Virus record (IMG/VR): IMGVR_UViG_3300045988_159113
Length of the DNA stretch: 64,000 nt
Direction: 5' to 3' (one strand)
Source of the DNA: a virus
Of this stretch, positions 1 to 64,000 are shown piece after piece. A model generated the notes under the pieces. It was given only the letters and a program-made list of their open reading frames with translations, had not been told where the DNA came from and ran no database searches. How positions within the stretch are numbered: the first letter of the stretch is position 1; each line of letters opens with the position of its first letter. The translations under genes were made by a program, and so were the position numbers.

Positions 1-3000
1 TAAGTTCTGGGCTAGATTTTACATAAGAATCTGCCATAAATGGAGAACCACCTATCAACAAATCCCATTTCCCGTTTGGCCTTAATATTGCACAAATCTC
101 TGCATTATGATTGATTCCATGTGGATCAATACCAAATCGAATTCCAAGAGTTCCGTCATCGTTAATCTTTGCAATATACTTTTGCGAACCATCGCTTGCA
201 ACCCAAGGAATCGGCATGAGTTCTAATTCTTCACCATCATATTCAATTTTGATTTTTGGATCACTCTCAAATGCAGATATGGCTTCGTCGATATTAAGAA
301 CAAATGAATCTATTCCGCTATTAACGTACCCATTATTGTTTAATATATCAAAAAGCTATTCAAACGATAGTGTGTTGATATCTCCATTTTCATCAATATA
401 TTGAATAGTGTTTGCGTCTTCGTCAAAATTTAAAATAGTGATTTTTTTATCTGTAGTTGAATAAGACAACCCCTACGTGACACTTGCCTTGAATACATCA
501 AATGCAGAAGGAATAACCGGTGGAGGAGTTAATTTGATTAAACCTCTAGTGATTCGATCGTTAAACTCATCATAATCCATTGTGTGTTCTGTTGTTGCAT
601 CTGAGTATTTAATATCTACCTATTTTGTAGCTTTTACTACTACATCAATAAATGTATGCTCCTCTATTGTTCCAGGCGAAGTTTCCATGTAAAATTTAAT
701 GCCTGGAGTGTATCCTTTTGCTTGCATCTCGCCAAGTCTTAAAGACCTTTCGATTGCCATTTCTGCTGCATTCCACGTAGTTCTTGGAGCATGGCCTCCT
801 CCAGTTCCACCACTAGGACTTGGTCCAGAACTAGGTGCTGGAGATGGACCTGATCCAGGTACAGAAGTAGTTGGTCCGGTTCCAGGAGTAGGACTTCCTC
901 CAGGTGCTGGAGATGGACCGCTGCCTGGTGTAGGACCAGAACCAGGAGTAGATCCTTGAGTAGTAGGTGCAGCAATAACTGTTCTTTCTTTGTATTCAAC
1001 ATCATCACTGGCATTTGCCAATGCTGCAGTCAAAATTGTTTCTTTCTTTATTGCGTAGTTTTCAATTGCTTTTTCTGAAAGTTTTTCTAATTGATACGAA
1101 GATTCTTGTTCACAACTCAAATTTATACGACCAGAACCATCGATTGATTGAATATTCGGATATACAGTATTCCCTATGCTGTTCGTAAAATTTAAAATAG
1201 TAGCAATTTCAGAACGAGTTTGTGCAGTATATAAATCTTTCAAGAATGATTTCGTACTTTTACTTTTTTCAGATCCTACGTCATCAATGTTAAAATCAAC
1301 AATGTAATATTTACCTTCAGATCCTTGAGCAGATGTACCAGGATACATTTCTATTTTATCAGCATAATGAGTTGTCAAATATTTGTACATGTCACTATTT
1401 GTGTCATTATAGATGTATCCAACTTTTTCTCCATCTGCTAATTTTGCAAACATTGAATCTATAAATTTATGGTCAGCGCTAGGATTTATTGTTTGAATAA
1501 AATCACCAATCAAACCTTCATCATTAGAATAGTAATATTTTAGTTTTACATCACCACCAGATTTGTTTTCTTGTAATGTTAAAAGCTGTTTCCCATTGAT
1601 GTTCTTCAGATTGTTTCTTGTGCGCATTGAGAGTCCCATCTTGTAACTATGGCAAAAATTTTGACGTTCAATTTCGCTTTCCCATTTATACATTACACCA
1701 TTCAACTCTACATCAAATGCACCATATGACTATGACTGATTTGTGTCACCAGATATAATTACAGCAATACCATGTCTTTCTGCAAATTTTTGTAGAAGAT
1801 CAAGTTCACAACTATTGAATTGTGAAATTTCATCTATTATTATAATTTTTGGAGCATCACTTTTTGTTGATACATTAAATTTGGCGCGAAGTTCATTTTC
1901 ATCATCAAATTCAAGATCTTCACTTTTAACATTAATTGTACCATCTTCGTTTACGCTGTATATTTCATAATCTGGTGCAGCATATTTCATCAGCTATTTT
2001 TTATTCATTACATTAGCTGAATCTACACCACAATCTTCTGCAAGTTTTTGTGATTTTTCTGTAGATTTTACATTGTCTGCATCATTATATCTATCTGCAC
2101 CATGACAAACAATTGCGCCTTCAAGAAGATCAGGACGATATTTCTTGATCATGCTTACAACCATAGCGTCACACGCTGTAGTTTTTCCAGTTCCAGGACC
2201 TCCTTCATTAAGCACAAAGTTTTTGTATCTGAAAAAGCCAAATACATTCATGATGTATTTATCGTTCTCTGGTTTCAGCAAATTTGCATATTCCCTCTTA
2301 AAATTCTTTATTGCTCTTTTATCTGCTTCTGAAAAACTAGCCCATTCTTTCATTATGGCCTTCTTGACCGCAGACTCAAACTTTGTATACATATCACCAT
2401 TGAACACAAACGCAACTTGGTTCAAAATATTTGCCTCTTGTGTTGTTATTGGAGCATATTTTGAATTTATGGATTTTCGTGTATTCAAATACATTTTGTG
2501 TAGCTTGCTTGACTTTACCGCTGCACATCTCATTAAATATGTAACAAAAGCAATAGGATCAACTTCATTCAAATTTTTTGTCAATGAATAGGTCTTGTTT
2601 TCATAAAGATTCAATTTTCTTGGCTTAATAATTCTTGCCAGTTCATCTTCTGTTAAGCTATTAAATAAATCGTAGAGTTTGTCCTCAATTCGAAGAGACT
2701 ATTTTGTTATATTGATCTATTCTTCTTGACTTGGTACTGACGTGATTCCAGAATCTAGCAATCCCTACAAAAGATTGCTTTTATTCTCTAGAATATCTTT
2801 CAATTCCTTAAAATGAACGTTGTTTTTTATATCATCGTCATCATCGTCCAAAATCTACACAAATGTTTTCACGCCTTTGAAATTCAATCTGTGCAAATTC
2901 ATTGACACTTTATCTTGTTCTTGTAATTTCTGGCCTTCGTTTATATCCATCAGTGTCTTAGCAAACTAAACTTTTGCTATAAGAGCATCAACATCATTCA

Positions 3001-6000
3001 GAAAAACATCAGCTATATCTTTATCAATCTCGGCTAAATCTGTCCAATCCTCAGTACCCTATGCATGATTGATATCATTCAATGCTTTACTATATCCATA
3101 TATATTTAAAATGTCAGCATTATCAACTCTTGATCCACTGATAGCAGCACGATACATTTTTAGTAATTCCAAAGCATTATCAAATGCTTCACGCATTGTT
3201 GGATCAAACTAGACATCTCGCAAATTATGCTTTGCATTGTCCATTGCTGTATATGCAGCATTTATTAATTGGAGGATATCAGTGTACTATCCAGTCAAAG
3301 CAATTGAAAATTGTTTCAGACTTTCAGAGATTGGAGAATTCGCCTTTTCTCGTATAGCTATTTCTGCAGCTGCGAGTTTACTCTGTAATGATGTCAATCT
3401 ATCTATTACAATATCTTCGTCTTCAGGTGACAAAAATTCACCTGTTCCTTCTGTTAATTTCTTTAGTTTAGTTTTTACGTTTTCGTTTAAATTTTTTAAA
3501 AATGTCAAAAGTGCAGATTTTACTTCTGGATGCAAAAATTCCTAAGATGTAAACTTTTCAATAATTGAATCAAAATTATCGTAGAGTATGTTTTCTTGTT
3601 TATCCTAATAATCTTTTTGTTTTAGTTCTAGTTTTTCTTGTAAAGCTGGAATAGTTGGATCTGAATCATCTAATTCAGCGATTTGCTATTTGATATTATC
3701 AATTTCATCAGAAAGTGTATTCAAAAGTCCAATTTCATATCCCGATCCCTCTTGCTCTGTCAAAAATTCTTTGAGATAGTTTTGTTGAGAGCCTATTGCA
3801 TTCTGTGCATTTTCCATCCAGATATCTTCGCCAAGTTCTGTTGGCATATTAGACATCATGTACAGTTCATGAATCAGCTAAGTAAGACCTCCAACGGTTG
3901 CGTTGTTAGCCTGTGCTTTATATGCATCAGCCTAAGTTGATAAGATATTGCTTGTTCCGCGCAATACATCAACAAATTGTGTAGCAATGTCATGTATTTT
4001 TTGTTTACCTTCTCCATTTTTCAATTCGTTAAACTTCGCAACAGCATCGCTAATTTCAGACTCAGTTAATTCATTGTATTTTTTATCGTACAATTTTTCT
4101 GCATATAGCGGTAAGATTACAGTTGTCAATTGTCCACTCAATGCGGTATTCATTTCAAATAATGCATCTTGTATGTATTTGGCAGCGTGCTTTCCATTTA
4201 CGAAATCTTGCACTTTCTTTTGTGCTTTTTCATAATCTTCAGTAAGTTTCTTCAGCTGATTTTCCTCAATTATAGTAGTTTCCTCTTTCCTTTCCGCTGC
4301 TTTTTTAGCATCTGTTTCTGGTTCGTGCGAATGTTGAAAATCATTCAATAATTTAGAAGCTTTAACTAAATCCGTGCATGCTGTGTTAAATTGCTACAAG
4401 TACATTCCTGCTGTTGTTGCTTTTCTTAAAGCATAGAAACGTAAATCTTTCAACGCACTCTAATCCAAGAAACTATCGTCATCAATAGCAGCACCTTCGG
4501 CATTAAGAGTGTCAACTATCAAATCAACCTATTTTTTTACTGCATTCTTTATATCGATAGTTTGATTGTGTTTTTTATCGCCTGGTTTATAGATAATGTT
4601 GCCATCTTCATCTGTCGTAGTTTCGAAAGTCAAGCGTTTGTTTCCAATTTGTAAATCATTGAAATCCATTTTGTCAATTGACTTTTTAAACTCAGAAACT
4701 TGTTTCGGATCTCTGCATATACTGACCAATTCCTATATAGCTGTATCATAATCAAGGGATTTCATATATCGCATACCTTGATAGCTGGTGAATGCGTTTG
4801 TAAAACTACCACCAGCCATACCGCCAAAAAATGACATGAGATATCGGTCTTTTGCATTTTCCCAGGCCCCCATCTTATGCTCATCGTCTCCCTGCAACCA
4901 CTTTACTGTATTATAGCAAGATTTTGTAAAGTCAGCAGAAAGTTCCTCAATAACCTCTTCTATACCTTCGCCAAGTCCACCAGCCAATGTCGCTTTTGTC
5001 ATAAGGCCAGGTGTGCCATTGGCATATTCTGCCTTTGCTATCTTTTTACCAATATTGAACAAGCGATATATGTATTGCTTTTTACCCTCATTTGGCAATT
5101 TCTTGATTGAACGCTCAACAAGGTCACCTCCGGTGTCTTTCATATCTTGAGTGATAGCTTTAACTAAAGCCTTGTTTTTGAATTTATCAGCACGTAATTC
5201 AGGCAAGATCCATTCTCCTATTCCTGTATTTAAGATTGCGGCTTCTTGTGCAGCATACCCAATAGCGACCATTGCAGCTTCAAGATCAGTTGCTCCAGCT
5301 TCTTTTGCTTCACCATAAGTATCTAATGTTGTGATACCGTTCATGTAGGCCTTACTAAGTACTTCGCCAACCTTTTGATATCCTTTCAGGAAAGTGTTCA
5401 TGTCTCGCTCTGCATTTATTGCAGCCACAGCCAACAACTCATTTCTCGCTTTATCTGCTGAAAACTGATCAATAAATGTCCGCGATTTAGTGAGATCTTG
5501 AAAACGCCTCTCTGCAGCTGTTTTATATGCTTTTTCTATTTCTGCTGCTTTCTTCATTTGCCTTGATTCACTAGCGCCACCAATACCTTTGAAAAGAGCT
5601 GGTGCTTTCTCAAACAAGAAACGTTGTTCTTTTAGCTATGCTGCAACATCTCCTATCAGATTGATCCAGTTTTCAAGACACCAAGTGTTTTCCTGTGCAT
5701 ATTCACTTTTTGCCATCTGCCTGTTTAAAGACTTAGACCAACCTTCCATTGCAGATAATGTTGGACTATCGCTTCCAACAAGGATCTTACCAAGTGTTCC
5801 AAATAAGCCAACAGCTTGTGTTGCCACAGATAATCCGGCAACAGCTGGTCCAACATATGGAATGAACATGGTACCAACCAGTGCAGCATTTTTCAATAAA
5901 GTTTTGCCAACACCATTTTCTTCAAGATTATCAGAATCAAAAAAGTCGTATTTGTTCCAATCTGAACCGTCAACTGTTAAGGTATTCAATTTACTCAATA

Positions 6001-8608
6001 CACGCCTACCATAGATACTTCTGCCATCAAGATTTTCATAATAGAACGTGCCATTGTCATTGAGTTTCAAATCTCCTTTTTTATGTTCAATTGTTTCTCC
6101 GCTTATAGGATCCTTATGTGTTCCATCTTCGTCCCATTGTGCAAGCACACGAGTATCAAAGAAATCAGTGAAAAAGCTATCATTTGGAGAATCATGGTAA
6201 ATCGGTGCTGCGCCATTCTCAACTTCAACTGGATTTGCAAGTACTTTTTCTGCTTGCGCTATTTCATCAATTGACTTTGTCCTTTTACCAGGTTTACCAA
6301 GTTCGGCTATGCTGCTAGTAATTTGATAAGGATTTGACGCTTTGACAAATTCAGAATCAAAATCATCTCTCCTTTGCTTGTCAGGTGCGAAAAAGTTATC
6401 ACGATGAAATGAAACAAAATTTGAAAAATCCTGTTCTTGTTCCTATGTTGCCATTACATTATACATTGACAACACATTATCATAGAATCCTTTGAATTCT
6501 TTTTCATTAAAATTCCCACTTTCTGTTTTAAAAGCCTACTGTACCAATTCGTTACTTTTGTATTCATCGTAGTCTTTTACAGTGCTATTGTCTGCAGTAA
6601 TTCCAACAGTCTATAAATCACCCATGCTAAGGGTCGGATTTACGAGCACGTTAAGCAGCAAATCATTTTTCTTTTCCTCATTCATATGTCAAAGTTTTGA
6701 AGGATCAACATACCTTGCTTTTACATCATCTTTGTGTTTAGTTATCTATTGCTATGTCTCTATTACCTATGAATATGCAGGAGGTAACTTCTCACCTGAT
6801 CCAGATTGGGCAGAGAAATAATCAACTTTGACTGGAACAAATACGGTTCCTTTGTAATAGTGATCATGACCATTCCAATCGTACCAGTTATCTTCATCAA
6901 ATTCAAATCCTCCTTCACCATCTTTCTCCCAGTTATTCGCTTTCTTAATTTGGGCTGTGATATTTTTGATTCTATTGTCATCCTTAATCTCTTCCAGATA
7001 TTGATTTTCATCAAAATCAGCATCACCCATTGCCTTATCATATGCTATAGCATTGATGACTCCAAATCTTCTCCATGCTCCATTTTTTATCAACTGACCA
7101 GTCTTGTCATATGCAACCGGCAATTGATGTTGCTGATATACTTGGTTTATTTCGTCGACATGCTCAGCAATCTATTCTGGACTATTCATCAAGATACCTT
7201 TTTCTCTAAGTTCCTGATCAGCTTTCGTCTTCCTTTGCATAGCATCAAAATCTGGAGCAATCTCTCCTTGCTGTGCTTTCTCTAAATCAATAGGCATATC
7301 TACAGAATGAATAACGCTGTCATTGGTCAACACTTGATTCATTGTTTCAGGATTGAGTTTTTGACCGCCAATTGATGCATTAGTCCAATCAAGTATTCCT
7401 GTATACTGACTTTTTGTAATATCCTATATTGTTGAAATAGCGCCATATGGTGTGCCCTCTTTTGACACAATTGGTAAATCATTACCGAAAGTTTTAATGC
7501 CATCCACGGTTTGGTTTTGAATAACAAACTAGCTTTTGTTTCCGTAGCCAAGCATCCACTATGTTGCCACATTCATATCCTATCCATCTTTTGTTGCAGT
7601 AGCTTTTGCTCCTGGCTTATTTCCTGTTGTATCTTCTACAAGATTGCGATCAATAGTTTGTTTTGAAGATGTCGTCATTCCGACCTTCTGTCCAATGATG
7701 ACATTCTTGATATAATTCAGCGCTTCTTTATCACTTGCCTTTCCGCTTTTAATATGCAGCAACTATTTCGCATTTTCTGGCAATTGGTTATATATATAAC
7801 TGATTGCTTCCTGTGCTTGTCTTGCCTGTGTCTCTGTTAAAGATTTAATCTTATACAAGCCATCAACAGAAACAGACGCAATATCTTCGCCATTGTATGC
7901 CTTTTCAACAAGAGCCTATAAAGCTTGCTGTCTTTGCTATGTCTTTTTTGATATGTACTGACTTGATGATTCTTCATCTTTCCCTAGACTCATCATGTAC
8001 TATTTGATAAGTTTGTCAACTTGCTCTAACCCAATGCCATTGTTGACTATTTCCATTACCGTATTATCATATGCTGAATTTTTATTTTGTGCTCTATAAT
8101 CCAACAGATTAGAATTTGTGTAAAGGCTATATTTGCTTGGGTCCTGCAAATATGTTTCTATCTTTATTGGTTTAGGCTCATTTTTTTCGTTACGAACAAA
8201 CACATATCCTCCTTGTCCTATAGCAACCTCATTTAGGCCCTTGTTCTAGCTCACAGTCTTGTATGCTTTATCATATTCCTGTTTATTAAATTCTGCGCGT
8301 TTAAGGTCATGCATAGCACTAAGATATTGTGTCGATAAATCACCAGTGCTTATTCCGAGATCTTGCAAGTCAAAAAACCTTGACAATCTGGAGTATATCT
8401 GTTCCATATCAGAAGGTAAACCTTTAATATTTCCAAGAAGATTCATCAAGTCCTTATTCGTAAGTTGTCCCTTGTCTTCTTTTGTTTTTGTTGTAGTATC
8501 ATCGGTTTCCACTTGTCTGGATAGTCCCAAATCAACAGTCACTGGCCTATATACTGAGAACGGGGGCATTGATCCCCCGCTCTACATCTAGTTAATTTTA
8601 TATATCAT
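1..8608 (-). CDS. Giant virion-associated protein B, partial (>2,860 codons; 3' end lies beyond the window start), read with TAG=Gln; contains an SF1-helicase-like P-loop NTPase module
   Basis: Twelve track ORFs (620..1705 through 8246..8569) share one minus frame. The junctions I hand-checked (620, 1730, 1994, 5636) are single TAG codons. Hand translation of 2..620 and 2614..2790 in that frame shows TAG but no TAA/TGA; other gaps not scanned. ATG 8606-8608 overlaps the upstream TGA (ATGA). Walker A GPGTGKT ~2186-2206; Walker B IIIIDEISQ and GDTNQ ~1736-1846; DADFD (DxDxD) ~7010-7024; Gly/Ala-rich hydrophobic stretch ~5700-5900; P/G/S/T linker ~740-960. Confidence 0.75.
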
Positions 8609-11600
8609 TTTATGAATCGTTTAATTGCATTCAATTCATCCTTTGACAATCTATCTATTGATTTTGATAATAATTTGCAACTATCAGCTATTTGCTTTGC
8701 AAGTCTATCATTGTTACTTTTTGATCTTTTCACATCAGTATCATCTATTTTTATGCCTTTCTTTGCTTCTGGTATACCTGTAACAGTATAGCTATCAATC
8801 GATCTCTTCGTGGGTGAACCAGAACGCAAATCCATCATATTGTATAATTTCAAGCCCTTTCTCTTAGCCAATTCATTATATATATCAATCTTGTCTTGCA
8901 GTCCTTTTGTTGCTTCGTACTATTGCAATTGAAGCTTCCTCTTGTAGAATTCCTCAGGTGAAATATTCGGATCAAGCAGCGATTTCTTCAGCTTGTTATA
9001 TTCAGGTCTGCTGTTCATCCATTGCTAGAAATTAAGTGGCATCATTATACTATCATACTTGTTTTGTGCATATTCTTTCTTTTGGCGATCTTGCGCCCAA
9101 AGCGTTCCACGCGTATTTTGAATTGCACCAAGATAATTCTGCGTGCTGTCATTGTCATATGCAATATATGCTGACTTTGCCCTTGTCTTATTGTTTGCAA
9201 GTTCTGCTAATGCAGCACTATTCTATGTCTATGTCTTGAGATTATCCTGATATACATTTTGATTCAGACTGAGCTAATTTTCACCAGTCTTGTACATCCG
9301 ATCATTATATATAGCATTGCCCTGCATATTCATCTTACCAGCTGTACTTGCACCTTCAAGTGCTGCCGCATTGTTTATATTTGCATCAGATGACTTTGCT
9401 TTTCCAGCTTGTGATTGAATCTGTGCGCCTTGCTATCTTTGACTCTCTTGACCGAGGTAATCACCATATGTATATCGGTGCATGTTCATCGGATTCTTTA
9501 ACGAAGTCCTGATGTTCAACATTTCCTGAAGTCTGCGCTTGTTATTCTTTCTGTTAGAAAGATAACGACCAAATCCAAGTGCATCGTATGCAAGCTTATT
9601 CATATTGCCATCAAGATAGGTTCGCACTTTGTTGAGCCAATTACTACCTTCGCCTTCTCCATCTCCACCAGTATTGAATCCACCACCGCGTCCGGTATTT
9701 TCTCCAGTAATCTCTCCAGCTGCAGGTTTTGGTTTCCCTTCATTCATTAATGAATTAGCCTGTTCTTCTGTTAACTTTGCAATATCACCATTGGCTTTTT
9801 TATATACATATGCAGTTTCACCATTTGACAATTTAATAGGATGAATTCTTGACATCTTACCTTCAAGTGTATCCTTGTCCCACTCTGTCTTATATCGGTC
9901 CATTCGACGCATCCAGGTTTGGGTTCCCATTGTGTCATCGATATTGTCCTGATATCCAATGTTCCAGTTTATACCTCTATTATTTGAATTTTGGCTTCTA
10001 TTATAGAACATCTATTTGAACAATCGGTTGTGATCTTGTATATTCTGGCCTTTATCGGTGTTTGCACTGTATGCCGTATCTATAGTTGAGCCATCAGGCT
10101 GCACACCCCAGAAACTCCTGATCTTACCAGCATCTGTGTTGTAATGACTTATGAAATCATCGATATTGTCAGTGTTATATGCTGTTTGATAGTATCGCTG
10201 CAAATCATCGCCTACTATATCTGCTTGTGATGTATATGCGTCATTTTTTGCAGCAGCCTGTCCAAGATCGAAATTTTTATTGTGATCATTTGCATTCAAA
10301 TCAGAATTTGCAAACTGGTTCCTATTTCTAAGATTTGCATTTCCAAGATTCTTCTATTTCCACAGGTCATTATACCATGCCCAATCTTCTGGGTTCTGTA
10401 CAACTTTATCTCCGTCTGCAGCCTTTAAGATGCCACCTTTAGCGTTAGATGATATGGCGGTGGAATCAATATCATCTGAGGTAAAATTTACGTCACGCAA
10501 AGATCTCATGCGTTCAAGAACACCACCATGCTTAAATGGAGGTGCTGTTGTTGTACTGCCTCCAGCGGGTGTTGGTGCAGTAGTAGCTGATGGTGGCGTT
10601 GTTGGTGCAGCAGTTCCTCCAGTTGGAGCTCCGCCTGTTGTTGGCGTGGTAGTAGTACCGCCTCCTGTGGTGGGTGTCACTGCAGGTCTCGGCCTTGGAC
10701 GTGTTGTTCTCGGTGCTTTTACTTTAATCTCTATTGAATCATCGGCATTCATGATTCTATCCATCAAATTGTCAAGATCAACAAATGAACCACGCTTTGC
10801 TTTCCTTATCGCATTAGCAAATTCAGCTTCAATGTCAGCTACTGTTTTACTTGTTCCGTGAACTTCTTGCAAAAGATAATTTTCTATATCGATTTTTACA
10901 TCTCTGCCATTCACATCATGCAAATTTTCTGGAAGCATATCTTTTAATCTGTCAGTCACAACATCAATATCTCCAAGAATCTGATTTTTCTCTGTTTCAG
11001 TTTTGACGGTCAATTTCCCTTTTAGCTTTGTGCTTAATTTATTATTAGCTGCGGCAATCTAACTTTTAGCAGCATTTTCTGCTCTTTGTGCGTTTGCTTT
11101 ATTTATTGCGTCCTTTGTTTGAGCTCTACGTTCAATAAACTGTCTTGTTTTTGTATTGAGTTCATATTCACTCATATCTGGATGTCTTGTTTTCAGATTA
11201 TCTCGTCTTGCTTGTGCGTATGTCTATATTTCTGCAATTTCGTCAGGATCGAAACCATAGCTTGCAACTTTTCTGGCTGTTGCTTTCTCTGCGGCTTCAT
11301 CAGTACGTATAAGTCTTAACTCGTTCTGTATATCTATATCTGTCAATGCAGAACCTGTTCCAGTTTTAGAAAACTCATCATTGTTTTTGTTTATATAATC
11401 ATTGAGTTTCTGCTTTTCAGAATTTGTCAATCCTCCACGTGTAGCCTCTGCTGCTTCTAAACGGTCAAATGCTGATTTGTTAGCATTATATCTATCTCTT
11501 AAAGCTCTAAACTCAGCCTCTGATACGGTAGAGCCAGCCGCTCTTGCTCTAAGCTCTGCATTATTAGACATTTCTGAACCAGCTGATGCCTTCCATGCTT

Positions 11601-14600
11601 CAAGCTCGCCAAGGGATTTTGCAGTATCAAATTTAGTTTGAAGTTCTGCGTTTACAAGTGCAGTATGCGTAGGATCATTCGATAATTTATAAACAGCCGT
11701 GACATCAGAATCATCAGCTGCTGCTATACCATTGCGACGTGCATAATCAGCAAGATCATTCAGTTTTGTTCTTGATGTAGTAGTAGCGTATAAATCATCA
11801 GCTATCAAATTGCCGGCTGCATCTTTTGCACCATATGTTCCAACTCTTCCCTCAATGAGTCTTTGATTTGCAATTTCTCCAGACTTCAAGCCTCTACCCA
11901 TATCTTCGCGAAGCATCAATGCTATATCTATGTCATCAGCATATCTTGGCGTTGCTGCGTTCGGATCAAAATTAGGATCAATCTTGCCGGAATAATATTC
12001 ACGAAGTGCCTTCTGCTGTTCAGGATTAAGACCATCAAAAAGATTGTCCATGATCTTTGGACCAGCTCCTGCAGTTCCTTTCAGATATTCTTTCGCAAGT
12101 TGTGTCTTCTTATATTGAGGCTGTGGGCCATGCACTCTTTCATAATCTGCTATATAATCAAGCACTGGCTGCTTATCTTTTCTTGTTCCAAACCAATCCT
12201 GGAATTGCTTTGCATCATATGCTTTTGTTCCGGGTTTTCCAGCCTGTTTTTCAATCTCTCTTTCAGTTATTATTTTGTTATCGAGCATATTATCAGTCCT
12301 TGTTCTAACTGCTCCCATGCCACGCGACATTTCAGCATTGGTATTGAGGTAATCCATGGCCCAACCTAAACCTTTACCTAAGTATGCGCGATCAGCTGCT
12401 CTTTGGCCAACTCTCATTCTAAGATTGCGCAATCCATCGGCAGTCTTTGGATCATAAGCGTACCCACTTTTAGTTTTCATTCCATCCCAGAATCCAACCT
12501 CATCGGTAAAGTCTCCAATCTTCGGACCACGTTTGAAATGACTTGTCCAACCTGTTGCCTTAGTCCAACCATCAGGCATAACAACAGGAGCATTTGGATT
12601 TACACCAACAGATATATCATGAGCTTTTACTTGGTTCAATCCTTCAAATTTAGATTTGGCAGCATCAAGTCCAGCAACTTCCTATAATTCAGCAAGTTTT
12701 GTATCATATGCTGTCTTTTCTGCAGCACTCAAACTTGATATTTCAGTATCGGCAGGCTTGCCGATTCCTTTCATGACTTGATCTTTGCCTATTGCATCAG
12801 CTGCCGTCTTATATGCTGAACGCATATTCTTTTGATCCTATACGCTCAGTTTTATTTCTGCTGCATTACCGTCTACATCAACCATATTCAAAACTTTTGG
12901 AGATGTAGGATCAGCATTGTTTGTCAACCAATTGCCAGCATGGACATCATCACTCCAAAGTACATTTGCCTAATGTCTTGTGTTAGAGTACTACAATGCT
13001 TGTTCTGGAGTTCCTGCTTTAGCCCAAGCTTCACCGACAGCCTTATTGACACTTTCTGATGTTGCGCCTTCTGCTTTTACAGCTTTATCAAAAGCTGCCT
13101 TCATTGCTTTCTTCTGCTTAGCTGATACTTTTATCTCGTTGCCATTAGCATCAGTGAAAAGGAAACTATTGCCACGTCCTGCGCCTTCTGATGTTGATGC
13201 CATAGGCTGATAAAGACCTCTAAATGCAGCCTTCGCATTTCTACCAGGAGATAATGCAAGGATAGGATCACTGACAAACGCTGCTGCTTTTCCTGCTATA
13301 TTATTGCCAAATTTAGCTGCAGCTTGTCCAGACAGTGATTTGGTACCAGTAGCAGCTCCGGAAGCCATAGAATAATAAGCATCAAGTTCTCGTGCTTCTT
13401 CGTGAGAAAGCGTGCCTGCTTTATCCTTTGCTCTCAACTCCTTGATTCTATCGAGATTTGACAGAACATTGTAAGCACCCAAGCCTGTCATTCCGAGCTG
13501 TGCTGCTGCCTTTCCTGCTTTTACAAGACCTCCACCAGGTATGAGCATCAAGCCGGTCATTCCTGCGTTTATAGCAAGGTTGCGCATCATCTCACTACGC
13601 GATACGCTGTCATCCATTGCATCAGCTATTAAGTTGCCGACTGTTCCAGCTGTTCCTCCAATGGCACCTATAGCATTACCAATAACAGGAACAAAAGAAG
13701 CAATACCGCTTGCAATATCAAGGTTTGTGCTCCATTTGCGAAGAGATGAACCTTTTTGAGTTCCGGCTTTTTGCTTGCCTTTCTTTACATCTTCAACAGA
13801 CATATTCCTGGCCTTAGCTTCTGCTTCGTATCTCAGTTCACGTTCTGCATCGTTCTACTGATTAGCTTGCTGTCCAAGAGCTGCAAGATCATAACCACTA
13901 GCAGCTTTGATAATTCCACCTGTACGCAAAGCTTCAAGTTTAGCACCATATTTAGCCCAGACATGAGCGCCTCCAGCTGATGTTCTACGACGTCTTGGAT
14001 TCTTCTTTTGATATTCAGATTTTAGATACTGGTATAAAAGTGGAGTTTCTGAATCACTCACATGTACTCTAGAGAATTGTTTTGTTTTCTTGTTGTACAT
14101 CAAAGCGGTTCCGTTCTCGTAGTTTATTGTTTTGTTAAGATAGAAACGATCCTCGTCAACAGGCGTGATATAAGAAGGATTCTTTTCAAATTCCATCATG
14201 ATACCACGCAAAATATTAGAGTTGGTCATTCCATTGGGGCCTAATTGGTTAGGATTAATACGCTGTCCATTCATAACCAACTCGAGCAACTTATCTGCAT
14301 ACTGTGCGTTTCTCTGATCAGAAAGCCAAGATGGTGTAGAATCAGCCTCGCTAGTTCCAGAAATGCCGCTCCATTTATCATGCATTGCCTGATCCCAAGC
14401 TCTGGTATCAAGTTGCTGCTCTTCATTGAATGTGTCGCCTGTCCATCCCCAGTGATTGTTTGCCCAATTCTAATAGTTGCGATTGTATGTTGCATCTCCG
14501 TATTTTCTATCTTTCCAATCTTCCGTGAATTCCTGAAGTGCTGCACGGTACTCTTCTTGAGTAATAACTCCTGCCTTGAGCTCTGCATCAAGCTCCTTCT

Positions 14601-15447
14601 TCTTCATCTTGAGCTGATTATTGTATGATTCAGGATCATCATCAACTTCCTCTTCTTGACCATTGCCAAGTAAACGTTCACGTAATGATCTGCCAAATCC
14701 TATAGCGTCTAATGCTGTTGCATCATTATTGTCGTATGTTCCATCTGCTAATGATGCGGCTGCTTCTGCGAGCTTCTGCTTATAATCTGCAAGATCATGG
14801 AATGCACTACCCTGAAAATCAAACGAGTCATCGTTTAGAGTTCCTGCATAATCGGTAAGCATCTGTGCAAGAGCGTTTGCTCTATTTGTATTACCACGTA
14901 CTCCATTATCGTCTAATGCATCACGATCAACCCAAGATTGAAGATCTGCATCCTCATTTCCGCCATAGAATCTATTCCAGAAATATTTTCTAAGAGCGCC
15001 AAAGTTATACTTTTCTTTTTCTTTAGCTTTAGGTGCTTCATATTGAGGCGCTGATTCCAAAATCTTGTCTAACAAGCCAAGACCATATGATTGCATCTTG
15101 TTATCATCTCCAAGAAATGTTCCAGAGTAGATCATACCATCGCCACGTCTCAAAGACCCATCACGCAGTCCTTGCTGGATTTTTGCAGCTTCATTCAAAA
15201 ACTGATTATATTTCTTGCTGCCTCTACGGAATCCTATATGCTCAGCAAACAAAGGAATATTCTTTTCGTAAAGTTCTGCAAGCTTAGCAGCATCATATTT
15301 CCCACTTGATGTCTAAAATAATACGGGCTGCTCTTCATCGGAAACGGGGGCCTCTACAACTACCTATTCCTTAGGCACAGATGGATCACTTCCAACTACC
15401 GTTCCGCCTGTTTGTAATTTTTTAATATATTGACTCATATTTTGCAT
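8605..15447 (-). CDS. Giant virion-associated protein A (2,280 aa with TAG=Gln), function unknown (cargo/ejection-type protein suspected)
   Basis: Track ORFs 8605..8871, 9433..10011, 10012..10299, 10354..11013, 11224..12639, 12991..13803, 13855..14385 and 14470..15252 share one frame. Breaks at 9433, 10012, 10354, 11224, 12991, 13855 and 14470 are all TAG. Gap 8872..9300 was hand-translated: 5 TAG, no TAA/TGA. ATG 15445-15447 is preceded by an in-frame TAA; the gene ends at TGA 8605-8607. T/P/G/A linker ~10560-10700; glycine-zipper-like hydrophobic region ~13500-13750. Confidence 0.8.
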
Positions 15448-15451
15448 TTAA

Positions 15452-15487
15452 ACTAAAAAAGGAGGTATAAATTATTATATACCTCCT
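15452..15487 (-). terminator. Rho-independent terminator after the small Q/G-rich gene
   Basis: Inverted repeat ggaggtata / tatacctcc (15461-15486), followed on the minus strand by a T-run (plus-strand aaaaaa at 15455-15460). Confidence 0.7.
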
Positions 15488-15515
15488 CCGTCCTTAAACC
15501 ATTAATTTCTATTTA

Positions 15516-15887
15516 TTACCTACGGATGTAGCCTACGAGTTTACCACCTCTGCGATACACGGGCTCGCCCTGAGGAGCTTCCTGCTTGGGTGCGCCTCCG
15601 CCCTGCTGCATCATCTGGATAAACTGCACAATGCCATCGCAAGCCTGCATAGCAGTATTGCAGTCCTGACTCTGTAAAGCCTGAGCTGCCATCTGGCCGA
15701 TCTGCATCAACATTTCCATTGGATCACCGCCACCCTGAGGTGCACCGCCCTCCTGGGGCTGCTCTGCGGGTTCCTCTTCCATGGGAGCCTCAGCGGGAGC
15801 TCCACCTTCAGCTGGTGCGTCTACAGGACCGCCCTGCTGGAACTTCTTAACGCCCACAACGGGCACATTACGAAATCGAATATTCAT
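15516..15887 (-). CDS. Small low-complexity Q/G/P/A/E/M-rich protein (123 aa), visibly GC-richer than its neighbours
   Basis: Intact track ORF with ATG start, TAA stop and no TAG. Bracketed by a promoter-like motif upstream (15927-15943) and a strong terminator downstream, suggesting a separately and highly expressed unit. Confidence 0.75.
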   Translation of the reverse strand: MNIRFRNVPVVGVKKFQQGGPVDAPAEGGAPAEAPMEEEPAEQPQEGGAPQGGGDPMEMLMQIGQMAAQALQSQDCNTAMQACDGIVQFIQMMQQGGGAPKQEAPQGEPVYRRGGKLVGYIRR

Positions 15888-15926
15888 ATTTGTTGTTAAG
15901 TTTAATTAAACGTTTCGAGAATTAAC

Positions 15927-15943
15927 GCAACAATTATAGTATT
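15927..15943 (-). promoter_or_regulatory. Promoter-like motif (minus strand AATACTATAATTGTTGC), copy 1 of 4
   Basis: Contains TATAAT. Near-identical copies lie at 30667-30684, 36763-36779 and 45757-45772, each upstream (minus sense) of a TAG-poor, GC-richer gene. Confidence 0.45.
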
Positions 15944-15974
15944 AAATTATCACATTATATGAATTACTTTTTAA

Positions 15975-16106
15975 TGGACACGAAAAATATAGTATATATA
16001 CTGGATACGAAAAGACCGCTATGGTGGACACGAAAAAACATTTTTCCTCATTCAAGTTTAAGCGTATACTGGACACACCTTTTTTACTTATATACTTGGA
16101 CACACC
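15975..16106. repeat. Array of five short direct repeats: TGGACACGAAAAA x2, TGGATACGAAAAG, (TA)TACT(T)GGACACACC x2
   Basis: Copies at 15975-15987, 16002-16014, 16025-16037, 16070-16079 and 16097-16106. They lie in the intergenic gap between the ADH-fusion stop (16112) and the promoter-like motif. Confidence 0.6.
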
Positions 16107-16111
16107 TCGAA

Positions 16112-17986
16112 TCACTCTTCTCCTCTTTTTGTTCCTCCTTGGATAAGCTTTCCGTTTAAGTTTAGCCAATTCTCCGGATTTTCTCTAGTTTGGAAATATC
16201 TGATATATTCCTCATCTGTATATTGTGTTCCGTCTTTCTTCTTATGATCCTTTGGCGGTGTATAGATCCACCTGTCCCCGTCTTGTTTCCATGCATCTTT
16301 ATTTACTCCTGGCCATGTGATATGCGGTTCTAATTTATAGTCTCCGTTCATATGCGGCCAGTTCCAGAATTTATTTTTTGGTGCTTCTTTAGCTGCTTCT
16401 CGATCTTTCTTTTGCCACTCGTCGTATTCATTTTCGAAAAACGTGTGATAATCGTATGTTCCATCATCTACATCTATCCCTCTACCTCTTAACATATCAA
16501 GGAAAGCCTCGTATTGCCAATCTGTCTTTTTTCCTGGGATTGGATAAGCAGCTTGTACTTTTCCGCGGTATTTCTCACCATCTCCGAATATGAAGCCGAT
16601 GCTAGAGGGCAACCACTCGGTGGCTTTTATATAGTCCTCTTTTGTGTATGGCTTACCGTTCTCGTCAACCTGTCCCTCTGTTGGCCTTATAAACCAATCG
16701 CCGTTGAATAATATAAGGTTCGGGTACCAATCATCAGGTCCCTTTTTCCCGATGTATCTAACATCGTAAGGATTAAAGGCGTAATCTTGCAACTCATCAG
16801 CTATATATGAGTTTTGCGCGTTTCTGTAATTCTTAAACACTTCTGGTTCGTGTTTCTTTTTAATACTTCCGCCTTTTTTATGTTCCTCGATTTTCTCTTT
16901 ATCTTCGGGTTTATCAAAGTCTTTCATCTTTATGACAAAACGGCCATCAACTTCACGATTGCGCATTTTCTGATACGCCTCATCTATAGCTTCTGCTGTG
17001 GGTTCTATCTCTTCAACAATAGGGAAGATGTTGGCTTTAATAGAGAAATCAACGCATAGCTATGTCTCGCTTATTCCTCCGATCAGACTTCCGAAAAGTT
17101 CAACACCTGGAAACTCAAGTATCAAGTCTTTGATAGAGATGTCGGGACATTCATCATATGGAGGAATGCCTACTATTGCAAGCTTTCCGCCACAATGCAA
17201 GAGTCTCATGTATTTTTTGAGGTCGTAATTATACGGGATTGTTATAATTCCAAAATCAAACTTTTTCTCAAAAGACTCATCAATCTCTCCGTCCTCCTCT
17301 ATTTTTGCAAACTTTACATCTACTGCACGTGCTAATTCTTCCCTATCCTCTATATCAAAAGCTACAACCTGGCAGTTTATAGCTTTGAGATATTGGGCCG
17401 CCATATGGCCAAGACCACCAAAGCCTGCAACAAAAACAGTTGAACCTTCCTCTACGTTAGCCTGTCTGATAGGTGAGAATGTAGTAATACCAGCACACAT
17501 GAGGGAAGGGATCTTTGGGAGATCTTCCTCTTTACAGTCTACCTTTATTGCAAAGTCTTGCTTTACAACATAACACGTAGAATATCCGCCTTGTGTTATC
17601 TCATCGTTATCATCCCAGTTTTTAGCGTTGTAAGTGAGAACCATTTTCTTGCATTCCTGTTCTCTGCCATGATCGCAAGCACAACACTCACCGCATGAGT
17701 TAATCATGCAGCCTATGCCTGCATAATCTCCAGCTTTGAATTTCTTGACATCCTTTCCGCAACGGATAACTTTTCCAACTATCTCATGACCAGGCACAAG
17801 TGGAAAGTTAGCTTCTCCCCAATGGTTTTCCACAGCGTGGAGATCACTATGACAAATACCAGCATATAAAATTTCAATAAGTATATCATCATCACTAATA
17901 GCGGGACGTGTAAATTCTATCCTCTGGAAATTTTGATGTGGGCCTTGAAGACCAAAGCCTACACATTTTATTCGTTCAATATCCAT
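16112..17986 (-). CDS. Zn-dependent alcohol dehydrogenase (MDR superfamily, cinnamyl-ADH/YahK-like) fused to a ~270-aa Trp/Lys-rich C-terminal domain of unknown function (624 aa, one in-frame TAG)
   Basis: Track ORFs 17060..17986 and 16112..16966 are in the same frame, joined through TAG 17060-17062. Motifs: GICHSDLH, GHEIVG, CGECCACDHGREQEC (structural Zn), GFGGLGHMAAQY (Rossmann). The C-terminal ADH end YQKMRNREVDGRFVIKM appears only after read-through. Ends at TGA 16112. The ATG overlaps the upstream TAA (TAATG, 17984-17988). Confidence 0.85.
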
Positions 17987-19098
17987 TACTTTTTGTTTTT
18001 GTCAAGCTGTACATACTCTGCATCTCTTCCATCCTGTGCGTCTAATTCTTTGAAGACATAACGCCCAAGACTTGCGCAATATTTCTCATATTCCGGACGT
18101 TTCCGATTTTTCCACGCCCTCTTTGCTTTTGTTATTATTACTTTTGTTGATTTTCTTGACATGATACGCTGGCCGGATTTGAGCTGGTACTAAGTCTCCC
18201 CATCACTTCCCAAAACTTCCATAACGTATTCATCATCATCTCCTGGAAGCTCAAGCTCATCTCCTGGTTTTACATCAGCATCTGGGTTAAGCTCTACCAC
18301 AAACTACACATCGTCTTCGTGGATAAGGTTTTCAGATAATGGTGCACCTTCTTTGACAGAGATGCATTCGAAATCTTCATTGAAAAAGCAGATTTTGAGG
18401 GGTATCTCTGTGTCTTTCATCCAATAGTCAACACTACACGGTTTGTCGTAGTAGAAGATCATACCCTGATCTTTTCCAAGATAGCTGACATTTTGCAAAC
18501 CTTCGGCTTTCTCCTCTTCGGTCTTAGCCTCCCAGAGATGGTAGGTGTTGTTCCCTATCTTCGCCTCTACTGTTGGCTTCTCTGGTTGCTGTTTTGACTC
18601 TTCTTGTTTTGCTCCTTGCTATTCTTTCTGGATATTTCCGCCAGTCTTGAACAACTGCATTCCATTGAATGCACGCAATACATGGTCATCATCCATAAGA
18701 GCCAAAAGCTTCTTCATAGATGAGCCGTGCTTTTTCTTGTTTTCTCTTATCTCTTTGATATCTTCGACTGTGTATTTCTTGTCAGATTTAACTGATCCGA
18801 TCACATCTTTCAGCATATCAGAGAACCCGTCGGTCTCGTACGCTATATCAGGGCCTCCCATAGTTATGATGATCTCACTATTACCTCCAAGGATCTTTTC
18901 AAGTCGTGAAGGTTTATAATCATCAAGGCCGTTTGTAAGCCCAAGAGCTTTTAATACAGAACAGATAAGGCAGTCGAGGTTATCGCTATCATTCAGAACT
19001 GCCTGAGGTTTCATTTCCTCCTTTATTTCCTCCTCCTTCTTCGGCTCTTTCTCCTGTGGTATTGTCTCCTCCACAAGATCCTTGAATGTCTTTTTCAT
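17986..19098 (-). CDS. DUF192-domain protein with a Lys/Glu-rich N-terminal region and a basic C-terminal tail (370 aa, three in-frame TAG)
   Basis: Track ORFs 18619..19098 and 18304..18498 share a frame with TAG at 18619, 18304 and 18190. The DUF192 pattern is recognisable: AKTEEEKAEGL..GMIFYY..DYWMKDTEIPLKICFF...VQFVVELN. TAA at 17986-17988. Confidence 0.7.
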
Positions 19099-19495
19099 GA
19101 TAATATGCCAAATAAAAATATTTTTTCTTTATATAATCACCATTTAATTCTCGCCTGGCCTGTGCAAACATCTCATAATAGTTGGGAATTTCCACCATAT
19201 CCTGCAACTCTTCGAGTTCCATTTCTCGTATGGCTTCCATTTCCACATTCTCGAGTTGTTCTTTTGTAAGCTATGCATCGTGATATTTGGATCTCATATC
19301 AAACGCTGGGGCGTTCTCTTTTATGAATTGTTTGTATTTATACATCACGATCATCATTTCGATAGAGATCCCAAGCGCAGACTCAAACCCATAATACATA
19401 TAACACGGAAGATCCACATAGTGGAATTGTACGGGGTCTCTCCATATGAAAAATTTTTTCTTTAGATTGACCCCGTATTTTATGCTTCTTTTCAT
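18989..19495 (-). CDS. Hypothetical protein (168 aa, one TAG)
   Basis: Track ORFs 19271..19495 and 18989..19246 are in the same frame across TAG 19271. ATG 19493-19495 overlaps the upstream TGA (ATGA). The 3' end overlaps the next gene by 110 nt, so the true end is uncertain. Confidence 0.6.
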
Positions 19496-20676
19496 ACTTT
19501 GATCTGCTTAATCAACCCGACGCGGTCGTCGGTGTTCTCCATCATCTCTTCAGCGATAAGCTTACCGGCTTCAATAGCAAACTCTTGTTTCTCTTGTGCG
19601 TCATCGCTCTCGTTATACTTATCGCGCAGTTTCTCTACTTTCTCTGTGAGATCAGCGGAAAGGATCCATTCAGAATGTTCTATCTCTGCCACCTATTCCA
19701 CTTGCTACCCATCTTTTGCTATCGTCACGACGGGGATGCCCTTATGTGTTATTTCACCTTTAAGGTCATCCCTCACCTCTTCGATATGGTGTTTGTCTTT
19801 ATGGAGTGCACCCTCTGGCAAAAGAGACATCTGCCCTCCATTCTGGAACATATCGATCGTGTCAATGACTGGCACGTATTCTATCGGTTCCTGTTTTGCG
19901 TGTTGCTTCCTGTGATTATATGCCACACGGTGAGCTATCTAATACTAAGATGGCAATATTCCGCCTTTCTTAGCACTCATCGGCATAGCCGACCAATCCG
20001 TACCATTCATCATATTTTGATATTGCTGGTTATTCATATCTTGCTGATTGGCTAATGCATCCATCAGCATTTTGTTTTGGTTCATTATAGATGCCATGTT
20101 GTTTTGTAGTCTTCCAGCTGCTGCCATCTCATCATTTGCTCGGCCTAATGCTTTCCTACTAAACAGGCCATATTTCTTTCCTGACTTCTCTGCTGCATCC
20201 ATAACATCATCGGCAGCTCCTGAATAAGAATCACCACCAAGTGCCAAGGTCTAGGTGTCAGCTTCCATAGTGTCGGATTTCTTAGCTCCTAAAGCATTGA
20301 TGAGCCCGAAAGGAGTAAGAGCCATAAATGACGAATCCAAGAACGCATCAGTCTTTGTCATTCCCGAAGTCCCGACTCCCATAGAATGCAAGGCTTTTGC
20401 CCCCAATGCTCCGAGCTTCATAATACCGCCAGCCATTGGGTTAATCTAACCGACAGCATCAGCAACGCCATTGTATCCTGCATCTAGTCCTGCGGACAGA
20501 TTGCCATATCTTCCTTGGTAGTTATCAGGTTCAGGGAACAAACCACCTAGTGCATTTGCAGCATTGCCTACTGTTCCCCAGATGGCACCAGGAGAAGCTG
20601 CTGTTTGTTTTAGTCCATCGCTTCCTTTACCGGTACTTACGACTCTACCGCTTGCTGCGTTATTTTCTGTACTCAT
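19492..20676 (-). CDS. Hypothetical virion protein, Gly/Ala/Met/Asn/Gln-rich (394 aa, several TAG)
   Basis: Track ORFs 20446..20676, 20251..20436, 19945..20247, 19705..19926 and 19492..19692 share one frame. All junctions are TAG (20446, 20251, 19945, 19939, 19705, 19693). ATGA overlaps at both ends. Confidence 0.75.
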
Positions 20677-23600
20677 GATGCGCTTTTATTGTATAATGTC
20701 AAGACACCACCAACCACTGCAAGCTCATCGCCTGTATAACGGATGCGGATCTTGATATATTTATCCTTTAATTTCATCTCTTTCCTATCGCTCCACTTCT
20801 CGAAGCTTACATCTTCTGTATTATATGTTGTGCCAAATTTATCATTCAGTATATCCAAATCAAAATCGGTAGCCTTAGCATCGTCTGGTATTGGGTTATT
20901 CCCTAGGTTGATGATAGGTTTACCGGTAAATGGGCGATCAACATATTCATTTTTCTGCATGTATGTTATCGATGGAATCTGAACGTACCAGCAATCTTCT
21001 TTGTAGTGCATATTTCCACGTATTCGACCCTCTTTCTTCATATCGACACCTTTAACATGACACCATATCCTGAACTCGTTAAGGAGTTCGTTATACACAA
21101 TTTCAGATCCTGAGAGGTTCTAATAATCAAATCCTGTTTTCTTCATCAGCTAGTAGTAGCTCTCAACATCATTTGCGTCGTGAATCCTTCGATAGTATAA
21201 GGGGAACATTGTAGATTTGGATATATTCGCGCCTACATTAAGTGCAAGCTTTGGCGTTATATGTGTAAAGTCTGGGTTGTATTTGATGCGTGAACCAAGG
21301 CACAGGTTATATAGCGCTTTTGTTATTTCTTGCCTATAGTACATGTTTGGTTTATCATTGCCTAGATCATAACATTCACCGATCACTTCATAATGGAATG
21401 ATTCAGGCGCCGCTTTATTGCTTAGTATCCTCAGATCGTTGAAGATTTTGTGAACACTTGCATCTTTACGTACTACAAACTCAAATTCGAATGGATGCTG
21501 TGTGCCATACCAGAACGTGGGTTTGATAGTCTCCTCTGTCATAACAGCGTCGGACTGCCCATGTTTCCATAGGAAATGTGTAGTTCCTCCATCGTGTATA
21601 TTGGAATGATCTAATCCCAAGATGTGCCTGTTGACTTGATGGTCGAGGGTTATCATACAGTTCCCGATGTTCCCTGATATTGCAGGAAGCCAAGAATAGA
21701 ACGTCTGCCATCCTCCACCTTTCGTTGCTCCGTGCAAATTATAGCATAAGCTCCACATGGTATCATCACAATAAGCGGTAAAGATCACGTCGCCTTTAAA
21801 CATGTTATAGTGGGATTTGATATTCACTTTGCCAATGTCTGGATTCATTCCATCCATTGGCAACGCATCATTGAGGAATGACTGAATCCTAAAATCTGAG
21901 ATCATCTAAACGGTTGATCCATCACATGCCCAGATTTTCTTGGCGTTCGAATCAACACCAAAGACTCCGTAAGGTGTAGATATAACACTCTCAGGCCATG
22001 TAGATCCGAAATCTTCAGATAATATTTTCGGAGTTTCCGGCAACACGTTTGAGGTGTTGATATATACGAATCCACCGGCTCCCTCTCCTGCAAGTGCTCG
22101 CTCATTGACTGGTACCAACATGATACCATGCTCGCATACTACCAATAGATAACTTGCCAATGATACGATTTTTGTAATTGCTCCGTATTGATCGGTGTAA
22201 TCTCTATAATGATTGGCAAGGAAAACACGGTTTCCATTTTCAAAGTTCCCGTTTACAAGGATATTTGAATATTGGATTCTGTTTTTGTAGTAGTTATTCT
22301 CCCAGATATAGTTGTTTTGATTGAAGTGTAGCCTATCACCTCCTGACTTACTGAATCCCTCGTTGTAGTTATCGGATTCTCTTAACTTATAAGATCCGGA
22401 TGGGTCTATACTGTGCAATGGGTAGAACGACCTAGCATTTCCACTATGTGCCTTTTCATCTGTCCATGCTTCATTTGTGCTTCTTATGCATATATTCCTC
22501 GATGATCTACACGGGAAAGTAACCCATGAGCCCATCTGCACAGCATTCATATCGCCAAGGTTTACATCAAGGGCAACGTCTGGATTCTTAGTTAAATCAA
22601 AGCTTCTGTATTCAATCGAGAATAGCTTATTCAAAGCATTTGTGAAACACATTCCCTAAAGGATCGTGTCATTATATGGAGCGGATGAGTCATTGAAGTT
22701 TCTATTTACTCTGTGAGTATACCATCCAATGAAACAATCGCCACGGTAGCAATCAATATCTCTTGTGCTTATATCCTGACTGTCTGATATTCTATAATAC
22801 TGGCGTCTGTCGTTGAAGCGAGTGGTAAAATATCCGCCCATATTGTCTTCGCTGTATCCTGGAATATATAAGTTAACGATCTTATTAGCTATGTCTTGAC
22901 CTTTAGATTTACCGTTTTCTTCTGTATATGGATAAAGTCCGACATATGAACCATATAATCCTCTCATCAGGTTATATGGCTTTTGCATCGAGAGCCTACC
23001 CATCTTGTCGGTCGGAGTATATGATAAGTCAGGTCTTACCTACGCAAGGAATTTGGCACCAGCAAAACTGAATGTCTTAGTCGTCACATCTCCGGCTTTA
23101 GCAGAGAAGAACACATTGTCGTCGTGTCTTATAGAGTTCTCTTTTACTATCGCCTTTTTATGTAAGATTGTACCGAGAGACATTCCCTCTTCAATACTCA
23201 AACCGAAAGATTTGAAGAATTTAGATGTGCTGATATCTGTGTTGTTATATTGATATAATCTTTGAACGTTGCTTTGTAAATAAGCGCTCGATGTTATTGT
23301 TTTTGCGACTAGCTCCTAACCTGTGAAAATATTATTGTAATATGGCATATTAAGTTCATAATCCGGGCAGAACATAGCAAAGCTGTTATTCTCCATCGGG
23401 TTATAGATATAGGCCATATTGCCATAGTTTCCATTTTCCTTTTTCTTAGGATAGTCATATTTTCCGTTGTATGTGCTGATATCGAACTCGTAACCACTCA
23501 TGGTTCCATCTGTAACCAAAGTGCCAGCCTGAGATCTTGCATTGACTACTCTATCGCGTATTCTCTCAGCATAGCTATTTTTGGCTGAGTCAATATTTTC

Positions 23601-26600
23601 AATATCATCAGCACCTATCGCATAGTCTTGGAATTCGTACCATATACCGTCCAGTTTGACAAGCAGATTTTGGTATGGCGTGGCTGGTATAGTCCCGTCT
23701 TTATTCATCTGACCGTTTACATGGAAAGTAACAGATGGATATTCTTCGTCTTTTTTCAGTAGATCATTCGAATAAGCACACGGTGAACTTGTCTCCACAT
23801 TATAACCTCTGCCATCTGTGGATATTCCATAAATGGAAACGTTGAGACTATACTTGTTTTTTGTTATAGATGCCGATATGGCAGAACCTTCTGCGTACTG
23901 GTAGATGATATCCCCGTTTTTATAAGTGGTAGGATTCAAGAGTGTCATATCGTTTTCACTGTATACCTACTCTACAAATTCGAGATTTTCCTAATTATAA
24001 GAGTCAGCGAATCCAGCCTCTCCATATTCAAGACCCTTGAGCCTGTATTTATTGTACCTTGCATCTCCACTTCCTGTGCTCCATGTGTTATCTACGCCAT
24101 ACTTCATAGGTTCATCACACGCAATAGTGCAGAGCTAGAGTTCCTTTCCCTTCGAGTCGTCGAAAATCTTAAACTCTCCCTTCTTATCATACTGAATTCT
24201 TATTGGTGTCATAGAATCCTCTATGATTACATCAGTTGCCAAGCACTGAGCCAGCGCGTAGTACCACTCATAAGCCGGCAATTTATTGCCGCCTATGTTT
24301 TTTATGGTTCTCTTGCTGTCGTAGAAGTGCTGAAAATATGAAGTGTAGATGTTCTGCTGTTTTACATCTTTCGCCCAATTGAAAGTGTTATGGTCAGATG
24401 TTGTAGATGGAAATATGGGGATATCTGTTGTATTCCCTAAGTGGATTATTTTATCCTATAGTCCGTGTTCGTCTATTTCTTTTTCAGCCAAGAAAACACC
24501 ACCAAGTCTACACTCATTATTTCCTGCTGTGCTTCTACCGTTTAAGGTTATCATGCAGTATTGCTAGCCTGCGGAATTTTGATATCTGTAATTAAAGACT
24601 GCCAGTTTCCTTTTTTCCCAACCATCATAGATGCAGTTGCCCATCATCGAGATATCCTGGTTGAGTTCTTGCTGCCACATGACCGTTATGGCACGGCTAC
24701 TGTCGCTGTCTAACTTGTCAAAGAATGCGAGGACTTTATCAGGTAATGAGAACAGTCTCTGATAGTATCCATTGAGAAGTACGCCCTGGCTTCCTATTTT
24801 CTGAGGGTAAAAGTTGGGGTAGTCTTCGCGCCACTATGCATCCATAAACTGGAACCCTGCGCTGCAAAATGACTCGTACATATGATACGGCATTTTGACT
24901 TTCACATTCATCCCTCCAACATTTACATCCACCTCTTGCTCAACATTTATACTTGGAAGGAAAGACTCCTCGCATATATTCGTCGCGTATCCCTAAGCAA
25001 TAAGTGTAGGAATTCGTTTCTGCCTTACGAAAAAGTACCCTTTGTAATTTTCCGCATTTGGCATTTTCTGTGTAAAAGAGAAATGAACACCAACAACTTG
25101 CATAAGGTCAGAGATGACCGATTCATTGATGCGACAGACACCTTTGATATTGTAAGGGTAGGCTTCACTGTATATATCACTAAAACTTACGTTATCTTTA
25201 GATGTACCAGATGTACAGTATGGCTTACTCTCTTCGAGTTCGATATTCTCAAAGTTGATAATTGGAAGATCACCCTTTGTTTTCATATTGTTCACTCCGA
25301 GCACATCGAAAACAGAAGTGAAAGAGTTGTCTTTTCTTATATATACAATGCCAAAACGGTAGATCTCGCCAGGATGATATCCTGTGAACTTGTACGTGAA
25401 ATCACTGTTGTAATATGAATTATTTTCTCCCTCGTATGAGTAATCACTAGCCATATTGACTTTTTTATCCACTACTGCATACGGAATAATAGAGAGGCTG
25501 TAATTCTTCAGTTTCTCGTATTCTTTATTTTCCTGATTTTCCTATGTAAGGTTAGCCTAAAACAAGATGTTGCTAACCATAGCCTGAGATTTTACTTTAT
25601 CGGCGTTGAAATACTAGACATTGATATCGTTGGTTGTTATCTGTTGCGTGTTCTCGAAGCCAGTGATAAAAATATCTGTCTTGTCATCTTCAACGTAAAA
25701 CACATCGTCTATTTTATATGCTGACGTTATAAGGTTCTCATTATTGGCAGAGCTTGCCCTAGTGTAGCATATCTTGATATATTTAATGTTATCAGTGCCA
25801 ATAAGTCGAAGCTTGACGGATTTATCAGTTCGCATATTCTCCGATCCTCCGTTTATACTGAAAGGGTCGCCATCTGTTCCGATAAAGACAGGAATAACTC
25901 CGGACTCAGCTATTATATCTGACTCGTTGCCGTCTTTATCACAAGCGATAGCATAGAAAACATAATTTCCCACCATCAGCTTACCATCTGTACCAAGTCC
26001 AAGGTATGCAAAATTGACAATCTTATCCGTGTCATTATACAAAGAGGTGCTGATATCAAAAGCTGTCTCATCATATAACGGATGCCTGTTTGTGTTATTT
26101 TTGCCGAAACGGTCGATAATGTGATAAGTTCCGTCTTCCTATACAGCAAAGCCTGTGTTTATTATTCTCGGCTTATTCTTATTGTCTGTAAGTATCAAGT
26201 TGATACTTCCGTCGTAGCTATTGTCAACGTTAATCTCTACGGGATGCTATAAATCAAAACGGAAATATTCAGTACGGAGAGGATAGCCTGTCTCATCTCC
26301 GTCTTTGTCAATCTTTCCAACATGAAGAGGTTGATATTTATTGACGAGTTTATTTTTTGGACTGTCATAATCAGGAGATGGGAAAGATCCAATTTCTCCT
26401 ATCCCGTCTTTCGTAACGCTTACAATATACATAATGCGCCCGAAAGTCTTAGCTCCAATAGGTATAGCTCCATCAGGGAGCTTTGCATACTAGACGTTGT
26501 TGTCCTCGTCTCTGTATGTAATCTTGGCATTACCCATATCATTTTGGAGCAGCTGCTCGTTGCCGTTGAATGTCGACATTGTGGCATTCAAAGCATCAGT

Positions 26601-26678
26601 GAGGATATTATCGGGAACCGTTCCGACGTTGTAGTCCATAACGATCCCACCCTCGAATGTGTTCTGGGCGTATTCCAT
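20673..26678 (-). CDS. Very large tail-associated structural protein (2,001 aa with TAG=Gln); candidate tail hub / stabilisation-type protein by position
   Basis: Ten track ORFs from 26490..26678 down to 20673..21098 share one frame and are separated by TAG. Gaps 23004..23315 and 23949..24992 were scanned codon by codon: TAG only, no TAA/TGA. ATG 26676-26678; TGA 20673-20675 overlaps the next ATG. Confidence 0.75.
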
Positions 26679-26691
26679 ATTTTATTTTTTT

Positions 26692-27237
26692 TTAAAAATG
26701 TTTATGCCTCAAACCAAAACGTACGCATAGATTGCGGTATTCGATAATCATTCGCCGCCTGGTTGTTTTTGGCCTGTACAATATCAATTGAAAACGTGAG
26801 ATATGAAGTTTGAAATTCCACCATACGATCCTATGCTGAGTGAAGCACTTAGGCATTTCTACACGGAAAATTCGTTTTGACTAGTGCGTGCTTATGATAC
26901 ACTCCTCAAGTATTCTATACAATGTGATCTTCCCAAAATCAAACTGTGTCCTGAGATGGCACCTTCGTTGGTTCATGTATTTCTTGTACTTGGTAGTTCC
27001 CAAAGCGAAATAATAGTAGCACGGCTCATTGTCATCCTGTTTTTTAGCGTATCGATAATATAAAGTTCTGATCTTTTTTATTAATTTCTGCCTGTAATAT
27101 GACTCATATGCTTTTTCTGTCTGTTGCACTGGGCCTATTACTATAGGATGATTGTATGCCTTCTCCTACACTATCACATCGTGCCCTTTTGATATTGTCC
27201 TTGCTATCGCAGACATACCAAACGATAATATATTCAT
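26692..27237 (-). CDS. Basic hypothetical protein (about 181 aa; start uncertain, could be 27318); possible second HU/IHF-like protein
   Basis: One minus frame stays open from ~27318 to TAA 26692-26694 apart from TAG at 27166 and 26881. It includes track ORF 26881..27129 and ends 13 nt before the next gene's ATG. The segment FDFGKITLYRI weakly resembles the HU/IHF beta-arm entry. Confidence 0.4.
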
Positions 27238-27289
27238 CAGGTCTCTTTCTGATAGCAGTTTGTTTTTCCTTCTTACTCTTTTGACTGTA

Positions 27290-27772
27290 TTATATACTTG
27301 CCTGTATTTCATGATCATAGGTCATTCCTTCATTCAACAATTCTGCTAAAAGCTTATCGGTATCGTCGTCGAGTGTTATAATCTTCTCGAATGTCCTTGT
27401 CCCTGATTCGACATAAAAAAATGGGTAGTATGCAGTCATGGCACATTGTGCAATATCCACATCTTTGAAATATCCTTTTCGCGCCATCTCGTTAAACTGC
27501 TCGCCTTTGAATCGTTTCATGTATATTGTGATCTTGTAAGATCCAAAACGTCCAACGAACATATTCCCGGTCATCATCACCTCTTTGACTATGTTATAGA
27601 ACATATTTTGAAAAAGATTTCTGACATATCCTCCCGGATCATTAATTCCTGCAAGCTTGAGTCCGACGCCTCCTAGGATTGTTTTATCTTCCCATTTCTT
27701 AGCTATCTCATCAAGATCGAAAGCGTAACCGTAAGCGTTCCTATTATGGCAAGCTTTCCCGTGGTTCTTCAT
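27290..27772 (-). CDS. Hypothetical protein, possible HU/IHF-like DNA-bending protein (160 aa)
   Basis: Intact track ORF; its ATG overlaps the upstream TGA (ATGA at 27769-27772). The segment IVKEVMMTGNMFVGRFGSYKITIYMKRFKG resembles the HU/IHF helix-2/beta-arm pattern. crAss-like phages are known to carry IHF-like genes in this module. Weak call. Confidence 0.45.
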   Translation of the reverse strand: MKNHGKACHNRNAYGYAFDLDEIAKKWEDKTILGGVGLKLAGINDPGGYVRNLFQNMFYNIVKEVMMTGNMFVGRFGSYKITIYMKRFKGEQFNEMARKGYFKDVDIAQCAMTAYYPFFYVESGTRTFEKIITLDDDTDKLLAELLNEGMTYDHEIQASI

Positions 27773-28464
27773 TTCGTCGTCGGTTTATACGATTTACCGT
27801 ACAGTTTACGATTCCAGTTTGTCTTTGCGTCAAGTATCGTATCCATCATGTTCTGGTCTATCTGCTGCGGTACTCGTGCATGATCGCATTTAATCAGCCA
27901 CATCTGCCTTAACTGATTCGCAATTTCCAGTAGGTTTGCATTCATGGTCGTTATGCCTTCTTTGTATTTAGTGACATATGAGACATAAACAGCCAAAGCG
28001 TCGACCTCATTATCCGTAAGGTATGGCAAACCGTCATCATCGAGTTCCTGGCCTTCGTATAAGATATCAACTTCAGGATAGGGAAATTCAAAATATAACT
28101 TTTCACCAATCCGTGTATAATGTATCAGCTTACCTTTTGCATATGTTGGATCATGAAATATTTTCATAGCTTCAGTGTACGATTCCGTGAACATACTAGC
28201 AACATCTCCGTTGCTGTTTATTCCGTCGACGTTCTTGTAGTCTTCCATCGGGATCGTTACAGCTTCTATATTTTCAACATTGCATGGCAATTCTACACTG
28301 TTATCTTCTTTGTTAACAGGCAAAACGATATGATAATATCTAACGTTTTGGTTGCCTATGTCATGGTAGCCAATAAGTGCGAGTTCTTCAAACTCGCTCT
28401 CGTCTGTAAATTCTACGCCATACAACAGGTGCGCCTGGTACATGGCTTCCTTAAAATTTCTCAT
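27769..28464 (-). CDS. Virion structural protein, unknown function (231 aa)
   Basis: Intact track ORF with no TAG. Translationally coupled at both ends: TAATG at 28462-28466 and ATGA at 27769-27772. Confidence 0.75.
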   Translation of the reverse strand: MRNFKEAMYQAHLLYGVEFTDESEFEELALIGYHDIGNQNVRYYHIVLPVNKEDNSVELPCNVENIEAVTIPMEDYKNVDGINSNGDVASMFTESYTEAMKIFHDPTYAKGKLIHYTRIGEKLYFEFPYPEVDILYEGQELDDDGLPYLTDNEVDALAVYVSYVTKYKEGITTMNANLLEIANQLRQMWLIKCDHARVPQQIDQNMMDTILDAKTNWNRKLYGKSYKPTTK

Positions 28465-29150
28465 TATCCTTCAGCGTATGCCTGATTGTTCGGTAAAATC
28501 TGAGTCTTCATCTGTCTGTAAATGTTAACTTTCTACTGAACAATTCGTTTTTGTATTTCTTCATCTATCCAAGAGTACTGATTGGCCAGGTCTTCATTGC
28601 AGCATCCAAGTTCTTCCACCTGTCTCAAGTCTTTGAACATTGCGACCATCGTGATCGTCTTCATAAGTGGAGCATTGAAAACGTAGCAGTCATACATGCC
28701 GTTTTCGTTTGGTGTTGTATCAATGAAGATATACGGCTTGTTTTTTCCTCTTCTCTTGTATTTATGGTACAGACTCCACTATGCAATGCTTGTGTAAACC
28801 TCAAATGGATTCTGTCTGTCAGGGCTTCCAACATAAGCTATCGACTTGATCCCGAAATCAGTGATGATTTGCGGAATCTCGAAATGCATGATAAGTTCGC
28901 CCTTCTTCTTATTGCTGCAAATAGGGCATCGTTCGATGTCCTTACAGTCGATGTTGATACAGTTAATAGACAGCAATAAATCACGACTAGGCAATACTCC
29001 GTTCATCTGGTATTCCTTAATAACTTTTAGCCTTGTCTGTACTATCTCATCCTCTATCTGTTCAATAGTCAAAGACATATTAGCGTGAGCACCGCGAAGT
29101 CCTGAGATTATGTCGTTCTGTATCCTTGATGCTAGCTTGTCGTAAATCAT
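28464..29150 (-). CDS. Virion structural protein, unknown function (228 aa, TAG at 28779 and 28533)
   Basis: Track ORF 28779..29150 continues in frame through TAG. Hand translation down to TAA 28464-28466 shows no other stop. Confidence 0.7.
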
Positions 29151-29160
29151 GATATAAAAA

Positions 29161-29194
29161 CAAAAAAGCGGAAGGCGTTGTTGCGCCCTCCGCC
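29161..29194 (-). terminator. Rho-independent terminator
   Basis: Hairpin gcggaaggcg/cgccctccgc (29168-29193), followed on the minus strand by a T-run (plus caaaaaa at 29161-29167). Confidence 0.65.
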
Positions 29195-29224
29195 TAAAAC
29201 TTAAATTTTACGTTTATTAGAGAA

Positions 29225-30223
29225 TCAATCCTTCTTCTTTGCCTTCACTACGGGCTCGTGTGTATAGTCAGCGGTAGTATAAGCTACTACGTTGCCATCT
29301 ACCTTCTTAGCAAGAGCTACCTCAAAGTTGCTGGCCTCATCGGTACCAACAAAAGCCTTGATGAACTTCTCTTCTGCTACGTCTGCGGGAACCCAGAATA
29401 CGTGGGTTGTCTCGCTGGTTACTTGCTGACCAACAGCACCCATACCACCAACATGACCGCGGTGTACGGTGTAGTGGATGGTGATCTGATCGTACAGAAC
29501 ACCTGGACGGGGCATCTCGTCTGCCTGAGGACGCTTCCAGCGAAGGTTGGCAGCAGTGGGAAGGCGATAATCCTTCTCGAGATTCTCGAAGGTACCGAAG
29601 CCCTCAGCGCCAGTGTAAACGCCAGACTCCTTGAGGTCAGAGATTACATCCCAGCCGCCATTCTCGTTCTCCTGCTCCAGAACAGCCTTGGTGATGCGCA
29701 TGTACTCGTTAGCACATACAATAGCCTTTGCAGTCTTAGCATCGGCTGTGGGCTCTGCGTCAGCAGCTGTTACGGTGCTCTTCAGACCCTCAGCAGTAAG
29801 CTTTGCGGAGAGATCTGCAGCTGTAGGAATCAAAATCTGATGGTCGAAAGTAACGTTCAGGTACTTGTTCAGATTCTTGATAAGTGTAGCCTTAACGTCG
29901 TCCGTCTGCTCAGAGTGGAACTCTACAAATACGGGACGGCCCTTGTGAACCAAATCATTGGCAAACATGGGGTCAGCATTACCGATAGATGTGATGTAAA
30001 GAGCGAGACGGTAGTTCTCAGTGCCAAGCTGGGGCAGAGAATCCAAGTTCAGAACATCAAGGTAGCCCTCGTGGCCCTTAGACCAGTAAAGGCAGATGTG
30101 ATGGTTAGCATCGTTGCGATATACACCCTGACGGTAAATCTCAACCTGCTTGTTAGCCTTGTCAGCGACAATCTTCTTGTAAAGGTCGCCATTCCAAAGA
30201 GTGGTACTAGTAAATTCGTACAT
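29225..30223 (-). CDS. Abundant-looking virion protein, unknown function (332 aa, GC-richer, no TAG)
   Basis: Intact track ORF, ATG to TGA. Strong codon bias produces a 338-aa antisense shadow ORF (29258..30274). A terminator follows immediately downstream. Confidence 0.8.
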   Translation of the reverse strand: MYEFTSTTLWNGDLYKKIVADKANKQVEIYRQGVYRNDANHHICLYWSKGHEGYLDVLNLDSLPQLGTENYRLALYITSIGNADPMFANDLVHKGRPVFVEFHSEQTDDVKATLIKNLNKYLNVTFDHQILIPTAADLSAKLTAEGLKSTVTAADAEPTADAKTAKAIVCANEYMRITKAVLEQENENGGWDVISDLKESGVYTGAEGFGTFENLEKDYRLPTAANLRWKRPQADEMPRPGVLYDQITIHYTVHRGHVGGMGAVGQQVTSETTHVFWVPADVAEEKFIKAFVGTDEASNFEVALAKKVDGNVVAYTTADYTHEPVVKAKKKD

Positions 30224-30286
30224 AGTTTTTTGTGTTTTGTGGTTGTCTCTACAACCGTTAAAAATATGATCTGAGAATTAATAATC

Positions 30287-30664
30287 TTATGACTACGTAG
30301 CGGCAGGACTAGCTATACTCTACGAAACAGCCGCATGAGTTTGCAATCGCTGGTCACTAGCATTTTCCATTATCAGATGCACGATCTCGTTAACTATCTC
30401 ATTACATCCGTAATCTGGAAATTCCAAGACTTGCGATGTATCGATCTAGCTGTCAAGTTCGTCCTGTGTTAATCTTATAGTTTGTGGTGTCTTTAAATAA
30501 TCGACAACCACAGAATCCAGTTTGTATATTCGATCGTCGCCATATCGGATTTCCATCCGTGGCTTGCTGGCATTACCAAAACGATAGCCTGCTTGACGGT
30601 CAACCGTACTTGCGGAATCTGATCCGTACTGGACAGTACGGGGAAAAGAAACAATCTATCCCAT
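30287..30664 (-). CDS. Small virion protein (125 aa) visible only with TAG=Gln (four TAG)
   Basis: Hand translation gives MGQIVSFPRTVQYGSDS...RMEIRYGDDRIYKLDSVVVDYLKTPQTIRLTQDELDSQIDTSQVLEFPDYGCNEIVNEIVHLIMENASDQRLQTH... ATG 30662-30664, TAA 30287-29. Protein-like sequence with no ORF on the standard-code track. Confidence 0.6.
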
Positions 30665-30666
30665 AC

Positions 30667-30684
30667 GGCAACAATTATAGTATT
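30667..30684 (-). promoter_or_regulatory. Promoter-like motif, copy 2 (AAAAAAAATACTATAATTGTTGCC)
   Basis: The TATAAT ends about 12 nt before ATG 30664, implying a very short leader if this is a promoter. Confidence 0.4.
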
Positions 30685-30696
30685 TTTTTTATTAAA

Positions 30697-33600
30697 TTAA
30701 AGTCCAGGATTAAATTTATCATAAGAATCCGGAAGTGTTGAATTTCCGACTGTTGAAATAATTTCTCCCTCTTGCTTTAAACATCTTATAATATTCTCGC
30801 TTATCCAGAACATCCCGAAATAGTAGCTATTAGAAGACGAAGCTGTTAAGTCATTTAAAACCTTCTAGTCCTCTATGGTTAAAGAATGAGGAACAAATGA
30901 GATGTCAAAATTACTATTCGTGTAATCTGTCGTAGCATCAGCTCCTGGCTAATAATCACCGAAGCCACCAGTCGTTACGCGGACCATGTCGTAGAACGTT
31001 TCGATTTTTCCATATTTATTTTCTTTGTCATATCGTCTATTTGGCAAGACTGTGAAAATATAAGTGTTGTTATTTGGGTCAGTTTTGTCTTCGTCTTTTA
31101 TATTAACACCCCACATGTTGAAATACTTATCTATAGACTCAACAGCCATGCTATGCCTTAAAAGATCAGAATAGCTGATTCTCAAATCAACATTAAATTC
31201 GTCATATTTAGTCATTGCCGTCGTATCGTAAGCCAAACTACCACGCAAAAATACACCACCGCCGCATTTCAAATTGACGCATCTGATTCTTACGTTAGTC
31301 GTTCTATATTGATTGACAAACCTGATATACTGGCTGACATCGTCGGTAGTAGTTAATCCTCGACTACTGAATGTATCCTAAATAACTAATCCAGATTCTC
31401 CATTACTCCATGGCTATTGTTTGTAAAGATAGGCTGGCATATCTATGACTAACGACTCGTTATTTTGGTTTGCTTCCCTTGTGTCATAAATCAAAACATT
31501 CGGGCCGTACTTTGTAAAATTGAAGTAATACCAAACATTTCCGCTTGAGTCTGTGCTCTTTTCCAAATCAACTACGTTGATTCTTACCTCGCTCGTACTA
31601 GTAGCTAACCCGTTAATCTTAGAGTCAACACCGCTACAAACAACGCGTCCGTCGGCATATACTTTAAACGCTGCATTTTTGCCAACTGTACCGCCAGCAG
31701 CTCCTCCAACTCCTGTTTTCTTACCATCTATCATTTGGTAATCTCCAACCCAAAGTACCAAATTGTCTTCTTTTGTTCCAGGTTCTTTGAATGTTTCTGA
31801 CTCGCTATCACACATACCGCCGATATATCCATTTTGAACATTTCCGTCATACTTTAGTAGTATCTCACGTGCAGATATACCGTTTGTATCTATAGCGTTT
31901 GCTATCATTGTCTCGGTAATAAGTGCGCCAAACTGGTCGGCTTGTTGCCAATATCCACCACTAGTTTTCGGGTTCTCTCCCATACTATTCGCCTTTGCCT
32001 GATAGTACTTTTTATCATACGTTACAACGTCTATATACTTCAAACCTGTAGTATTCCAGCCGTCTCCCGTATATTCCCATTCCTTTTTCGCTTCATTCCA
32101 CGTTTCGACTCCGTTATACTGTGATTGATAGCAATATCTCTTGGTAGCATTCCATTCACCTAAAAAACGGATCTGTGAACCAGGCAGACCAGGGCTTCCA
32201 TTATTGCCGTCTTTTCCAGGTTTACCATCGTCTCCTTTATCACCTTTCTAGCCAGGCAAGATAGCCGTAATTGTTTTAGTAGCAACAAGTGTAGACTTAC
32301 CATTTACCAAACAATAAACGGAAAGATTAAAGCCTTTATTTATAAGAGAAACAGCACCATCTGGTCCGGTTGCTATATTCTGGCTACCGAAGACATTATA
32401 TTTATTCTTGTAAATATCATAGGTATACGTTAACTTATTTTCAGATATATTAAGAGTACCATTTTCAGAAGTTGTTGAATAGTCCTTGAAATCCGTGCTG
32501 CATTTAATTTCTGAACCATACGAATAATAGCCAAAATAAAAATCATAGTCGTGATTGTCAAGATTGGCGTATCCTGTCAGCGTTCTGTTAGGTGATGCTC
32601 CTTTTAACTACGTCACTTTTCCTGCGTAGATTTTAGTGAGTGAAATTTGCAGAGGTTCCTAAGTTGACAACATACGGCCTAGACTATCAACAGGGAAAGA
32701 GTCATAGTTTAAATTAAGGACATACTGCGAGCCGTCTTTTGGGTTTACATACATTCCAACGTTTCCGTAGTCGTGAATCTGTCCTTCTATCCAAAGGCAA
32801 AACTAAAGGCTATAATTAGTAAACTTAGACTCGTCAATATCAAACGTAAGCGTGAGCTCCTTATTGCTATTCCCAAGTGCAAGCTTCATATTCTATATGC
32901 CAGAACCTACAATAGCGTTGGATGTGATAGCATCCAAGAACTAAACATGAACGCCAGAACTCAAACCTATCGTCATGCCCTTGCCATAAATTATATCATT
33001 AGTAAAGGCTACCTGTTCAATCTTACCGTTGATATTTTTATTTACGTAGAACTTCACAGAATACGTGCTGGTCTCGTTCTCGTCATTCTTATCAATACCT
33101 AGGGCTGTTGCAGAACAAAGCAAATCATAAGTCTCACCGTTTACACTCTTGACACTTGTGATAGTTTGCTAAACATTCCCGCTATACTCTTTGCCATCCA
33201 TCTAGAAAGATACCGAAACATTAACGACATCATCACTGATGAGTTCCTGAAATCTATATCCGATAATCTTATAGTTGCCATTTTTAGCATCTGCAAAGGG
33301 CATATCATCATGGTCTTCAACAATAGCCAATAGGCTGGAATCATTAGTGCATGCAATATTTGTAATACGTACATCTGTAACATCACCCTTGCCTCGTACG
33401 TCTGGATAGGTTGCAGTACGCATCTTGATGTTGTTTTTAATGACTTCATCTTTTCCTGTTCCAAACCACATCTCCGGCATTGTTATGTATTCATTCGTAA
33501 GGCTTATGTCGTACTGATTGAATCCAGGACCTACAACAGCTGATTCGCGGACAATACGGATTTCCTGAGACTTCACGTCGATATTGTTATCTGATACTAC

Positions 33601-34599
33601 AACGCGGATAACTTCGCCAGTCTTGAAATATTTTTCATTGTATGCTACGTCATTATATACTGCCTGCAGTGTATAATTAGCACCACCCAGTGTTATTTCA
33701 CTCTGAGGCCCGAATTTATAGAGTCCTTTATCACTTCCCTATTCTGTAAGCGTTATAGGTGATTTAACGTACTTATCATTTTCTATGTGAGAATAGTAAG
33801 CTCTAACCCTTGCAGTTGCTGGTATGTCATGCTTCTCGTCATTATACGGATCAATAGCATCAACATCTATAAACAACTCAGGTATTACTCCACTCGATGG
33901 AATGTATAGACTCTCGGGTGATATTTGTATCATATAGGCAAGGCTTGACTTACTCGACTATATGCTCATCGGTAATAATCCACTCGTCGATTCGTAGCTG
34001 TACGTTATTGTAAGTGCAGCATCAACGACTGTGTGCATACCCGCGCCTGCGTTGAACTCTAAAAAGGCAATATAGCAACCTCTCGCAACATCGTAGCCAT
34101 ACGTTAACTTGTAAGTGTTGCCGTCTTGTAATAGTTGCAACTGGAAAGCATCGCCTGGGTCTTGTTCTAACTGTTTCCCTTTATAGATAACAGAGATAGA
34201 TGTTCTTGTCGCGCGCTTCAATACATCATTATCACATTCCCCGTTTGCATTTGTCGGAACAGAGAAAAAGTTATTCGAGGCGTAGACCTAAGTGGCTAAC
34301 TATACAGGAACATCTGAACCACCGCCGCTTTCTGTAATCTTCTGAGTCCAACCCATAGAGAAGTCGCCATTCTTGTACCACCAGTACTCCTTAGGACATC
34401 CTGCTTCTTTTTCGACCGCAATAGTCAAACCCGCTGGAATCTATGACTCTGCAATGCCCAACTCCTTTGTGATCTCATTGACAATAGTGCCATTGGTGAA
34501 TGCTTCATAACTCCAAGGGCCATAGAAAGAGTTCACATTTGGACGCAGAACACCGTCTGCCATAGACATAAACCCATAGTCAAATTGTTTTGATTTCAT
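30697..34599 (-). CDS. Tail fibre/spike-like protein with a short collagen-like G-X-Y segment (1,300 aa, many TAG)
   Basis: Track ORFs 33958..34221, 33739..33933, 33202..33576, 32941..33123, 31414..32043 and 30949..31272 share one frame. Gap 32044..32940 was scanned codon by codon: TAG only. KGDKGDDGKPGKDGNNGSPGLPGS at ~32165-32250. ATG 34597-34599; TAA 30697-30699. Confidence 0.75.
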
Positions 34600-34601
34600 A
34601 G

Positions 34602-35753
34602 TTATGATTTTTTGAAAGTGAAAATATAGTGATTGTTCATGTATGGGATTGATGTTTTGAAATAGATATCTCTAATGTGTCCGGCATTTTTATCAACACC
34701 TTCTACGAACAGATTTTTCACAGACTGCCCTAAGATATCAATAACTTCAAACAAGGTATAGCCAGATGGTACTTTTATACCAAATGAGCGCTTTTTTGTA
34801 GTATCTACGATAATCTGGACACTATCACGTGTTGCGGGGATTAGTTCAGCGTTATCGTAATCGTTGTCATTTACCAGCTTCTTCTGCTCTTCTAATATGA
34901 CAAGCTTGAAATTCTTTTCTGCTGGTGCAATAAAGCCAGCCTACTGAACAGCAATCATAGTCGTTTTATCTGAGTTATATTGCCAGAATTTCACATATAC
35001 AGTTTTTGCTGCGTCTGTATTAGATGATACCTTTAATTTAAAAGATGCCTCTGTCTTGTTCATGATTTCCCAACCTTCCGGTAAGGTGCTAGATAAACTA
35101 AAGCCTACAGCTTGCCCGTTCTTATCCAGACTGTCAACGGTAAAACTCAACACCCCACCCTCTGCCGGGATATTCGCAATGTCTGGCGTAATAGTAAAAC
35201 GTGAAAGGTCAGTATCTGACATATATGGATCTGTACCCTCGATAAGGTTTCCGTCCTCATCGTATTTAAACGGATTAGTAGGCATAGATTCCGAACTATT
35301 CACATTGTGTATATAATAGTAAGGGTGACGATACTATGGCCTAGTGTATGCGTTCCTGCTGATAGTAGGGAATATGTCAGCCGTCAACCTTGTAGCGCCA
35401 TATTCAACATAACGCCCGGCTTCGTCACACCTATTGTTCTTGTCTGTTTTGAAAATACAGGTGCAATTCAAAATGTGTAGGTAATCATCAGGAAGATTTA
35501 CCTGATAAGTTCCACGTCTGAATGGGCTATTCCCGTATTTATCGCACTTTTCAGGCTTTAATATAGCCGTACTTTTCAACACTCGCAAGTCGTCCGAGGT
35601 CTGCTGATCCATCTCGTACGGTGTGTAGCGCTTGTTGATGTACTACTATATACCCTTATTGCTTAGATAGTTAAAATCTGACAGCAGCAACGTCCCTGCG
35701 TTAACCTTATTGAGCTCTGTCAGCACATGCTCGTACAATTGCTTCGATGTCAT
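34602..35753 (-). CDS. Structural protein with a BACON/Ig-like domain (383 aa, TAG at 35646, 35643, 35334, 34941)
   Basis: Track ORFs 35334..35612 and 34941..35303 are in the same frame. Hand translation extends from ATG 35751-35753 to TAA 34602-34604. The segment FTITPDIANIPAEGGVLSFTVDS...ASFKLKVSSNTDAAKTVYVKF looks like a BACON-type Ig fold. Confidence 0.65.
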
Positions 35754-35765
35754 TTTTCTCTCTTT

Positions 35766-35806
35766 AAACAAAAAGCCACATACACTATTCGAAAGTATAT
35801 GTGGCT
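35766..35806 (-). terminator. Rho-independent terminator
   Basis: Hairpin gccacata..tatgtggc (about 35775-35805) with a minus-strand T-run (plus aaacaaaaa). Confidence 0.65.
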
Positions 35807-35818
35807 TTTCAAAATTGA

Positions 35819-36673
35819 TTACTCGTTTTTGTATATTTCAGGATATGTATCCTTTCGAATTAGCTCCAAAATCGCCTTGTTAGCAGGTACCTTCATCCAG
35901 TTCAGGACAGCATCATCAGTAGCTCCAAGAACAATGTTATCGCCGTAGGTGTACAGCTTGTTCTTATAAATGATGACATTCTTATCCTTTGCCTCAATAA
36001 ACAACAAACGAAGTGAAATGTCGTCTCCTGTGTAGATCTCGATGATCTTCTCGGGATTCTTCCTCGCCTGTTCAAGCAGGAATTCCGTAACGTCTGCGTC
36101 CGGGAAGTTCTGCATGTTCTTACCAAGAAGGCGAGCCTTCAAAACTCGACCATCATAACCGCGCTCATCCTCATAAATAAAGTTAAGAGCATCGCGCAAA
36201 GTGGACATCTTGCGAACCTTGTTTGCGGCTTCAAGACCTGGACGATCAACATAAAGCTCAGCGGTACCATAACGGGGACGCTTGTTCTGCCAACCCATAG
36301 TGCCATCGATGAGATAGTTGCCGTTCTGATCCTTAGCCCAACGCTCGGGTGCAATCATGGGGTTATACTGTATAGCTTCCCACGTCGCCTTGTCCCTGGG
36401 CTTGTTAAGGTCGAAAGTCTGGCCGTCAGTAATGGTAAAGACCGCATTCTCCTTAATATAAATATTGCCACTGTTCTTTTCCTTGTCTGTAAGAATCATA
36501 TCGCCCTTTGAGTCAACAGGCTTGACGCAATCAGGATATTCACCAGTTGCGGGATTCTTACAAGGATTCATAAAGTACTTGCCAACCTTGCCGTATACAC
36601 TTCTCAAAACGACAATGTTTGCCATAATGTCGCCATTTTTAACAGAAGCGACAGCAGATTCTTTTTTAGCCAT
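35819..36673 (-). CDS. Abundant-looking virion protein, unknown function (284 aa, no TAG, GC-richer)
   Basis: Intact track ORF flanked by terminator-type hairpins on both sides. Confidence 0.8.
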   Translation of the reverse strand: MAKKESAVASVKNGDIMANIVVLRSVYGKVGKYFMNPCKNPATGEYPDCVKPVDSKGDMILTDKEKNSGNIYIKENAVFTITDGQTFDLNKPRDKATWEAIQYNPMIAPERWAKDQNGNYLIDGTMGWQNKRPRYGTAELYVDRPGLEAANKVRKMSTLRDALNFIYEDERGYDGRVLKARLLGKNMQNFPDADVTEFLLEQARKNPEKIIEIYTGDDISLRLLFIEAKDKNVIIYKNKLYTYGDNIVLGATDDAVLNWMKVPANKAILELIRKDTYPEIYKNE

Positions 36674-36691
36674 AATTCATTTTTTCATTTT

Positions 36692-36727
36692 AAAAGTAGC
36701 CACGCCGGGGACTACCCCCGGCTGGCC
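36692..36727 (-). terminator. GC-rich hairpin terminator downstream of the capsid locus
   Basis: gccacgccgggg-acta-ccccggctggc (36700-36726), followed on the minus strand by CTTTTAAAA. Confidence 0.55.
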
Positions 36728-36762
36728 TATCTATGTAATGGTATAATAATCTTGAAAATCAA

Positions 36763-36779
36763 AAACAATAATAGTATTT
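36763..36779 (-). promoter_or_regulatory. Promoter-like motif, copy 3 (AAATACTATTATTGTTT)
   Basis: A variant of the TAnTATAATTG motif, about 90 nt upstream of ATG 36673 with the hairpin in between. Confidence 0.3.
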
Positions 36780-36830
36780 ATTTATTTGTTTTTGCGATAC
36801 ATTAGAGCTCTCTCAAGATAAAGCTGCGAT

Positions 36831-37746
36831 CAATTTGTTATATTGCATCTTTTTATATGCACCTCTATAGCTCACACTATAGTTCAGACTATATCATCAC
36901 TTTCGTGTCGGGCACTCGTGTTTGGATTATTGCTCGCGTTGCTCACCAATTAGTCGTTAGCCTTTATCTGTACATTTAACGCTTCCAGATATTAGGACGG
37001 GATTTTCCACTTTCGGACCTTCCCCGTTTCCACCCGATTTTCTCATTATAAAAATGAGCCTCAAATTTTCTTGATTATATAACGTTTTTTATACATATAT
37101 CCATCTTGATAAGCTTTGCGCATTGAGTTTGCATTTATATTTAGGTTTGGATTTTGTTTTGCAAAATCATTTATAGGCATGATATATTTTTTATTTGTCT
37201 CTGTATCTATTATTAAGCGTGCTATTTTTCTTAAATTAGAAATTTTAGATCTTGTTGCATCGCTTACTATTTTATTTTTATGATACAAACCTATTTTGAT
37301 TTTTGTTTCCTCGCTTACATAATGCCCACGTAATTTTTGGCTCAGAATATTCTTCGTTTCTTCCGTGTGATGTTTTCCAAACATTCCGTTTTCAACTCCA
37401 AATCTTTTGCGTTTGGAAATCCATTCTTTATTTTGTTTGGTTCCAGAACAGTCTGGAGTATAACCAAAATATCTGTTTATACAAAAATCATCAAATTCGC
37501 AAATCTTCAAAAGATGAACTTCATAATCATTAGCATCTTTTCTAGTTCTAAATGTTTTAATTATGATCTTTTGTAATTTATATCTATTTGTTTCTATATA
37601 TGATTTTGTCCAAATAGAACTAGAGCCCATATATGAGTCATTGCAAATATCACATTTGCAACTACGTACCCCGATATAATATCTGTTAGTTTCGGTATTA
37701 TATATCATATATGTATAATGATTCATAAATTGCTATATATATATAT
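36831..37746 (-). mobile_element. Group I intron-like element I11 (subfamily B) with a 5'-located GIY-YIG HEG, immediately 3' of the apparent capsid stop codon
   Basis: On the minus strand: P-like ATATCTGGAAGC, Q-like ACAGATAAAG (TCTG/CAGA pairing), R CTAACGACTAA (~36949-36961), S GATATAGTCTGAAC (36882-36895). A P9 hairpin plus ATATAACAAATTG 3' end (last G at 36831) matches the other ten introns. The 5' boundary is not determined. Confidence 0.6.
37061..37726 (-). CDS. GIY-YIG homing endonuclease with NUMOD3-like repeats (221 aa)
   Basis: Intact track ORF. N-terminal YTYMIYNTETNRYYIGVRS is a GIY...YIG pattern. Repeats GKHHTEETKNILSQKL and SEETKIKIG are NUMOD3-like. No TAG. Confidence 0.8.
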   Translation of the reverse strand: MNHYTYMIYNTETNRYYIGVRSCKCDICNDSYMGSSSIWTKSYIETNRYKLQKIIIKTFRTRKDANDYEVHLLKICEFDDFCINRYFGYTPDCSGTKQNKEWISKRKRFGVENGMFGKHHTEETKNILSQKLRGHYVSEETKIKIGLYHKNKIVSDATRSKISNLRKIARLIIDTETNKKYIMPINDFAKQNPNLNINANSMRKAYQDGYMYKKRYIIKKI

Positions 37747-37875
37747 TTAAGGATTAAACACAGCTACGCCAGAGTATCCCCATGCGATAAGCTTGCTAGC
37801 GGCTACGGGGCTGCTTACTGCGCCGCCCTGGAGACCAGTCTTGCCGCCTACGCCCAGGATTTCGTTCTGGATGTA
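37747..37875 (-). CDS. Capsid exon 11 (YIQNEILGVGGKTGLQGGAVSSPVAASKLIAWGYSGVAVFNP*)
   Basis: Starts right after the predicted terminal G of I10 (ATTAACATTTTTG|TAC). Open to TAA 37747-37749. GC-rich like the other exons. Confidence 0.65.
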   Translation of the reverse strand, partial: YIQNEILGVGGKTGLQGGAVSSPVAASKLIAWGYSGVAVFNP

Positions 37876-40800
37876 CAAAAATGTTAATCTTACTGTTATC
37901 AGTAAGTTCAGACTATATCTTTGATATTATTCAATATATTTAAACACAAAACCCTTTGCCATATCAACTTTTCCACTTAGGCATCTGCCAACATTTGTGA
38001 ATTCTTTTCGGCATGATTTTACACTTTCAAAAACTTTTACAAGTTCTCCTTCTTTCGTATATTGCCCAACTTTACGTTTTGCTCCTTTCCCAACTCTAGA
38101 TGTTATATCATGCATTTTTAGTGGGTTTTCAAAATTCCATTGAAAATTACGTATGCATAATCCAGAAGATGCAACTTTGTGTAATCTTAAAGGCGTTAAG
38201 GAAAATCTTTCACAAAAGTTTTCAATACAATCACTATCAATAAAATTGCCATTCAAATCATATCGAAACACAATTCGTTGTAAATCAACATGCAAGCTGA
38301 TGCGTTCGTTGTATGAATAGTAGAATTTGTTGATTGCCGTCTGTTTATAGATGGCGTTTTTGATTTGTTCAGAAGAAACGTCGGCATCTAGTGCTGCTTG
38401 ACTTAAACTACTAAATACATTAATCAAATTGCAATATCTATCAAATTTATAAACCGTTTTGCAAAATGTAGTTATTTTAAAGTCTGCCAAATTTATTTCC
38501 GGATCTGTTGACCATAAAAAATTCAAATAGCTTGTCTTTGTTTTATATGCACTTATTAATGCAGAACTAGTATTTGCACCTACAGATTCTGATGCAATTT
38601 TCACTGATTTGTATTTTGCAATAAATTCGCCATTTAAATCAAACTGGTATATTGGTATCTCAAATTTTAAACTATGGATTCCGCCAGTTGTTTGATTATA
38701 CGTGTCATTTCTATTGATAAACTTATTATCAACAAGGAGTTGCTCAACAAGCAATGCCTCTTCTTCTGTATCGTATATTCCAATAGTGTATCTTTTAAAT
38801 TTACCAAATCCGTACTTTTTTATTGCATTACCGAAATTTGTTTTTGGTTTTCTATAAGTTGATGGCATATTGCTATATATGCCATTACCATAATAATAAT
38901 CAAATATATTTGGATTTGTTTTGTGTACTCCAATATATATTTTGTTGTTTTGTGTGTTTACTGTTAAATAAACAATAAATTTTTTAATATCATTTTCCAT
39001 TTTGATTTTCTGATAAAAATCTATGCTTTTAAAAGCTAGTCGTTGAACGTTATTCATAGGCTTCATATCGCTTGCCTTTTTAGAATATTCGCTGCTGATT
39101 GTCTAAAATTGTATATTTTCAAGCATTCGCATTTATCATTTCTGATTATGCTGTAGCTATACAATTATAAAGAGTTCCCAGCAATTAAGAAAATTAGGAG
39201 ACTATCCGTCAATCTCCGCCCTTCAGTGTGAACATCGCAATAGGAGGCTGTGTGCTGCTCTTGTCTGCTGTCAAATCAAGACAGAGAGCATAGCCTTTCT
39301 CATCATTTGTGTTAGCTATATATCACTATATAGATCAGACTATATCTTGACCTTGTCAAAGGTCGTTCCCATTTCGATTTCTCTAAGTTTTTCACTAGTC
39401 GTTAGACATTACCGCATAATTACGCAGTAATAGCTCCAGATTGTCTTTTTAGACTTTCCTGGATTTAAGGAACAGATCAATGCAGCTCACGCTGCAAGGG
39501 GTCTAAGAATTAAACCATATTCACGGCTGAAGGTACGATCAACAGCAAATGTGATGCTGTTGCCACCAAACTCATACGTATCGAAAGTTGCTCCCACCTT
39601 CACGTAGTCATTGGCCTGCTTAGACCAAAGAAAAGTGTTATCAGCGTGGAAGTGAGCCAAGAAGTCAAACAACTCGGCCTGGACTGAATGCCAGAATCTT
39701 TCGTTACCAAATCAAAACTGATTCAGACTATATCATTGACTTATAAAAAGCCAGGCTCCGTTTCCATTTGTACCCTATATTAGGTAGTCGTTGAATATCA
39801 GCGCATATTTACGCGCTGTTTACTGCTGATTAGTCGAAACTTTCCAGCAATTAGAAGCCTTTAATCGAGGAGCTTTCACTCCAAGTATCCCTAACTTGAG
39901 ATAAATACGTATTTGTTACCTGTAGGTTTCTGCGCCTTCTCTCCCATCATAGACAGAACAGTACGGAATACCTCCATACTGAGCTTGTTGTATGCATACT
40001 TGGAAGCGAAGCGCTCAACCTGAGGAATAATCAAAAATATTATCACATGCCGTTTATGCATGCCTCTCACACTTCTTATTTGTGTAAGTTTAGACTATAT
40101 CTTCATCCTTCGCGGATGGGTGCTGTTCGTGGGTTTCCCTAGTCGTTACACTTATCGCTCGGTATTCTCATCTCAGAGTTCACCGATTTAAGCACCTTTT
40201 CATTAATTTATCACTAAATTACGGGGCATTACTCTACCCTCACCTATATAAATCAAACTGTTATCTCTACGTCTCCATAGAGTTCAGACTATACCTTTAA
40301 CTCATTTTCTTATACTTCAAAATATACGGATCATTTACCATTGGTTTTCTCAATATGCGTATCTGTTCCTCTGTTAATTCTTTCGTGGAACTATACAACT
40401 TGACGAGATTTCCTTTTAGGTCATACTGCTCAACTTTCCGAGCAACCGGCGCGTTTGTTGCGATCCATTTATCCATTTTATCATAAGACCATTTATAGCC
40501 TCTGCATGCGCGGTTCATCTTTATCGCGCGAATGATCTTTCCTGTGCTGATGTTTGGCGTTCCCTTAGCTGCTTCTTTAATAGAATCAAAAGCTGCATCA
40601 AACTCACCTTTCAATGTGTACCGGTAAACAGGCACTGTAGTTGTCAATTCTATCGCTGACTTTTTACCAAGCACCTTTCGTATATCCTCAGATACACGCA
40701 TGAATCGGTATCCGCTACATGTTGAACGCATTGATACAGCACGAGCTATAGCATCTTTTGGTATATCAAGCTGAGCAGCAGCAGATGGGATATCACGGTA

Positions 40801-43800
40801 TGTATTGATAAGTATGCCATCCCTGTTGTACTGTGCAATAGCACCACGTGGCATGTTGGAATAAAGATCAACATCTATAGACTCATCAAAAGAGAGATAG
40901 ACATCTTTACAGTTTGTGCGTGTATTGATGCATATGATCACGTGTTCTTTCGATACATGCAAATCATCAGCTGCTTCATCAACGCTATCCCACTTTCCGA
41001 CATGACCACCAGAGAACGTGAACGCGTTGACTCTTTGTCTACTGCAAATGCTGGGAGATGCAATCGAGTTGTAGTTGTCGGTTCTCTTTATAAAATCCTC
41101 GTTGACAATCAACATATAGAAATCAGTTGCATCATTGATATTGTTAAATTCTTTTAACGTTATCCTCTTGAAAGCATTGATTCCATGACGCTGCACCGCA
41201 CTCTGAAGTTGTGTCTTGCTCTTGTTGTATGATTCCGGTAGATGTATATCTACACCATCGCCAAGATAACCATCAAACACTTCTGGATCATTCACCTTGT
41301 GAATACCTACGTAAATCTTGCCATTATCAAGATTAATTGTTTCAAATACTATAAATTTCATGAGTTATTCCCCGTTTCCGCTTTCGCGTATTATAAAATT
41401 ATCAGTCGTTGAACTAATACAAATCTTTACTTGTATTTAGCTGCTGGTTGTCCGTTAGAGTTTCCAGCAATTAAAGGAATCTATTTTTACTAATCTCGCA
41501 ATTAGCCGACCCATTTATATATAGGTCTGTTTGTGTCGGGATCGAAAATGGTAGGCTTACCATTGGCCACAATAAAAGTAGACTATATCATTAGTTTTCA
41601 CTATTTCCCGTTTCCGTCAAACTTATCCTGTACTAGGTAGTCGTTGAACGAATCAAAAGAAAACTTTTGATTTCGCTGCTGATTAGCTTGCCGCTTTCCA
41701 GCAATTAGAGAAATTTTTCGTGGACGTCAATCCATCCACGTTGCACTTGTTAAAGAGAAGCAATAATTCAATATGTTGCCATATTGTTTAGACTATATTT
41801 TGAGATCTTGATATCTCTGCGCTCTTTCACTACTTACTCTAAAAATAGATAGTCGTTGAACGTATCGCGATATATTTCGCGATTTCGCTGCTGATTGTCC
41901 TTTTAGGATTTTCCAGCAATTAAGCGCATTTTATAATGGCATCTCCTTCTTTTTAAAAAAAACTTCACGTCGATTCCATTATTTCTGACATACATGAAAG
42001 ACTCCATAAGGGCCTTCTCCTTCTTGTCTAATCTGTAAATTGTTTCTGACAACTTTCCGTTATCCTTACCCTGTCCGATAGAAATGAAAGTATCCTCATG
42101 TGCAGCATAGAGGCTAGAGAACGAATCATCACAACGGTGTGTGGTGATGTAGTTCCGCATCTTGCTGATATTCAATGTGTTAGCTTATAGTTTCCTATAA
42201 GATCAGACTATATCATTAGGTCATGAACCTAGTTTCCGTTTCTAAAAATACGGCTATTGCCTAGTCGTTGAACCAAATTTCGCACTTGCTAAATTTTGGC
42301 TGCTGATTATCCTTTTGGATTTCCCAGCAATTAGAAAACTTTTTTCTTTAGAAATGTCTAAAGGAGCAATATCTCACTCTGATACTTTACATACAATTTT
42401 GTTAATCAATATGTTTCCATATTGTTCAGATTATATCTTGGTTTTTCAAACCTATTCCGTTTTAAAAATTACGTCATATTGACTAATCGTTGAACATTAC
42501 GCGATAATTATCGCGTATTTGCTGCTGATTACCATTTTAAGGCTTCCAGCAATTAGAAATATTTTAAGAGGGCATATGTTGCATTTTCCCTCTTCATGCA
42601 TTTCGGGCATTGCATTGCTCAAGAACCTGGTAGTCATACCAAGCTGGCAACCTGACTTGTCGAGAACCGAACTGTAGTCGTTATCGACCAAGCGAACGAT
42701 CACCTTCCAGTAGTTATCACTAACGCGAACAGGACGTGCTACAACGAAGCACTGCTGACCTGTAGCGTCAATCTGGAAGATATCATACTTTTCATAGTAG
42801 CGCTCTTTGAATGCCATGGTGATCTCGCTACCGTTTGCGCCATCCTCAACGGGAACATCAGCGAACTCAATGCGCTTGATGTCATTGGTGCTAACCTCCC
42901 ACTCAAACAATTATGTTATCTTTATGTTGCCATAAAGTTCAGACTATATCATTTGCTATATTTAAATATAAAGTCGCCATGTTCTTTAATGCCTTTTAAA
43001 ATTCTAGAAGCAGATGCAGAATTCAAATTATATTTTTCTTTCATTACTTTTACACTATCTAAGATTTCTATAAGATTGCCACACTTATCATACACTTCTA
43101 TTTTTCTCATATGTGAATGTTTGTTTGGCATTTCCGAAATCTTTTCTAGAGATAAATAATAATCTTTATACCATCCGCAGTTGTCATTTATTGCAGCATT
43201 AATTTTTTTAAATGAATGCAATTTTATAGCATTCATTATTTCCTTACCAACAAATTCTCCTATAAATCCTGATCCAAATTTATATAAAAATATATGTGCA
43301 TTTTTAATTTGTGCTCTATTTTTAGGTATAAATTCATCGTACAAAGAATCAGAAACAAACATGTTTTTAATTTTTGTTTGGTTTCTTATTGCATTACTAA
43401 TAGATTGAGAAGTACATTTCAAATAATTTGCACATTCTTTTCTGGAACAAAAATAAGAAACTAGTTTACCGCTTGAATTATATAAATATGTAATTTTATA
43501 TATTTTTTGTGTAAACTTTTTAATATCTATTGTTTCTTCTCTACTCCATAAAGAATTTAAAAATATGGTTTTGTCTGTTATTGCCCAATTAAATCTGGAA
43601 TATTCAAACCCATAAAAATCACATGCATCTAATGTACTATCCCATTTTTTTAACAATTCACCATTCAAATCAAACTGATATAAAATTTTTGAATGCACTT
43701 TTGGACTTATACATTCTAGAGATCCCCCAATTCCACCAATAGCAATGTTGTATGTATAATCTTGTTTAATAAAATTAAAATCAACTATTTTGCGCTCTTT

Positions 43801-44452
43801 ATCAAAAGCTTCATTTTTATTGTCGTATATATATAATACAGAACGAATAAAAGATTTAGTTCCATATTTTTTTACAGCATATTGAAATGGTGTTTTTGGA
43901 TACATATAACTTGATGGCTTGTTTACATAAACACCACAACCGATATATCCATCAAAGATTTCTGGGTTTTCTGTTTTGTGTACTCCAACATAAATTCTAT
44001 TTATACCATTAATTTTGGATTTTATGTTTGTTGTTAAGTAAACTATATATTTCATAGCAATTCAGTTTTTCGACTATTTTTTTTAGTCTACGGCTTTCGC
44101 CTAGTCGTTGAACACTCCAGCCATCGCTGGCATGCTGCTGATTGTCCTTTTAGGATTTTCCAGCAATTTAAAGAATTTATTCATGTCGTATCACTACGAC
44201 CGTGTACTTAATTATTAAATACATTGAGTTGATGCTCTGATACTTATTCCCAGACTTGTTATCCTAGTAGAAAATGTTTCTCAGAGACTCGGTGAGGTAG
44301 GCTGCGGTGCAGTCCTCATACATACGGCTCACTACGCCGAAGAGCTCCGGCTTTGTACCAAGAATCTTGCTAAAAGACTCATAGGTTCTTGTACTGCCCA
44401 TTTCAGGGTTCAGATTTTTAAAAGTTGCAACTTGCATAATTTTACTGATCAA
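37747..44452 (-). CDS. Putative major capsid protein gene, split into 11 exons by 10 internal group I introns (mature ORF about 461 aa)
   Basis: Exons on the minus strand: E1 44452-44219, E2 42907-~42596, E3 ~42394-42383, E4 42172-41967, E5 41760-~41753, E6 41569-41523, E7 40253-40236, E8 40031-39899, E9 39707-39513, E10 39303-39212, E11 37875-37747 (TAA). They sum to 1,386 nt, in frame. The capsid call rests on position (just after the scaffold-like gene), size and codon bias, not on a search. Confidence 0.6.
37876..39211 (-). mobile_element. Group I intron I10 (subfamily A) carrying a GIY-YIG HEG
   Basis: P1 GGAGAT|TGACGGATAGTCTCC with a U.G pair at the 5' splice site. P AATTGCTGGG (~39190), Q AATCAGCAGC (~39095), R GTTCAACGACTAG 39036-39048 (inside HEG codons 7-11), S GATATAGTCTGAAC 37906-37919. 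The junction keeps the frame (..LKGGD|YIQNE..). Confidence 0.8.
37927..39066 (-). CDS. GIY-YIG homing endonuclease with repeated NUMOD1-like DNA-binding modules (379 aa)
   Basis: Intact track ORF. KFIVYLTVNTQNNKIYIGVHKT is the GIY-YIG pattern. Three C-terminal repeats follow the pattern Y.FDLNGEFI..Y.S...A. No TAG. Confidence 0.85.
   Translation of the reverse strand: MKPMNNVQRLAFKSIDFYQKIKMENDIKKFIVYLTVNTQNNKIYIGVHKTNPNIFDYYYGNGIYSNMPSTYRKPKTNFGNAIKKYGFGKFKRYTIGIYDTEEEALLVEQLLVDNKFINRNDTYNQTTGGIHSLKFEIPIYQFDLNGEFIAKYKSVKIASESVGANTSSALISAYKTKTSYLNFLWSTDPEINLADFKITTFCKTVYKFDRYCNLINVFSSLSQAALDADVSSEQIKNAIYKQTAINKFYYSYNERISLHVDLQRIVFRYDLNGNFIDSDCIENFCERFSLTPLRLHKVASSGLCIRNFQWNFENPLKMHDITSRVGKGAKRKVGQYTKEGELVKVFESVKSCRKEFTNVGRCLSGKVDMAKGFVFKYIE
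39212..39303 (-). CDS. Capsid exon 10 (..EKGYALCLDLTADKSSTQPPIAMFTLKGGD)
   Basis: Bounded by the I9 terminal G (39304) and the I10 U.G splice site. Its phase matches E9 (1 nt carried over) and E11. Confidence 0.65.
39304..39512 (-). mobile_element. Group I intron I9 (subfamily B, ORF-less, 209 nt)
   Basis: P1 GGTT|TAATTCTTAGACC (U.G). P AATCCAGGAAAG and Q AATCTGGAGC covary (CCAG/CTGG). R TCTAACGACTAG ~39395-39407; S GATATAGTCTGATC 39333-39346. 3' end CTAACACAAATG. Confidence 0.75.
39513..39707 (-). CDS. Capsid exon 9 (..NERFWHSVQAELFDFLAHFHADNTFLWSKQANDYVKVGATFDTYEFGGNSITFAVDRTFSREYG.)
   Basis: Contains most of track ORF 39487..39672. An in-frame TGA 5 nt upstream of the predicted 3' splice site shows the exon cannot start earlier. 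Confidence 0.7.
39708..39898 (-). mobile_element. Group I intron I8 (subfamily A, ORF-less, 191 nt)
   Basis: P1 ATCT|CAAGTTAGGGAT (U.G). P AATTGCTGGAAAG, Q AATCAGCAG, R ATTCAACGACTAC ~39784-39796, S GATATAGTCTGAAT 39721-39734. The junction T|GT restores a Cys codon in frame. Confidence 0.75.
39899..40031 (-). CDS. Capsid exon 8 (IIPQVERFASKYAYNKLSMEVFRTVLSMMGEKAQKPTGNKYVFI.)
   Basis: Open frame between the predicted I7 3' and I8 5' splice sites. 133 nt, consistent with the phase of E9. Confidence 0.65.
40032..40235 (-). mobile_element. Group I intron I7 (subfamily B, ORF-less, 204 nt)
   Basis: P1 GGGT|AGAGTAATGCCC (U.G). P AAATCGGTGAAC and Q AATACCGAGC covary (CGGT/ACCG). R GTAACGACTAG ~40138-40150; S GATATAGTCTAAAC 40088-40101. 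Confidence 0.75.
40236..40253 (-). CDS. Capsid micro-exon 7 (18 nt, IYIGEG)
   Basis: Lies between the terminal G of I6 (40254) and the U.G splice site of I7. In frame with E6 (..TNRP) and E8 (IIPQ..). Confidence 0.6.
40254..41522 (-). mobile_element. Group I intron I6 (subfamily A) carrying a GIY-YIG HEG
   Basis: P1 ACCT|ATATATAAATGGGT (U.G). P AATTGCTGGAAAC, Q AACCAGCAGC, R GTTCAACGACTG ~41403-41414, S GGTATAGTCTGAAC 40282-40295 (1 nt after the HEG stop). 3' end GATAACAGTTTG. Confidence 0.8.
40297..41361 (-). CDS. GIY-YIG homing endonuclease with NUMOD1-like repeats (354 aa)
   Basis: Intact track ORF. MKFIVFETINLDNGKIYVGIHKV is the GIY-YIG pattern. No TAG; TAA stop. Confidence 0.85.
   Translation of the reverse strand: MKFIVFETINLDNGKIYVGIHKVNDPEVFDGYLGDGVDIHLPESYNKSKTQLQSAVQRHGINAFKRITLKEFNNINDATDFYMLIVNEDFIKRTDNYNSIASPSICSRQRVNAFTFSGGHVGKWDSVDEAADDLHVSKEHVIICINTRTNCKDVYLSFDESIDVDLYSNMPRGAIAQYNRDGILINTYRDIPSAAAQLDIPKDAIARAVSMRSTCSGYRFMRVSEDIRKVLGKKSAIELTTTVPVYRYTLKGEFDAAFDSIKEAAKGTPNISTGKIIRAIKMNRACRGYKWSYDKMDKWIATNAPVARKVEQYDLKGNLVKLYSSTKELTEEQIRILRKPMVNDPYILKYKKMS
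41523..41569 (-). CDS. Capsid exon 6 (47 nt, ..ANGKPTIFDPDTNRP)
   Basis: Bounded by the I5 terminal G (41570) and the I6 U.G splice site. Confidence 0.6.
41570..41752 (-). mobile_element. Group I intron I5 (subfamily A, ORF-less, ~183 nt; 5' boundary tentative)
   Basis: P AATTGCTGGAAAG, Q AATCAGCAGC, R GTTCAACGACTAC ~41637-41649, S GATATAGTCTAC 41576-41588. The preceding exon 5 can only be about 5-8 nt (41760 down to ~41753). Confidence 0.65.
41761..41966 (-). mobile_element. Group I intron I4 (subfamily A, ORF-less, 206 nt; 5' boundary tentative)
   Basis: P AATTGCTGGAAAATCC, Q AATCAGCAGC, R GTTCAACGACTAT ~41849-41861, S AATATAGTCTAAAC 41786-41799. 3' end AATTATTG (G at 41761). The 5' site was placed at the only U lying 46-50 nt upstream of P. 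Confidence 0.65.
41967..42172 (-). CDS. Capsid exon 4 (NISKMRNYITTHRCDDSFSSLYAAHEDTFISIGQGKDNGKLSETIYRLDKKEKALMESFMYVRNNGID.)
   Basis: Corresponds to track ORF 41903..42175 minus its intronic tail. Starts directly after the I3 terminal G (42173). Confidence 0.65.
42173..42382 (-). mobile_element. Group I intron I3 (subfamily A, ORF-less, ~210 nt; 5' boundary tentative)
   Basis: P AATTGCTGGGAAATCC, Q AATCAGCAGC, R GTTCAACGACTAG 42261-42273, S GATATAGTCTGATC 42201-42214. 3' end CTAACACATTG. Confidence 0.65.
42395..42595 (-). mobile_element. Group I intron I2 (subfamily A, ORF-less, ~200 nt; 5' boundary tentative)
   Basis: P AATTGCTGGAAGCC, Q AATCAGCAGC, R GTTCAACGATTAG 42483-42495, S GATATAATCTGAAC 42424-42437. 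3' end ATTAACAAAATTG (G at 42395). No convincing U.G P1 found for the 5' site. Confidence 0.6.
42596..42907 (-). CDS. Capsid exon 2 (FEWEVSTNDIKRIEFADVPVEDGANGSEITMAFKERYYEKYDIFQIDATGQQCFVVARPVRVSDNYWKV...; 3' end tentative)
   Basis: Track ORF 42497..42910. Its first sense codon follows the I1 terminal G (42908). Its last ~30 codons run into the I2 P element and so are intronic. Confidence 0.65.
42908..44218 (-). mobile_element. Group I intron I1 (subfamily A) carrying a GIY-YIG HEG
   Basis: P1 TGTAT|TTAATAATTAAGTACA with a U.G at the splice site. P2 GTCGTAGTGATACGAC, P AATTGCTGGAAAATCC, Q AATCAGCAGC, R GTTCAACGACTAG 44101-44113, S GATATAGTCTGAAC 42937-42950 (overlaps the HEG TGA). The junction ..NSMY|FEWE.. 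is in frame. Confidence 0.85.
42949..44055 (-). CDS. GIY-YIG homing endonuclease with NUMOD1-like repeats (368 aa)
   Basis: Intact track ORF. MKYIVYLTTNIKSKINGINRIYVGVHKT is the GIY-YIG pattern. Clearly paralogous to 37927..39066 and 40297..41361. No TAG. Confidence 0.85.
   Translation of the reverse strand: MKYIVYLTTNIKSKINGINRIYVGVHKTENPEIFDGYIGCGVYVNKPSSYMYPKTPFQYAVKKYGTKSFIRSVLYIYDNKNEAFDKERKIVDFNFIKQDYTYNIAIGGIGGSLECISPKVHSKILYQFDLNGELLKKWDSTLDACDFYGFEYSRFNWAITDKTIFLNSLWSREETIDIKKFTQKIYKITYLYNSSGKLVSYFCSRKECANYLKCTSQSISNAIRNQTKIKNMFVSDSLYDEFIPKNRAQIKNAHIFLYKFGSGFIGEFVGKEIMNAIKLHSFKKINAAINDNCGWYKDYYLSLEKISEMPNKHSHMRKIEVYDKCGNLIEILDSVKVMKEKYNLNSASASRILKGIKEHGDFIFKYSK
44219..44452 (-). CDS. 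Capsid exon 1 (MISKIMQVATFKNLNPEMGSTRTYESF...LRNIFYQDNKSGNKYQSINSMY, one TAG)
   Basis: Track ORF 44264..44452 extended through TAG 44264 to the U.G splice site predicted in P1 of I1. Confidence 0.7.
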
Positions 44453-44474
44453 AAAGGTTATCGCACCTTATCGA

Positions 44475-45542
44475 TCATACATCTAAATCGTCGATCGACA
44501 AGGCTTTGTCTGTATTCTTTGCCTTGGGCTTGACCACGACTTTGCTTTCAGTTGACTTTTTAGTTCCCTTTGATATCCCCTGCTCATACCCAGCTCTGTG
44601 GGCCTGTGCAATTTGCGACTTGTAATAATCACTGATGCTATTGATGACATCCTCGCCACGAAGAGCGAACCATGCCATACGAACCAATGTGTCTGGATCA
44701 TTCAATGCTTTTGACATATAATTGACTCCTGCTTGGTCGTGTCCAGTGATAAATGTGTACAACTCGTTCATATCGTCTTCGGACATTGCGACGTCCAAAT
44801 CTCCGATACTTGTAAAATCTTGAATTGAATTGGCGATACCACCAGCGAACTGTCTATACATCTCCTGTTGCTGTTGGGCCTCCAAAGCTGCATCTTGGCG
44901 ATTACGGTCATCTTCAAGTTTCTTGTACTCATCCCTGATTCCTGCGATCTCTTTCGCGAAAAGATCAGGATCGGATGTTGCCCTATCTAAGGCAGTCGCG
45001 AGTTCGTCTTCCGTGATGTCCTTGACACGCGCCTGCATATCCAACACGTAGAGTTCCTCATCAGTCAGATCGTCTACTGTATAGTGCGGCTGCTGTGATT
45101 GCATGATCTTATCAGTAGCAGCACGCGCTCCTTGATTATGCAACATTGCTGCATACTCTGCGGGGCTCATACCAGAAAGGCGTAATCTGTTTATCAAATC
45201 GATCTCATCATCATCAAGATCATCTTCATCGCGTTCTGTCTCACGAGGTCCATCTTTAAGGATTGCGAACTGCTCCTCACGGCTCAGATCGTTCCAGTCT
45301 ACCTCCTCAATCTCACCATCATCATTTGCGATCTTAATCTTGCTGGGATCATCAATTCCCTTGCTCTTCAGGACATCTGTAATAACGTCCCCATCATCTG
45401 AACCTTCGCCATTATCTGGGTCTGGTTCACTTGTCCAACCAGGTGGAGTGGTCTGTTCTCCTCCGTTCTGCTGGTTATCTTCTCCTCCGTTGTCAAGATC
45501 ACTGAGATCGACAACGTCCAAATCGTCAATTGTTGCTGCCAT
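44475..45542 (-). CDS. Acidic coiled-coil protein, putative head scaffolding protein (355 aa, no TAG)
   Basis: Intact track ORF, very Asp/Glu-rich, with Gln-rich predicted helices. IDDLDV is repeated at both termini. Lies immediately upstream of the capsid gene. Confidence 0.65.
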   Translation of the reverse strand: MAATIDDLDVVDLSDLDNGGEDNQQNGGEQTTPPGWTSEPDPDNGEGSDDGDVITDVLKSKGIDDPSKIKIANDDGEIEEVDWNDLSREEQFAILKDGPRETERDEDDLDDDEIDLINRLRLSGMSPAEYAAMLHNQGARAATDKIMQSQQPHYTVDDLTDEELYVLDMQARVKDITEDELATALDRATSDPDLFAKEIAGIRDEYKKLEDDRNRQDAALEAQQQQEMYRQFAGGIANSIQDFTSIGDLDVAMSEDDMNELYTFITGHDQAGVNYMSKALNDPDTLVRMAWFALRGEDVINSISDYYKSQIAQAHRAGYEQGISKGTKKSTESKVVVKPKAKNTDKALSIDDLDV

Positions 45543-45574
45543 AGTATTTTATCATTTAATCATTAATCCATCAA

Positions 45575-45620
45575 ACAAAAAAGGCCCCTCGGAATAGAAT
45601 CCGAAAGGCCCCAAAAAATA
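45575..45620. terminator. Bidirectional-looking rho-independent terminator
   Basis: Hairpin ggcccctcgga/tccgaaaggcccc (45584-45613), flanked by A-runs on both sides of the plus strand. Confidence 0.65.
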
Positions 45621-45756
45621 TATATAAAATGAAAACAAGAATCCTGTCTCACCCGTTCTTTATAATACATTAATCTATTATACCCGCTACGTCGCCGACG
45701 GTACACCTACCTTCTACATTCGAACGAGTTTTACATATTGCCTTTTCATTATTCTG

Positions 45757-45772
45757 TCGCAATTATACTATT
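45757..45772 (-). promoter_or_regulatory. Promoter-like motif, copy 4 (AAAAAAAATAGTATAATTGCGA)
   Basis: Same TAnTATAATTG core; about 215 nt upstream of scaffold ATG 45542. Confidence 0.35.
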
Positions 45773-45785
45773 TTTTTTATTTGTT

Positions 45786-46181
45786 TTACATCATCTCCTC
45801 CCAATCAATAGGAACGCCCTTTTTCACGGTGTCTATATAGAATCTGCTGAATGGCATCCCGTCATATGCATCCTCATCATCTATATAGTCCTTGATATAC
45901 CTAGCAAGCTATATGTCATTTTGTATTGATGACCCATAAAAATCTGAATAGGCCATGTTGGCGACGTAGACATAATCATATAACTTGTTGTGTTCAAGGG
46001 TTATATTCGCATTTTGGAGGTAGTTGTCGACGCTTGACTTATCCAGCGGGTTGATGGTAGAGCCTCCCTTCTACATCATCTATACGGCAAACTCGCACAT
46101 CTTGCGCGTGAAATGCCAACCATAGTATGAAAGGTACCTCTTCATTCCCGCCGGACGGTCATCATATTGGTCAAGAGTCAT
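45786..46181 (-). CDS. Hypothetical protein (131 aa, three TAG), invisible to standard-code ORF calling
   Basis: Hand translation gives MTLDQYDDRPAGMKRYLSYYGWHFTRKMCEFAVQMMQKGGSTINPLDKSSVDNYLQNANITLEHNKLYDYVYVANMAYSDFYG...WEEMM*. TAA at 45786-45788. The ATG overlaps the end of the previous gene. Confidence 0.6.
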
Positions 46182-46335
46182 ATCTTGAATCATAACGGGA
46201 GCGTCTTCTTGTTGGCTGATATTCCTCTCTCTCATCTTCGAGCATCTCTTTCACAGCCTTTGCCTTCTTCTCTATGCACGATACGAACTCCATGAGTCTC
46301 TCGTAGTTGTCGCTTGTGTACTCCATGATTATCAT
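46171..46335 (-). CDS. Small hypothetical protein (54 aa)
   Basis: MIIMEYTSDNYERLMEFVSCIEKKAKAVKEMLEDEREEY... The ATG lies 1 nt after the upstream TAA. TGA 46171-46173 overlaps the next gene's start region. Confidence 0.45.
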   Translation of the reverse strand: MIIMEYTSDNYERLMEFVSCIEKKAKAVKEMLEDEREEYQPTRRRSRYDSRYDS

Positions 46336-46336
46336 T

Positions 46337-46813
46337 TTATTTTGTAGTTATCAAAGTCAGTATTTTATCAATCTTTCCAGCTACACCATCGAACCGTTCT
46401 TCGAGACTCGTGAGCCTTTCATCTCTCTCTTTATCTCTCGCGAACTATGGGTTCAGAGTTTTCAGTATCTCCTCACACTATCCGATGTTGTTTTTATATC
46501 TATCAATATTTTCCAATGCTTGTTTTGAGTTATGAAGTATAGCTTCCACGTCTTGCTACAGTCCCTGCTTTGTTTCGCTTATGACAATATTGCCGTTGCC
46601 ATATGAGACAATAGTATTTGAGAACGGGATGCTATTGTAGTCGATAGTGTTTCCGTCTACATTAACCCTAAGATCCAAGCATTGCTAATTTGGCATACCT
46701 CCTATCATGGGCTTTGGCGCGCTTGTATAGATTACCTCTCCTGTTTTCAGGCGTACGCCGTCGGTCTTGTCTAATATATACACAACCCCGCCCTGTCTTA
46801 AAGATCCAAACAT
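46337..46813 (-). CDS. Hypothetical protein (158 aa, four TAG), invisible to standard-code ORF calling
   Basis: MFGSLRQGGVVYILDKTDGVRLKTGEVIYTSAPKPMIGG...LTSLEERFDGVAGKIDKILTLITTK*. The ATG overlaps the upstream TAA (TAATG, 46811-46815). TAA at 46337-46339. Confidence 0.6.
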
Positions 46814-47130
46814 TACACAAACAAGATTATCCGGTTCGTTGTTTTATTAAAAGACAACAGATGAGTACCAGCTGCAAGAGTGGTAAGTGCTGCGTCTGCA
46901 TTATTAGTAAGATGCAGGGTTTGGTTGTTAACCTATAACTCAACACCTGTAACAGTTGTTGCTGAAGATGTCGGGATATTCACAACTATAAGCCCAGCCT
47001 AGCCAAGGAATCTGAACACATGATTTGGCAATGTGTAGATAGCATTGGTGCTAACCGATCCTGCATCCGATAGGGTCGCTGCAACATAAGGAATCCCTCC
47101 CCTGTTACCAATATATCCAGTTACTGCCAT
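46813..47130 (-). CDS. Hypothetical protein (105 aa, two TAG)
   Basis: The in-frame part of track ORF 46999..47244, starting at ATG 47128-47130 (1 nt after the upstream TGA). Continues through TAG 46999 and 46933 to TAA 46813-46815. Confidence 0.55.
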
Positions 47131-47131
47131 A

Positions 47132-48055
47132 TCAAGTCCAGAATGTAGTGGTTCCGTTGTTGTAATACTGAGAAGCTGGAACAGCCACCAGATTTGGATA
47201 TTGCACAGTAGTTGTGCTTGGCTGGTTCTGCTTGATTTCTGCAAGTTCTTTCTACAACGGTGCTATCATAGCTGCCATTGCCTGGTTCTGCTGCTCTTGG
47301 CTTATCTAGCTCTGGAGCCGTGTCTTTGTCTCCTGTAACTCATTGATGCGATCCTGTAAAGCTGAGTTCTGCATCTGGTCAAGCTTTGCAAGAATAGCGT
47401 TTGTGTTTACAGTTGCTGTATCTTTGATACTCTGAACAGAACTTGAGATATTGTTGTTTATTGCGCAAGTCTGAGCTTGTGTCTCGTAAGCATTAGCGCT
47501 GAATCCCTGATCCATTCCTGTCCTTAATGTTCCAATCTGGTTGCTGAGAGCATTGACAGAGTTAATGGTTGCTATCTGATTCTGATAGTTGCCGTTTGTG
47601 ATAGCCTCGCGTACATTGCAGCAGCATTGGCTCATCTGCTAAGCGATAGACATATTGCCCTACTGTACACTGTTGATAACTTGCTGACCAGTCATTCCAA
47701 CCTGGCTACCTACCTGTGTTATAGCATTCTATACCTGGTTAACTGCTGTCTGGATACTGTTGACGTCACAGTTCAGAGTAGTTGCCAGCTAACCTATGGA
47801 GTTTGCGTTTCCGTGAATGGCGCTCATCAAGAGATCACGCTCTGCTGTGCTTGCTATTGTCTCGGTTATATTGCCACGATTGTTTCCAAACCATCCATTC
47901 CCACCTATACCATAAAGGAAGAAAAGGAAGATAACCCAAATCCAATTTCCGCCACCGAAACCATTTCCGTTGCCCATCATCGACAATAAGAGATTGGGAT
48001 CTACCTGGCTGCCACTCCCGGCATCAGGTAACATATAAACTTTGCTGTCTGACAT
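47132..48055 (-). CDS. Membrane-anchored Gln/Asn-rich protein (307 aa, six TAG): N-terminal Gly-rich transmembrane segment and a CCC motif
   Basis: Track ORFs 47789..48055 and 47306..47635 are in the same frame. The gap was hand-translated and contains TAG only. GNGNGFGGGNWIWVIFLFFLYGIGGNGWFG is a plausible transmembrane helix. TGA at 47132-47134. Confidence 0.7.
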
Positions 48056-48135
48056 AATTGTTAAATTTTAAAAAGTTATACCTCGTCGCGACTATACAAT
48101 GATAAGACCGGAAACTTCCAAAAGCACAACGATGC

Positions 48136-48175
48136 CAGAAAAAACAAATGGGACCGCATGAATAATGCGATCCCA
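48136..48175 (-). terminator. Rho-independent terminator after the glycosyltransferase genes
   Basis: Hairpin gggaccgcat/atgcgatccc (48150-48174), followed on the minus strand by TTTGTTTTTTCTG. Confidence 0.65.
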
Positions 48176-48179
48176 TCGT

Positions 48180-49187
48180 TTAATTCGTTGCCAAAATATC
48201 TTTTGACTTTTCCAGGACTACGATATCCTGGAATTTATCTATATCCTATATGTCTGATGTGTAGGCTTTCTTTGGTATAAATACATCATTTTTTGATATA
48301 TCATACGGTCCAATTGATACGATCTTTTGACCATCGCCAAAAAAATTGTTCAATTTGTATGTATTCCAAGGGTGCAAAATCAAAACACCGATCCGAGCAT
48401 AAGATATAGACAGTGCAGTTTTCAGGAAATCCTGACAATTATAAAAAACAGGAATATCGTATTCTTTTAGTATCTCCTGTGTTCCGTCTGTGCTATTATC
48501 ACATACTATAACATGCTGATCTTTTAGGGAATCCAAACACTACCTGATAGTGCCTTTGTTGTTCTGTGTATAAAGCAAAACCTCGGTGTTATGTCCCCAT
48601 GTAAAATCCGCGTGATGTTCTGTGTACCCGTTGGGGTTTCTTTCATGATTATATAATAAGAACTGACCATAAGGTAGAATATCTAGACCTGTTGCGCAAT
48701 ACTTCTTGAGGTTTGTGATTATGAACTAATTTGTCATGTCTCTTGGAATCTTTCCGTCTCGAATGATTGGATGATGATTGTAATAATCCAAAACAAGCAA
48801 TGGAAAAAGATGTCCTTTTTTAAATCCCATGATAGCAGTTCCTATACATTCTGCGTTTCCAGCTATAAACTCACGCTCCAAAAGTTCTGATCTATCAAGT
48901 AAGTCATCGAGTGGCCTAAAACATTCAACATCAGTGTCGCAATAAATGCCACCATAATCTCGAAGAATTACAAAACGATAGTAGTCACTAAGATATGCGT
49001 AGTTTTTCATCAGCAAAGCATCCTATACGAATTGAGGCCCTGCTGAAAAATCAAAATCTTTGTCTGTCCATATTTTAATTTTAAAGGAAGGATTGAACCT
49101 TTTAAAAGACTCAATCCTCTCTTTTTGTATATCATCAAGTGGTTTTGTACCAAAATGAATGAAATGAATTTTTTTCTCAATTCCCAT
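48180..49187 (-). CDS. Glycosyltransferase, GT32-like (DXD sugar-binding region) with a C-terminal segment resembling a GT-A/GT2 N-terminus (335 aa, four TAG)
   Basis: Track ORFs 48726..49016 and 48246..48536 are in the same frame; the gaps were hand-translated. KKIHFIHFGTKPL...YLSDYYRFVILRDYGGIYCDTDVECFRPLD is the Gly_transf_sug/Och1-like pattern. Then VLLYTQNNKGTIRQCLDSLKDQHVIVCDNSTDGTQEIL. TAA at 48180-48182. Confidence 0.7.
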
Positions 49188-50100
49188 ATGCGTGGTCGCC
49201 GTTTCCTGACATGTCGTTTAGTCCAACGATGTCATCAATATCTCTATCATACAAGAATAAACGCCAGCCATTAAAGTTTATTAAAAAGTTCGTCTCTGTA
49301 AGAAGGAATGAATCCTTATGAATATAAAGATCGCCACGTGGTGCAAGACTTGTCATTTTTCCTTTAAATGGTATATACATACCTTTTGGAATAAATAACA
49401 TAGTCAGCTTTGAACCTCCAAACAAATCATCTGGGAAATGATTCAAAGGGAACAATAGCAGAAAGCGATGATCTCCTTTCCATGATTGGATGTCCTTATG
49501 TATAGAACTGTAAAACATCGAGTTTTTGTTTGGCGTCATCTGACTACCATCTTGTGTTTTATATCTGATGACATCATAGTTTGCACTGCTCATAAGAATA
49601 GGATTTCCTACGCTATCTTTATAAAACAGAGAAATACCCCAATTGTCGCTAACGCTATCAGGATGGTGTATTTCCTTTATCTTTTGAATAAATGGAACAT
49701 ATGCCTTTCGTGATGTACTAAGCATTACGCGCACAGATGTCTTTTTTGTTGGGTTGATCGTCACCATTATATATTTCATGTCAGCAGTTTTCTTGAAATC
49801 TGTCCATGATGCCAACGTTGCGCTTAATGACTTAACAAGCTAAGATGAGGAATTTAAAATAGAGCACGACTGCGGCTTGTCTCCATAATCCTTAAAACAT
49901 GCGAAAGAATACGTCTTGCCATTTTCAAGGTCAGAAATATCAGCTGTAAATGTTGCAGTGCTATACGTTCCTTTGTAGCAGTGAATCTCGCTTCCTCCTA
50001 CGACACTTGAATTTCCTGTTTTTGTTTTAAAGAAAATGAGATTGTCAGTGTTCTATCTTATCCAAATCTTGCTAAAAATTTGTTTTTCTTCTACTGCCAT
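49177..50100 (-). CDS. Hypothetical protein (307 aa, two TAG)
   Basis: Track ORF 49177..49815 extended upstream in frame through TAG 49840 and 50053 to ATG 50098-50100, which lies 2 nt after the upstream TAA. Confidence 0.65.
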
Positions 50101-50102
50101 AA

Positions 50103-51590
50103 TTATAAAATATGCGCACCAGCCATGATGTCATATTTATCAAGTATGCCTTGGATACGTTTAATCTTCTTGTTCATATCACAAGATAGCTGTTTACCTC
50201 CGACATATATATCGTGTTTTTCAACATTGATAAATAAAACGTTTGCATAGTGCTTGTTAAAAATTAATTTAAGATACAAATCATCGTCAAGTGCGAAATC
50301 TTTAATCATATCGTAGTCGATAGCGTCCTCTAGAATATACGGAGGGATAAATGTCCCACCGCATCCAGTAGGAAGTAAAGAGCGAGTAGCTACACCTTGC
50401 GCACCACGAAATACTGGCCACTCTCCGTATGGCTTGATACTTCCGTCAATATCCATAGAAATCAAACGGCAACGGCCAGAGATAACACATCCCGGATTTC
50501 TTTGCCACCAGGTAAACATTCGCTGTATCATCGTGTTTTCGTATTCAACATCATCGTCTACTAACAAGATACAGCGATCGTAGTATTCAGTGGCTGCATA
50601 GATCCATTTGTTATGTGGTCCCATATCATCAATAACTGGGTGGACTTCTATATCTCCAGCTTTAACAAGATCAAGCAACTCCTGAGACATGTTTTTTACA
50701 TCATCAACTGGAATATTCAGAATGAATTTTTCCGGTCTCATCGTCTGCCTTAGAATGCTTAAAATCGCCGTCATGGAGTTATTCATCCTTTCGCCATATG
50801 TTGCCATAGATACAACAACACCCGGCAGTCTCTCCTGCAGCTTCTCCTTATATTGTGGAAAATGTGCAGCGAGTATGTTATGAATCTCTGTGTATTTCTC
50901 CTTGTTGACATCTGCCAGGCAATCCTCTTGGTTTGTCTGTATGTCATACCTACATATACCGTTTTCATAAAGTGATCGGTAACGTCTACCAGATAACACA
51001 CAAAACAAAAACTGCCACGTCTCATCCGATGTAGGAGAAAGTGCCATGAATTTTTCCCTATCAAAGAATAAAGGAGAGGTGAAAGTGTGAGCTGGGTATA
51101 AAGTGCCAGCTGCACCATTTGCCGGTTTCTGGTTTATTGTTGGAACGCCTCTGAGGTATATATTGTCAAAATTTCTGATTTCTCGCAGGCTTCCGTCGCG
51201 TTCGGTTATTACTACACTCGAAGTTTGCCCGTAAATAATATCCTCTGGGTACTTCTTATGCATCTCTATAAATTCATGTAGCCATCCTGGCCTCATTGTC
51301 ATATCATCATCAACTACAAGTATGGCGTTATCTGGGTATCGTTCGAGAGTTGGGATGAGTTTCTTATGGCTTCTTATATTGCCTTTGTCCCATATTATCT
51401 CAACGCCGAAATCCTCGCGCAAATCCTTTGGCAAATCAAGTTCCAGATTCGGGAACTCATCCTCGGACAATACGAGGACGAAATGCACATCGTCTTCTTT
51501 CTGTCCGAGGATTATATTGTAAATGTCCCGAGTAGTACCTATTCGCTTTGGGTATGATGTCATACTTACGATTAGTGTATCATTATTCAT
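50103..51590 (-). CDS. Tandem-duplicated GT-A-type glycosyltransferase (495 aa, no TAG)
   Basis: Intact track ORF. Two homologous halves are each anchored by a DDD motif: (IVSMTSYPKRI...ILVVDDDMT) and (VVSMATYGERM...ILLVDDDVE). The ATG overlaps the upstream TGA (ATGA, 51587-51590). Confidence 0.75.
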   Translation of the reverse strand: MNNDTLIVSMTSYPKRIGTTRDIYNIILGQKEDDVHFVLVLSEDEFPNLELDLPKDLREDFGVEIIWDKGNIRSHKKLIPTLERYPDNAILVVDDDMTMRPGWLHEFIEMHKKYPEDIIYGQTSSVVITERDGSLREIRNFDNIYLRGVPTINQKPANGAAGTLYPAHTFTSPLFFDREKFMALSPTSDETWQFLFCVLSGRRYRSLYENGICRYDIQTNQEDCLADVNKEKYTEIHNILAAHFPQYKEKLQERLPGVVVSMATYGERMNNSMTAILSILRQTMRPEKFILNIPVDDVKNMSQELLDLVKAGDIEVHPVIDDMGPHNKWIYAATEYYDRCILLVDDDVEYENTMIQRMFTWWQRNPGCVISGRCRLISMDIDGSIKPYGEWPVFRGAQGVATRSLLPTGCGGTFIPPYILEDAIDYDMIKDFALDDDLYLKLIFNKHYANVLFINVEKHDIYVGGKQLSCDMNKKIKRIQGILDKYDIMAGAHIL

Positions 51591-54253
51591 TCTTCTAAAA
51601 CAAAATAGAAAACACCAGCTCTTGGTGTCGTTGAATTAAATTGTGATTCTGTAACTGCTTTAAGCTTATCGCCCCAAGGTATGTCAGAAGTGGTAAGCTT
51701 TCTAAATGTTGCCGTTCCGGTTCCTGTCGTAGGTGCTGCAAGAACTGTATTTTGTGCTCTGTTGATATTCTTTTCATAAGCTGGAACGTTTACGAAAAGA
51801 CAACCTGATCCATCACTCTCTACACCTCTGTAATCGGAAGCTCCGCTAGTTATAGGCTAAAGAGTAGGAGGTGTTGTTCCGTGCCCATACCCAGAGATTT
51901 TTGTTGGATCTATAGATCCTGTGTAATCTTTACAAGTTCGAACCATACCAGACGTTCCACCTCCTGCAGTTGGGAGGGCACGCCACTCACCTGTACCGTT
52001 ATTTCCACCATTAAGCCATCGAGATGCGCTAAGACTATCATTTATTGTTCCTGGAACAATACCAGCAACACCTTTAGCCAATTTAGGAATATCAGCAGCA
52101 TCTCCCTTTGCGCCCTTTATATTGCAAACAAGTACCCAGTTAAAAGATGACTGCTCTGCATTTGCAGCTTTAAATACATCACATGTATGAGTGTTGAGAT
52201 ACATGTCGCCAACCTTTGCATTTGTAACTGCATGCACTCCAGCATTTGGAACAGCAGTCCCAGAGTGCCATGTGATAGTTGCTCCAGTGTCTCCCTTCTG
52301 ACCTTTCAGATTATTGAACGTAAAGGTTGTAGTTGCGTCACTTGTTGTTGCCGAAACTGTAGGAGTCCCGACGCTATTAATATTACCGCCTGCAGCTGCT
52401 TTAATAGTTGGAGTTGTTCCATTCGCTCCCTTGATATTACAAACACCGGCCCACTTATTGGTTCCTGTTGATTTATACACGTTGTAGGTTTTCGTGTTCA
52501 GGTACATATCACCTGTTTTTGCACCAGAAACAGTTGCTGCCGTACCAGTCACGGCTGTGCCGGTATGCCATGTTACAGTAGCGCCAGTGTCTCCTTTCTA
52601 TCCCTTTAAATTATTAAACGTGAAAGTTGTGGTCGTCCCGCTTGTGTTTGCTGTAACACTTGGAGTTCCGACAGCTCCGATATTACCACCAGCTGCTGCC
52701 TTTATGGTCGGGGTTGTTCCATTGTTTCCTGGCGTTCCTTGTGGCCCCTTGATATTGCAAAGATAAACCCACTAGTTAGGAGCGGTTGCCTTATATACAT
52801 TACTTGTTCCAGTGTTGAGGTACATATCCCCAGCCTTAGAACCAGAAACGGTAAATGTTTTAGCAGTGGTAGAGGTGCCGGTAACAGCACCGCCAGAGAA
52901 CCATGTAGCAGCAGCTCCAGTTGAACCTTTCGATCCATTCTTTACTGTTATCGTTGAGCCGTCTGTGAAAGTGTAGACATTACTACCGCCATCTGCTGTT
53001 GAAGTTGTGGTTTGCTTTCCGCCTTTTTGAAGATAGTTTGAAAGGTCAACGGTTCCGCTGAGATTGTCCCATTTACTACCATCCCACACAACGTTGTCGC
53101 CAGCTTTGATATTATTAGTTTTGTCTGCCTTTGTTATGTTCCAGACATCACCAATATTATTCCCTGAAGTTGGAAGTTCGGAATAATTGGTTTTTGTGCC
53201 TTTGTATTTATAAATTGTGGAGATGTCGGACTTCTTGGCGTAGTTTTTGAGGTAATCAAGTACTGCGTTTGTTGTTGGTATGCCATAAAAGTTATCAGTA
53301 TCGTACCCTCCTATTCTATCAACGTGCCCGAATTCCAAATATCTATTATTTTGTACATCATACTAACCTCCCATCATTAACGACGTATTTGTTCCGTCAT
53401 CAAAAATACAATTTGATATTTCAATAATCGAATTTGGGTCTAATTGATAAAATCCAAGCTCAGGTACATTGCCAACCATATTTATATTTGAGCATGAATC
53501 AATATGAGTACAAATTACACCAGATAGAAATATAGTATTTGAAGTTTTAATATTAATTGCTATATTCTAAATAATAATATACGCACTATTTACAATAGAT
53601 GACACACCAAAATCGTTAACGCTTGTTAACTATCCTTTTATACGTATACAAGAAGAATTGGAAATCCATGCAACCGTTCCATTATTAAGAGAAAGCGTTG
53701 GCATAGTAATGAAAATACTTTCATCTAATGCATGGCTATAATATAAGTTATCTGCCACAAACATTATACACGAAATACTTATTTTTGCAGAATCAGATAA
53801 CTAACAATCGTATATATATAAAACAGCATCTTCACTGCTAATTATTCCTTCTCCTCCAATCGTTCCATTCTTAATCGTCAATGTACCTGTCAACTATGTC
53901 GTCCCGCTCAACGTCAGCGTGTACCCATTCAAATCCAAAACACCTGTAGTAATAGGCAAAGCTGTCAAATCGCTTGATGCTATAAAGTCAGCCTTTGCTT
54001 TTGGATTCTTTCCTTTAAGCGCAGCATTGATTACTTTATTCTATACAGCATTTACTGATGTGTCATTAAGCACAGAGTCAATAGTCATGCCTGTCGGTAT
54101 CTCTCTGGAACAAGCCTTGACCTATCCGCTACTATCTACATATACAGGTTTCGTAGGCGAACCGATCTGAGCACTTACCGCCAACTTATCCGACACCCTA
54201 GCATGTAATGTATACTGGTTATTTCCAGTTTGTATTTTTCTAATATCAGACAT
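51587..54253 (-). CDS. Tail fibre/spike protein (888 aa): beta-helix-like N-terminal half and three ~100-aa tandem repeats
   Basis: Track ORFs 52772..53338 and 51857..52552 are in the same frame. Region 53339..54253 was hand-translated from ATG 54251-54253: TAG only. The motif GDMYLNT..Y(K/F)..W..CNIKG..G recurs three times. Confidence 0.75.
52150..53000 (-). repeat. Three diverged ~300-nt tandem repeats inside the fibre gene
   Basis: Protein repeats T(W/V)(F/T)(S/W)(G/H)..GDMYLNT...CNIKG..G..PTIKAAAGGNI..VGTP.V.A.TS..TTTFTFNNLKGQKGDTGA. The nucleotide similarity is visible by eye. Confidence 0.6.
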
Positions 54254-54261
54254 ATTTTTTA

Positions 54262-54297
54262 TTTAAAATAAAAAGAGGAGGTATTACGCCGCCTCTC
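54262..54297 (-). terminator. Rho-independent terminator
   Basis: Hairpin gaggagg/ccgcctc (~54275-54297) with a minus-strand T-rich tract (plus atttaaaataaaaa). Confidence 0.55.
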
Positions 54298-54317
54298 GTA
54301 TGTTAATCTAATGTGAA

Positions 54318-55508
54318 TTACTGAACAGTAACAGTGTGGTTGTGATTTCCAGCATCGGTAGTCTGAATTGTGCTGGGTGTGCCAGCGCCCAACTTGGGAG
54401 TACCAGATACGGAAACCGTACCCTCGGTGCCAGTGAATACAGCCTTGAGGCCAGTGGTAGCAGTGAATGTAGGAACACTTGCAGTTGCGCCAGAACGAAG
54501 AGCTGTTGCAACAGTTGCGCCAGTGCCATCTGCGGCAACCTGACCAGTTGCGTATGTAAAGTCTGCTGCACCCTGAGCAAATACTGCTGTACCAACCTCT
54601 ACACTTCCAGCAGTAAATTCTGCGCCAGTCAGAGCATCAGCAGTAGTCAGGCTATGAGTTACACCAGTAACAAACTTATTAGCACACGATGCGCCAGTCA
54701 AGAATGTTTTAGTAGGTGCAGATGTATTAATCGAAGACTTACCCATAGCAAGCACTAAACATTCACCATCAGCCTGATATGTTGCACTTTTCACAACATC
54801 TTCAGCCATAGAAGCTGATACACTCGTAACTGCAGCACTAGTAGTCTTGTCGATAGTAATACCGTCAGTAGGAGCGGAAACAGTTCCGCCTGTTACGAAT
54901 TTACCTTTGGTTACCGTATGTGTTGGTGCTGTATATTCAACACTTGTTATAGCCTTTCCTGTACCAGTTACACCCTTTGCTGTTGCAGTCTTCAACTTTG
55001 AAGTAGAACCACCAGAAAGCGTGATAGTAGGAGCACTTACAGTTCCTGAAGTCTTAACTCCATCAGCAGCAGCTGTAAGAGTAACAGTGCCAGCGGGTGT
55101 ATACTTACCAGAGAAAGTTGAAGCTGCGCCAGTATAAGTTGGAACAGTTACGCTATGCTTATGTGTACCATTGCTTGAAGTTGTACCAGCTGCGCTGTTC
55201 TTACTTGCCAACTTGCCGTATGCATTAAGAGCATCGAGCAGGCACCACTGCTTGGTTGATGTCTCGCCTGACTTCTTCTCAATCCACACATACTCGGCCT
55301 TGTCATGTACAACCAAATCACCAACACGAATGTCAGCAGCTGTTGCCTTAGCACCGTAGATGTCGGTTGGTACCTGTGTGCCCTCATTTGTAATGGCTAC
55401 AGTTGTTATACCTTTAAATTTAAGAGTGTTAACAATCGCGTCACGAGCGACTGAGTCCTTGATGTTATAGACGGTTCCACCAAGGTTAATTTTACTAATA
55501 TCTGCCAT
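54318..55508 (-). CDS. Fibre protein, Thr/Ala/Gly/Ser-rich (396 aa, no TAG, GC-richer)
   Basis: Intact track ORF, ATG to TAA. The N-terminal module MADISKINLGGTVYNIKD is duplicated at 55680-55947. Confidence 0.8.
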   Translation of the reverse strand: MADISKINLGGTVYNIKDSVARDAIVNTLKFKGITTVAITNEGTQVPTDIYGAKATAADIRVGDLVVHDKAEYVWIEKKSGETSTKQWCLLDALNAYGKLASKNSAAGTTSSNGTHKHSVTVPTYTGAASTFSGKYTPAGTVTLTAAADGVKTSGTVSAPTITLSGGSTSKLKTATAKGVTGTGKAITSVEYTAPTHTVTKGKFVTGGTVSAPTDGITIDKTTSAAVTSVSASMAEDVVKSATYQADGECLVLAMGKSSINTSAPTKTFLTGASCANKFVTGVTHSLTTADALTGAEFTAGSVEVGTAVFAQGAADFTYATGQVAADGTGATVATALRSGATASVPTFTATTGLKAVFTGTEGTVSVSGTPKLGAGTPSTIQTTDAGNHNHTVTVQ

Positions 55509-55526
55509 AGTAAATTTTAATTTTTA

Positions 55527-55947
55527 TTATTTTGAATCAGAAATGATTGTGAATACGTTATCATCCAGTAGTGTTTGTAATCTTCTATATTTTCCTTTAA
55601 ATAAAATATAGATATCTCCATTGTCCATAATCTCAAACAGATTTTTCCTGTCTGTATCAGAATAACTGCTTACCAAGCATGCACCACTGCTTGGTTGATG
55701 TCTCGCCTGACTTCTTTTCAATCCATATATACTCAGCTTTGCCATATACAACCAAATCGCCAACACGAATATCAGCAGTTGTTGCTTTATCACCGTAGAT
55801 ATCAGTGGGTACCTATGTGCCCTAATCTTTAAGGGCTACAGTTGTTACACCTATAAATTTAAGAGTGTTAACAATCGCGTCACGAGCGACTGGGTCCTTG
55901 ATGTTATAGACGGTTCCATCAAGGTTAATTTTACTAATATCTGCCAT
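55527..55947 (-). pseudogene. Chimeric, frame-broken fibre gene remnant
   Basis: 55680-55947 is a diverged copy of the 5' ~85 codons of 54318..55508, in frame from ATG 55945-55947 to TGA 55657-55659. 55527-55670 is a copy of the 3' end of 55954..56652 (..SDTDRKNLFEIMDNGDIYILFKGKYRRLQTLLDDNVFTIISDSK*), in a different frame. Confidence 0.6.
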
Positions 55948-55953
55948 ATCAAA

Positions 55954-56652
55954 TTATTTTGAATCAGAAATAATTGTGAATACATTATCATCACTTACTG
56001 TGAATGTATCATCCAGTAGTGTTTGTAATCTTCTATATTTTCCTTTAAACCAAATATATATATCTCCGTTGTCCATAACCTCAAACAGATTTTTTCTGTC
56101 GGTATCAGAAGTGCCACCTCCTATTGAGTACACGGTATGTGCTGTGCCTATTGTGCCATCAGCGTGGTCATCTGTGAACTTATCGGCGTTGTTATGCGAT
56201 ACGTTAAACTTTCCGCTTGCATGTTCTGCGTCATGCAGTGTTTGTGTTCCGATACCTTCTGCGAAAGACGAGGCGCCTTTTGCAGAGTTGCCAGAGTTAG
56301 CTTTTAAACTTGCAACACCTGTCCCTTTTTCAATAGGAAGATCACAAGATATTTTGACGCCTTTTTCATCAGCCGACAAAGCCACGCCATTACCAGAGAT
56401 GAAATTTAAATTCGCAGCACCAGATACTGAGACGTACGGGACCTTGCCATCAACGGAATATGACGAGATTCTAGGAACGCCTCCTATCATGCTTATGCCA
56501 TGCGTGAGAATATCACGCTGTGATGCGTCGGGATCTGTTATGAATACTATGGACTAATCGGAAATAGCATTTCCTGCGCCAGCTTTAAAAGTGTTATATG
56601 CGGCTCTTGTGTGGAAATTTATAAACCGACTTGTCAAAGTTGTGTTTCCCAT
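55954..56652 (-). CDS. Fibre-associated protein (232 aa, one TAG)
   Basis: Track ORF 55954..56490 extended in frame through TAG 56554 to ATG 56650-56652, which is preceded by an in-frame TAA. Confidence 0.7.
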
Positions 56653-56678
56653 AGTATTGAGTGGTTAAATTATGCCTG

Positions 56679-58481
56679 TTATACTTCGGTCCACTGGAGA
56701 GTATCCGTGAGAGTCTTGAGCTGAGCAGCAACAGATACACCTGTTGTGTACTCAATCTTTGTAGCGTCAAGTGTTACGGTTGCAATCTAGAGATCTTTTT
56801 CAGCACCTTCTGTTCCAAGTGCCTTTGTGCAAGATACACCGTTAACTTTAACGATGTCGATTTTGCTACTAAGATTTGTTGCAATTTCATAAACACCATC
56901 ATGCAACTCATTCAAGCCTTTGACAACCTGCTCGTTCGTGTTATTTACAGCAGATGCCAAAGTTGCACTGTCAACATACTTGTCAGCTTCACCAACAAGC
57001 GGGTTGTTATATACTGCATACTTGCCCTGACTTGTTAGATGTGAGTCAACGCTCAAAGTAGGCACATTAGTAACTGCAAGCTTGTCGACTGCAATATTAT
57101 TATTTTCTATTGAAATACCAGCACCAGCTGTAAGCTTAGCATTCTCAAGTGCTGTAATCTTACCCTCGAGGTCGGCCTTAGTAGTATTAATAGTGCCGTT
57201 GATCTCTTCGGCCTTTGCATTAATTGCCTCATTGGTTGCTTCCTTTGTGAGGTAATCGTCAGCTGCTGCTTCGGCCATTGAGCCATGGGGAACAGTTACC
57301 GGGGTGCCTTTAACATTCAAGGTAAGCATTCCGGTGCCAGCTGTGACATCTCCAGCCTGAAGTGCAGAGGTTGCAGCTGTTACAGCAGTTGCGAGTTCAG
57401 GAGTAGATGTAACAGTGATAGTAGCAACACCAGCATCATTTGTTACAGCGCTAGCTGTCACGTATCCAGTACCTGAAGCTGTGACACTCTTAACACCATG
57501 AGCTGCTACGTCTGCCTTAATAGTTTCGATTTCCTCTTTTGCAGCATCGAGTTCAGATTTAGGAGCTGCAGCGTCGGCCTTATCCAAACTTCCCTGAACA
57601 GCAGTTGCGAGGTCTGCCTTGGCGATAGAACCGGGCTTGATAGTTGCTGATATCTCATTTGTACCGCTGATTGCAAGCTGAACCTGTGCAGCGTTAGCCT
57701 GTGCTGTGTAAACATCAACGAGATCCTTGACGGCTATATAAATTGGTGATTCGTCCTGGTTTGCAATTGTGAGCTTGATATACTTATCACCTTTAACGAG
57801 GCCGGTTTCAGTTGTTGCTGTGATAACCTAACCAGACTTTACCACAAGATCCTTGGGTATATCAATGTCAACAGGTGTACCATCGGGACCAGTGAAAGTG
57901 TAAGATTTCAGATAACCAGCGTTTGCGGTTTCCTTGGCAGCTACGCCGATATTGTTAACCTTTGTCTCTAAGTCACTAAGACCGGGAACTTCTGCAGAAG
58001 TCAACACTTTGCCCTCTGTTACGAGACCCTTGGCGTCATACTTTACAACACTAAAATCAGTAGCAGCTGTGATAGCTGTATTTGCAACAACTGCCTTGTC
58101 TGCGGTTGCTTTAACGGCTGCAATAGCTGCTTTGTTTTCGGTGTTTGCAGTCTCAAGTTTTGTAACCTTATCGGCCAGATTACCAACCTCGGCCTGAGTG
58201 TCACCACCCTAGACTTTCCAGTTCTCGGCGGGAATCTTACCTTCTACAAGTGAATCAGCAAAACCAGCATCACCAGCAGGGCCAATATAAGTATAAAGGG
58301 TACCGCCAGAAGTTGCAACAGTCAAGCCAGTATAAAGTGTACATTTATCAGCACCGCCCCAAGTCGCGGGATCGTAGATGTCTGTAGCCTGATCAACAAC
58401 CAAACGGTCATCAAGAGGACGCGCGGTTGTAAATTTAAAAGAAACGCCAAATTCGGCCTTACTTGCATATAATTTTGCCAT
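56679..58481 (-). CDS. Ala/Thr-rich coiled-coil fibre protein (600 aa, few TAG), preceded by an AAGGAGGA Shine-Dalgarno-like site
   Basis: Track ORFs 58209..58481 and 56787..57587 are in the same frame, with TAG at 58209 and 56787. The frame continues to TAA 56679-56681 (..AAQLKTLTDTLQWTEV*). The interior 57588..58208 was not exhaustively checked. SD-like site at plus 58487-58494. Confidence 0.7.
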
Positions 58482-58497
58482 ATTATGTCCTCCTTAA

Positions 58498-59565
58498 TTA
58501 CTTATTATAAATTACACGGAATAAGCTATCTGCAGTTGGGGTTGCATTTATCTTGAACTGCTTGTATGCTATTTTGGTTGTACCATCTCCAATTGCAAGC
58601 TATACCTCACTCTCTGTTGCAGCTTCTGCAAACCACTAACCCAAACCGTACTTTTCAATTGTCACACTACCAAACACGGCGGGTACTGCGATGAGAGCAA
58701 CGCCAGCCTTCAATGTCAGCTCGCGAGTCTGCGCATCTACTATAGGTTGCTTTGTCAGCTTACCAGCTTCAGCTGTACTTGCATAGATTGAATACACAAA
58801 CTTGATATTCTTGGACTGCGTCTTTGTGATAGGCTTAATATGAAAAGTGTCATCAACCTGAGAGTGAGGTGTAGCATTAACTAAAAGAGTCGTAGAGCTA
58901 CCAGTTACTGCCTTATTCGTTGCTGTTCCCTTATTAGTCTTCACTGTGTCAGTACTTCCAGCATATGCACGCGTAGCGGTAACAGTCACAGTTGTGGGCT
59001 CGAGAATCTGACCGCCCCAGCTATTGCTACCATTGAGCGAGAACGTATTAGTTGCCTCTCCGCCAGTTGTGGTATATTTGCCGCTTACAGTCTTTGCAGG
59101 GCTACCAGTAGCAGCAGAAGCTGCGGGCTATGCAGGGCAAGTCTTACCAACCTCAACAAGGGATTCAAAAGTAGAGTTGAAGCTGATAGTTGCATCTGTA
59201 AAATTGGGTGCATACTCAGGATAGAGCAGCATATCCAAAACTTCGTTGATGCTCTTGCCATTCAAAGATTCGGCAGTAGTGCCGGCTGCGATGCCACCAA
59301 TAGCAGCGGTTGAAGCTGTAGTGTCTGCGGGTGCATACTTGCCAGTTCCGAGCTCTATTTCCTTTTTCTAAATAGCACCATTTGTGTCAACATAGGAAGC
59401 CATAAGCTTTCCATCATTAAACTCCACATCAGTGATGCCGCTATAGCTCTTGCCATTCATCAACAGACATCCTGCATCCGATGCAAAATAGATGCCATCA
59501 GCGTGAGTAATCTGATTGTATGCTTCCAGATTACCACGATAAAATTTGACTGATTTATTAGCCAT
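58498..59565 (-). CDS. Fibre/virion protein (355 aa, several TAG)
   Basis: Track ORFs 59368..59565 and 58636..58989 are in the same frame. The tail was hand-translated through TAG 58636 and 58600 to TAA 58498-58500. The gap 58990..59367 was not exhaustively checked. Confidence 0.6.
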
Positions 59566-59580
59566 ATAGGTTTATTTTTT

Positions 59581-59868
59581 TTAAAGTGTTACTTCATTCC
59601 AAATCTAATCCCCAGGTGTTGTTTCCTTGAGGACCTTGATATCTGCTTTATTTTCTTTGACGGTCTTGACAAGCTTGCCCATGTTGACAACCTCCTTATT
59701 CCCGTCTATGGTCACGATCACATCGTTTAGCTCGCCCGAGATCTGACCACTACCATTTCCTTTTTGAATCTTCAGCTTGTTGACTTCACGCTGGAGATCA
59801 GAAACGATAGGATTCCTGTCATATCTCTCGATGCCTAGATTGATTGATCCAATATTTACTTTTTCCAT
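59581..59868 (-). CDS. Small virion protein (95 aa, one TAG)
   Basis: Track ORF 59605..59868 extended through TAG 59605 to TAA 59581-59583. Confidence 0.65.
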
Positions 59869-59934
59869 ATCTACTCGATTTTGTATGTGAAATTTTCCAG
59901 GTCAATCTTTTCCTTTATGCTCACATGCTTAACA

Positions 59935-60180
59935 TCACAGGTAGCCATAAGAGAAAGGCTTTGAAGATGACAGCATGACGTGCATGCCTGGATACAGGTT
60001 TAACTCAGTCAAAACATCGCCAGCCTTGATATTGTCAGCCTTTACCCAGTCTGCATCCTCGTCTACTCGTACGAAAACAGAAATGGTAGAGGTGGCATCA
60101 GTCTGCAAGATGTTCGTGCCTGTGCTCTTGAAAGTAGGCGAATCGTATACGCCACTTGCATTTTTCTCTACGTTAGTCAT
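59935..60180 (-). CDS. Small hypothetical protein (81 aa)
   Basis: Intact track ORF, ATG to TGA. Confidence 0.6.
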   Translation of the reverse strand: MTNVEKNASGVYDSPTFKSTGTNILQTDATSTISVFVRVDEDADWVKADNIKAGDVLTELNLYPGMHVMLSSSKPFSYGYL

Positions 60181-60285
60181 ATTTTATATGTTTATTTTGG
60201 TGAATTTATGCTATACTTATTTTGTAGGTACGAGTTGATCACCAAGTACTAAATCGCGAATCTATAAACAAAACCGCATGAGCTA

Positions 60286-60305
60286 ATCTTTAACGTGTTA
60301 AAGAT
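60286..60305. promoter_or_regulatory. Perfect 20-bp palindrome ATCTTTAACGTGTTAAAGAT immediately after the HTH gene
   Basis: 9-bp arms with a 2-nt centre. No T-run follows on the minus strand, so an operator is as likely as a terminator. Confidence 0.4.
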
Positions 60306-60306
60306 A

Positions 60307-60609
60307 TTATCCTATGCAGGAGTTTTGTTTGTTTTTATAATTATCCAAATCTCCCTTGTACCACACGAGTTCTTTAAATCCTAACCTCTTCTATCCTTTC
60401 GGAATCAATCCATCCCTTACCAACTTATCAAACGAGCTCCTGCTTATCTCTAGGTACATGTAAGCCTAGGCCTTACTATATGGCTAGTGTGAAATAGCTG
60501 ATAGTAGGTCGTCGGCTTGTTGCGCGGTCATTTCACATGATCCGTTGTCGATTCTGTCGGCTATTTTCCGCAACTCGCGTGAGATAAGTTTTCGTAGAGT
60601 TTCTACCAT
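60307..60609 (-). CDS. Helix-turn-helix DNA-binding protein (excisionase/AlpA-like HTH; 100 aa, three TAG)
   Basis: Hand translation gives MVETLRKLISRELRKIADRIDNGSCEMTAQQADDLLSAISHQPYSKAQAYMYLEISRSSFDKLVRDGLIPKGQKRLGFKELVWYKGDLDNYKNKQNSCIG*. The pattern ..YL.ISRS.FD.LVR.G.IPKG.K..GFKEL.W.K.DLD is typical of small phage HTH proteins. Confidence 0.65.
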
Positions 60610-60956
60610 GGGTCTTTAATTATTATGTTTGACAATAAAGCCAAACCCGAAACAGGTAAAATTATACGCACCAATGTCAACATAACACCAAGACCAAACA
60701 TTCTGTTGTACATTATGAAGCACTGGATAATAAAAGAATGAAAAATCAACCATCTGAAGTTGTTACAAAATCCCAATAGATAGGTTGATAAGATTAAGAC
60801 AATAAAAGCGCACAAGCTCTAGCCAAAGATAAACTCAAACACACAAAGATGTAAACCGCACAGCGCAGCTATACAGTGAATAGACATAAAAAGATCGACG
60901 GATACGACGAAGATTTTAATAAGTTCTCTTATACTTTTTAAGCTTAAAGCTTTCAT
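60528..60956 (-). CDS. Small multi-pass membrane protein (142 aa if TAG 60603 is read through; 117 aa if it terminates there)
   Basis: Track ORF 60603..60815 extended upstream through TAG ~60819 to ATG 60954-60956. Three to four hydrophobic stretches. Overlaps the HTH gene start. Confidence 0.55.
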
Positions 60957-60993
60957 TTTTCCTCGCGTTTTTACAATAATAATATTTAACAAT

Positions 60994-61018
60994 GAAAAAA
61001 GCCAGAGATTACCCTGGC
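60994..61018 (-). terminator. Rho-independent terminator
   Basis: Hairpin gccagag/ccctggc (61001-61018) with a minus-strand TTTTTT (plus aaaaaa at 60995-61000). Confidence 0.65.
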
Positions 61019-61030
61019 TTTTTTATTAAA

Positions 61031-61822
61031 TTATTCCTCCCACAATGTGAGACTCTGAGATTCACCAAGAGCATCCCACATTTCAGCCTCAGAATCTATT
61101 TTGTAATATCTAACCGTTTCGGTTGTTTCTACGTAGTTGTTGTCATTCAATATGTGATCCAAAACAACATAAGTCTTTTTGCCGCTTTGGTCACTAAAGT
61201 AAGCATACAGCAGATAATGGCCAGTGCTGTCAGTTGTTGCAGCAAAAGTACACTGCCTATTTGTCGGCGTAAGGCCAACATACAATATTTTCTACTGCGG
61301 CGTTTCATTACATGTTTTTGCAAATTCAAAAATATCATATCCGTCAGTTCTATTATGTCCAGAGTCGATTATATACTGAGCAGGACCGACGAATGCATAG
61401 TTCATACCTGTAGTTTTCAAATTATAAACATCACCGACACGGCTTCCCTTACTCTTACCGGATAATTCTGTAAGAGAATTAACCGAACCCTTATAACGGT
61501 AAACATTCACAATTCCAGACTCGAGGCTAGAAATCTTACCACTGAGAGTGTTAACAGTCTAGTTTAATTTTGTAATGTTTGAATTAGAAGCACCTATTGT
61601 ACTTGCCAGCGTCTCATTAATCTCACGCTGTGTAAACTGCGCACCAGTTGCTGAGGTATTGCTTCCACTATGTGTATTATCGTATAACTGGCAGATCTTA
61701 TCGTTTTGGGCCGCTGTGTGCCACTGATCCTCTGCATAGATTACGGGGTACTCGTTAGGGTTAGCGCTGGTGAATGTTATAGCAAAAGCCGACGCTGCCG
61801 ACTGTGTAGTATTATTTTTCAT
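61031..61822 (-). CDS. Fibre-like protein (263 aa, two TAG)
   Basis: Track ORFs 61559..61822, 61292..61510 and 61031..61285 share one frame joined by TAG 61559 and 61292. TAA at 61031. The segment VGDVYNLKTTGMNYAF is of fibre-tip type. Confidence 0.7.
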
Positions 61823-61824
61823 AA

Positions 61825-62649
61825 TCAGATATTAATTTTAAGTTCAACCTTTTCTGCGCTACCATTCGATGCGATAGTCTTATTTGTTGCGTACATTGTA
61901 TACCCTGGCATAGTCTAATTATTAGAAACAACAGAAATGCCAGTGGCTACTGTGTCAAGAATAGAAATGCCTGACTGCTTTGCTGTGGCGTTGCCGTGTG
62001 TCAAGATGATACCATAGGCAGAGTTTGGCAAACTGTTTGTCCATGTGAAATCCGACTCATTGACGGACGTCTCCTTTCTTGTTGCAGTCTTGATAAACTC
62101 AGAGATAATGCTCTTGTCCTTAGATACACTCATACCATACCAAGCAGGATATGATACGTGCATCTGGACAGCAGCAGCTGTAGTTGTTAACTTCAAACCC
62201 TTATAGTCACCATCGGGTACAGTATAGGTGATAGTAGCAGAACCTGTTGAATCTTTAACATTCTCCAATATCTTCGTGTACTTACCAGTTGTAGACTGCG
62301 ACCAAGTAGCAGGTACAGTGTCAGCATTCACAGCCTTACCGTCAAAGGTAATACTAAGGGTAGCAGTCTGAGAAGCGGGCAGCTTGTCAGCTACACAGCT
62401 TGAATTGGAAAGGCTAATGGTAGCCTTCAACTTGTTCTTGGCTGTACTCAGCAGCTAATCGTCCAGGTAATGCTTATAAGCCTCGGGCAGATTATCAGCA
62501 CCGTAAACAGTAACGCCTGCGGTATCTTTAAGGTAGATCTTGCCATCCTTGGCAAAGATAATAGAACCATCAGCAACAACAACGCCATTAGAGTTCTTGC
62601 CCTGTGCTGCGTTCTCCTTAGAAACGTTTTTGTAAAATTTAACTTGCAT
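61825..62649 (-). CDS. Fibre-like protein (274 aa, two TAG)
   Basis: Track ORFs 62455..62685 (from internal ATG 62647-62649) and 61915..62430 are in the same frame. TAG at 62455 and 61915; TGA at 61825-61827. The ATG overlaps the upstream TAA (TAATG). Confidence 0.7.
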
Positions 62650-62990
62650 TATGACCAATTTAAATTGTTGTCTAATTCGTGCCAACGCACAAAATGTGTT
62701 TCAGTATATACTGCGACGTGCATTTTATTATTGCACAAATACACGTCGCCAATTTCTACATTATCAATAGGTAAAATATCTATCTCTCCCTTGAAGCGCA
62801 TGGCACCAGAGAGGCCTAGGTTTTCAATAGCAATAGCTCGCTTTTGGTCTGTGTCAAATTCAGAAAGGAGATTGTCCTTTTTAAGATATTCCCCTTTTTC
62901 ATTTATTACACAATGCGGGTTGCCACTATGAATGTATGGAACATACACACAATCATGCGTGTGATGAAGTTGGTTTTTATTTTGTATCAT
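62649..62990 (-). CDS. Hypothetical protein (113 aa)
   Basis: Track ORF 62649..63002, with the start moved to ATG 62988-62990, which overlaps the upstream TGA (ATGA). Confidence 0.65.
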   Translation of the reverse strand: MIQNKNQLHHTHDCVYVPYIHSGNPHCVINEKGEYLKKDNLLSEFDTDQKRAIAIENLGLSGAMRFKGEIDILPIDNVEIGDVYLCNNKMHVAVYTETHFVRWHELDNNLNWS

Positions 62991-63226
62991 GGCTTCAAAC
63001 ATTCATAAAAAACATTGATGGAATTGAACATGTCGACATTCTGAATGAACGCGATCCTGTTCAGTATGCATTGATAGTTCTCCGGCTGGTGCCCATTGTG
63101 TAACTGTTCGATGAGATCCTGGAAATCATCGATGACTGCATGCTTCAAATCAAGCACGGCATCCGCAACCGTCACTACCATATTTGCTGTTGTCTTTACA
63201 GAATCCAGTGCAACCGACCAACTCAC
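62987..63226 (-). CDS. Small helical hypothetical protein (start uncertain: GTG 63226 or ATG ~63182)
   Basis: Track ORF. Overlaps the 3' end of 63150..63866 in another frame. Confidence 0.45.
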   Translation of the reverse strand: MSWSVALDSVKTTANMVVTVADAVLDLKHAVIDDFQDLIEQLHNGHQPENYQCILNRIAFIQNVDMFNSINVFYECLKP

Positions 63227-63866
63227 GCATGATGTTCAACGCTTCAAAGTACCGATCCTCATCAAGTAAGTAATCGATGACATTGATTGCCATCCACAAG
63301 AGGTCGCGTTTGTACACTAGATCTTTATGTTTCTATGTGTTACACTTGTCAGCTCCGCAGAACTTGCCAAGTATCTCACGGTTGATATTAAAGAAGCACT
63401 CTTTGAGCCCGCACATGCTGAACATATAATCTTGAGAGAGTGCAACCGTGAAGTTATTGTTTATATTCAGAGAAATGAAATCATTAATCTGTACGATATC
63501 CCACTATCCGTTCCAGTACTTGACAATATGCTCGCCATCATAAGCAAAAACGAATTTCTTTTTTGCTAACTCATCGATATATTCCAGACTGTCCTTTTTA
63601 GGCAGGATGTAATGCGACACCATGTAAAGGCCATCTTCTTCGATATGAAAATCGCTCACGTCATCCGAACTGTGGTCATTGATATCGTACGTGTACAGGT
63701 CGTATTTTTCCTCTTTCTCTTCTGTTATGTCAACGCTATGGATAACGTTGACGGAAACCGTCCCGTCATATGTAAAGATCCCATCGTAAGTATTACAGGG
63801 ACGTTCCATTCCGGCTATCGTAATATGACAGCCAGATGTATGCTGTAATTGAAATATTGCCTACAT
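63150..63866 (-). CDS. Hypothetical protein (238 aa, three TAG)
   Basis: Track ORF 63504..63809 extended upstream to ATG 63864-63866 (TAATG overlap) and downstream through TAG 63504 and 63333 to TGA 63150-63152. Confidence 0.6.
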
Positions 63867-64000
63867 TATCCAAAATTAACGTTGTCATTATATGGATTGC
63901 CGTCATGTAGTTGCTTGAGCTCTATGTCAACCTTCTTATTATCAACGGCGATATTATCTTCTTTGTATTTCTTGTCTGCCCTCGCGTTGTACCACCTAAT
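63866..64000 (-). CDS. 3' end of an upstream gene (partial)
   Basis: The open minus frame ..IRWYNARADKKYKEDNIAVDNKKVDIELKQLHDGNPYNDNVNFG* ends at TAA 63866-63868. Confidence 0.5.
   Translation of the reverse strand: MRWYNARADKKYKEDNIAVDNKKVDIELKQLHDGNPYNDNVNFG

Follow-up and report, generated by a model that had tools for sequence, protein, structure and literature searches.

The window (the whole stretch of viral DNA that was analysed, 64 kb) is best explained as the late module of a Zeta-like crAss-like phage in which TAG encodes glutamine (genetic code 15), the decoding being due to a CUA suppressor tRNA that the phage itself would supply. We give this reading a probability of about 0.93. 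The features on which it rests are collected in Table 1.

Table 1. Features of the window, and suppressor tRNA loci of three sister strains.
Feature	Position	Strand	Remarks
About 43 late (virion) genes arrayed in one orientation, code 15	1..64000	-	stops only TAA/TGA; 169 in-frame TAG
Giant ORF, N-terminal 2228 codons inside window	2..6685	-	26 TAG
639-aa gene	6689..8608	-	15 TAG, highest TAG density of the window; start overlaps stop of upstream gene (ATGA at 8605)
2280-aa gene	8605..15447	-	18 TAG; seen only with TAG read-through
Zn-dependent alcohol dehydrogenase (ADH), CAD/YahK/mannitol-DH type	16112..17986	-	ADH is residues 1-356, then 268-codon in-frame extension; one TAG, inside the ADH domain
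ADH TAG	17060..17062	-	opposite Q of GGIxETQE in 3two, 1uuf, 5z0c, 6k3g
DUF192-domain protein	17986..19098	-	3 TAG; 2 opposite Q in both distant relatives; 2 are CAG in sister strains
Virion protein, 2001 aa	20673..26678	-	19 TAG; homologues in standard-code MT835470 and TAG-recoded MT835492
1300-aa protein with collagen-like stretch	30697..34599	-	17 TAG
TAG-poor island	35819..45542	-	gene 35819-36673, major capsid gene, four GIY-YIG/NUMOD endonuclease ORFs, scaffold-like gene 44475-45542
Fibre gene, 888 aa	51587-54253	-	repeat unit TAG at 52598..52600
tRNA(CUA), sister strain L020	4991-5067		ARAGORN, Rfam
tRNA(CUA), sister strain L021	4944-5020		ARAGORN, Rfam
tRNA(CUA), sister strain L022	2874-2950		ARAGORN, Rfam

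TAG is a sense codon in the late genes of this phage. When TAG was read as sense, the longest stop-to-stop ORFs measured 2280, 2229, 2002, 1330 and 891 aa, while the maximum under code 11 was 510 aa; making TGA (510 aa) or TAA (530 aa) a sense codon brought no gain in the longest ORF. An earlier reading made from the sequence only had proposed a comparison of tables 15 and 11 as a check. Greedy gene tiling with code 11 gave 120 genes (median 96 aa) at a density of 78.1%; with code 15 it gave 56 genes (median 230 aa) at 94.8%, the minus strand accounting for 58.1 kb, and the check thus bore out the proposal. The first tiling yields 42 minus-strand genes that measure 90 codons or more; in their 19,071 codons, TAG occurs 169 times in frame, and TAA and TGA not once. 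The off-frame frequency of TAA plus TGA is 6.6% per codon, so that the chance of a single 2280-codon frame free of both is ~1e-68. In addition, TAG codons are spread uniformly along the genes (KS p=0.49), as expected for a sense codon. To the 42 is added one more minus-strand gene (29225-30277), which by the stop-to-stop listing is without TAG.

The local observations of the sequence-only reading were reproduced. Each position at which it had seen neighbouring frames separated by one TAG (620, 1730, 1994, 4733, 5636, 10012, 10354, 21150, 21906, 22656), and likewise 17060, is a minus-strand in-frame TAG, and the ORF-free gaps scanned by hand (8872-9300, 23004-23315, 23949-24992 and 32044-32940) contain 5, 1, 6 and 5 TAG respectively and neither TAA nor TGA. 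Six ATGA and five TAATG coupled overlaps were confirmed, and with read-through every gene ends on TAA (25) or TGA (16), as had been claimed. The canonical ADH C-terminus ..DGRFVIKM, which that reading had seen to emerge with read-through, is not the end of the ORF, which continues through its extension to a TGA at 16112.

A simple objection is that TAG still acts as a stop and that the long frames are pseudogenes, split genes or products of occasional read-through. All that speaks for it is that code-11 gene callers break the region into fragments. Besides the codon counts and the ~1e-68 given above, the frames are kept across strains with variation of a synonymous type, and the homologues in MT835470, a standard-code relative, show no break at the TAG positions of the window. 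Alignments of eight code-15 C-termini to that relative reach within 1-6 residues of the end. Moreover, termination at TAG would break essential genes, the codon being present once in the capsid gene of the window, 12 times in the TerL gene and 11 times in the portal gene of a sister strain. The objection can be regarded as already effectively refuted.

As for the amino acid inserted, glutamine is the most likely one, a point on which the alcohol dehydrogenase, strain exchange, a likelihood test, an internal repeat and the tRNA(CUA) agree with what had been proposed. First, the TAG of the alcohol dehydrogenase, previously read as Gln from the family motif, faces the conserved Q in 4/4 of the PDB alignments listed, and the codon is CAG in 5/5 sister strains. 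Secondly, six ~95%-identical genomes (the window and five sister strains) were compared. TAG is found in at least one of them at 80 sites; it is fixed at 38 and polymorphic at 42, where the other codon is CAG in 32/42 and CAA in 3/42. Viewed from the CAG sites, a change to TAG (22/127) is commoner than one to CAA (12/127). No exchange of TAG with TAC, TAT, TGG, TCG or TTG was seen among the six genomes, and a few strain differences set TAG against GAG, GAT or AAA. Between strains, TAG and CAG thus replace each other as often as a synonymous transition would, and TAG acts as a synonym of CAG.

Thirdly, the TAG-containing proteins were aligned to those of two distant relatives, MT835470 and MT835492. 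The residue most common opposite TAG is Q, at 16/85 columns (19%), which is the outcome that a check proposed earlier had looked for; K (11) and, with 10 each, E and T are also frequent. A share of only 19% is what poorly conserved positions would give (Q itself is kept at 31%), and is not proof alone. The maximum-likelihood identity of TAG is Q, with Glu lower by 20.6 ln units and Lys by 27.6. In the TAG columns where both relatives agree, Q is found five times, E and T twice each, and L and D once each; in the reverse view, where the recoded relative itself has TAG, the window residue is most often Q (20). Within the window, the fibre gene contains the repeat ..FTFNNLKG[TAG]KGDTGA.., the next unit of which has CAG (Q) at 52298-52300.

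It might be argued that TAG is sense and stands for another residue (Glu, Lys, Tyr or pyrrolysine), or that its decoding is ambiguous. The K, E and T columns would fit such a scheme, as would one paralogue pair in which TAG is opposite GAG, one repeat in which it is opposite K, and the name 'tRNA-Pyl' that ARAGORN gives to the CUA tRNA described below from the anticodon alone. Against it stand the likelihood differences, the Q column of the ADH motif, invariant in the alignments listed, and the strain swaps, which go nearly all to CAG or CAA (35/42 polymorphic sites) and never to Tyr, Trp, Ser or Leu codons. We consider this alternative very improbable.

The tRNA in question lies outside the window. 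No tRNA gene was found in the 64 kb, in line with the earlier remark that no suppressor was visible there. However, when the search beyond the window that had been suggested was carried out, ARAGORN and Rfam (47 bits) detected a tRNA with a CUA anticodon and a standard cloverleaf in three sister strains ~95-98% identical to the window, ~15 kb past the window end, on contigs that align to it at ~95%. In each of these strains it is the sole tRNA detected in the 20 kb examined, and in two of them it is identical at 100% of the Rfam-aligned positions. Its anticodon stem-loop is that of the 'tRNA-Gln' of crAss phage cr53_1, likewise CUA, and compared with a genuine tRNA-Gln(ctg), that of Streptomyces phage Stella, it differs solely by G36-to-A in the loop. 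It carries G10, G2-C71, G3-C70, a weak 1-72 pair and U35, which we take to be identity elements of E. coli GlnRS. The anticodon stem of 5 bp, the D-loop of 12 nt and the variable region of 5 nt are, we presume, unlike the architecture of tRNA-Pyl. By sequence resemblance, then, the tRNA(CUA) appears to be of the tRNA-Gln type. Pyrrolysine decoding was rejected as a candidate, given the normal cloverleaf, the Gln-type anticodon arm and the match of TAG to Gln, not Lys. In two pattern scans that covered 185,579 bacterial genomes, no cellular tRNA turned up whose arms were identical to these.

A different possibility is that TAG is read as Gln by other means, such as a host suppressor, a host tRNA modified by the phage, or release factor 1 being put out of action. 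The window is devoid of tRNA genes, and the 121 kb of the recoded relative MT835492 contain six tRNAs, none of them CUA, which means that a phage-borne suppressor is not universal in the clade; according to the literature, only about 40% of TAG-recoded phages have suppressors. On the other hand, the lone tRNA in the 20 kb of each of the three sister strains is precisely a CUA tRNA, and its conservation in two strains argues for function. Decoding by such other means seems unlikely. On the preferred reading, a suppressor encoded by the phage itself, as known from the sister strains, would have arisen from tRNA-Gln(CUG) by G36-to-A. To judge from the literature, it would be charged by the host glutaminyl-tRNA synthetase and, once expressed, would out-compete host release factor 1, so that full translation of the TAG-containing late genes would have to await the switch of cellular decoding by the phage.

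The lineage was assessed with proteins of the window and of its relatives. The TerL of a sister strain matches phrog_6681 (2.5e-71) and, along ~83% of its length, shares 26-28% identity with annotated Crassvirales TerL; the portal protein of a sister strain matches phrog_6547, and its sole match in the PDB is crAss001 gp20 (4e-17). The major capsid protein, for which the MT835470 orthologue served as query, gave a weak match to phrog_11589 (3.9e-11) and none in the PDB. The sister contigs measure 139, 142, 143, 175 and 197 kb, and the longer ones may be concatemers. These results support the view that the window represents the late module of a large divergent crAss-like gut phage, and sustain the crAss-like link suggested earlier. 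In TerL, portal, genome size and an intron-riddled capsid gene the phage resembles the Zeta group, of which it may be a member. The giant ORF at the window start has a full length of 3372 aa in sister strains, where an ORF of 5068 aa with 66 TAG comes after it, beyond the window start. The Zeta group is marked by giant proteins of the transcription block with the RNAP beta-prime DxDxD motif; here, the giant ORFs were read by their lengths alone.

TAG-to-Gln recoding has been described in the Zeta, Beta and Delta groups of crAss-like phages, with recoding of late genes in Zeta (Yutin et al. 2021, Nat Commun 12:1044, PMC7886860), and is thus already known for the late genes of Zeta-type phages. 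The pervasive recoding of the structural module, which had been offered as the novelty of the window, is already contained in that study and in Borges et al. (10.1101/2021.08.26.457843), who described recoded phage clades. Likenesses to the Zeta group include the gut origin of relatives, genomes of 139-197 kb (145-192 kb reported), TerL and portal proteins distantly akin to those of crAssphage, few GenBank homologues, standard-code relatives close by (MT835470 as against MT835492 and the window), giant ORFs of several thousand residues, and a capsid gene that group I introns interrupt and in which recoded stops are almost lacking. Unlike the published example, however, the capsid gene has about 10 exons instead of 5 fragments, and recoding extends over all of the ~115 kb seen here instead of a clearly delimited part.

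Code 15 has been proved by mass spectrometry in crAss-like phages (Peters et al. 2022, PMC9523058). The phages of Peters and Borges resemble this one in TAG-to-Gln recoding, a phage tRNA(CUA), TAG-rich structural genes, a host presumed to use the standard code, and the fact that no phage GlnRS has been detected so far; those of Peters were demonstrated by metaproteomics, whereas the window phage is known from sequence alone. For such phages a lysis-gene bias has been reported. In the 64-kb window a lysis cassette could not be recognised, and the portion of the genome examined (all but ~38 kb) showed no gene for release factor 2. The tRNA may also be compared with E. coli supE (glnV amber suppressor), in which tRNA-Gln changes from CUG to CUA by G36-to-A, is charged with Gln and reads UAG. 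supE is, however, cellular and weak and competes with termination at genuine stops, while here the suppressor is phage-borne and TAG has been given up as a terminator in the genes examined. The phAss-1/'Phassvirus' siphophages (Babkin et al. 2023, PMC10607447) are likewise from the human gut, have ~136 kb, TAG-to-Gln in 28% of ORFs and a tRNA-Sup(CTA), but they form an unrelated lineage, with a siphovirus-type tape measure of 3150 aa, 28-36 tRNAs, and the suppressor in two or three copies; comparison with the window detected no similarity.

The claim that TAG is recoded throughout the window holds only in part. Most genes contain the codon (29/43 of those of at least 90 aa); 13/43 lack it, and the 9.7-kb block at 35819-45542 has a sole exonic TAG, at 44264-44266. 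The distribution among genes is strongly non-uniform (P ~1e-11). In this block the major capsid gene is divided into about 10 exons, by six Rfam RF00028 (group I intron) matches and three endonuclease-bearing insertions. Core genes rich in group I introns, the MCP among them, are a mark of the Zeta group. The islands of TAG-free genes may have a differing evolutionary history: over three genomes, the site patterns of TAG-free and TAG-containing genes are incongruent (chi-square p = 1.4e-8), an incongruence that different gene-specific rates could also yield. That the islands were imported from standard-code relatives, perhaps by intron homing with co-conversion, is a rather doubtful conjecture; the main candidate may be the 9.7-kb block, with its nine-intron capsid gene, homing endonucleases and two flanking genes. 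If true, mobile introns would ferry 'code-neutral' sequence between co-infecting phages of unlike genetic codes, and intron invasion would repeatedly reset recoding in the invaded genes.

For annotation, the default code breaks up what are really about 43 genes, those of four proteins of 1300-2280 aa among them, and yields 120 fragments (median 96 aa), and pipelines that do not test code 15 misread the window. General knowledge of TAG recoding is unchanged by it. Taken together, the results provide another well-supported case in which one phage tRNA gene would rewrite the decoding of the host cell, and the synonymous-like exchange of TAG and CAG among strains offers a population-level signature that names the amino acid without proteomics.

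The minus strand of the window (G+C 39.6%) carries nearly all of the long frames. With TAG as a stop, as in code 11 (the bacterial code), no stop-to-stop frame exceeds 510 codons. When TAG alone was taken as sense, stop-to-stop frames of 2280, 2229, 2002, 1330 and 891 codons were obtained; the maximum stayed at 510 with TGA as sense and at 530 with TAA as sense. A sequence-only reading had claimed that TAG is a sense codon, most likely Gln, throughout the window, and had named the re-calling of genes under code 15 (TAG read as Gln) as a check. By greedy non-overlapping tiling, the change from code 11 to code 15 reduced the genes from 120 to 56, raised coding density from 78.1% to 94.8% and raised median gene length from 96 to 230 aa, in agreement with that claim; the minus-strand coding sequence under code 15 amounts to 58.1 kb. 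The 42 genes on the minus strand that reach 90 codons contain 169 in-frame TAG (8.9 per 1000 codons; CAG 16.7, CAA 15.3) and no in-frame TAA or TGA, the gene ends being TAA (25) or TGA (16). Since TAA and TGA together make up 6.6% per codon off frame, a 2280-codon frame lacking both would arise by chance with a probability of about 1e-68. TAG was evenly distributed along the genes (KS p = 0.49). That the TAGs are genuine stops, or mark pseudogenes, has a negligible probability, given the total lack of in-frame TAA/TGA and the intact homologues in a standard-code relative, MT835470. The coordinates of the sequence-only reading were all correct on checking (eleven named TAGs, four gaps containing TAG only, six ATGA and five TAATG overlaps).

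A megablast search with 20 kb of window sequence gave no match among 50,697 GenBank phage records. Two distant relatives were found by tblastn, both from human faeces and the same study: MT835470.1 (117 kb, standard code) and MT835492.1 (121 kb, itself TAG-recoded). Sister strains were found by IMG/VR peptide-pattern scans; these are five contigs of 139-197 kb with identifiers beginning UViG_3300045988_, about 95% identical to window positions 12-32.5 kb. Five independent lines, namely a motif in the alcohol dehydrogenase (ADH), strain polymorphism, the distant relatives, internal repeats and a tRNA, point to Gln as the encoded residue.

First, the single TAG of the ADH ORF falls opposite the Q of GGIxETQE in the four top-ranking solved structures (3two, 1uuf (YahK), 5z0c and 6k3g), and is CAG in all five sister strains. 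Secondly, TAG occurred in at least one of the six genomes at 80 codon sites, 38 fixed and 42 polymorphic, and the alternate codon was CAG at 32 and CAA at 3 of the 42. TAG replaced CAG at 22 of 127 sites, exceeding CAG-to-CAA changes (12/127) and of the same order as GAG-to-GAA (41/164) and TAC-to-TAT (39/146). Exchange of TAG with codons for Tyr, Trp, Ser or Leu did not occur in this six-genome comparison. Thirdly, in alignments to MT835470 and MT835492, Q was the commonest residue opposite window TAGs (16/85); where both relatives agreed, it was Q at 5 sites, E at 2, T at 2, L at 1 and D at 1. In reverse, the window most often has Q (20) opposite the TAGs of MT835492. A likelihood comparison based on amino-acid substitution profiles from the same alignments put Gln first, 20.6 ln units above Glu. 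Fourthly, the fibre gene repeat FTFNNLKG[TAG]KGDTGA is followed by a repeat reading FTFNNLKGQKGDTGA, with CAG in place of TAG; further internal comparisons gave one Q and one E in a second paralogue pair, and K at another repeat position. An amino acid other than Gln is very improbable, being contradicted by the CAG-specific exchange, the likelihood test and the body of the tRNA described below.

Tandem TAG-TAG codons were also seen. One pair, at codons 42-43 of gene 34602-35771, faces Y-Q in one relative and N-Q in the other; another, near 20200 of the sister locus L013, is Glu-Asp (ED) in strain L012. In the fibre region, the first ~90 residues of a 396-aa fibre-like gene are duplicated in an adjacent 96-aa ORF. 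This short copy contains two TAG (opposite E and Q), the longer gene being TAG-free; the short copy may be a remnant of cassette exchange.

No tRNA gene is present in the window, as the sequence-only reading had noted, and no CUA tRNA was found in the window, the adjoining 10 kb at each end, MT835470 or MT835492. The sister contigs were followed outward by peptide-pattern scans, and in three strains this revealed a tRNA of 77 nt, anticodon CUA, about 15 kb past window position 64000. It was detected by ARAGORN in all three, scores 47 bits with Rfam RF00005 and folds as a regular cloverleaf; the ARAGORN label 'Pyl' reflects the anticodon and nothing more. It is surrounded by small TAG-free ORFs and adjoined by TAG-rich genes. 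Blastn matches over the anticodon arm in the phage collection were unannotated gut-phage contigs and annotated tRNAs, the latter being tRNA-Gln in 14 of 16 cases (the other two were tRNA-Gly, E = 0.6). In alignment, its anticodon stem-loop is shared unchanged with crAss phage cr53_1 (annotated 'tRNA-Gln', likewise CTA) and with the unannotated crAss-like contig MT836720. Against Streptomyces phage Stella, which has a bona fide tRNA-Gln(ctg), the stem-loop shows a single difference, G36-to-A in the loop, a change shared with E. coli supE. The tRNA also has a weak A1-U72 pair, G2-C71, G3-C70, G10 and U35, which are identity elements of E. coli GlnRS. A search for its cellular origin by pattern scans of bacterial and archaeal genomes gave no match.

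Taken together, these results indicate, with a probability of roughly 0.93, that the window is read in code 15 by means of a phage-borne tRNA-Gln(CUA). Judging from the literature, host GlnRS would charge this tRNA, which would then compete with RF1. Decoding by something other than the tRNA(CUA) found is unlikely and bears on the implementation only. In its favour, no CUA suppressor was detectable in the recoded MT835492, where ARAGORN finds tRNAs for Asn, Asp, Met, Tyr and Ala, and an extra Rfam tRNA (locus L009, 12157-12221) is tRNA-Thr(UGU) by inspection.

The N-terminal 356 residues of the ADH ORF form a zinc ADH (Pfam ADH_N, ADH_zinc_N) of the CAD/YahK/mannitol-dehydrogenase type, sitting in the middle of the virion gene module and continuing in frame, in this genome, into a 268-codon extension. 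Four of the five sister strains have stops within the extension: TAA at codon 400 or 414, TGA at codon 490 (in place of TGG), or both. The TGG-to-TGA change in four strains was weighed as a possible sign of TGA-to-Trp recoding; it is limited to this extension, where three strains also have TAA, and truncation is therefore the simpler reading.

TAG occurs in every gene class met over ~115 kb of this phage type, and the parts examined contain no clean standard-code early block. The recoding may serve to time late genes or to damage host translation. Thirteen of 43 genes lack TAG, and twelve of these hold 104 CAA/CAG codons (P ~1e-11 given the overall TAG share of 21.5%). As a conserved rule, avoidance of TAG by abundant virion proteins owing to inefficient suppression finds no support, because MT835492 carries 18 TAG in its scaffold-like homologue and 5 in its capsid gene. 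Just 3 TAG positions are common to the window and MT835492, which indicates fast turnover of TAG codons and implies rapid or independent gain. Three-way site patterns differed between TAG-containing and TAG-free/poor genes (chi-square p = 1.4e-8), with respective counts of 457 and 128 for MT835470 = MT835492, 322 and 200 for window = MT835470, and 318 and 127 for window = MT835492. Recombination with a standard-code relative, perhaps aided by intron homing, would explain this difference; gene-specific rate shifts would explain it too.

The largest TAG-poor island holds the major capsid gene, which was mapped on the uninterrupted MT835470 orthologue as ~10 exons with 9 insertions; the orthologue residues IGDG were not located in this map. 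Six insertions are compact group I introns that score high enough (54-89 bits) for the gathering threshold of Rfam RF00028, and the other three hold endonuclease ORFs. Exon 3 is a micro-exon of 18 nt encoding YVKYQS between two back-to-back introns. Four homing endonuclease ORFs of GIY-YIG/NUMOD type lie in or adjoin the gene. Three of the four share the motif ..KIY[IV]G[IV]HKT.., and a Pfam scan of two matched NUMOD1 or NUMOD3. The four lack TAG in their likely coding parts and would therefore be translatable under either genetic code.

Coordinates of features in the window and of tRNA(CUA) in three sister-strain loci
Feature	Position	Strand	Remark
ADH ORF	16112-17986	minus	TAG 17060-17062
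TAG-free island	27290-28464		
TAG-free island	29225-30277	minus	strand from homologues in two relatives
Tandem TAG-TAG	35643-35648		
TAG-poor island	35819-45542		capsid gene, its endonucleases, both flanking genes
Endonuclease ORF	37061-37726	minus	
Endonuclease ORF	37927-39132	minus	
Endonuclease ORF	40297-41361	minus	
Endonuclease ORF	42949-44055	minus	
Major capsid gene	37750-44437	minus	
Capsid exon 1	44437-44216	minus	
Capsid exon 2	42907-42587	minus	
Capsid exon 3	42393-42376	minus	micro-exon
Capsid exon 4	42172-41972	minus	
Capsid exon 5	41760-41734	minus	
Capsid exon 6	~41570-41517	minus	
Capsid exon 7	40031-39894	minus	
Capsid exon 8	39705-39514	minus	
Capsid exon 9	39301-39212	minus	
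Capsid exon 10	37875-~37750	minus	
Group I intron	39316-39522		RF00028
Group I intron	39708-39913		RF00028
Group I intron	41559-41743		RF00028
Group I intron	41769-41968		RF00028
Group I intron	42184-42385		RF00028
Group I intron	42407-42633		RF00028
Glycosyltransferase region	48180-51590	minus	
TAG-free island	50103-51590		
Fibre gene	51587-54253		TAG 52598-52600; CAG of next repeat 52298-52300
TAG-free island	54318-55508		396-aa fibre-like gene
Short fibre-like copy	55657-55947	minus	96 aa
tRNA(CUA)	L020 4991-5067		
tRNA(CUA)	L021 4944-5020		
tRNA(CUA)	L022 2874-2950		

In a sister strain, two head genes lie just past window position 64000. TerL (12 TAG) matches phrog_6681 (2.5e-71) and shares 26-28% identity with annotated Crassvirales terminases; the portal gene (11 TAG) matches phrog_6547, its sole PDB match being crAss001 gp20 (4e-17). 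At the other end, window gene 2-6685 forms the beginning of an ORF that in L013 is 3372 aa long and has 40 TAG; it is followed downstream, past window position 1, by a 5068-aa ORF with 66 TAG (L013, L028). Between the head and fibre genes lie glycosyltransferases: a protein combining GT32 (Gly_transf_sug) and GT2 (4 TAG), and a double-GT2 protein (no TAG). This suggests that they glycosylate virion or host surface components.

The phage is probably a member of the Zeta group of crAss-like phages (PMC7886860), which it resembles in genome size, a distantly crAss-like head module, giant ORFs, a capsid gene riddled with introns, an almost complete lack of relatives in GenBank, and the occurrence of both standard-code and TAG-recoded phages among its near relatives. 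The published Zeta capsid example is in five fragments, as against ~10 exons here. The phAss-1 group (PMC10607447), a siphovirus with dozens of tRNAs, was ruled out as the lineage. Yutin et al. (2021, PMC7886860) described TAG-to-Gln or TGA-to-Trp recoding in 243 crAss-like genomes, mainly in late genes, with suppressor tRNAs, and a Zeta capsid gene cut by group I introns, without recoded stops. The pattern was extended to a general one by Borges et al. (10.1101/2021.08.26.457843), who proposed a role in timing late and lysis gene expression; proof of TAG-to-Q in crAss-like phages came from mass spectrometry (Peters et al. 2022, PMC9523058). Both the observation of the sequence-only reading and its interpretation are right, and the checks that it named came out in favour. 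The added value that the sequence-only reading saw in pervasive recoding across the structural module is thus not justified: TAG-to-Gln recoding of this module is already known in this phage group, and it is the side observations on the phage that are worth a note.

Follow-up and report, generated by a model that had tools for sequence, protein, structure and literature searches.

Among the phages of the human gut, Crassvirales are dominant. Several phages are known to deliver enzymes with their virions. The ADP-ribosyltransferase Alt and the internal proteins of T4 carry an N-terminal capsid-targeting sequence that is cleaved by the prohead protease, and the virion RNA polymerase of N4 and MuF-fused toxins are further examples. 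We know of no oxidoreductase among the injected phage enzymes.

In PhiCrAss001, the muzzle gene is followed by gp45, gp46, and gp47, all of which encode virion cargo according to mass spectrometry and cryo-EM (PMC10172136). The known crassvirus cargo consists of non-enzymatic, mostly helical proteins or of RNAP-associated giants, and does not include a redox enzyme (Bayfield et al. 2023, PMC10172136). The locus analyzed here is similar in its layout. In the window, i.e., the whole stretch of 64,000 nucleotides that was analyzed, a fusion of an alcohol dehydrogenase (ADH) and an orphan domain (X), termed ADH-X, is encoded on the same strand as the muzzle protein, past its gene and ahead of genes for giant proteins, like gp45/C1, gp46/C2, and gp47/49/50 of PhiCrAss001. 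However, BLASTP of ADH-X against gp45, gp46, gp47, gp49, and gp50 did not reveal any sequence homology, and packaging has been demonstrated for the PhiCrAss001 cargo, whereas it is proposed for ADH-X.

The enzyme half is close to the CAD-type dehydrogenase of H. pylori (3TWO), YahK of E. coli (1UUF), and Ahr, with which it shares the Pfam architecture, the catalytic and structural zinc sites, and the GxGGxG motif. The alignment with 3TWO runs from end to end, with about 43% identity. In contrast to these enzymes, ADH-X is phage-encoded, its gene contains a recoded TAG, and it has a C-terminal extension of 270 aa, whereas the tails of cellular ADH homologues are 4 aa long. Like auxiliary metabolic genes, ADH-X is a cellular-type enzyme that was captured and kept by a phage lineage, but unlike typical examples, it is situated in the virion/cargo operon and fused to phage-specific modules, and not in an early or metabolic cluster. 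The adjoining or fused partner of the ADH belongs to the DUF192 family (PF02643; PDB 3M7A, 3PJY), which does not offer a mechanistic lead. Unlike plain DUF192 proteins, the phage versions are extended by a helical N-domain and, at the other end, by a conserved basic tail.

Results

The ADH-X gene and its internal TAG codon

The features of the locus are compiled in Table 1. A first-pass annotation of the window had proposed an open reading frame that ends with the TGA at 16112 and is read through a TAG into the C-terminal region. The coordinates could be reproduced, with the start codon ATG at 17984–17986, the stop codon TGA at 16112–16114, and a single in-frame TAG, and the C-terminal region turned out to be conserved.

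Table 1. Features of the ADH-X locus and the surrounding block (positions in the window)
Feature	Position	Strand	Remarks
Muzzle protein, 2001 aa, 19 TAG codons	20673..26678	-	Orthologue in L003 has Pfam crAss_MUZ (PF25731)
Post-muzzle protein, 394 aa, Gly-rich N-terminus	19492..20676	-	IDMFQNGG and PEGALHKDKHH motifs; positional counterpart of C1
DUF192 gene upstream of ADH-X, 370 aa	17986..19098	-	TAATG coupling
ADH-X gene	16112..17986	-	624 sense codons plus TGA stop; fusion protein of 71.6 kDa, pI 5.0, with TAG = Gln
Zn-dependent MDR alcohol dehydrogenase domain, aa 1–354	16925..17986	-	Pfam, PDB matches, Zn ligands
In-frame TAG, codon 309	17060..17062	-	Glutamine, by codon comparison and alignment
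Disordered Lys/Glu-rich linker, aa 355–380	16847..16924	-	Predicted from low pLDDT
Junction motif H-K-K-G-G, aa 369–373	16868..16882	-	Family consensus K-[HF]-Q-x-G-G, also K-H-(Q/K)-x-G-G
Orphan domain X, aa 381–618 (381–624 up to the stop)	16133..16846	-	AF2; no family match
Second junction-type motif L-I-Q-G-G, aa 614–618	16133..16147	-	Six residues ahead of the stop
Spacer after ADH-X, 224 nt	15888..16111	.	Five local GTGTCCA-type direct repeats
Gln/Pro/Ala-rich protein, 123 aa	15516..15887	-	KKFQQGG near N-terminus, PVYRRGGKL near C-terminus
Giant protein, 2280 aa, start MQNMSQYIKKLQTGG	8605..15447	-	Positional counterpart of RNAP-associated cargo gp47
Protein of 639 aa, start MIYKINQMQSGGSMPPF	6689..8608	-	N-terminal motif kept in L005, L007, L014, L016

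The TAG at codon 309 is read as glutamine. In six related genomes, CAG (L009–L013) or CAA (L003) is found instead, the alignment with 3TWO and YahK places the codon at the invariant Q of GGIxETQ, and a Q is present at this position in 119 of the 121 aligned ADH homologues. TAG and CAG are also exchanged reciprocally between ADH-X orthologues at codons 110 and 525. TAG is a sense codon throughout the window, and ORFs of 2280, 2001, and 1300 aa, which contain 17–19 TAGs each, are open only under this assumption. The alternative that TAG 17060 might terminate translation, considered in the first-pass annotation, is contradicted by the codons of the relatives and by the window-wide sense use.

TAG represents one of the 21 Gln codons of ADH-X versus 16–28% of the Gln codons in neighboring genes. 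TAG codons are present inside ADH orthologues, and therefore, translation of the ADH is tied to the suppressor regime of the structural genes. A scan for phage tRNAs in the 64-kb window, out of a genome of about 193 kb, did not find a tRNA, and a scan for sigma-70 promoters and terminators around ADH-X did not yield an excess over the shuffled expectation. The GC content of the gene, 40.5%, is the same as that of the genome. The JGI/IMG annotation divides the same product into a 308-aa "zinc-type ADH-like" protein and a 284-aa hypothetical protein. As this split with its shortened ADH shows, the standard-code annotation hides the fusion protein.

The alcohol dehydrogenase domain

The MDR motif set noticed in the initial reading of the sequence (catalytic zinc site, structural cysteine cluster, and GxGxxG) was located completely. 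Both Pfam domains scored above the gathering score (ADH_N: 8.5e-23, 81 versus 23.5 bits; ADH_zinc_N: 9.4e-13, 48.7 versus 31.8 bits), ADH-X matched PHROG 2640 at 1e-40, and the best PDB matches of the domain were 3TWO (1.4e-84) and YahK 1UUF (4.7e-66). The catalytic zinc ligands are Cys45 in AGICHSDLH (aa 42–50), His67 in PGHE (aa 65–68), and Cys164. They align to 3TWO and 1UUF and are, like Glu68, the same in each of the 121 aligned homologues, which contradicts a loss of catalytic residues. The structural zinc site is complete (C98, C101, C104, C112) and also invariant in the 121 homologues, and the dinucleotide-binding motif GxGGxG (GFGGLG, aa 188–193) is invariant among homologues. The full-length AF2 model was built from P0003, which is 95% identical to the window protein, and its ADH part had pLDDT values of 90–98. 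The dN/dS of the domain is 0.02–0.07; thus, the ADH half is under purifying selection.

The domain belongs to the CAD/YahK/Ahr branch of zinc-dependent alcohol/aldehyde oxidoreductases, and its active site is apparently intact. The closest NCBIfam model is Ahr (NF047908), but the score of 192 bits is below the equivalog cut-off of 470 bits. The end of beta-2 reads VVAFD in the window protein versus SVFAR in 3TWO and VAFTTS in YahK, so that ADH-X has an Asp (D211) in place of Ala-Arg or Thr-Thr-Ser, respectively. D211 is invariant in all 23 phage-clade sequences, and the residues after beta-2 are not small or basic, as would be needed for the 2′-phosphate of NADPH. The Asp at the end of beta-2 suggests that NAD rather than NADP is the cofactor. 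The earlier assignment as an NAD(P)-dependent CAD/YahK-type enzyme thus stands with respect to the family and the full catalytic set, with a minor correction of the cofactor toward NAD.

The orphan domain X

The C-terminal region had been described as Lys/Trp/Asp-rich and unrecognizable, and both attributes were borne out. The tail contains 9.8% Lys, 9.8% Asp, 7.8% Tyr, and 4.5% Trp. Comparison of X with Pfam, including permissive scans, and a PDB-profile search returned only noise, NCBIfam and PHROG did not contain a match, and word-index searches with the single sequence and with a profile yielded only fragments. Six matches to X were found in 1.84 billion (1.84e9) representative proteins. 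The AF2 model of X (pLDDT 80, pTM 0.64) predicts a long helix, followed by two similar beta-hairpin-plus-helix units with helices between them. The core of the repeat unit is W-[FI]-[IY]-x-P-x7-[DN]-G-x-x-Y-T-x-E-[DE]-Y-I, and the internal repeat was detected with E=0.006. A Foldseek search of the model against PDB and BFVD found nothing under E=0.2, and TM values were below 0.2. Therefore, X is an orphan domain that resembles nothing known, yet it is conserved: its dN/dS is 0.07–0.15, and the X half is under purifying selection.

The X ORFs of L010–L012 are split. Frameshifts were considered and rejected as the reason: the lengths of all indels are divisible by three, and the ORFs are interrupted by TAA nonsense codons, at codons 400 and 414 in L010 and L011/L012.

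The linker and the QxGG junction motif

The pLDDT values of the linker between the ADH and X were below 57 in the model of X, and they did not reach 50 when P0003 was modeled in full length. The linker contains a junction motif that is present 10–25 aa past the last ADH strand in 13 of the 22 phage-clade ADHs, and that is kept irrespective of whether X, DUF192, another domain, or nothing follows. Seven clade members (P0007–P0013) are stand-alone ADHs with short tails that do not contain the QxGG motif. The second junction-type motif, L-I-Q-G-G at the end of X, is conserved in P0003 and P0122 and is the counterpart of the KEKGG junction after X2 in P0127.

The motif is also found at the N-termini of three conserved neighboring proteins, even at loci with an ADH identity of 50%. 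With the motif as defined post hoc, the block yielded 10 matches over 4430 aa, versus 4 in 12567 aa elsewhere. It is absent from the third giant protein. The PhiCrAss001 cargo protein gp45 bears six aromatic-x-x-GG motifs.

The ADH is combined with different modules in the relatives. The DUF192 protein is fused to the ADH in P0020, P0021, P0022, P0027, P0031, P0037, and P0051, and it adjoins the ADH in L007, L014, L016, and L022. In L038, the X2 half is also attached to the DUF192 protein, and in L005, it forms the end of the post-muzzle protein. Hence, the modules (ADH, X, DUF192, and others) swap partners at QxGG junctions.

Gene order around ADH-X

ADH-X is located in the post-muzzle block, which encodes virion cargo in PhiCrAss001 (PMC10172136), in agreement with the initial placement in a virion/cargo block. 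The proposed coupling to the upstream DUF192 gene was likewise found, as an overlap of stop and start codons. However, ADH-X does not directly precede two giant genes, as had been stated, but lies between the genes for the muzzle protein upstream and the 2280-aa giant downstream, and the gene for the 123-aa protein intervenes. At every locus with a muzzle gene, the ADH follows the muzzle on the same strand and adjoins or is fused with DUF192, and the subsequent order is a protein of about 100 aa, a giant, a protein of about 640 aa, and a second giant. With regard to phage affiliation, the Crassvirales signatures crAss_MUZ and CrAss_Ring_1 are present in the orthologous locus L003, a weak Ring_1 match was found in the window, and muzzle orthologues with crAss_MUZ also occur in L005, L014, and L015.

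The 370-aa DUF192 protein consists of a helical N-domain, an LFKTGG motif, the DUF192 domain (aa 191–283, E 1.4e-15; match to PDB 3M7A at 5e-9), and a conserved basic tail. For the 394-aa post-muzzle family, neither BLASTP nor hhalign revealed homology to gp45 or gp46, and therefore, the protein is termed a positional counterpart of C1 only. The 2280-aa giant had only a weak BLAST match among the PhiCrAss001 proteins, to gp49. Both terminal motifs of the 123-aa protein are kept in L005, L007, L014, L016, L022, and L038. The spacer between its gene and ADH-X is the site of a TAG-free ORF of 502–506 aa in some relatives. The spacer repeat TCGTGTCCA was also considered as a genome-wide motif, but this was rejected, because 9 matches were found versus 10 expected. 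In L007 and L015, HExxH proteins come after the ADH; a HExxH homologue or motif was not found among the ORFs of the window.

The block is not uniform in the relatives. In the L038 lineage, it is present without any ADH. Non-virion inserts are a glycosyltransferase, RepL, and MUG113 in L014, and the 502-aa TAG-free ORF in L003. As the block tolerates such clearly non-virion inserts, position alone does not prove packaging.

Relatives and origin of ADH-X

The fusion of ADH and X is also present in P0003, P0005, and P0122 and on five IMG/VR contigs of 139–197 kb. Public collections contain the exact 624-aa product; its 90% cluster has 777 members, on contigs of 139–198 kb, and the fusion recurs in independent assemblies and in lineages that are only 47% identical in X. 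This contradicts the possibility, noted in the first-pass annotation, that the fusion might be absent from related genomes and represent an assembly chimera.

In a neighbor-joining tree, the 23 phage ADHs are monophyletic. They are 48–84% identical to one another and 43–53% identical to cellular ADHs, the nearest of which are bacterial ADHs of about 375–380 aa, with Bacteroidota records among them. This pattern fits one old acquisition that was followed by retention.

A blastn search of the locus against GenBank phages did not give a match. A tblastn search with ADH-X resulted in matches of at most 41% identity, mostly to bacterial contigs filed as phages, and in none to X. Zeta crAss-like genomes have sizes of 145–192 kb (PMC7886860). 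The lineage fits a Zeta-like, TAG-recoded crAss-like phage of about 140–200 kb, whereby Zeta is suggested by the size fit of the 139–198 kb contigs. A literature search for crAss-like phages or Crassvirales together with alcohol dehydrogenase or DUF192 did not return anything relevant (the DUF192 search mostly matched DUF1929), and the searched literature contained neither a cultured isolate nor a virion proteome of this lineage.

Discussion

We hypothesize that ADH-X is a late-made enzyme that is loaded into the virion as cargo, and we give this role, which is reached by inference, about even chances. ADH-X would be translated as a single protein late in infection, while TAG is read as Gln. 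As a member of the post-muzzle cargo set, it would be loaded together with the DUF192 protein, the 123-aa protein, and the giants, and the packaged enzyme would be set free in the next host cell as soon as infection begins. There, its target could be an aldehyde or alcohol of the host, or the NAD(H) balance. The QxGG peptide might mark the borders between modules and act either as a signal for loading or as a site of processing. The late expression of the gene, the packaging and delivery of its product, the proposed function of the motif, and the preference for NAD are all inferred. In concept, such a system would be similar to T4 Alt, N4 RNA polymerase, and the MuF toxins, i.e., a late-made enzyme is loaded into the head by a short terminal peptide and injected before phage gene expression. 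However, the T4 targeting peptide is N-terminal, whereas the QxGG motif is located internally or on the C-terminal side of the ADH. The most far-reaching version, namely that the lineage injects a working NAD-dependent oxidoreductase and that hydrophobic-Q/K-x-G-G is a cargo loading tag or protease site of a shuffling "polyprotein kit", seems rather doubtful.

Several observations count against packaging. A folded, metal-bearing, and probably oligomeric Rossmann enzyme would have to unfold to exit through the tail and then to refold with zinc. In addition, P0007–P0013 and the third giant do not have the motif, L038 does not have an ADH, homology of the neighbors to gp45 and gp46 was not found, and the use of TAG in ADH-X is low. 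The main rival explanation is a late auxiliary metabolic gene, the product of which would be made beside the structural proteins and work in the infected cell, e.g., in aldehyde detoxification or NADH/NAD+ re-balancing, and would never be packaged; the position in the block would then reflect nothing but insertion tolerance. Such a gene is in accordance with the ordinary bacterial ADHs as nearest cellular relatives, the accessory genes housed in the block of relatives, the stand-alone ADHs without a junction motif, the lineage without an ADH, and the sparse TAG codons. Yet the ADH is held at the same place across the clade down to 48% identity, whereas other inserts are sporadic, it was repeatedly fused in frame to block modules via a motif that also heads the neighbors, and it is translationally coupled to block modules. 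Moreover, takeover and metabolic enzymes are usually early and encoded outside the virion operon. We assign an appreciable probability to this explanation, though one clearly below even.

The location in the structural operon and the fusion to non-enzymatic modules could alternatively mean that the fold was repurposed and that the ADH domain serves the virion in a non-enzymatic way, as a spacer, a decoy, or a structural module. This is quite improbable, because the active-site residues are preserved too strictly for a purely structural role: none of the 23 phage-clade sequences deviates in the three catalytic ligands, Glu68, the four cysteines of the structural site, GxGGxG, or the Asp of beta-2, and dN/dS values go down to 0.02. 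Of the three options left side by side in the first-pass annotation (a metabolic gene, a virion-delivered enzyme, or a repurposed fold), the last is therefore disfavored, and the evidence leans toward cargo. An artefact, i.e., a 308-aa ADH truncated at TAG 17060 with a non-coding remainder, or a chimera or host contamination, has a negligible probability. The split annotation in JGI/IMG corresponds to such a truncation, and the 2-kb contig P0002 shows a chimera-like join of the ADH to a MoCF-type domain just past the linker. In contrast, TAG is a sense codon across the window and replaced by CAG or CAA in six relatives, truncation at residue 308 would cost the final third of the cofactor domain, X evolves under purifying selection, and the fusion is found on independent contigs of 139–198 kb, with a gene GC content equal to that of the genome.

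The known packaged cargo of Crassvirales comprises channel-forming proteins and RNA-polymerase giants. If ADH-X is cargo and the junction motif is a loading tag or protease site, then to our knowledge ADH-X would be the first injected redox enzyme of a phage, and the motif would be the first signal to be proposed for the addressing of cargo in Crassvirales. X is a candidate for structural work as an orphan fold, and the QxGG junction motif is a concrete handle on cargo selection. An intact, conserved dehydrogenase in the cargo block that was repeatedly fused to other modules of the block suggests that some lineages may bring small-molecule chemistry into the host at entry. Without packaging of the enzyme, a specific redox step would still be required late in the infection by these phages.

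Reading frame and reality of the fusion

The frame of ADH-X, a gene that joins a zinc alcohol dehydrogenase (ADH, aa 1-354) via a linker to an orphan domain X, contains a single TAG, codon 309, and the first-pass annotation had considered that translation might stop there. Termination at this site is excluded by codon swaps in relatives and by the alignment of the encoded residue. In the codon alignment, six relatives have CAG (loci L009-L013) or CAA (L003) at this position, and reverse swaps are found at codon 110 (CAG in the window, TAG in relatives) and codon 525 (CAA in the window, TAG in L003). In the solved structures 3TWO and 1UUF, the aligned residue is the invariant Gln in GGIxETQ, and Gln is present in 119 of 121 homologues. 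Opening TAG as a sense codon across the window yielded ORFs of 2280, 2001, and 1300 aa, with 17-19 in-frame TAGs each, and the longest ORFs gained no length when TGA or TAA was opened instead. The whole window uses TAG as a sense codon. The JGI/IMG standard-code annotation of a 193,723-bp contig gives two proteins instead, a "zinc-type alcohol dehydrogenase-like protein" of 308 aa and a hypothetical protein of 284 aa; this split is an error of the standard code, and the exact 624-aa product is present in other public sources.

The fusion is genuine. Its absence from relatives would have pointed to an assembly chimera, but the 90%-identity cluster of ADH-X comprises 777 members, many of 622-624 aa and on contigs of up to 198 kb. 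The fusion is found on five IMG/VR contigs of 139-197 kb, and the related proteins P0005 (186-kb contig, ADH 84% identical) and P0122 (ADH 70%, X 47% identical) have the same architecture. The GC content of ADH-X matches that of the genome. The single apparent chimera that was met, P0002 (ENA, 2,063-bp contig, 490 aa), is 97% identical to the ADH up to the linker, continues with a MoCF-biosynthesis-type domain (PF00994), and is probably an assembly chimera broken at the linker.

Features of the ADH-X region; numbered genes are in transcription order
Feature	Position	Strand	Remarks
1. Ring protein 1		minus	first in order
2. Two small genes		minus	between ring protein 1 and muzzle genes
3. Muzzle protein		minus	2001 aa; orthologue carries Pfam crAss_MUZ
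4. Post-muzzle protein	19492-20676	minus	394 aa, Gly-rich
5. 168-aa ORF	18989-19495	minus	conserved in close relatives
6. DUF192 protein		minus	370 aa; directly before ADH-X
7. ADH-X	17986 to 16112	minus	ATG start, 624 sense codons, TGA end; TAATG joint with DUF192 gene
ADH-X, in-frame TAG	17060-17062	minus	codon 309
ADH-X, linker	aa 355-380		Lys/Glu-rich, predicted disordered
ADH-X, domain X	aa 381-618		Trp 4.5%, Tyr 7.8%, Asp 9.8%, Lys 9.8%
8. Spacer	15888-16111		224 nt, after ADH-X
9. 123-aa protein	15516-15887	minus	Gln/Pro/Ala-rich
10. 2280-aa protein		minus	after 123-aa gene
11. 639-aa protein		minus	after 2280-aa gene
12. Another giant		minus	runs off window

The enzyme half

The ADH half contains ADH_N and ADH_zinc_N (Pfam, above gathering thresholds), and ADH-X matches PHROG 2640 (1e-40). 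The closest solved structure is the CAD-type enzyme of H. pylori (3TWO, 1.4e-84, aligned end to end), and a second relative is YahK of E. coli (1UUF, 4.7e-66). The top NCBIfam model is that of the aldehyde reductase Ahr, with 192 bits versus an equivalog cut-off of 470, and the ADH half belongs to the Ahr branch without being an orthologue of any named enzyme. The catalytic residues, for which a loss had been considered, are all retained: Cys45, His67, Glu68, Cys164, the four structural cysteines, and GFGGLG are invariant in 121 of 121 aligned homologues, including 23 from phages. The dN/dS values versus five relatives are 0.02-0.065, and the AF2 model of the same domain in the 95%-identical P0003 has a pLDDT of 90-98. 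There is no sign of a loss of activity. The strand following the glycine motif closes with an Asp (VVAFD) that is common to the nearest cellular relatives, whereas 3TWO and YahK, which use NADPH, carry residues there that are small or basic; this Asp suggests a preference for NAD.

Domain X

The C-terminal part had not been recognized in the first-pass annotation, and it indeed has no match in Pfam, PHROGs, NCBIfam, or PDB sequences. An exhaustive HMMER search of 1.84 billion representative proteins matched only six, i.e., the full ADH-X orthologue P0122, four fragments, and P0127, which has another architecture. A fairly confident AF2 model from the six-sequence alignment (pLDDT 80, pTM 0.64) predicts a long helix and then two similar beta-hairpin-plus-helix units with helices between, which share the core W-[FI]-[IY]-x-P-x7-[DN]-G-x-x-Y-T-x-E-[DE]-Y-I. 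Foldseek found no match for the model in PDB and BFVD (best E 0.2, TM < 0.2). The aromatic hairpins bear a resemblance, and no more than that, to repeats that bind carbohydrates or the wall. With dN/dS values of 0.07-0.15, domain X is under purifying selection. Just after the linker, X is interrupted by a TAA in three loci from IMG/VR, at codon 400 in L010 and at codon 414 in L011/L012. These genes are otherwise 94-95% identical, carry a single TAA each and no frameshift, and their dN/dS downstream of the TAA is still low. The TAA codons represent nonsense alleles of very recent origin or else sequencing errors, and at most they indicate that X is separable from the ADH.

Gene order and the post-muzzle block

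The label "virion/cargo block" of the first-pass annotation is right by position, because in PhiCrAss001 the muzzle gene is followed by the genes for three proteins that were detected inside virions (PMC10172136), namely the cargo proteins gp45 and gp46, and gp47, which is RNAP-associated. No sequence homology to these PhiCrAss001 proteins was found. The TAATG overlap, from which the first-pass annotation took ADH-X to be translationally coupled to the DUF192 gene, is real. The lineage resembles the Zeta group of Yutin et al. (PMC7886860) in two features, contig sizes and TAG recoding.

The 168-aa ORF shares 110 nt with the start of the DUF192 gene, read in a different frame, and its final ~37 residues are of low complexity and perhaps non-coding. 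The 123-aa gene has a GC content of 57% versus ~40% in its neighbours and uses CAG for 17 of 17 Gln codons, with zero TAG and zero CAA; its product, also rich in Gly, is probably disordered. The spacer contains five local GTGTCCA-type direct repeats, which are not a genome-wide motif. At its site L003, L010, and L011/12 have a TAG-free ORF of 502-506 aa with a weak SNF2-like match, and L009 and L010 have additional ORFs of 209 and 149 aa between DUF192 and ADH. The region around the spacer looks like an insertion hot spot.

Elsewhere in the window, six Rfam group I intron matches lie between 39316 and 42633, and three TAG-free GIY-YIG/NUMOD homing-endonuclease-like ORFs (GC 26-30%) at 37061-37726, 40297-41361, and 42949-44055. 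Introns seem to have heavily invaded at least one structural gene in the region 37061-44055 (minus strand), a pattern that Yutin et al. (2021) described in crAss-like phages. A TAG-free family-2 glycosyltransferase (GT2; 50103-51590, minus) lies among putative tail or fibre genes, and the post-muzzle block of L014 contains another GT2.

Module shuffling and the junction motif

In a neighbour-joining tree the 23 closest ADHs form one clade, with 48-84% mutual identity and 43-53% identity to cellular ADHs (~375-380 aa). In all eight genomic contexts examined (L003, L005/6, L007, L014, L015, L016, L022, and the window), the ADH lies downstream of the muzzle gene in a TAG-recoded locus of one kind. 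In seven of them, the exception being L015 (contig end), DUF192 adjoins or is fused to the ADH, and a ~100-aa protein, a giant, and a ~640-aa protein follow. Seven representatives are in-frame fusions of the ADH to DUF192 and its conserved tail, P0016 is fused to another unrecognized domain, P0017 stops just past the junction motif, a QxGG-type short peptide at module boundaries, and seven others are stand-alone, ending in a short tail rich in Lys. Unusually, the window lineage has DUF192 ahead of the ADH and carries X. One half of X (X2) heads the DUF192 protein of L038, a lineage without ADH, and the L005 post-muzzle protein has a weak match to it (E 4e-5) at the C-terminus. Because the ADH is fused to varied partners and X2 occurs on other proteins, the block behaves as a set of modules with moving gene boundaries, of which the ADH is an old and mostly retained one.

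The ENA contigs L038/L039 keep a block of muzzle, post-muzzle protein, DUF192 protein, small acidic protein, and giant without the ADH. In L007 (1753-2652) and L015 (11110-11859), the gene that directly follows the ADH codes for a protein with HExxH (HELSH, HEFSH); the two proteins, of 299 and 249 aa, are homologous to each other, have no database match, Pfam included, and lack a counterpart in the window. They may form a metallopeptidase-like module of the cargo block.

The junction motif (hydrophobic-x-x-[FMLH]-[QK]-x-G-G) lies 10-25 residues past the ADH in 13 of 22 clade members, whichever module comes next, and ahead of DUF192 in DUF192 proteins. It occurs in the first 8-20 residues of the three conserved neighbours (~100-aa protein, first giant, ~640-aa protein; for example, MAQYIKKLQSGG, MKIKINKLQSGG, and MKLKFRKYQEGG), also at loci with only ~50% ADH identity. 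In ADH-X, the linker carries H-K-K-G-G (aa 369-373; ITKHQEGG, ITKHQKGG, and VEKHQGGG in orthologues), and a second such motif, L-I-Q-G-G, terminates X six residues before the stop. Motif-bearing regions are 6689-20676 (minus) in the window and parts of L003, L005, L007, L014, L016, L022, and L038; the third giant of the window has no junction motif. The window contains 10 motifs in the 4430 aa of the block versus 4 in 12567 aa elsewhere (1.8 expected from shuffles), but as the pattern was defined after inspection of the same sequences, conservation across genomes is the stronger evidence. The proven cargo protein gp45 of PhiCrAss001 has six aromatic-x-x-GG motifs. We read the motif as a module-boundary signal that may tag proteins for loading or mark a site for their processing; the window yielded no protease.

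The ~100-aa protein ends in PVYRRGGKL. The post-muzzle proteins of the window, L014, and L038 share F-Q-N-G-G-Q-[ML]-x-[LV]-x-P-E-G-A-L-H-x-x-K-H-x-I-E, and those of L005 and L015 retain its GG core.

Possible roles of ADH-X

Artefact explanations are excluded, and a structural role of a catalytically dead ADH is unlikely because the active site is invariant. The intact active site and the TAG codons within ADH orthologues argue that ADH-X would be translated late, as an NAD(P)-dependent oxidoreductase that is catalytically intact. Its location, its coupling, the recurring fusions, and the motif that it shares with its neighbours suggest that it would belong to the cargo module set of the lineage and would be packaged and then delivered along with the neighbouring proteins. 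We give this reading about an even chance. In the main alternative, which is somewhat less likely, ADH-X would be an auxiliary metabolic gene, also late, that just happens to lie in a block tolerant of insertions. This alternative is favoured by the stand-alone ADHs without the motif, by the accessory genes that relatives sporadically have at this site, and by the L038 lineage without ADH.

The ADH family itself is ordinary. Out of the ordinary are the conserved place and the fusions of the ADH in a crassvirus cargo block, the orphan domain X, and the junction motif; the literature searched contained no mention of any of them, and the GenBank phage records searched contained no close homologue.
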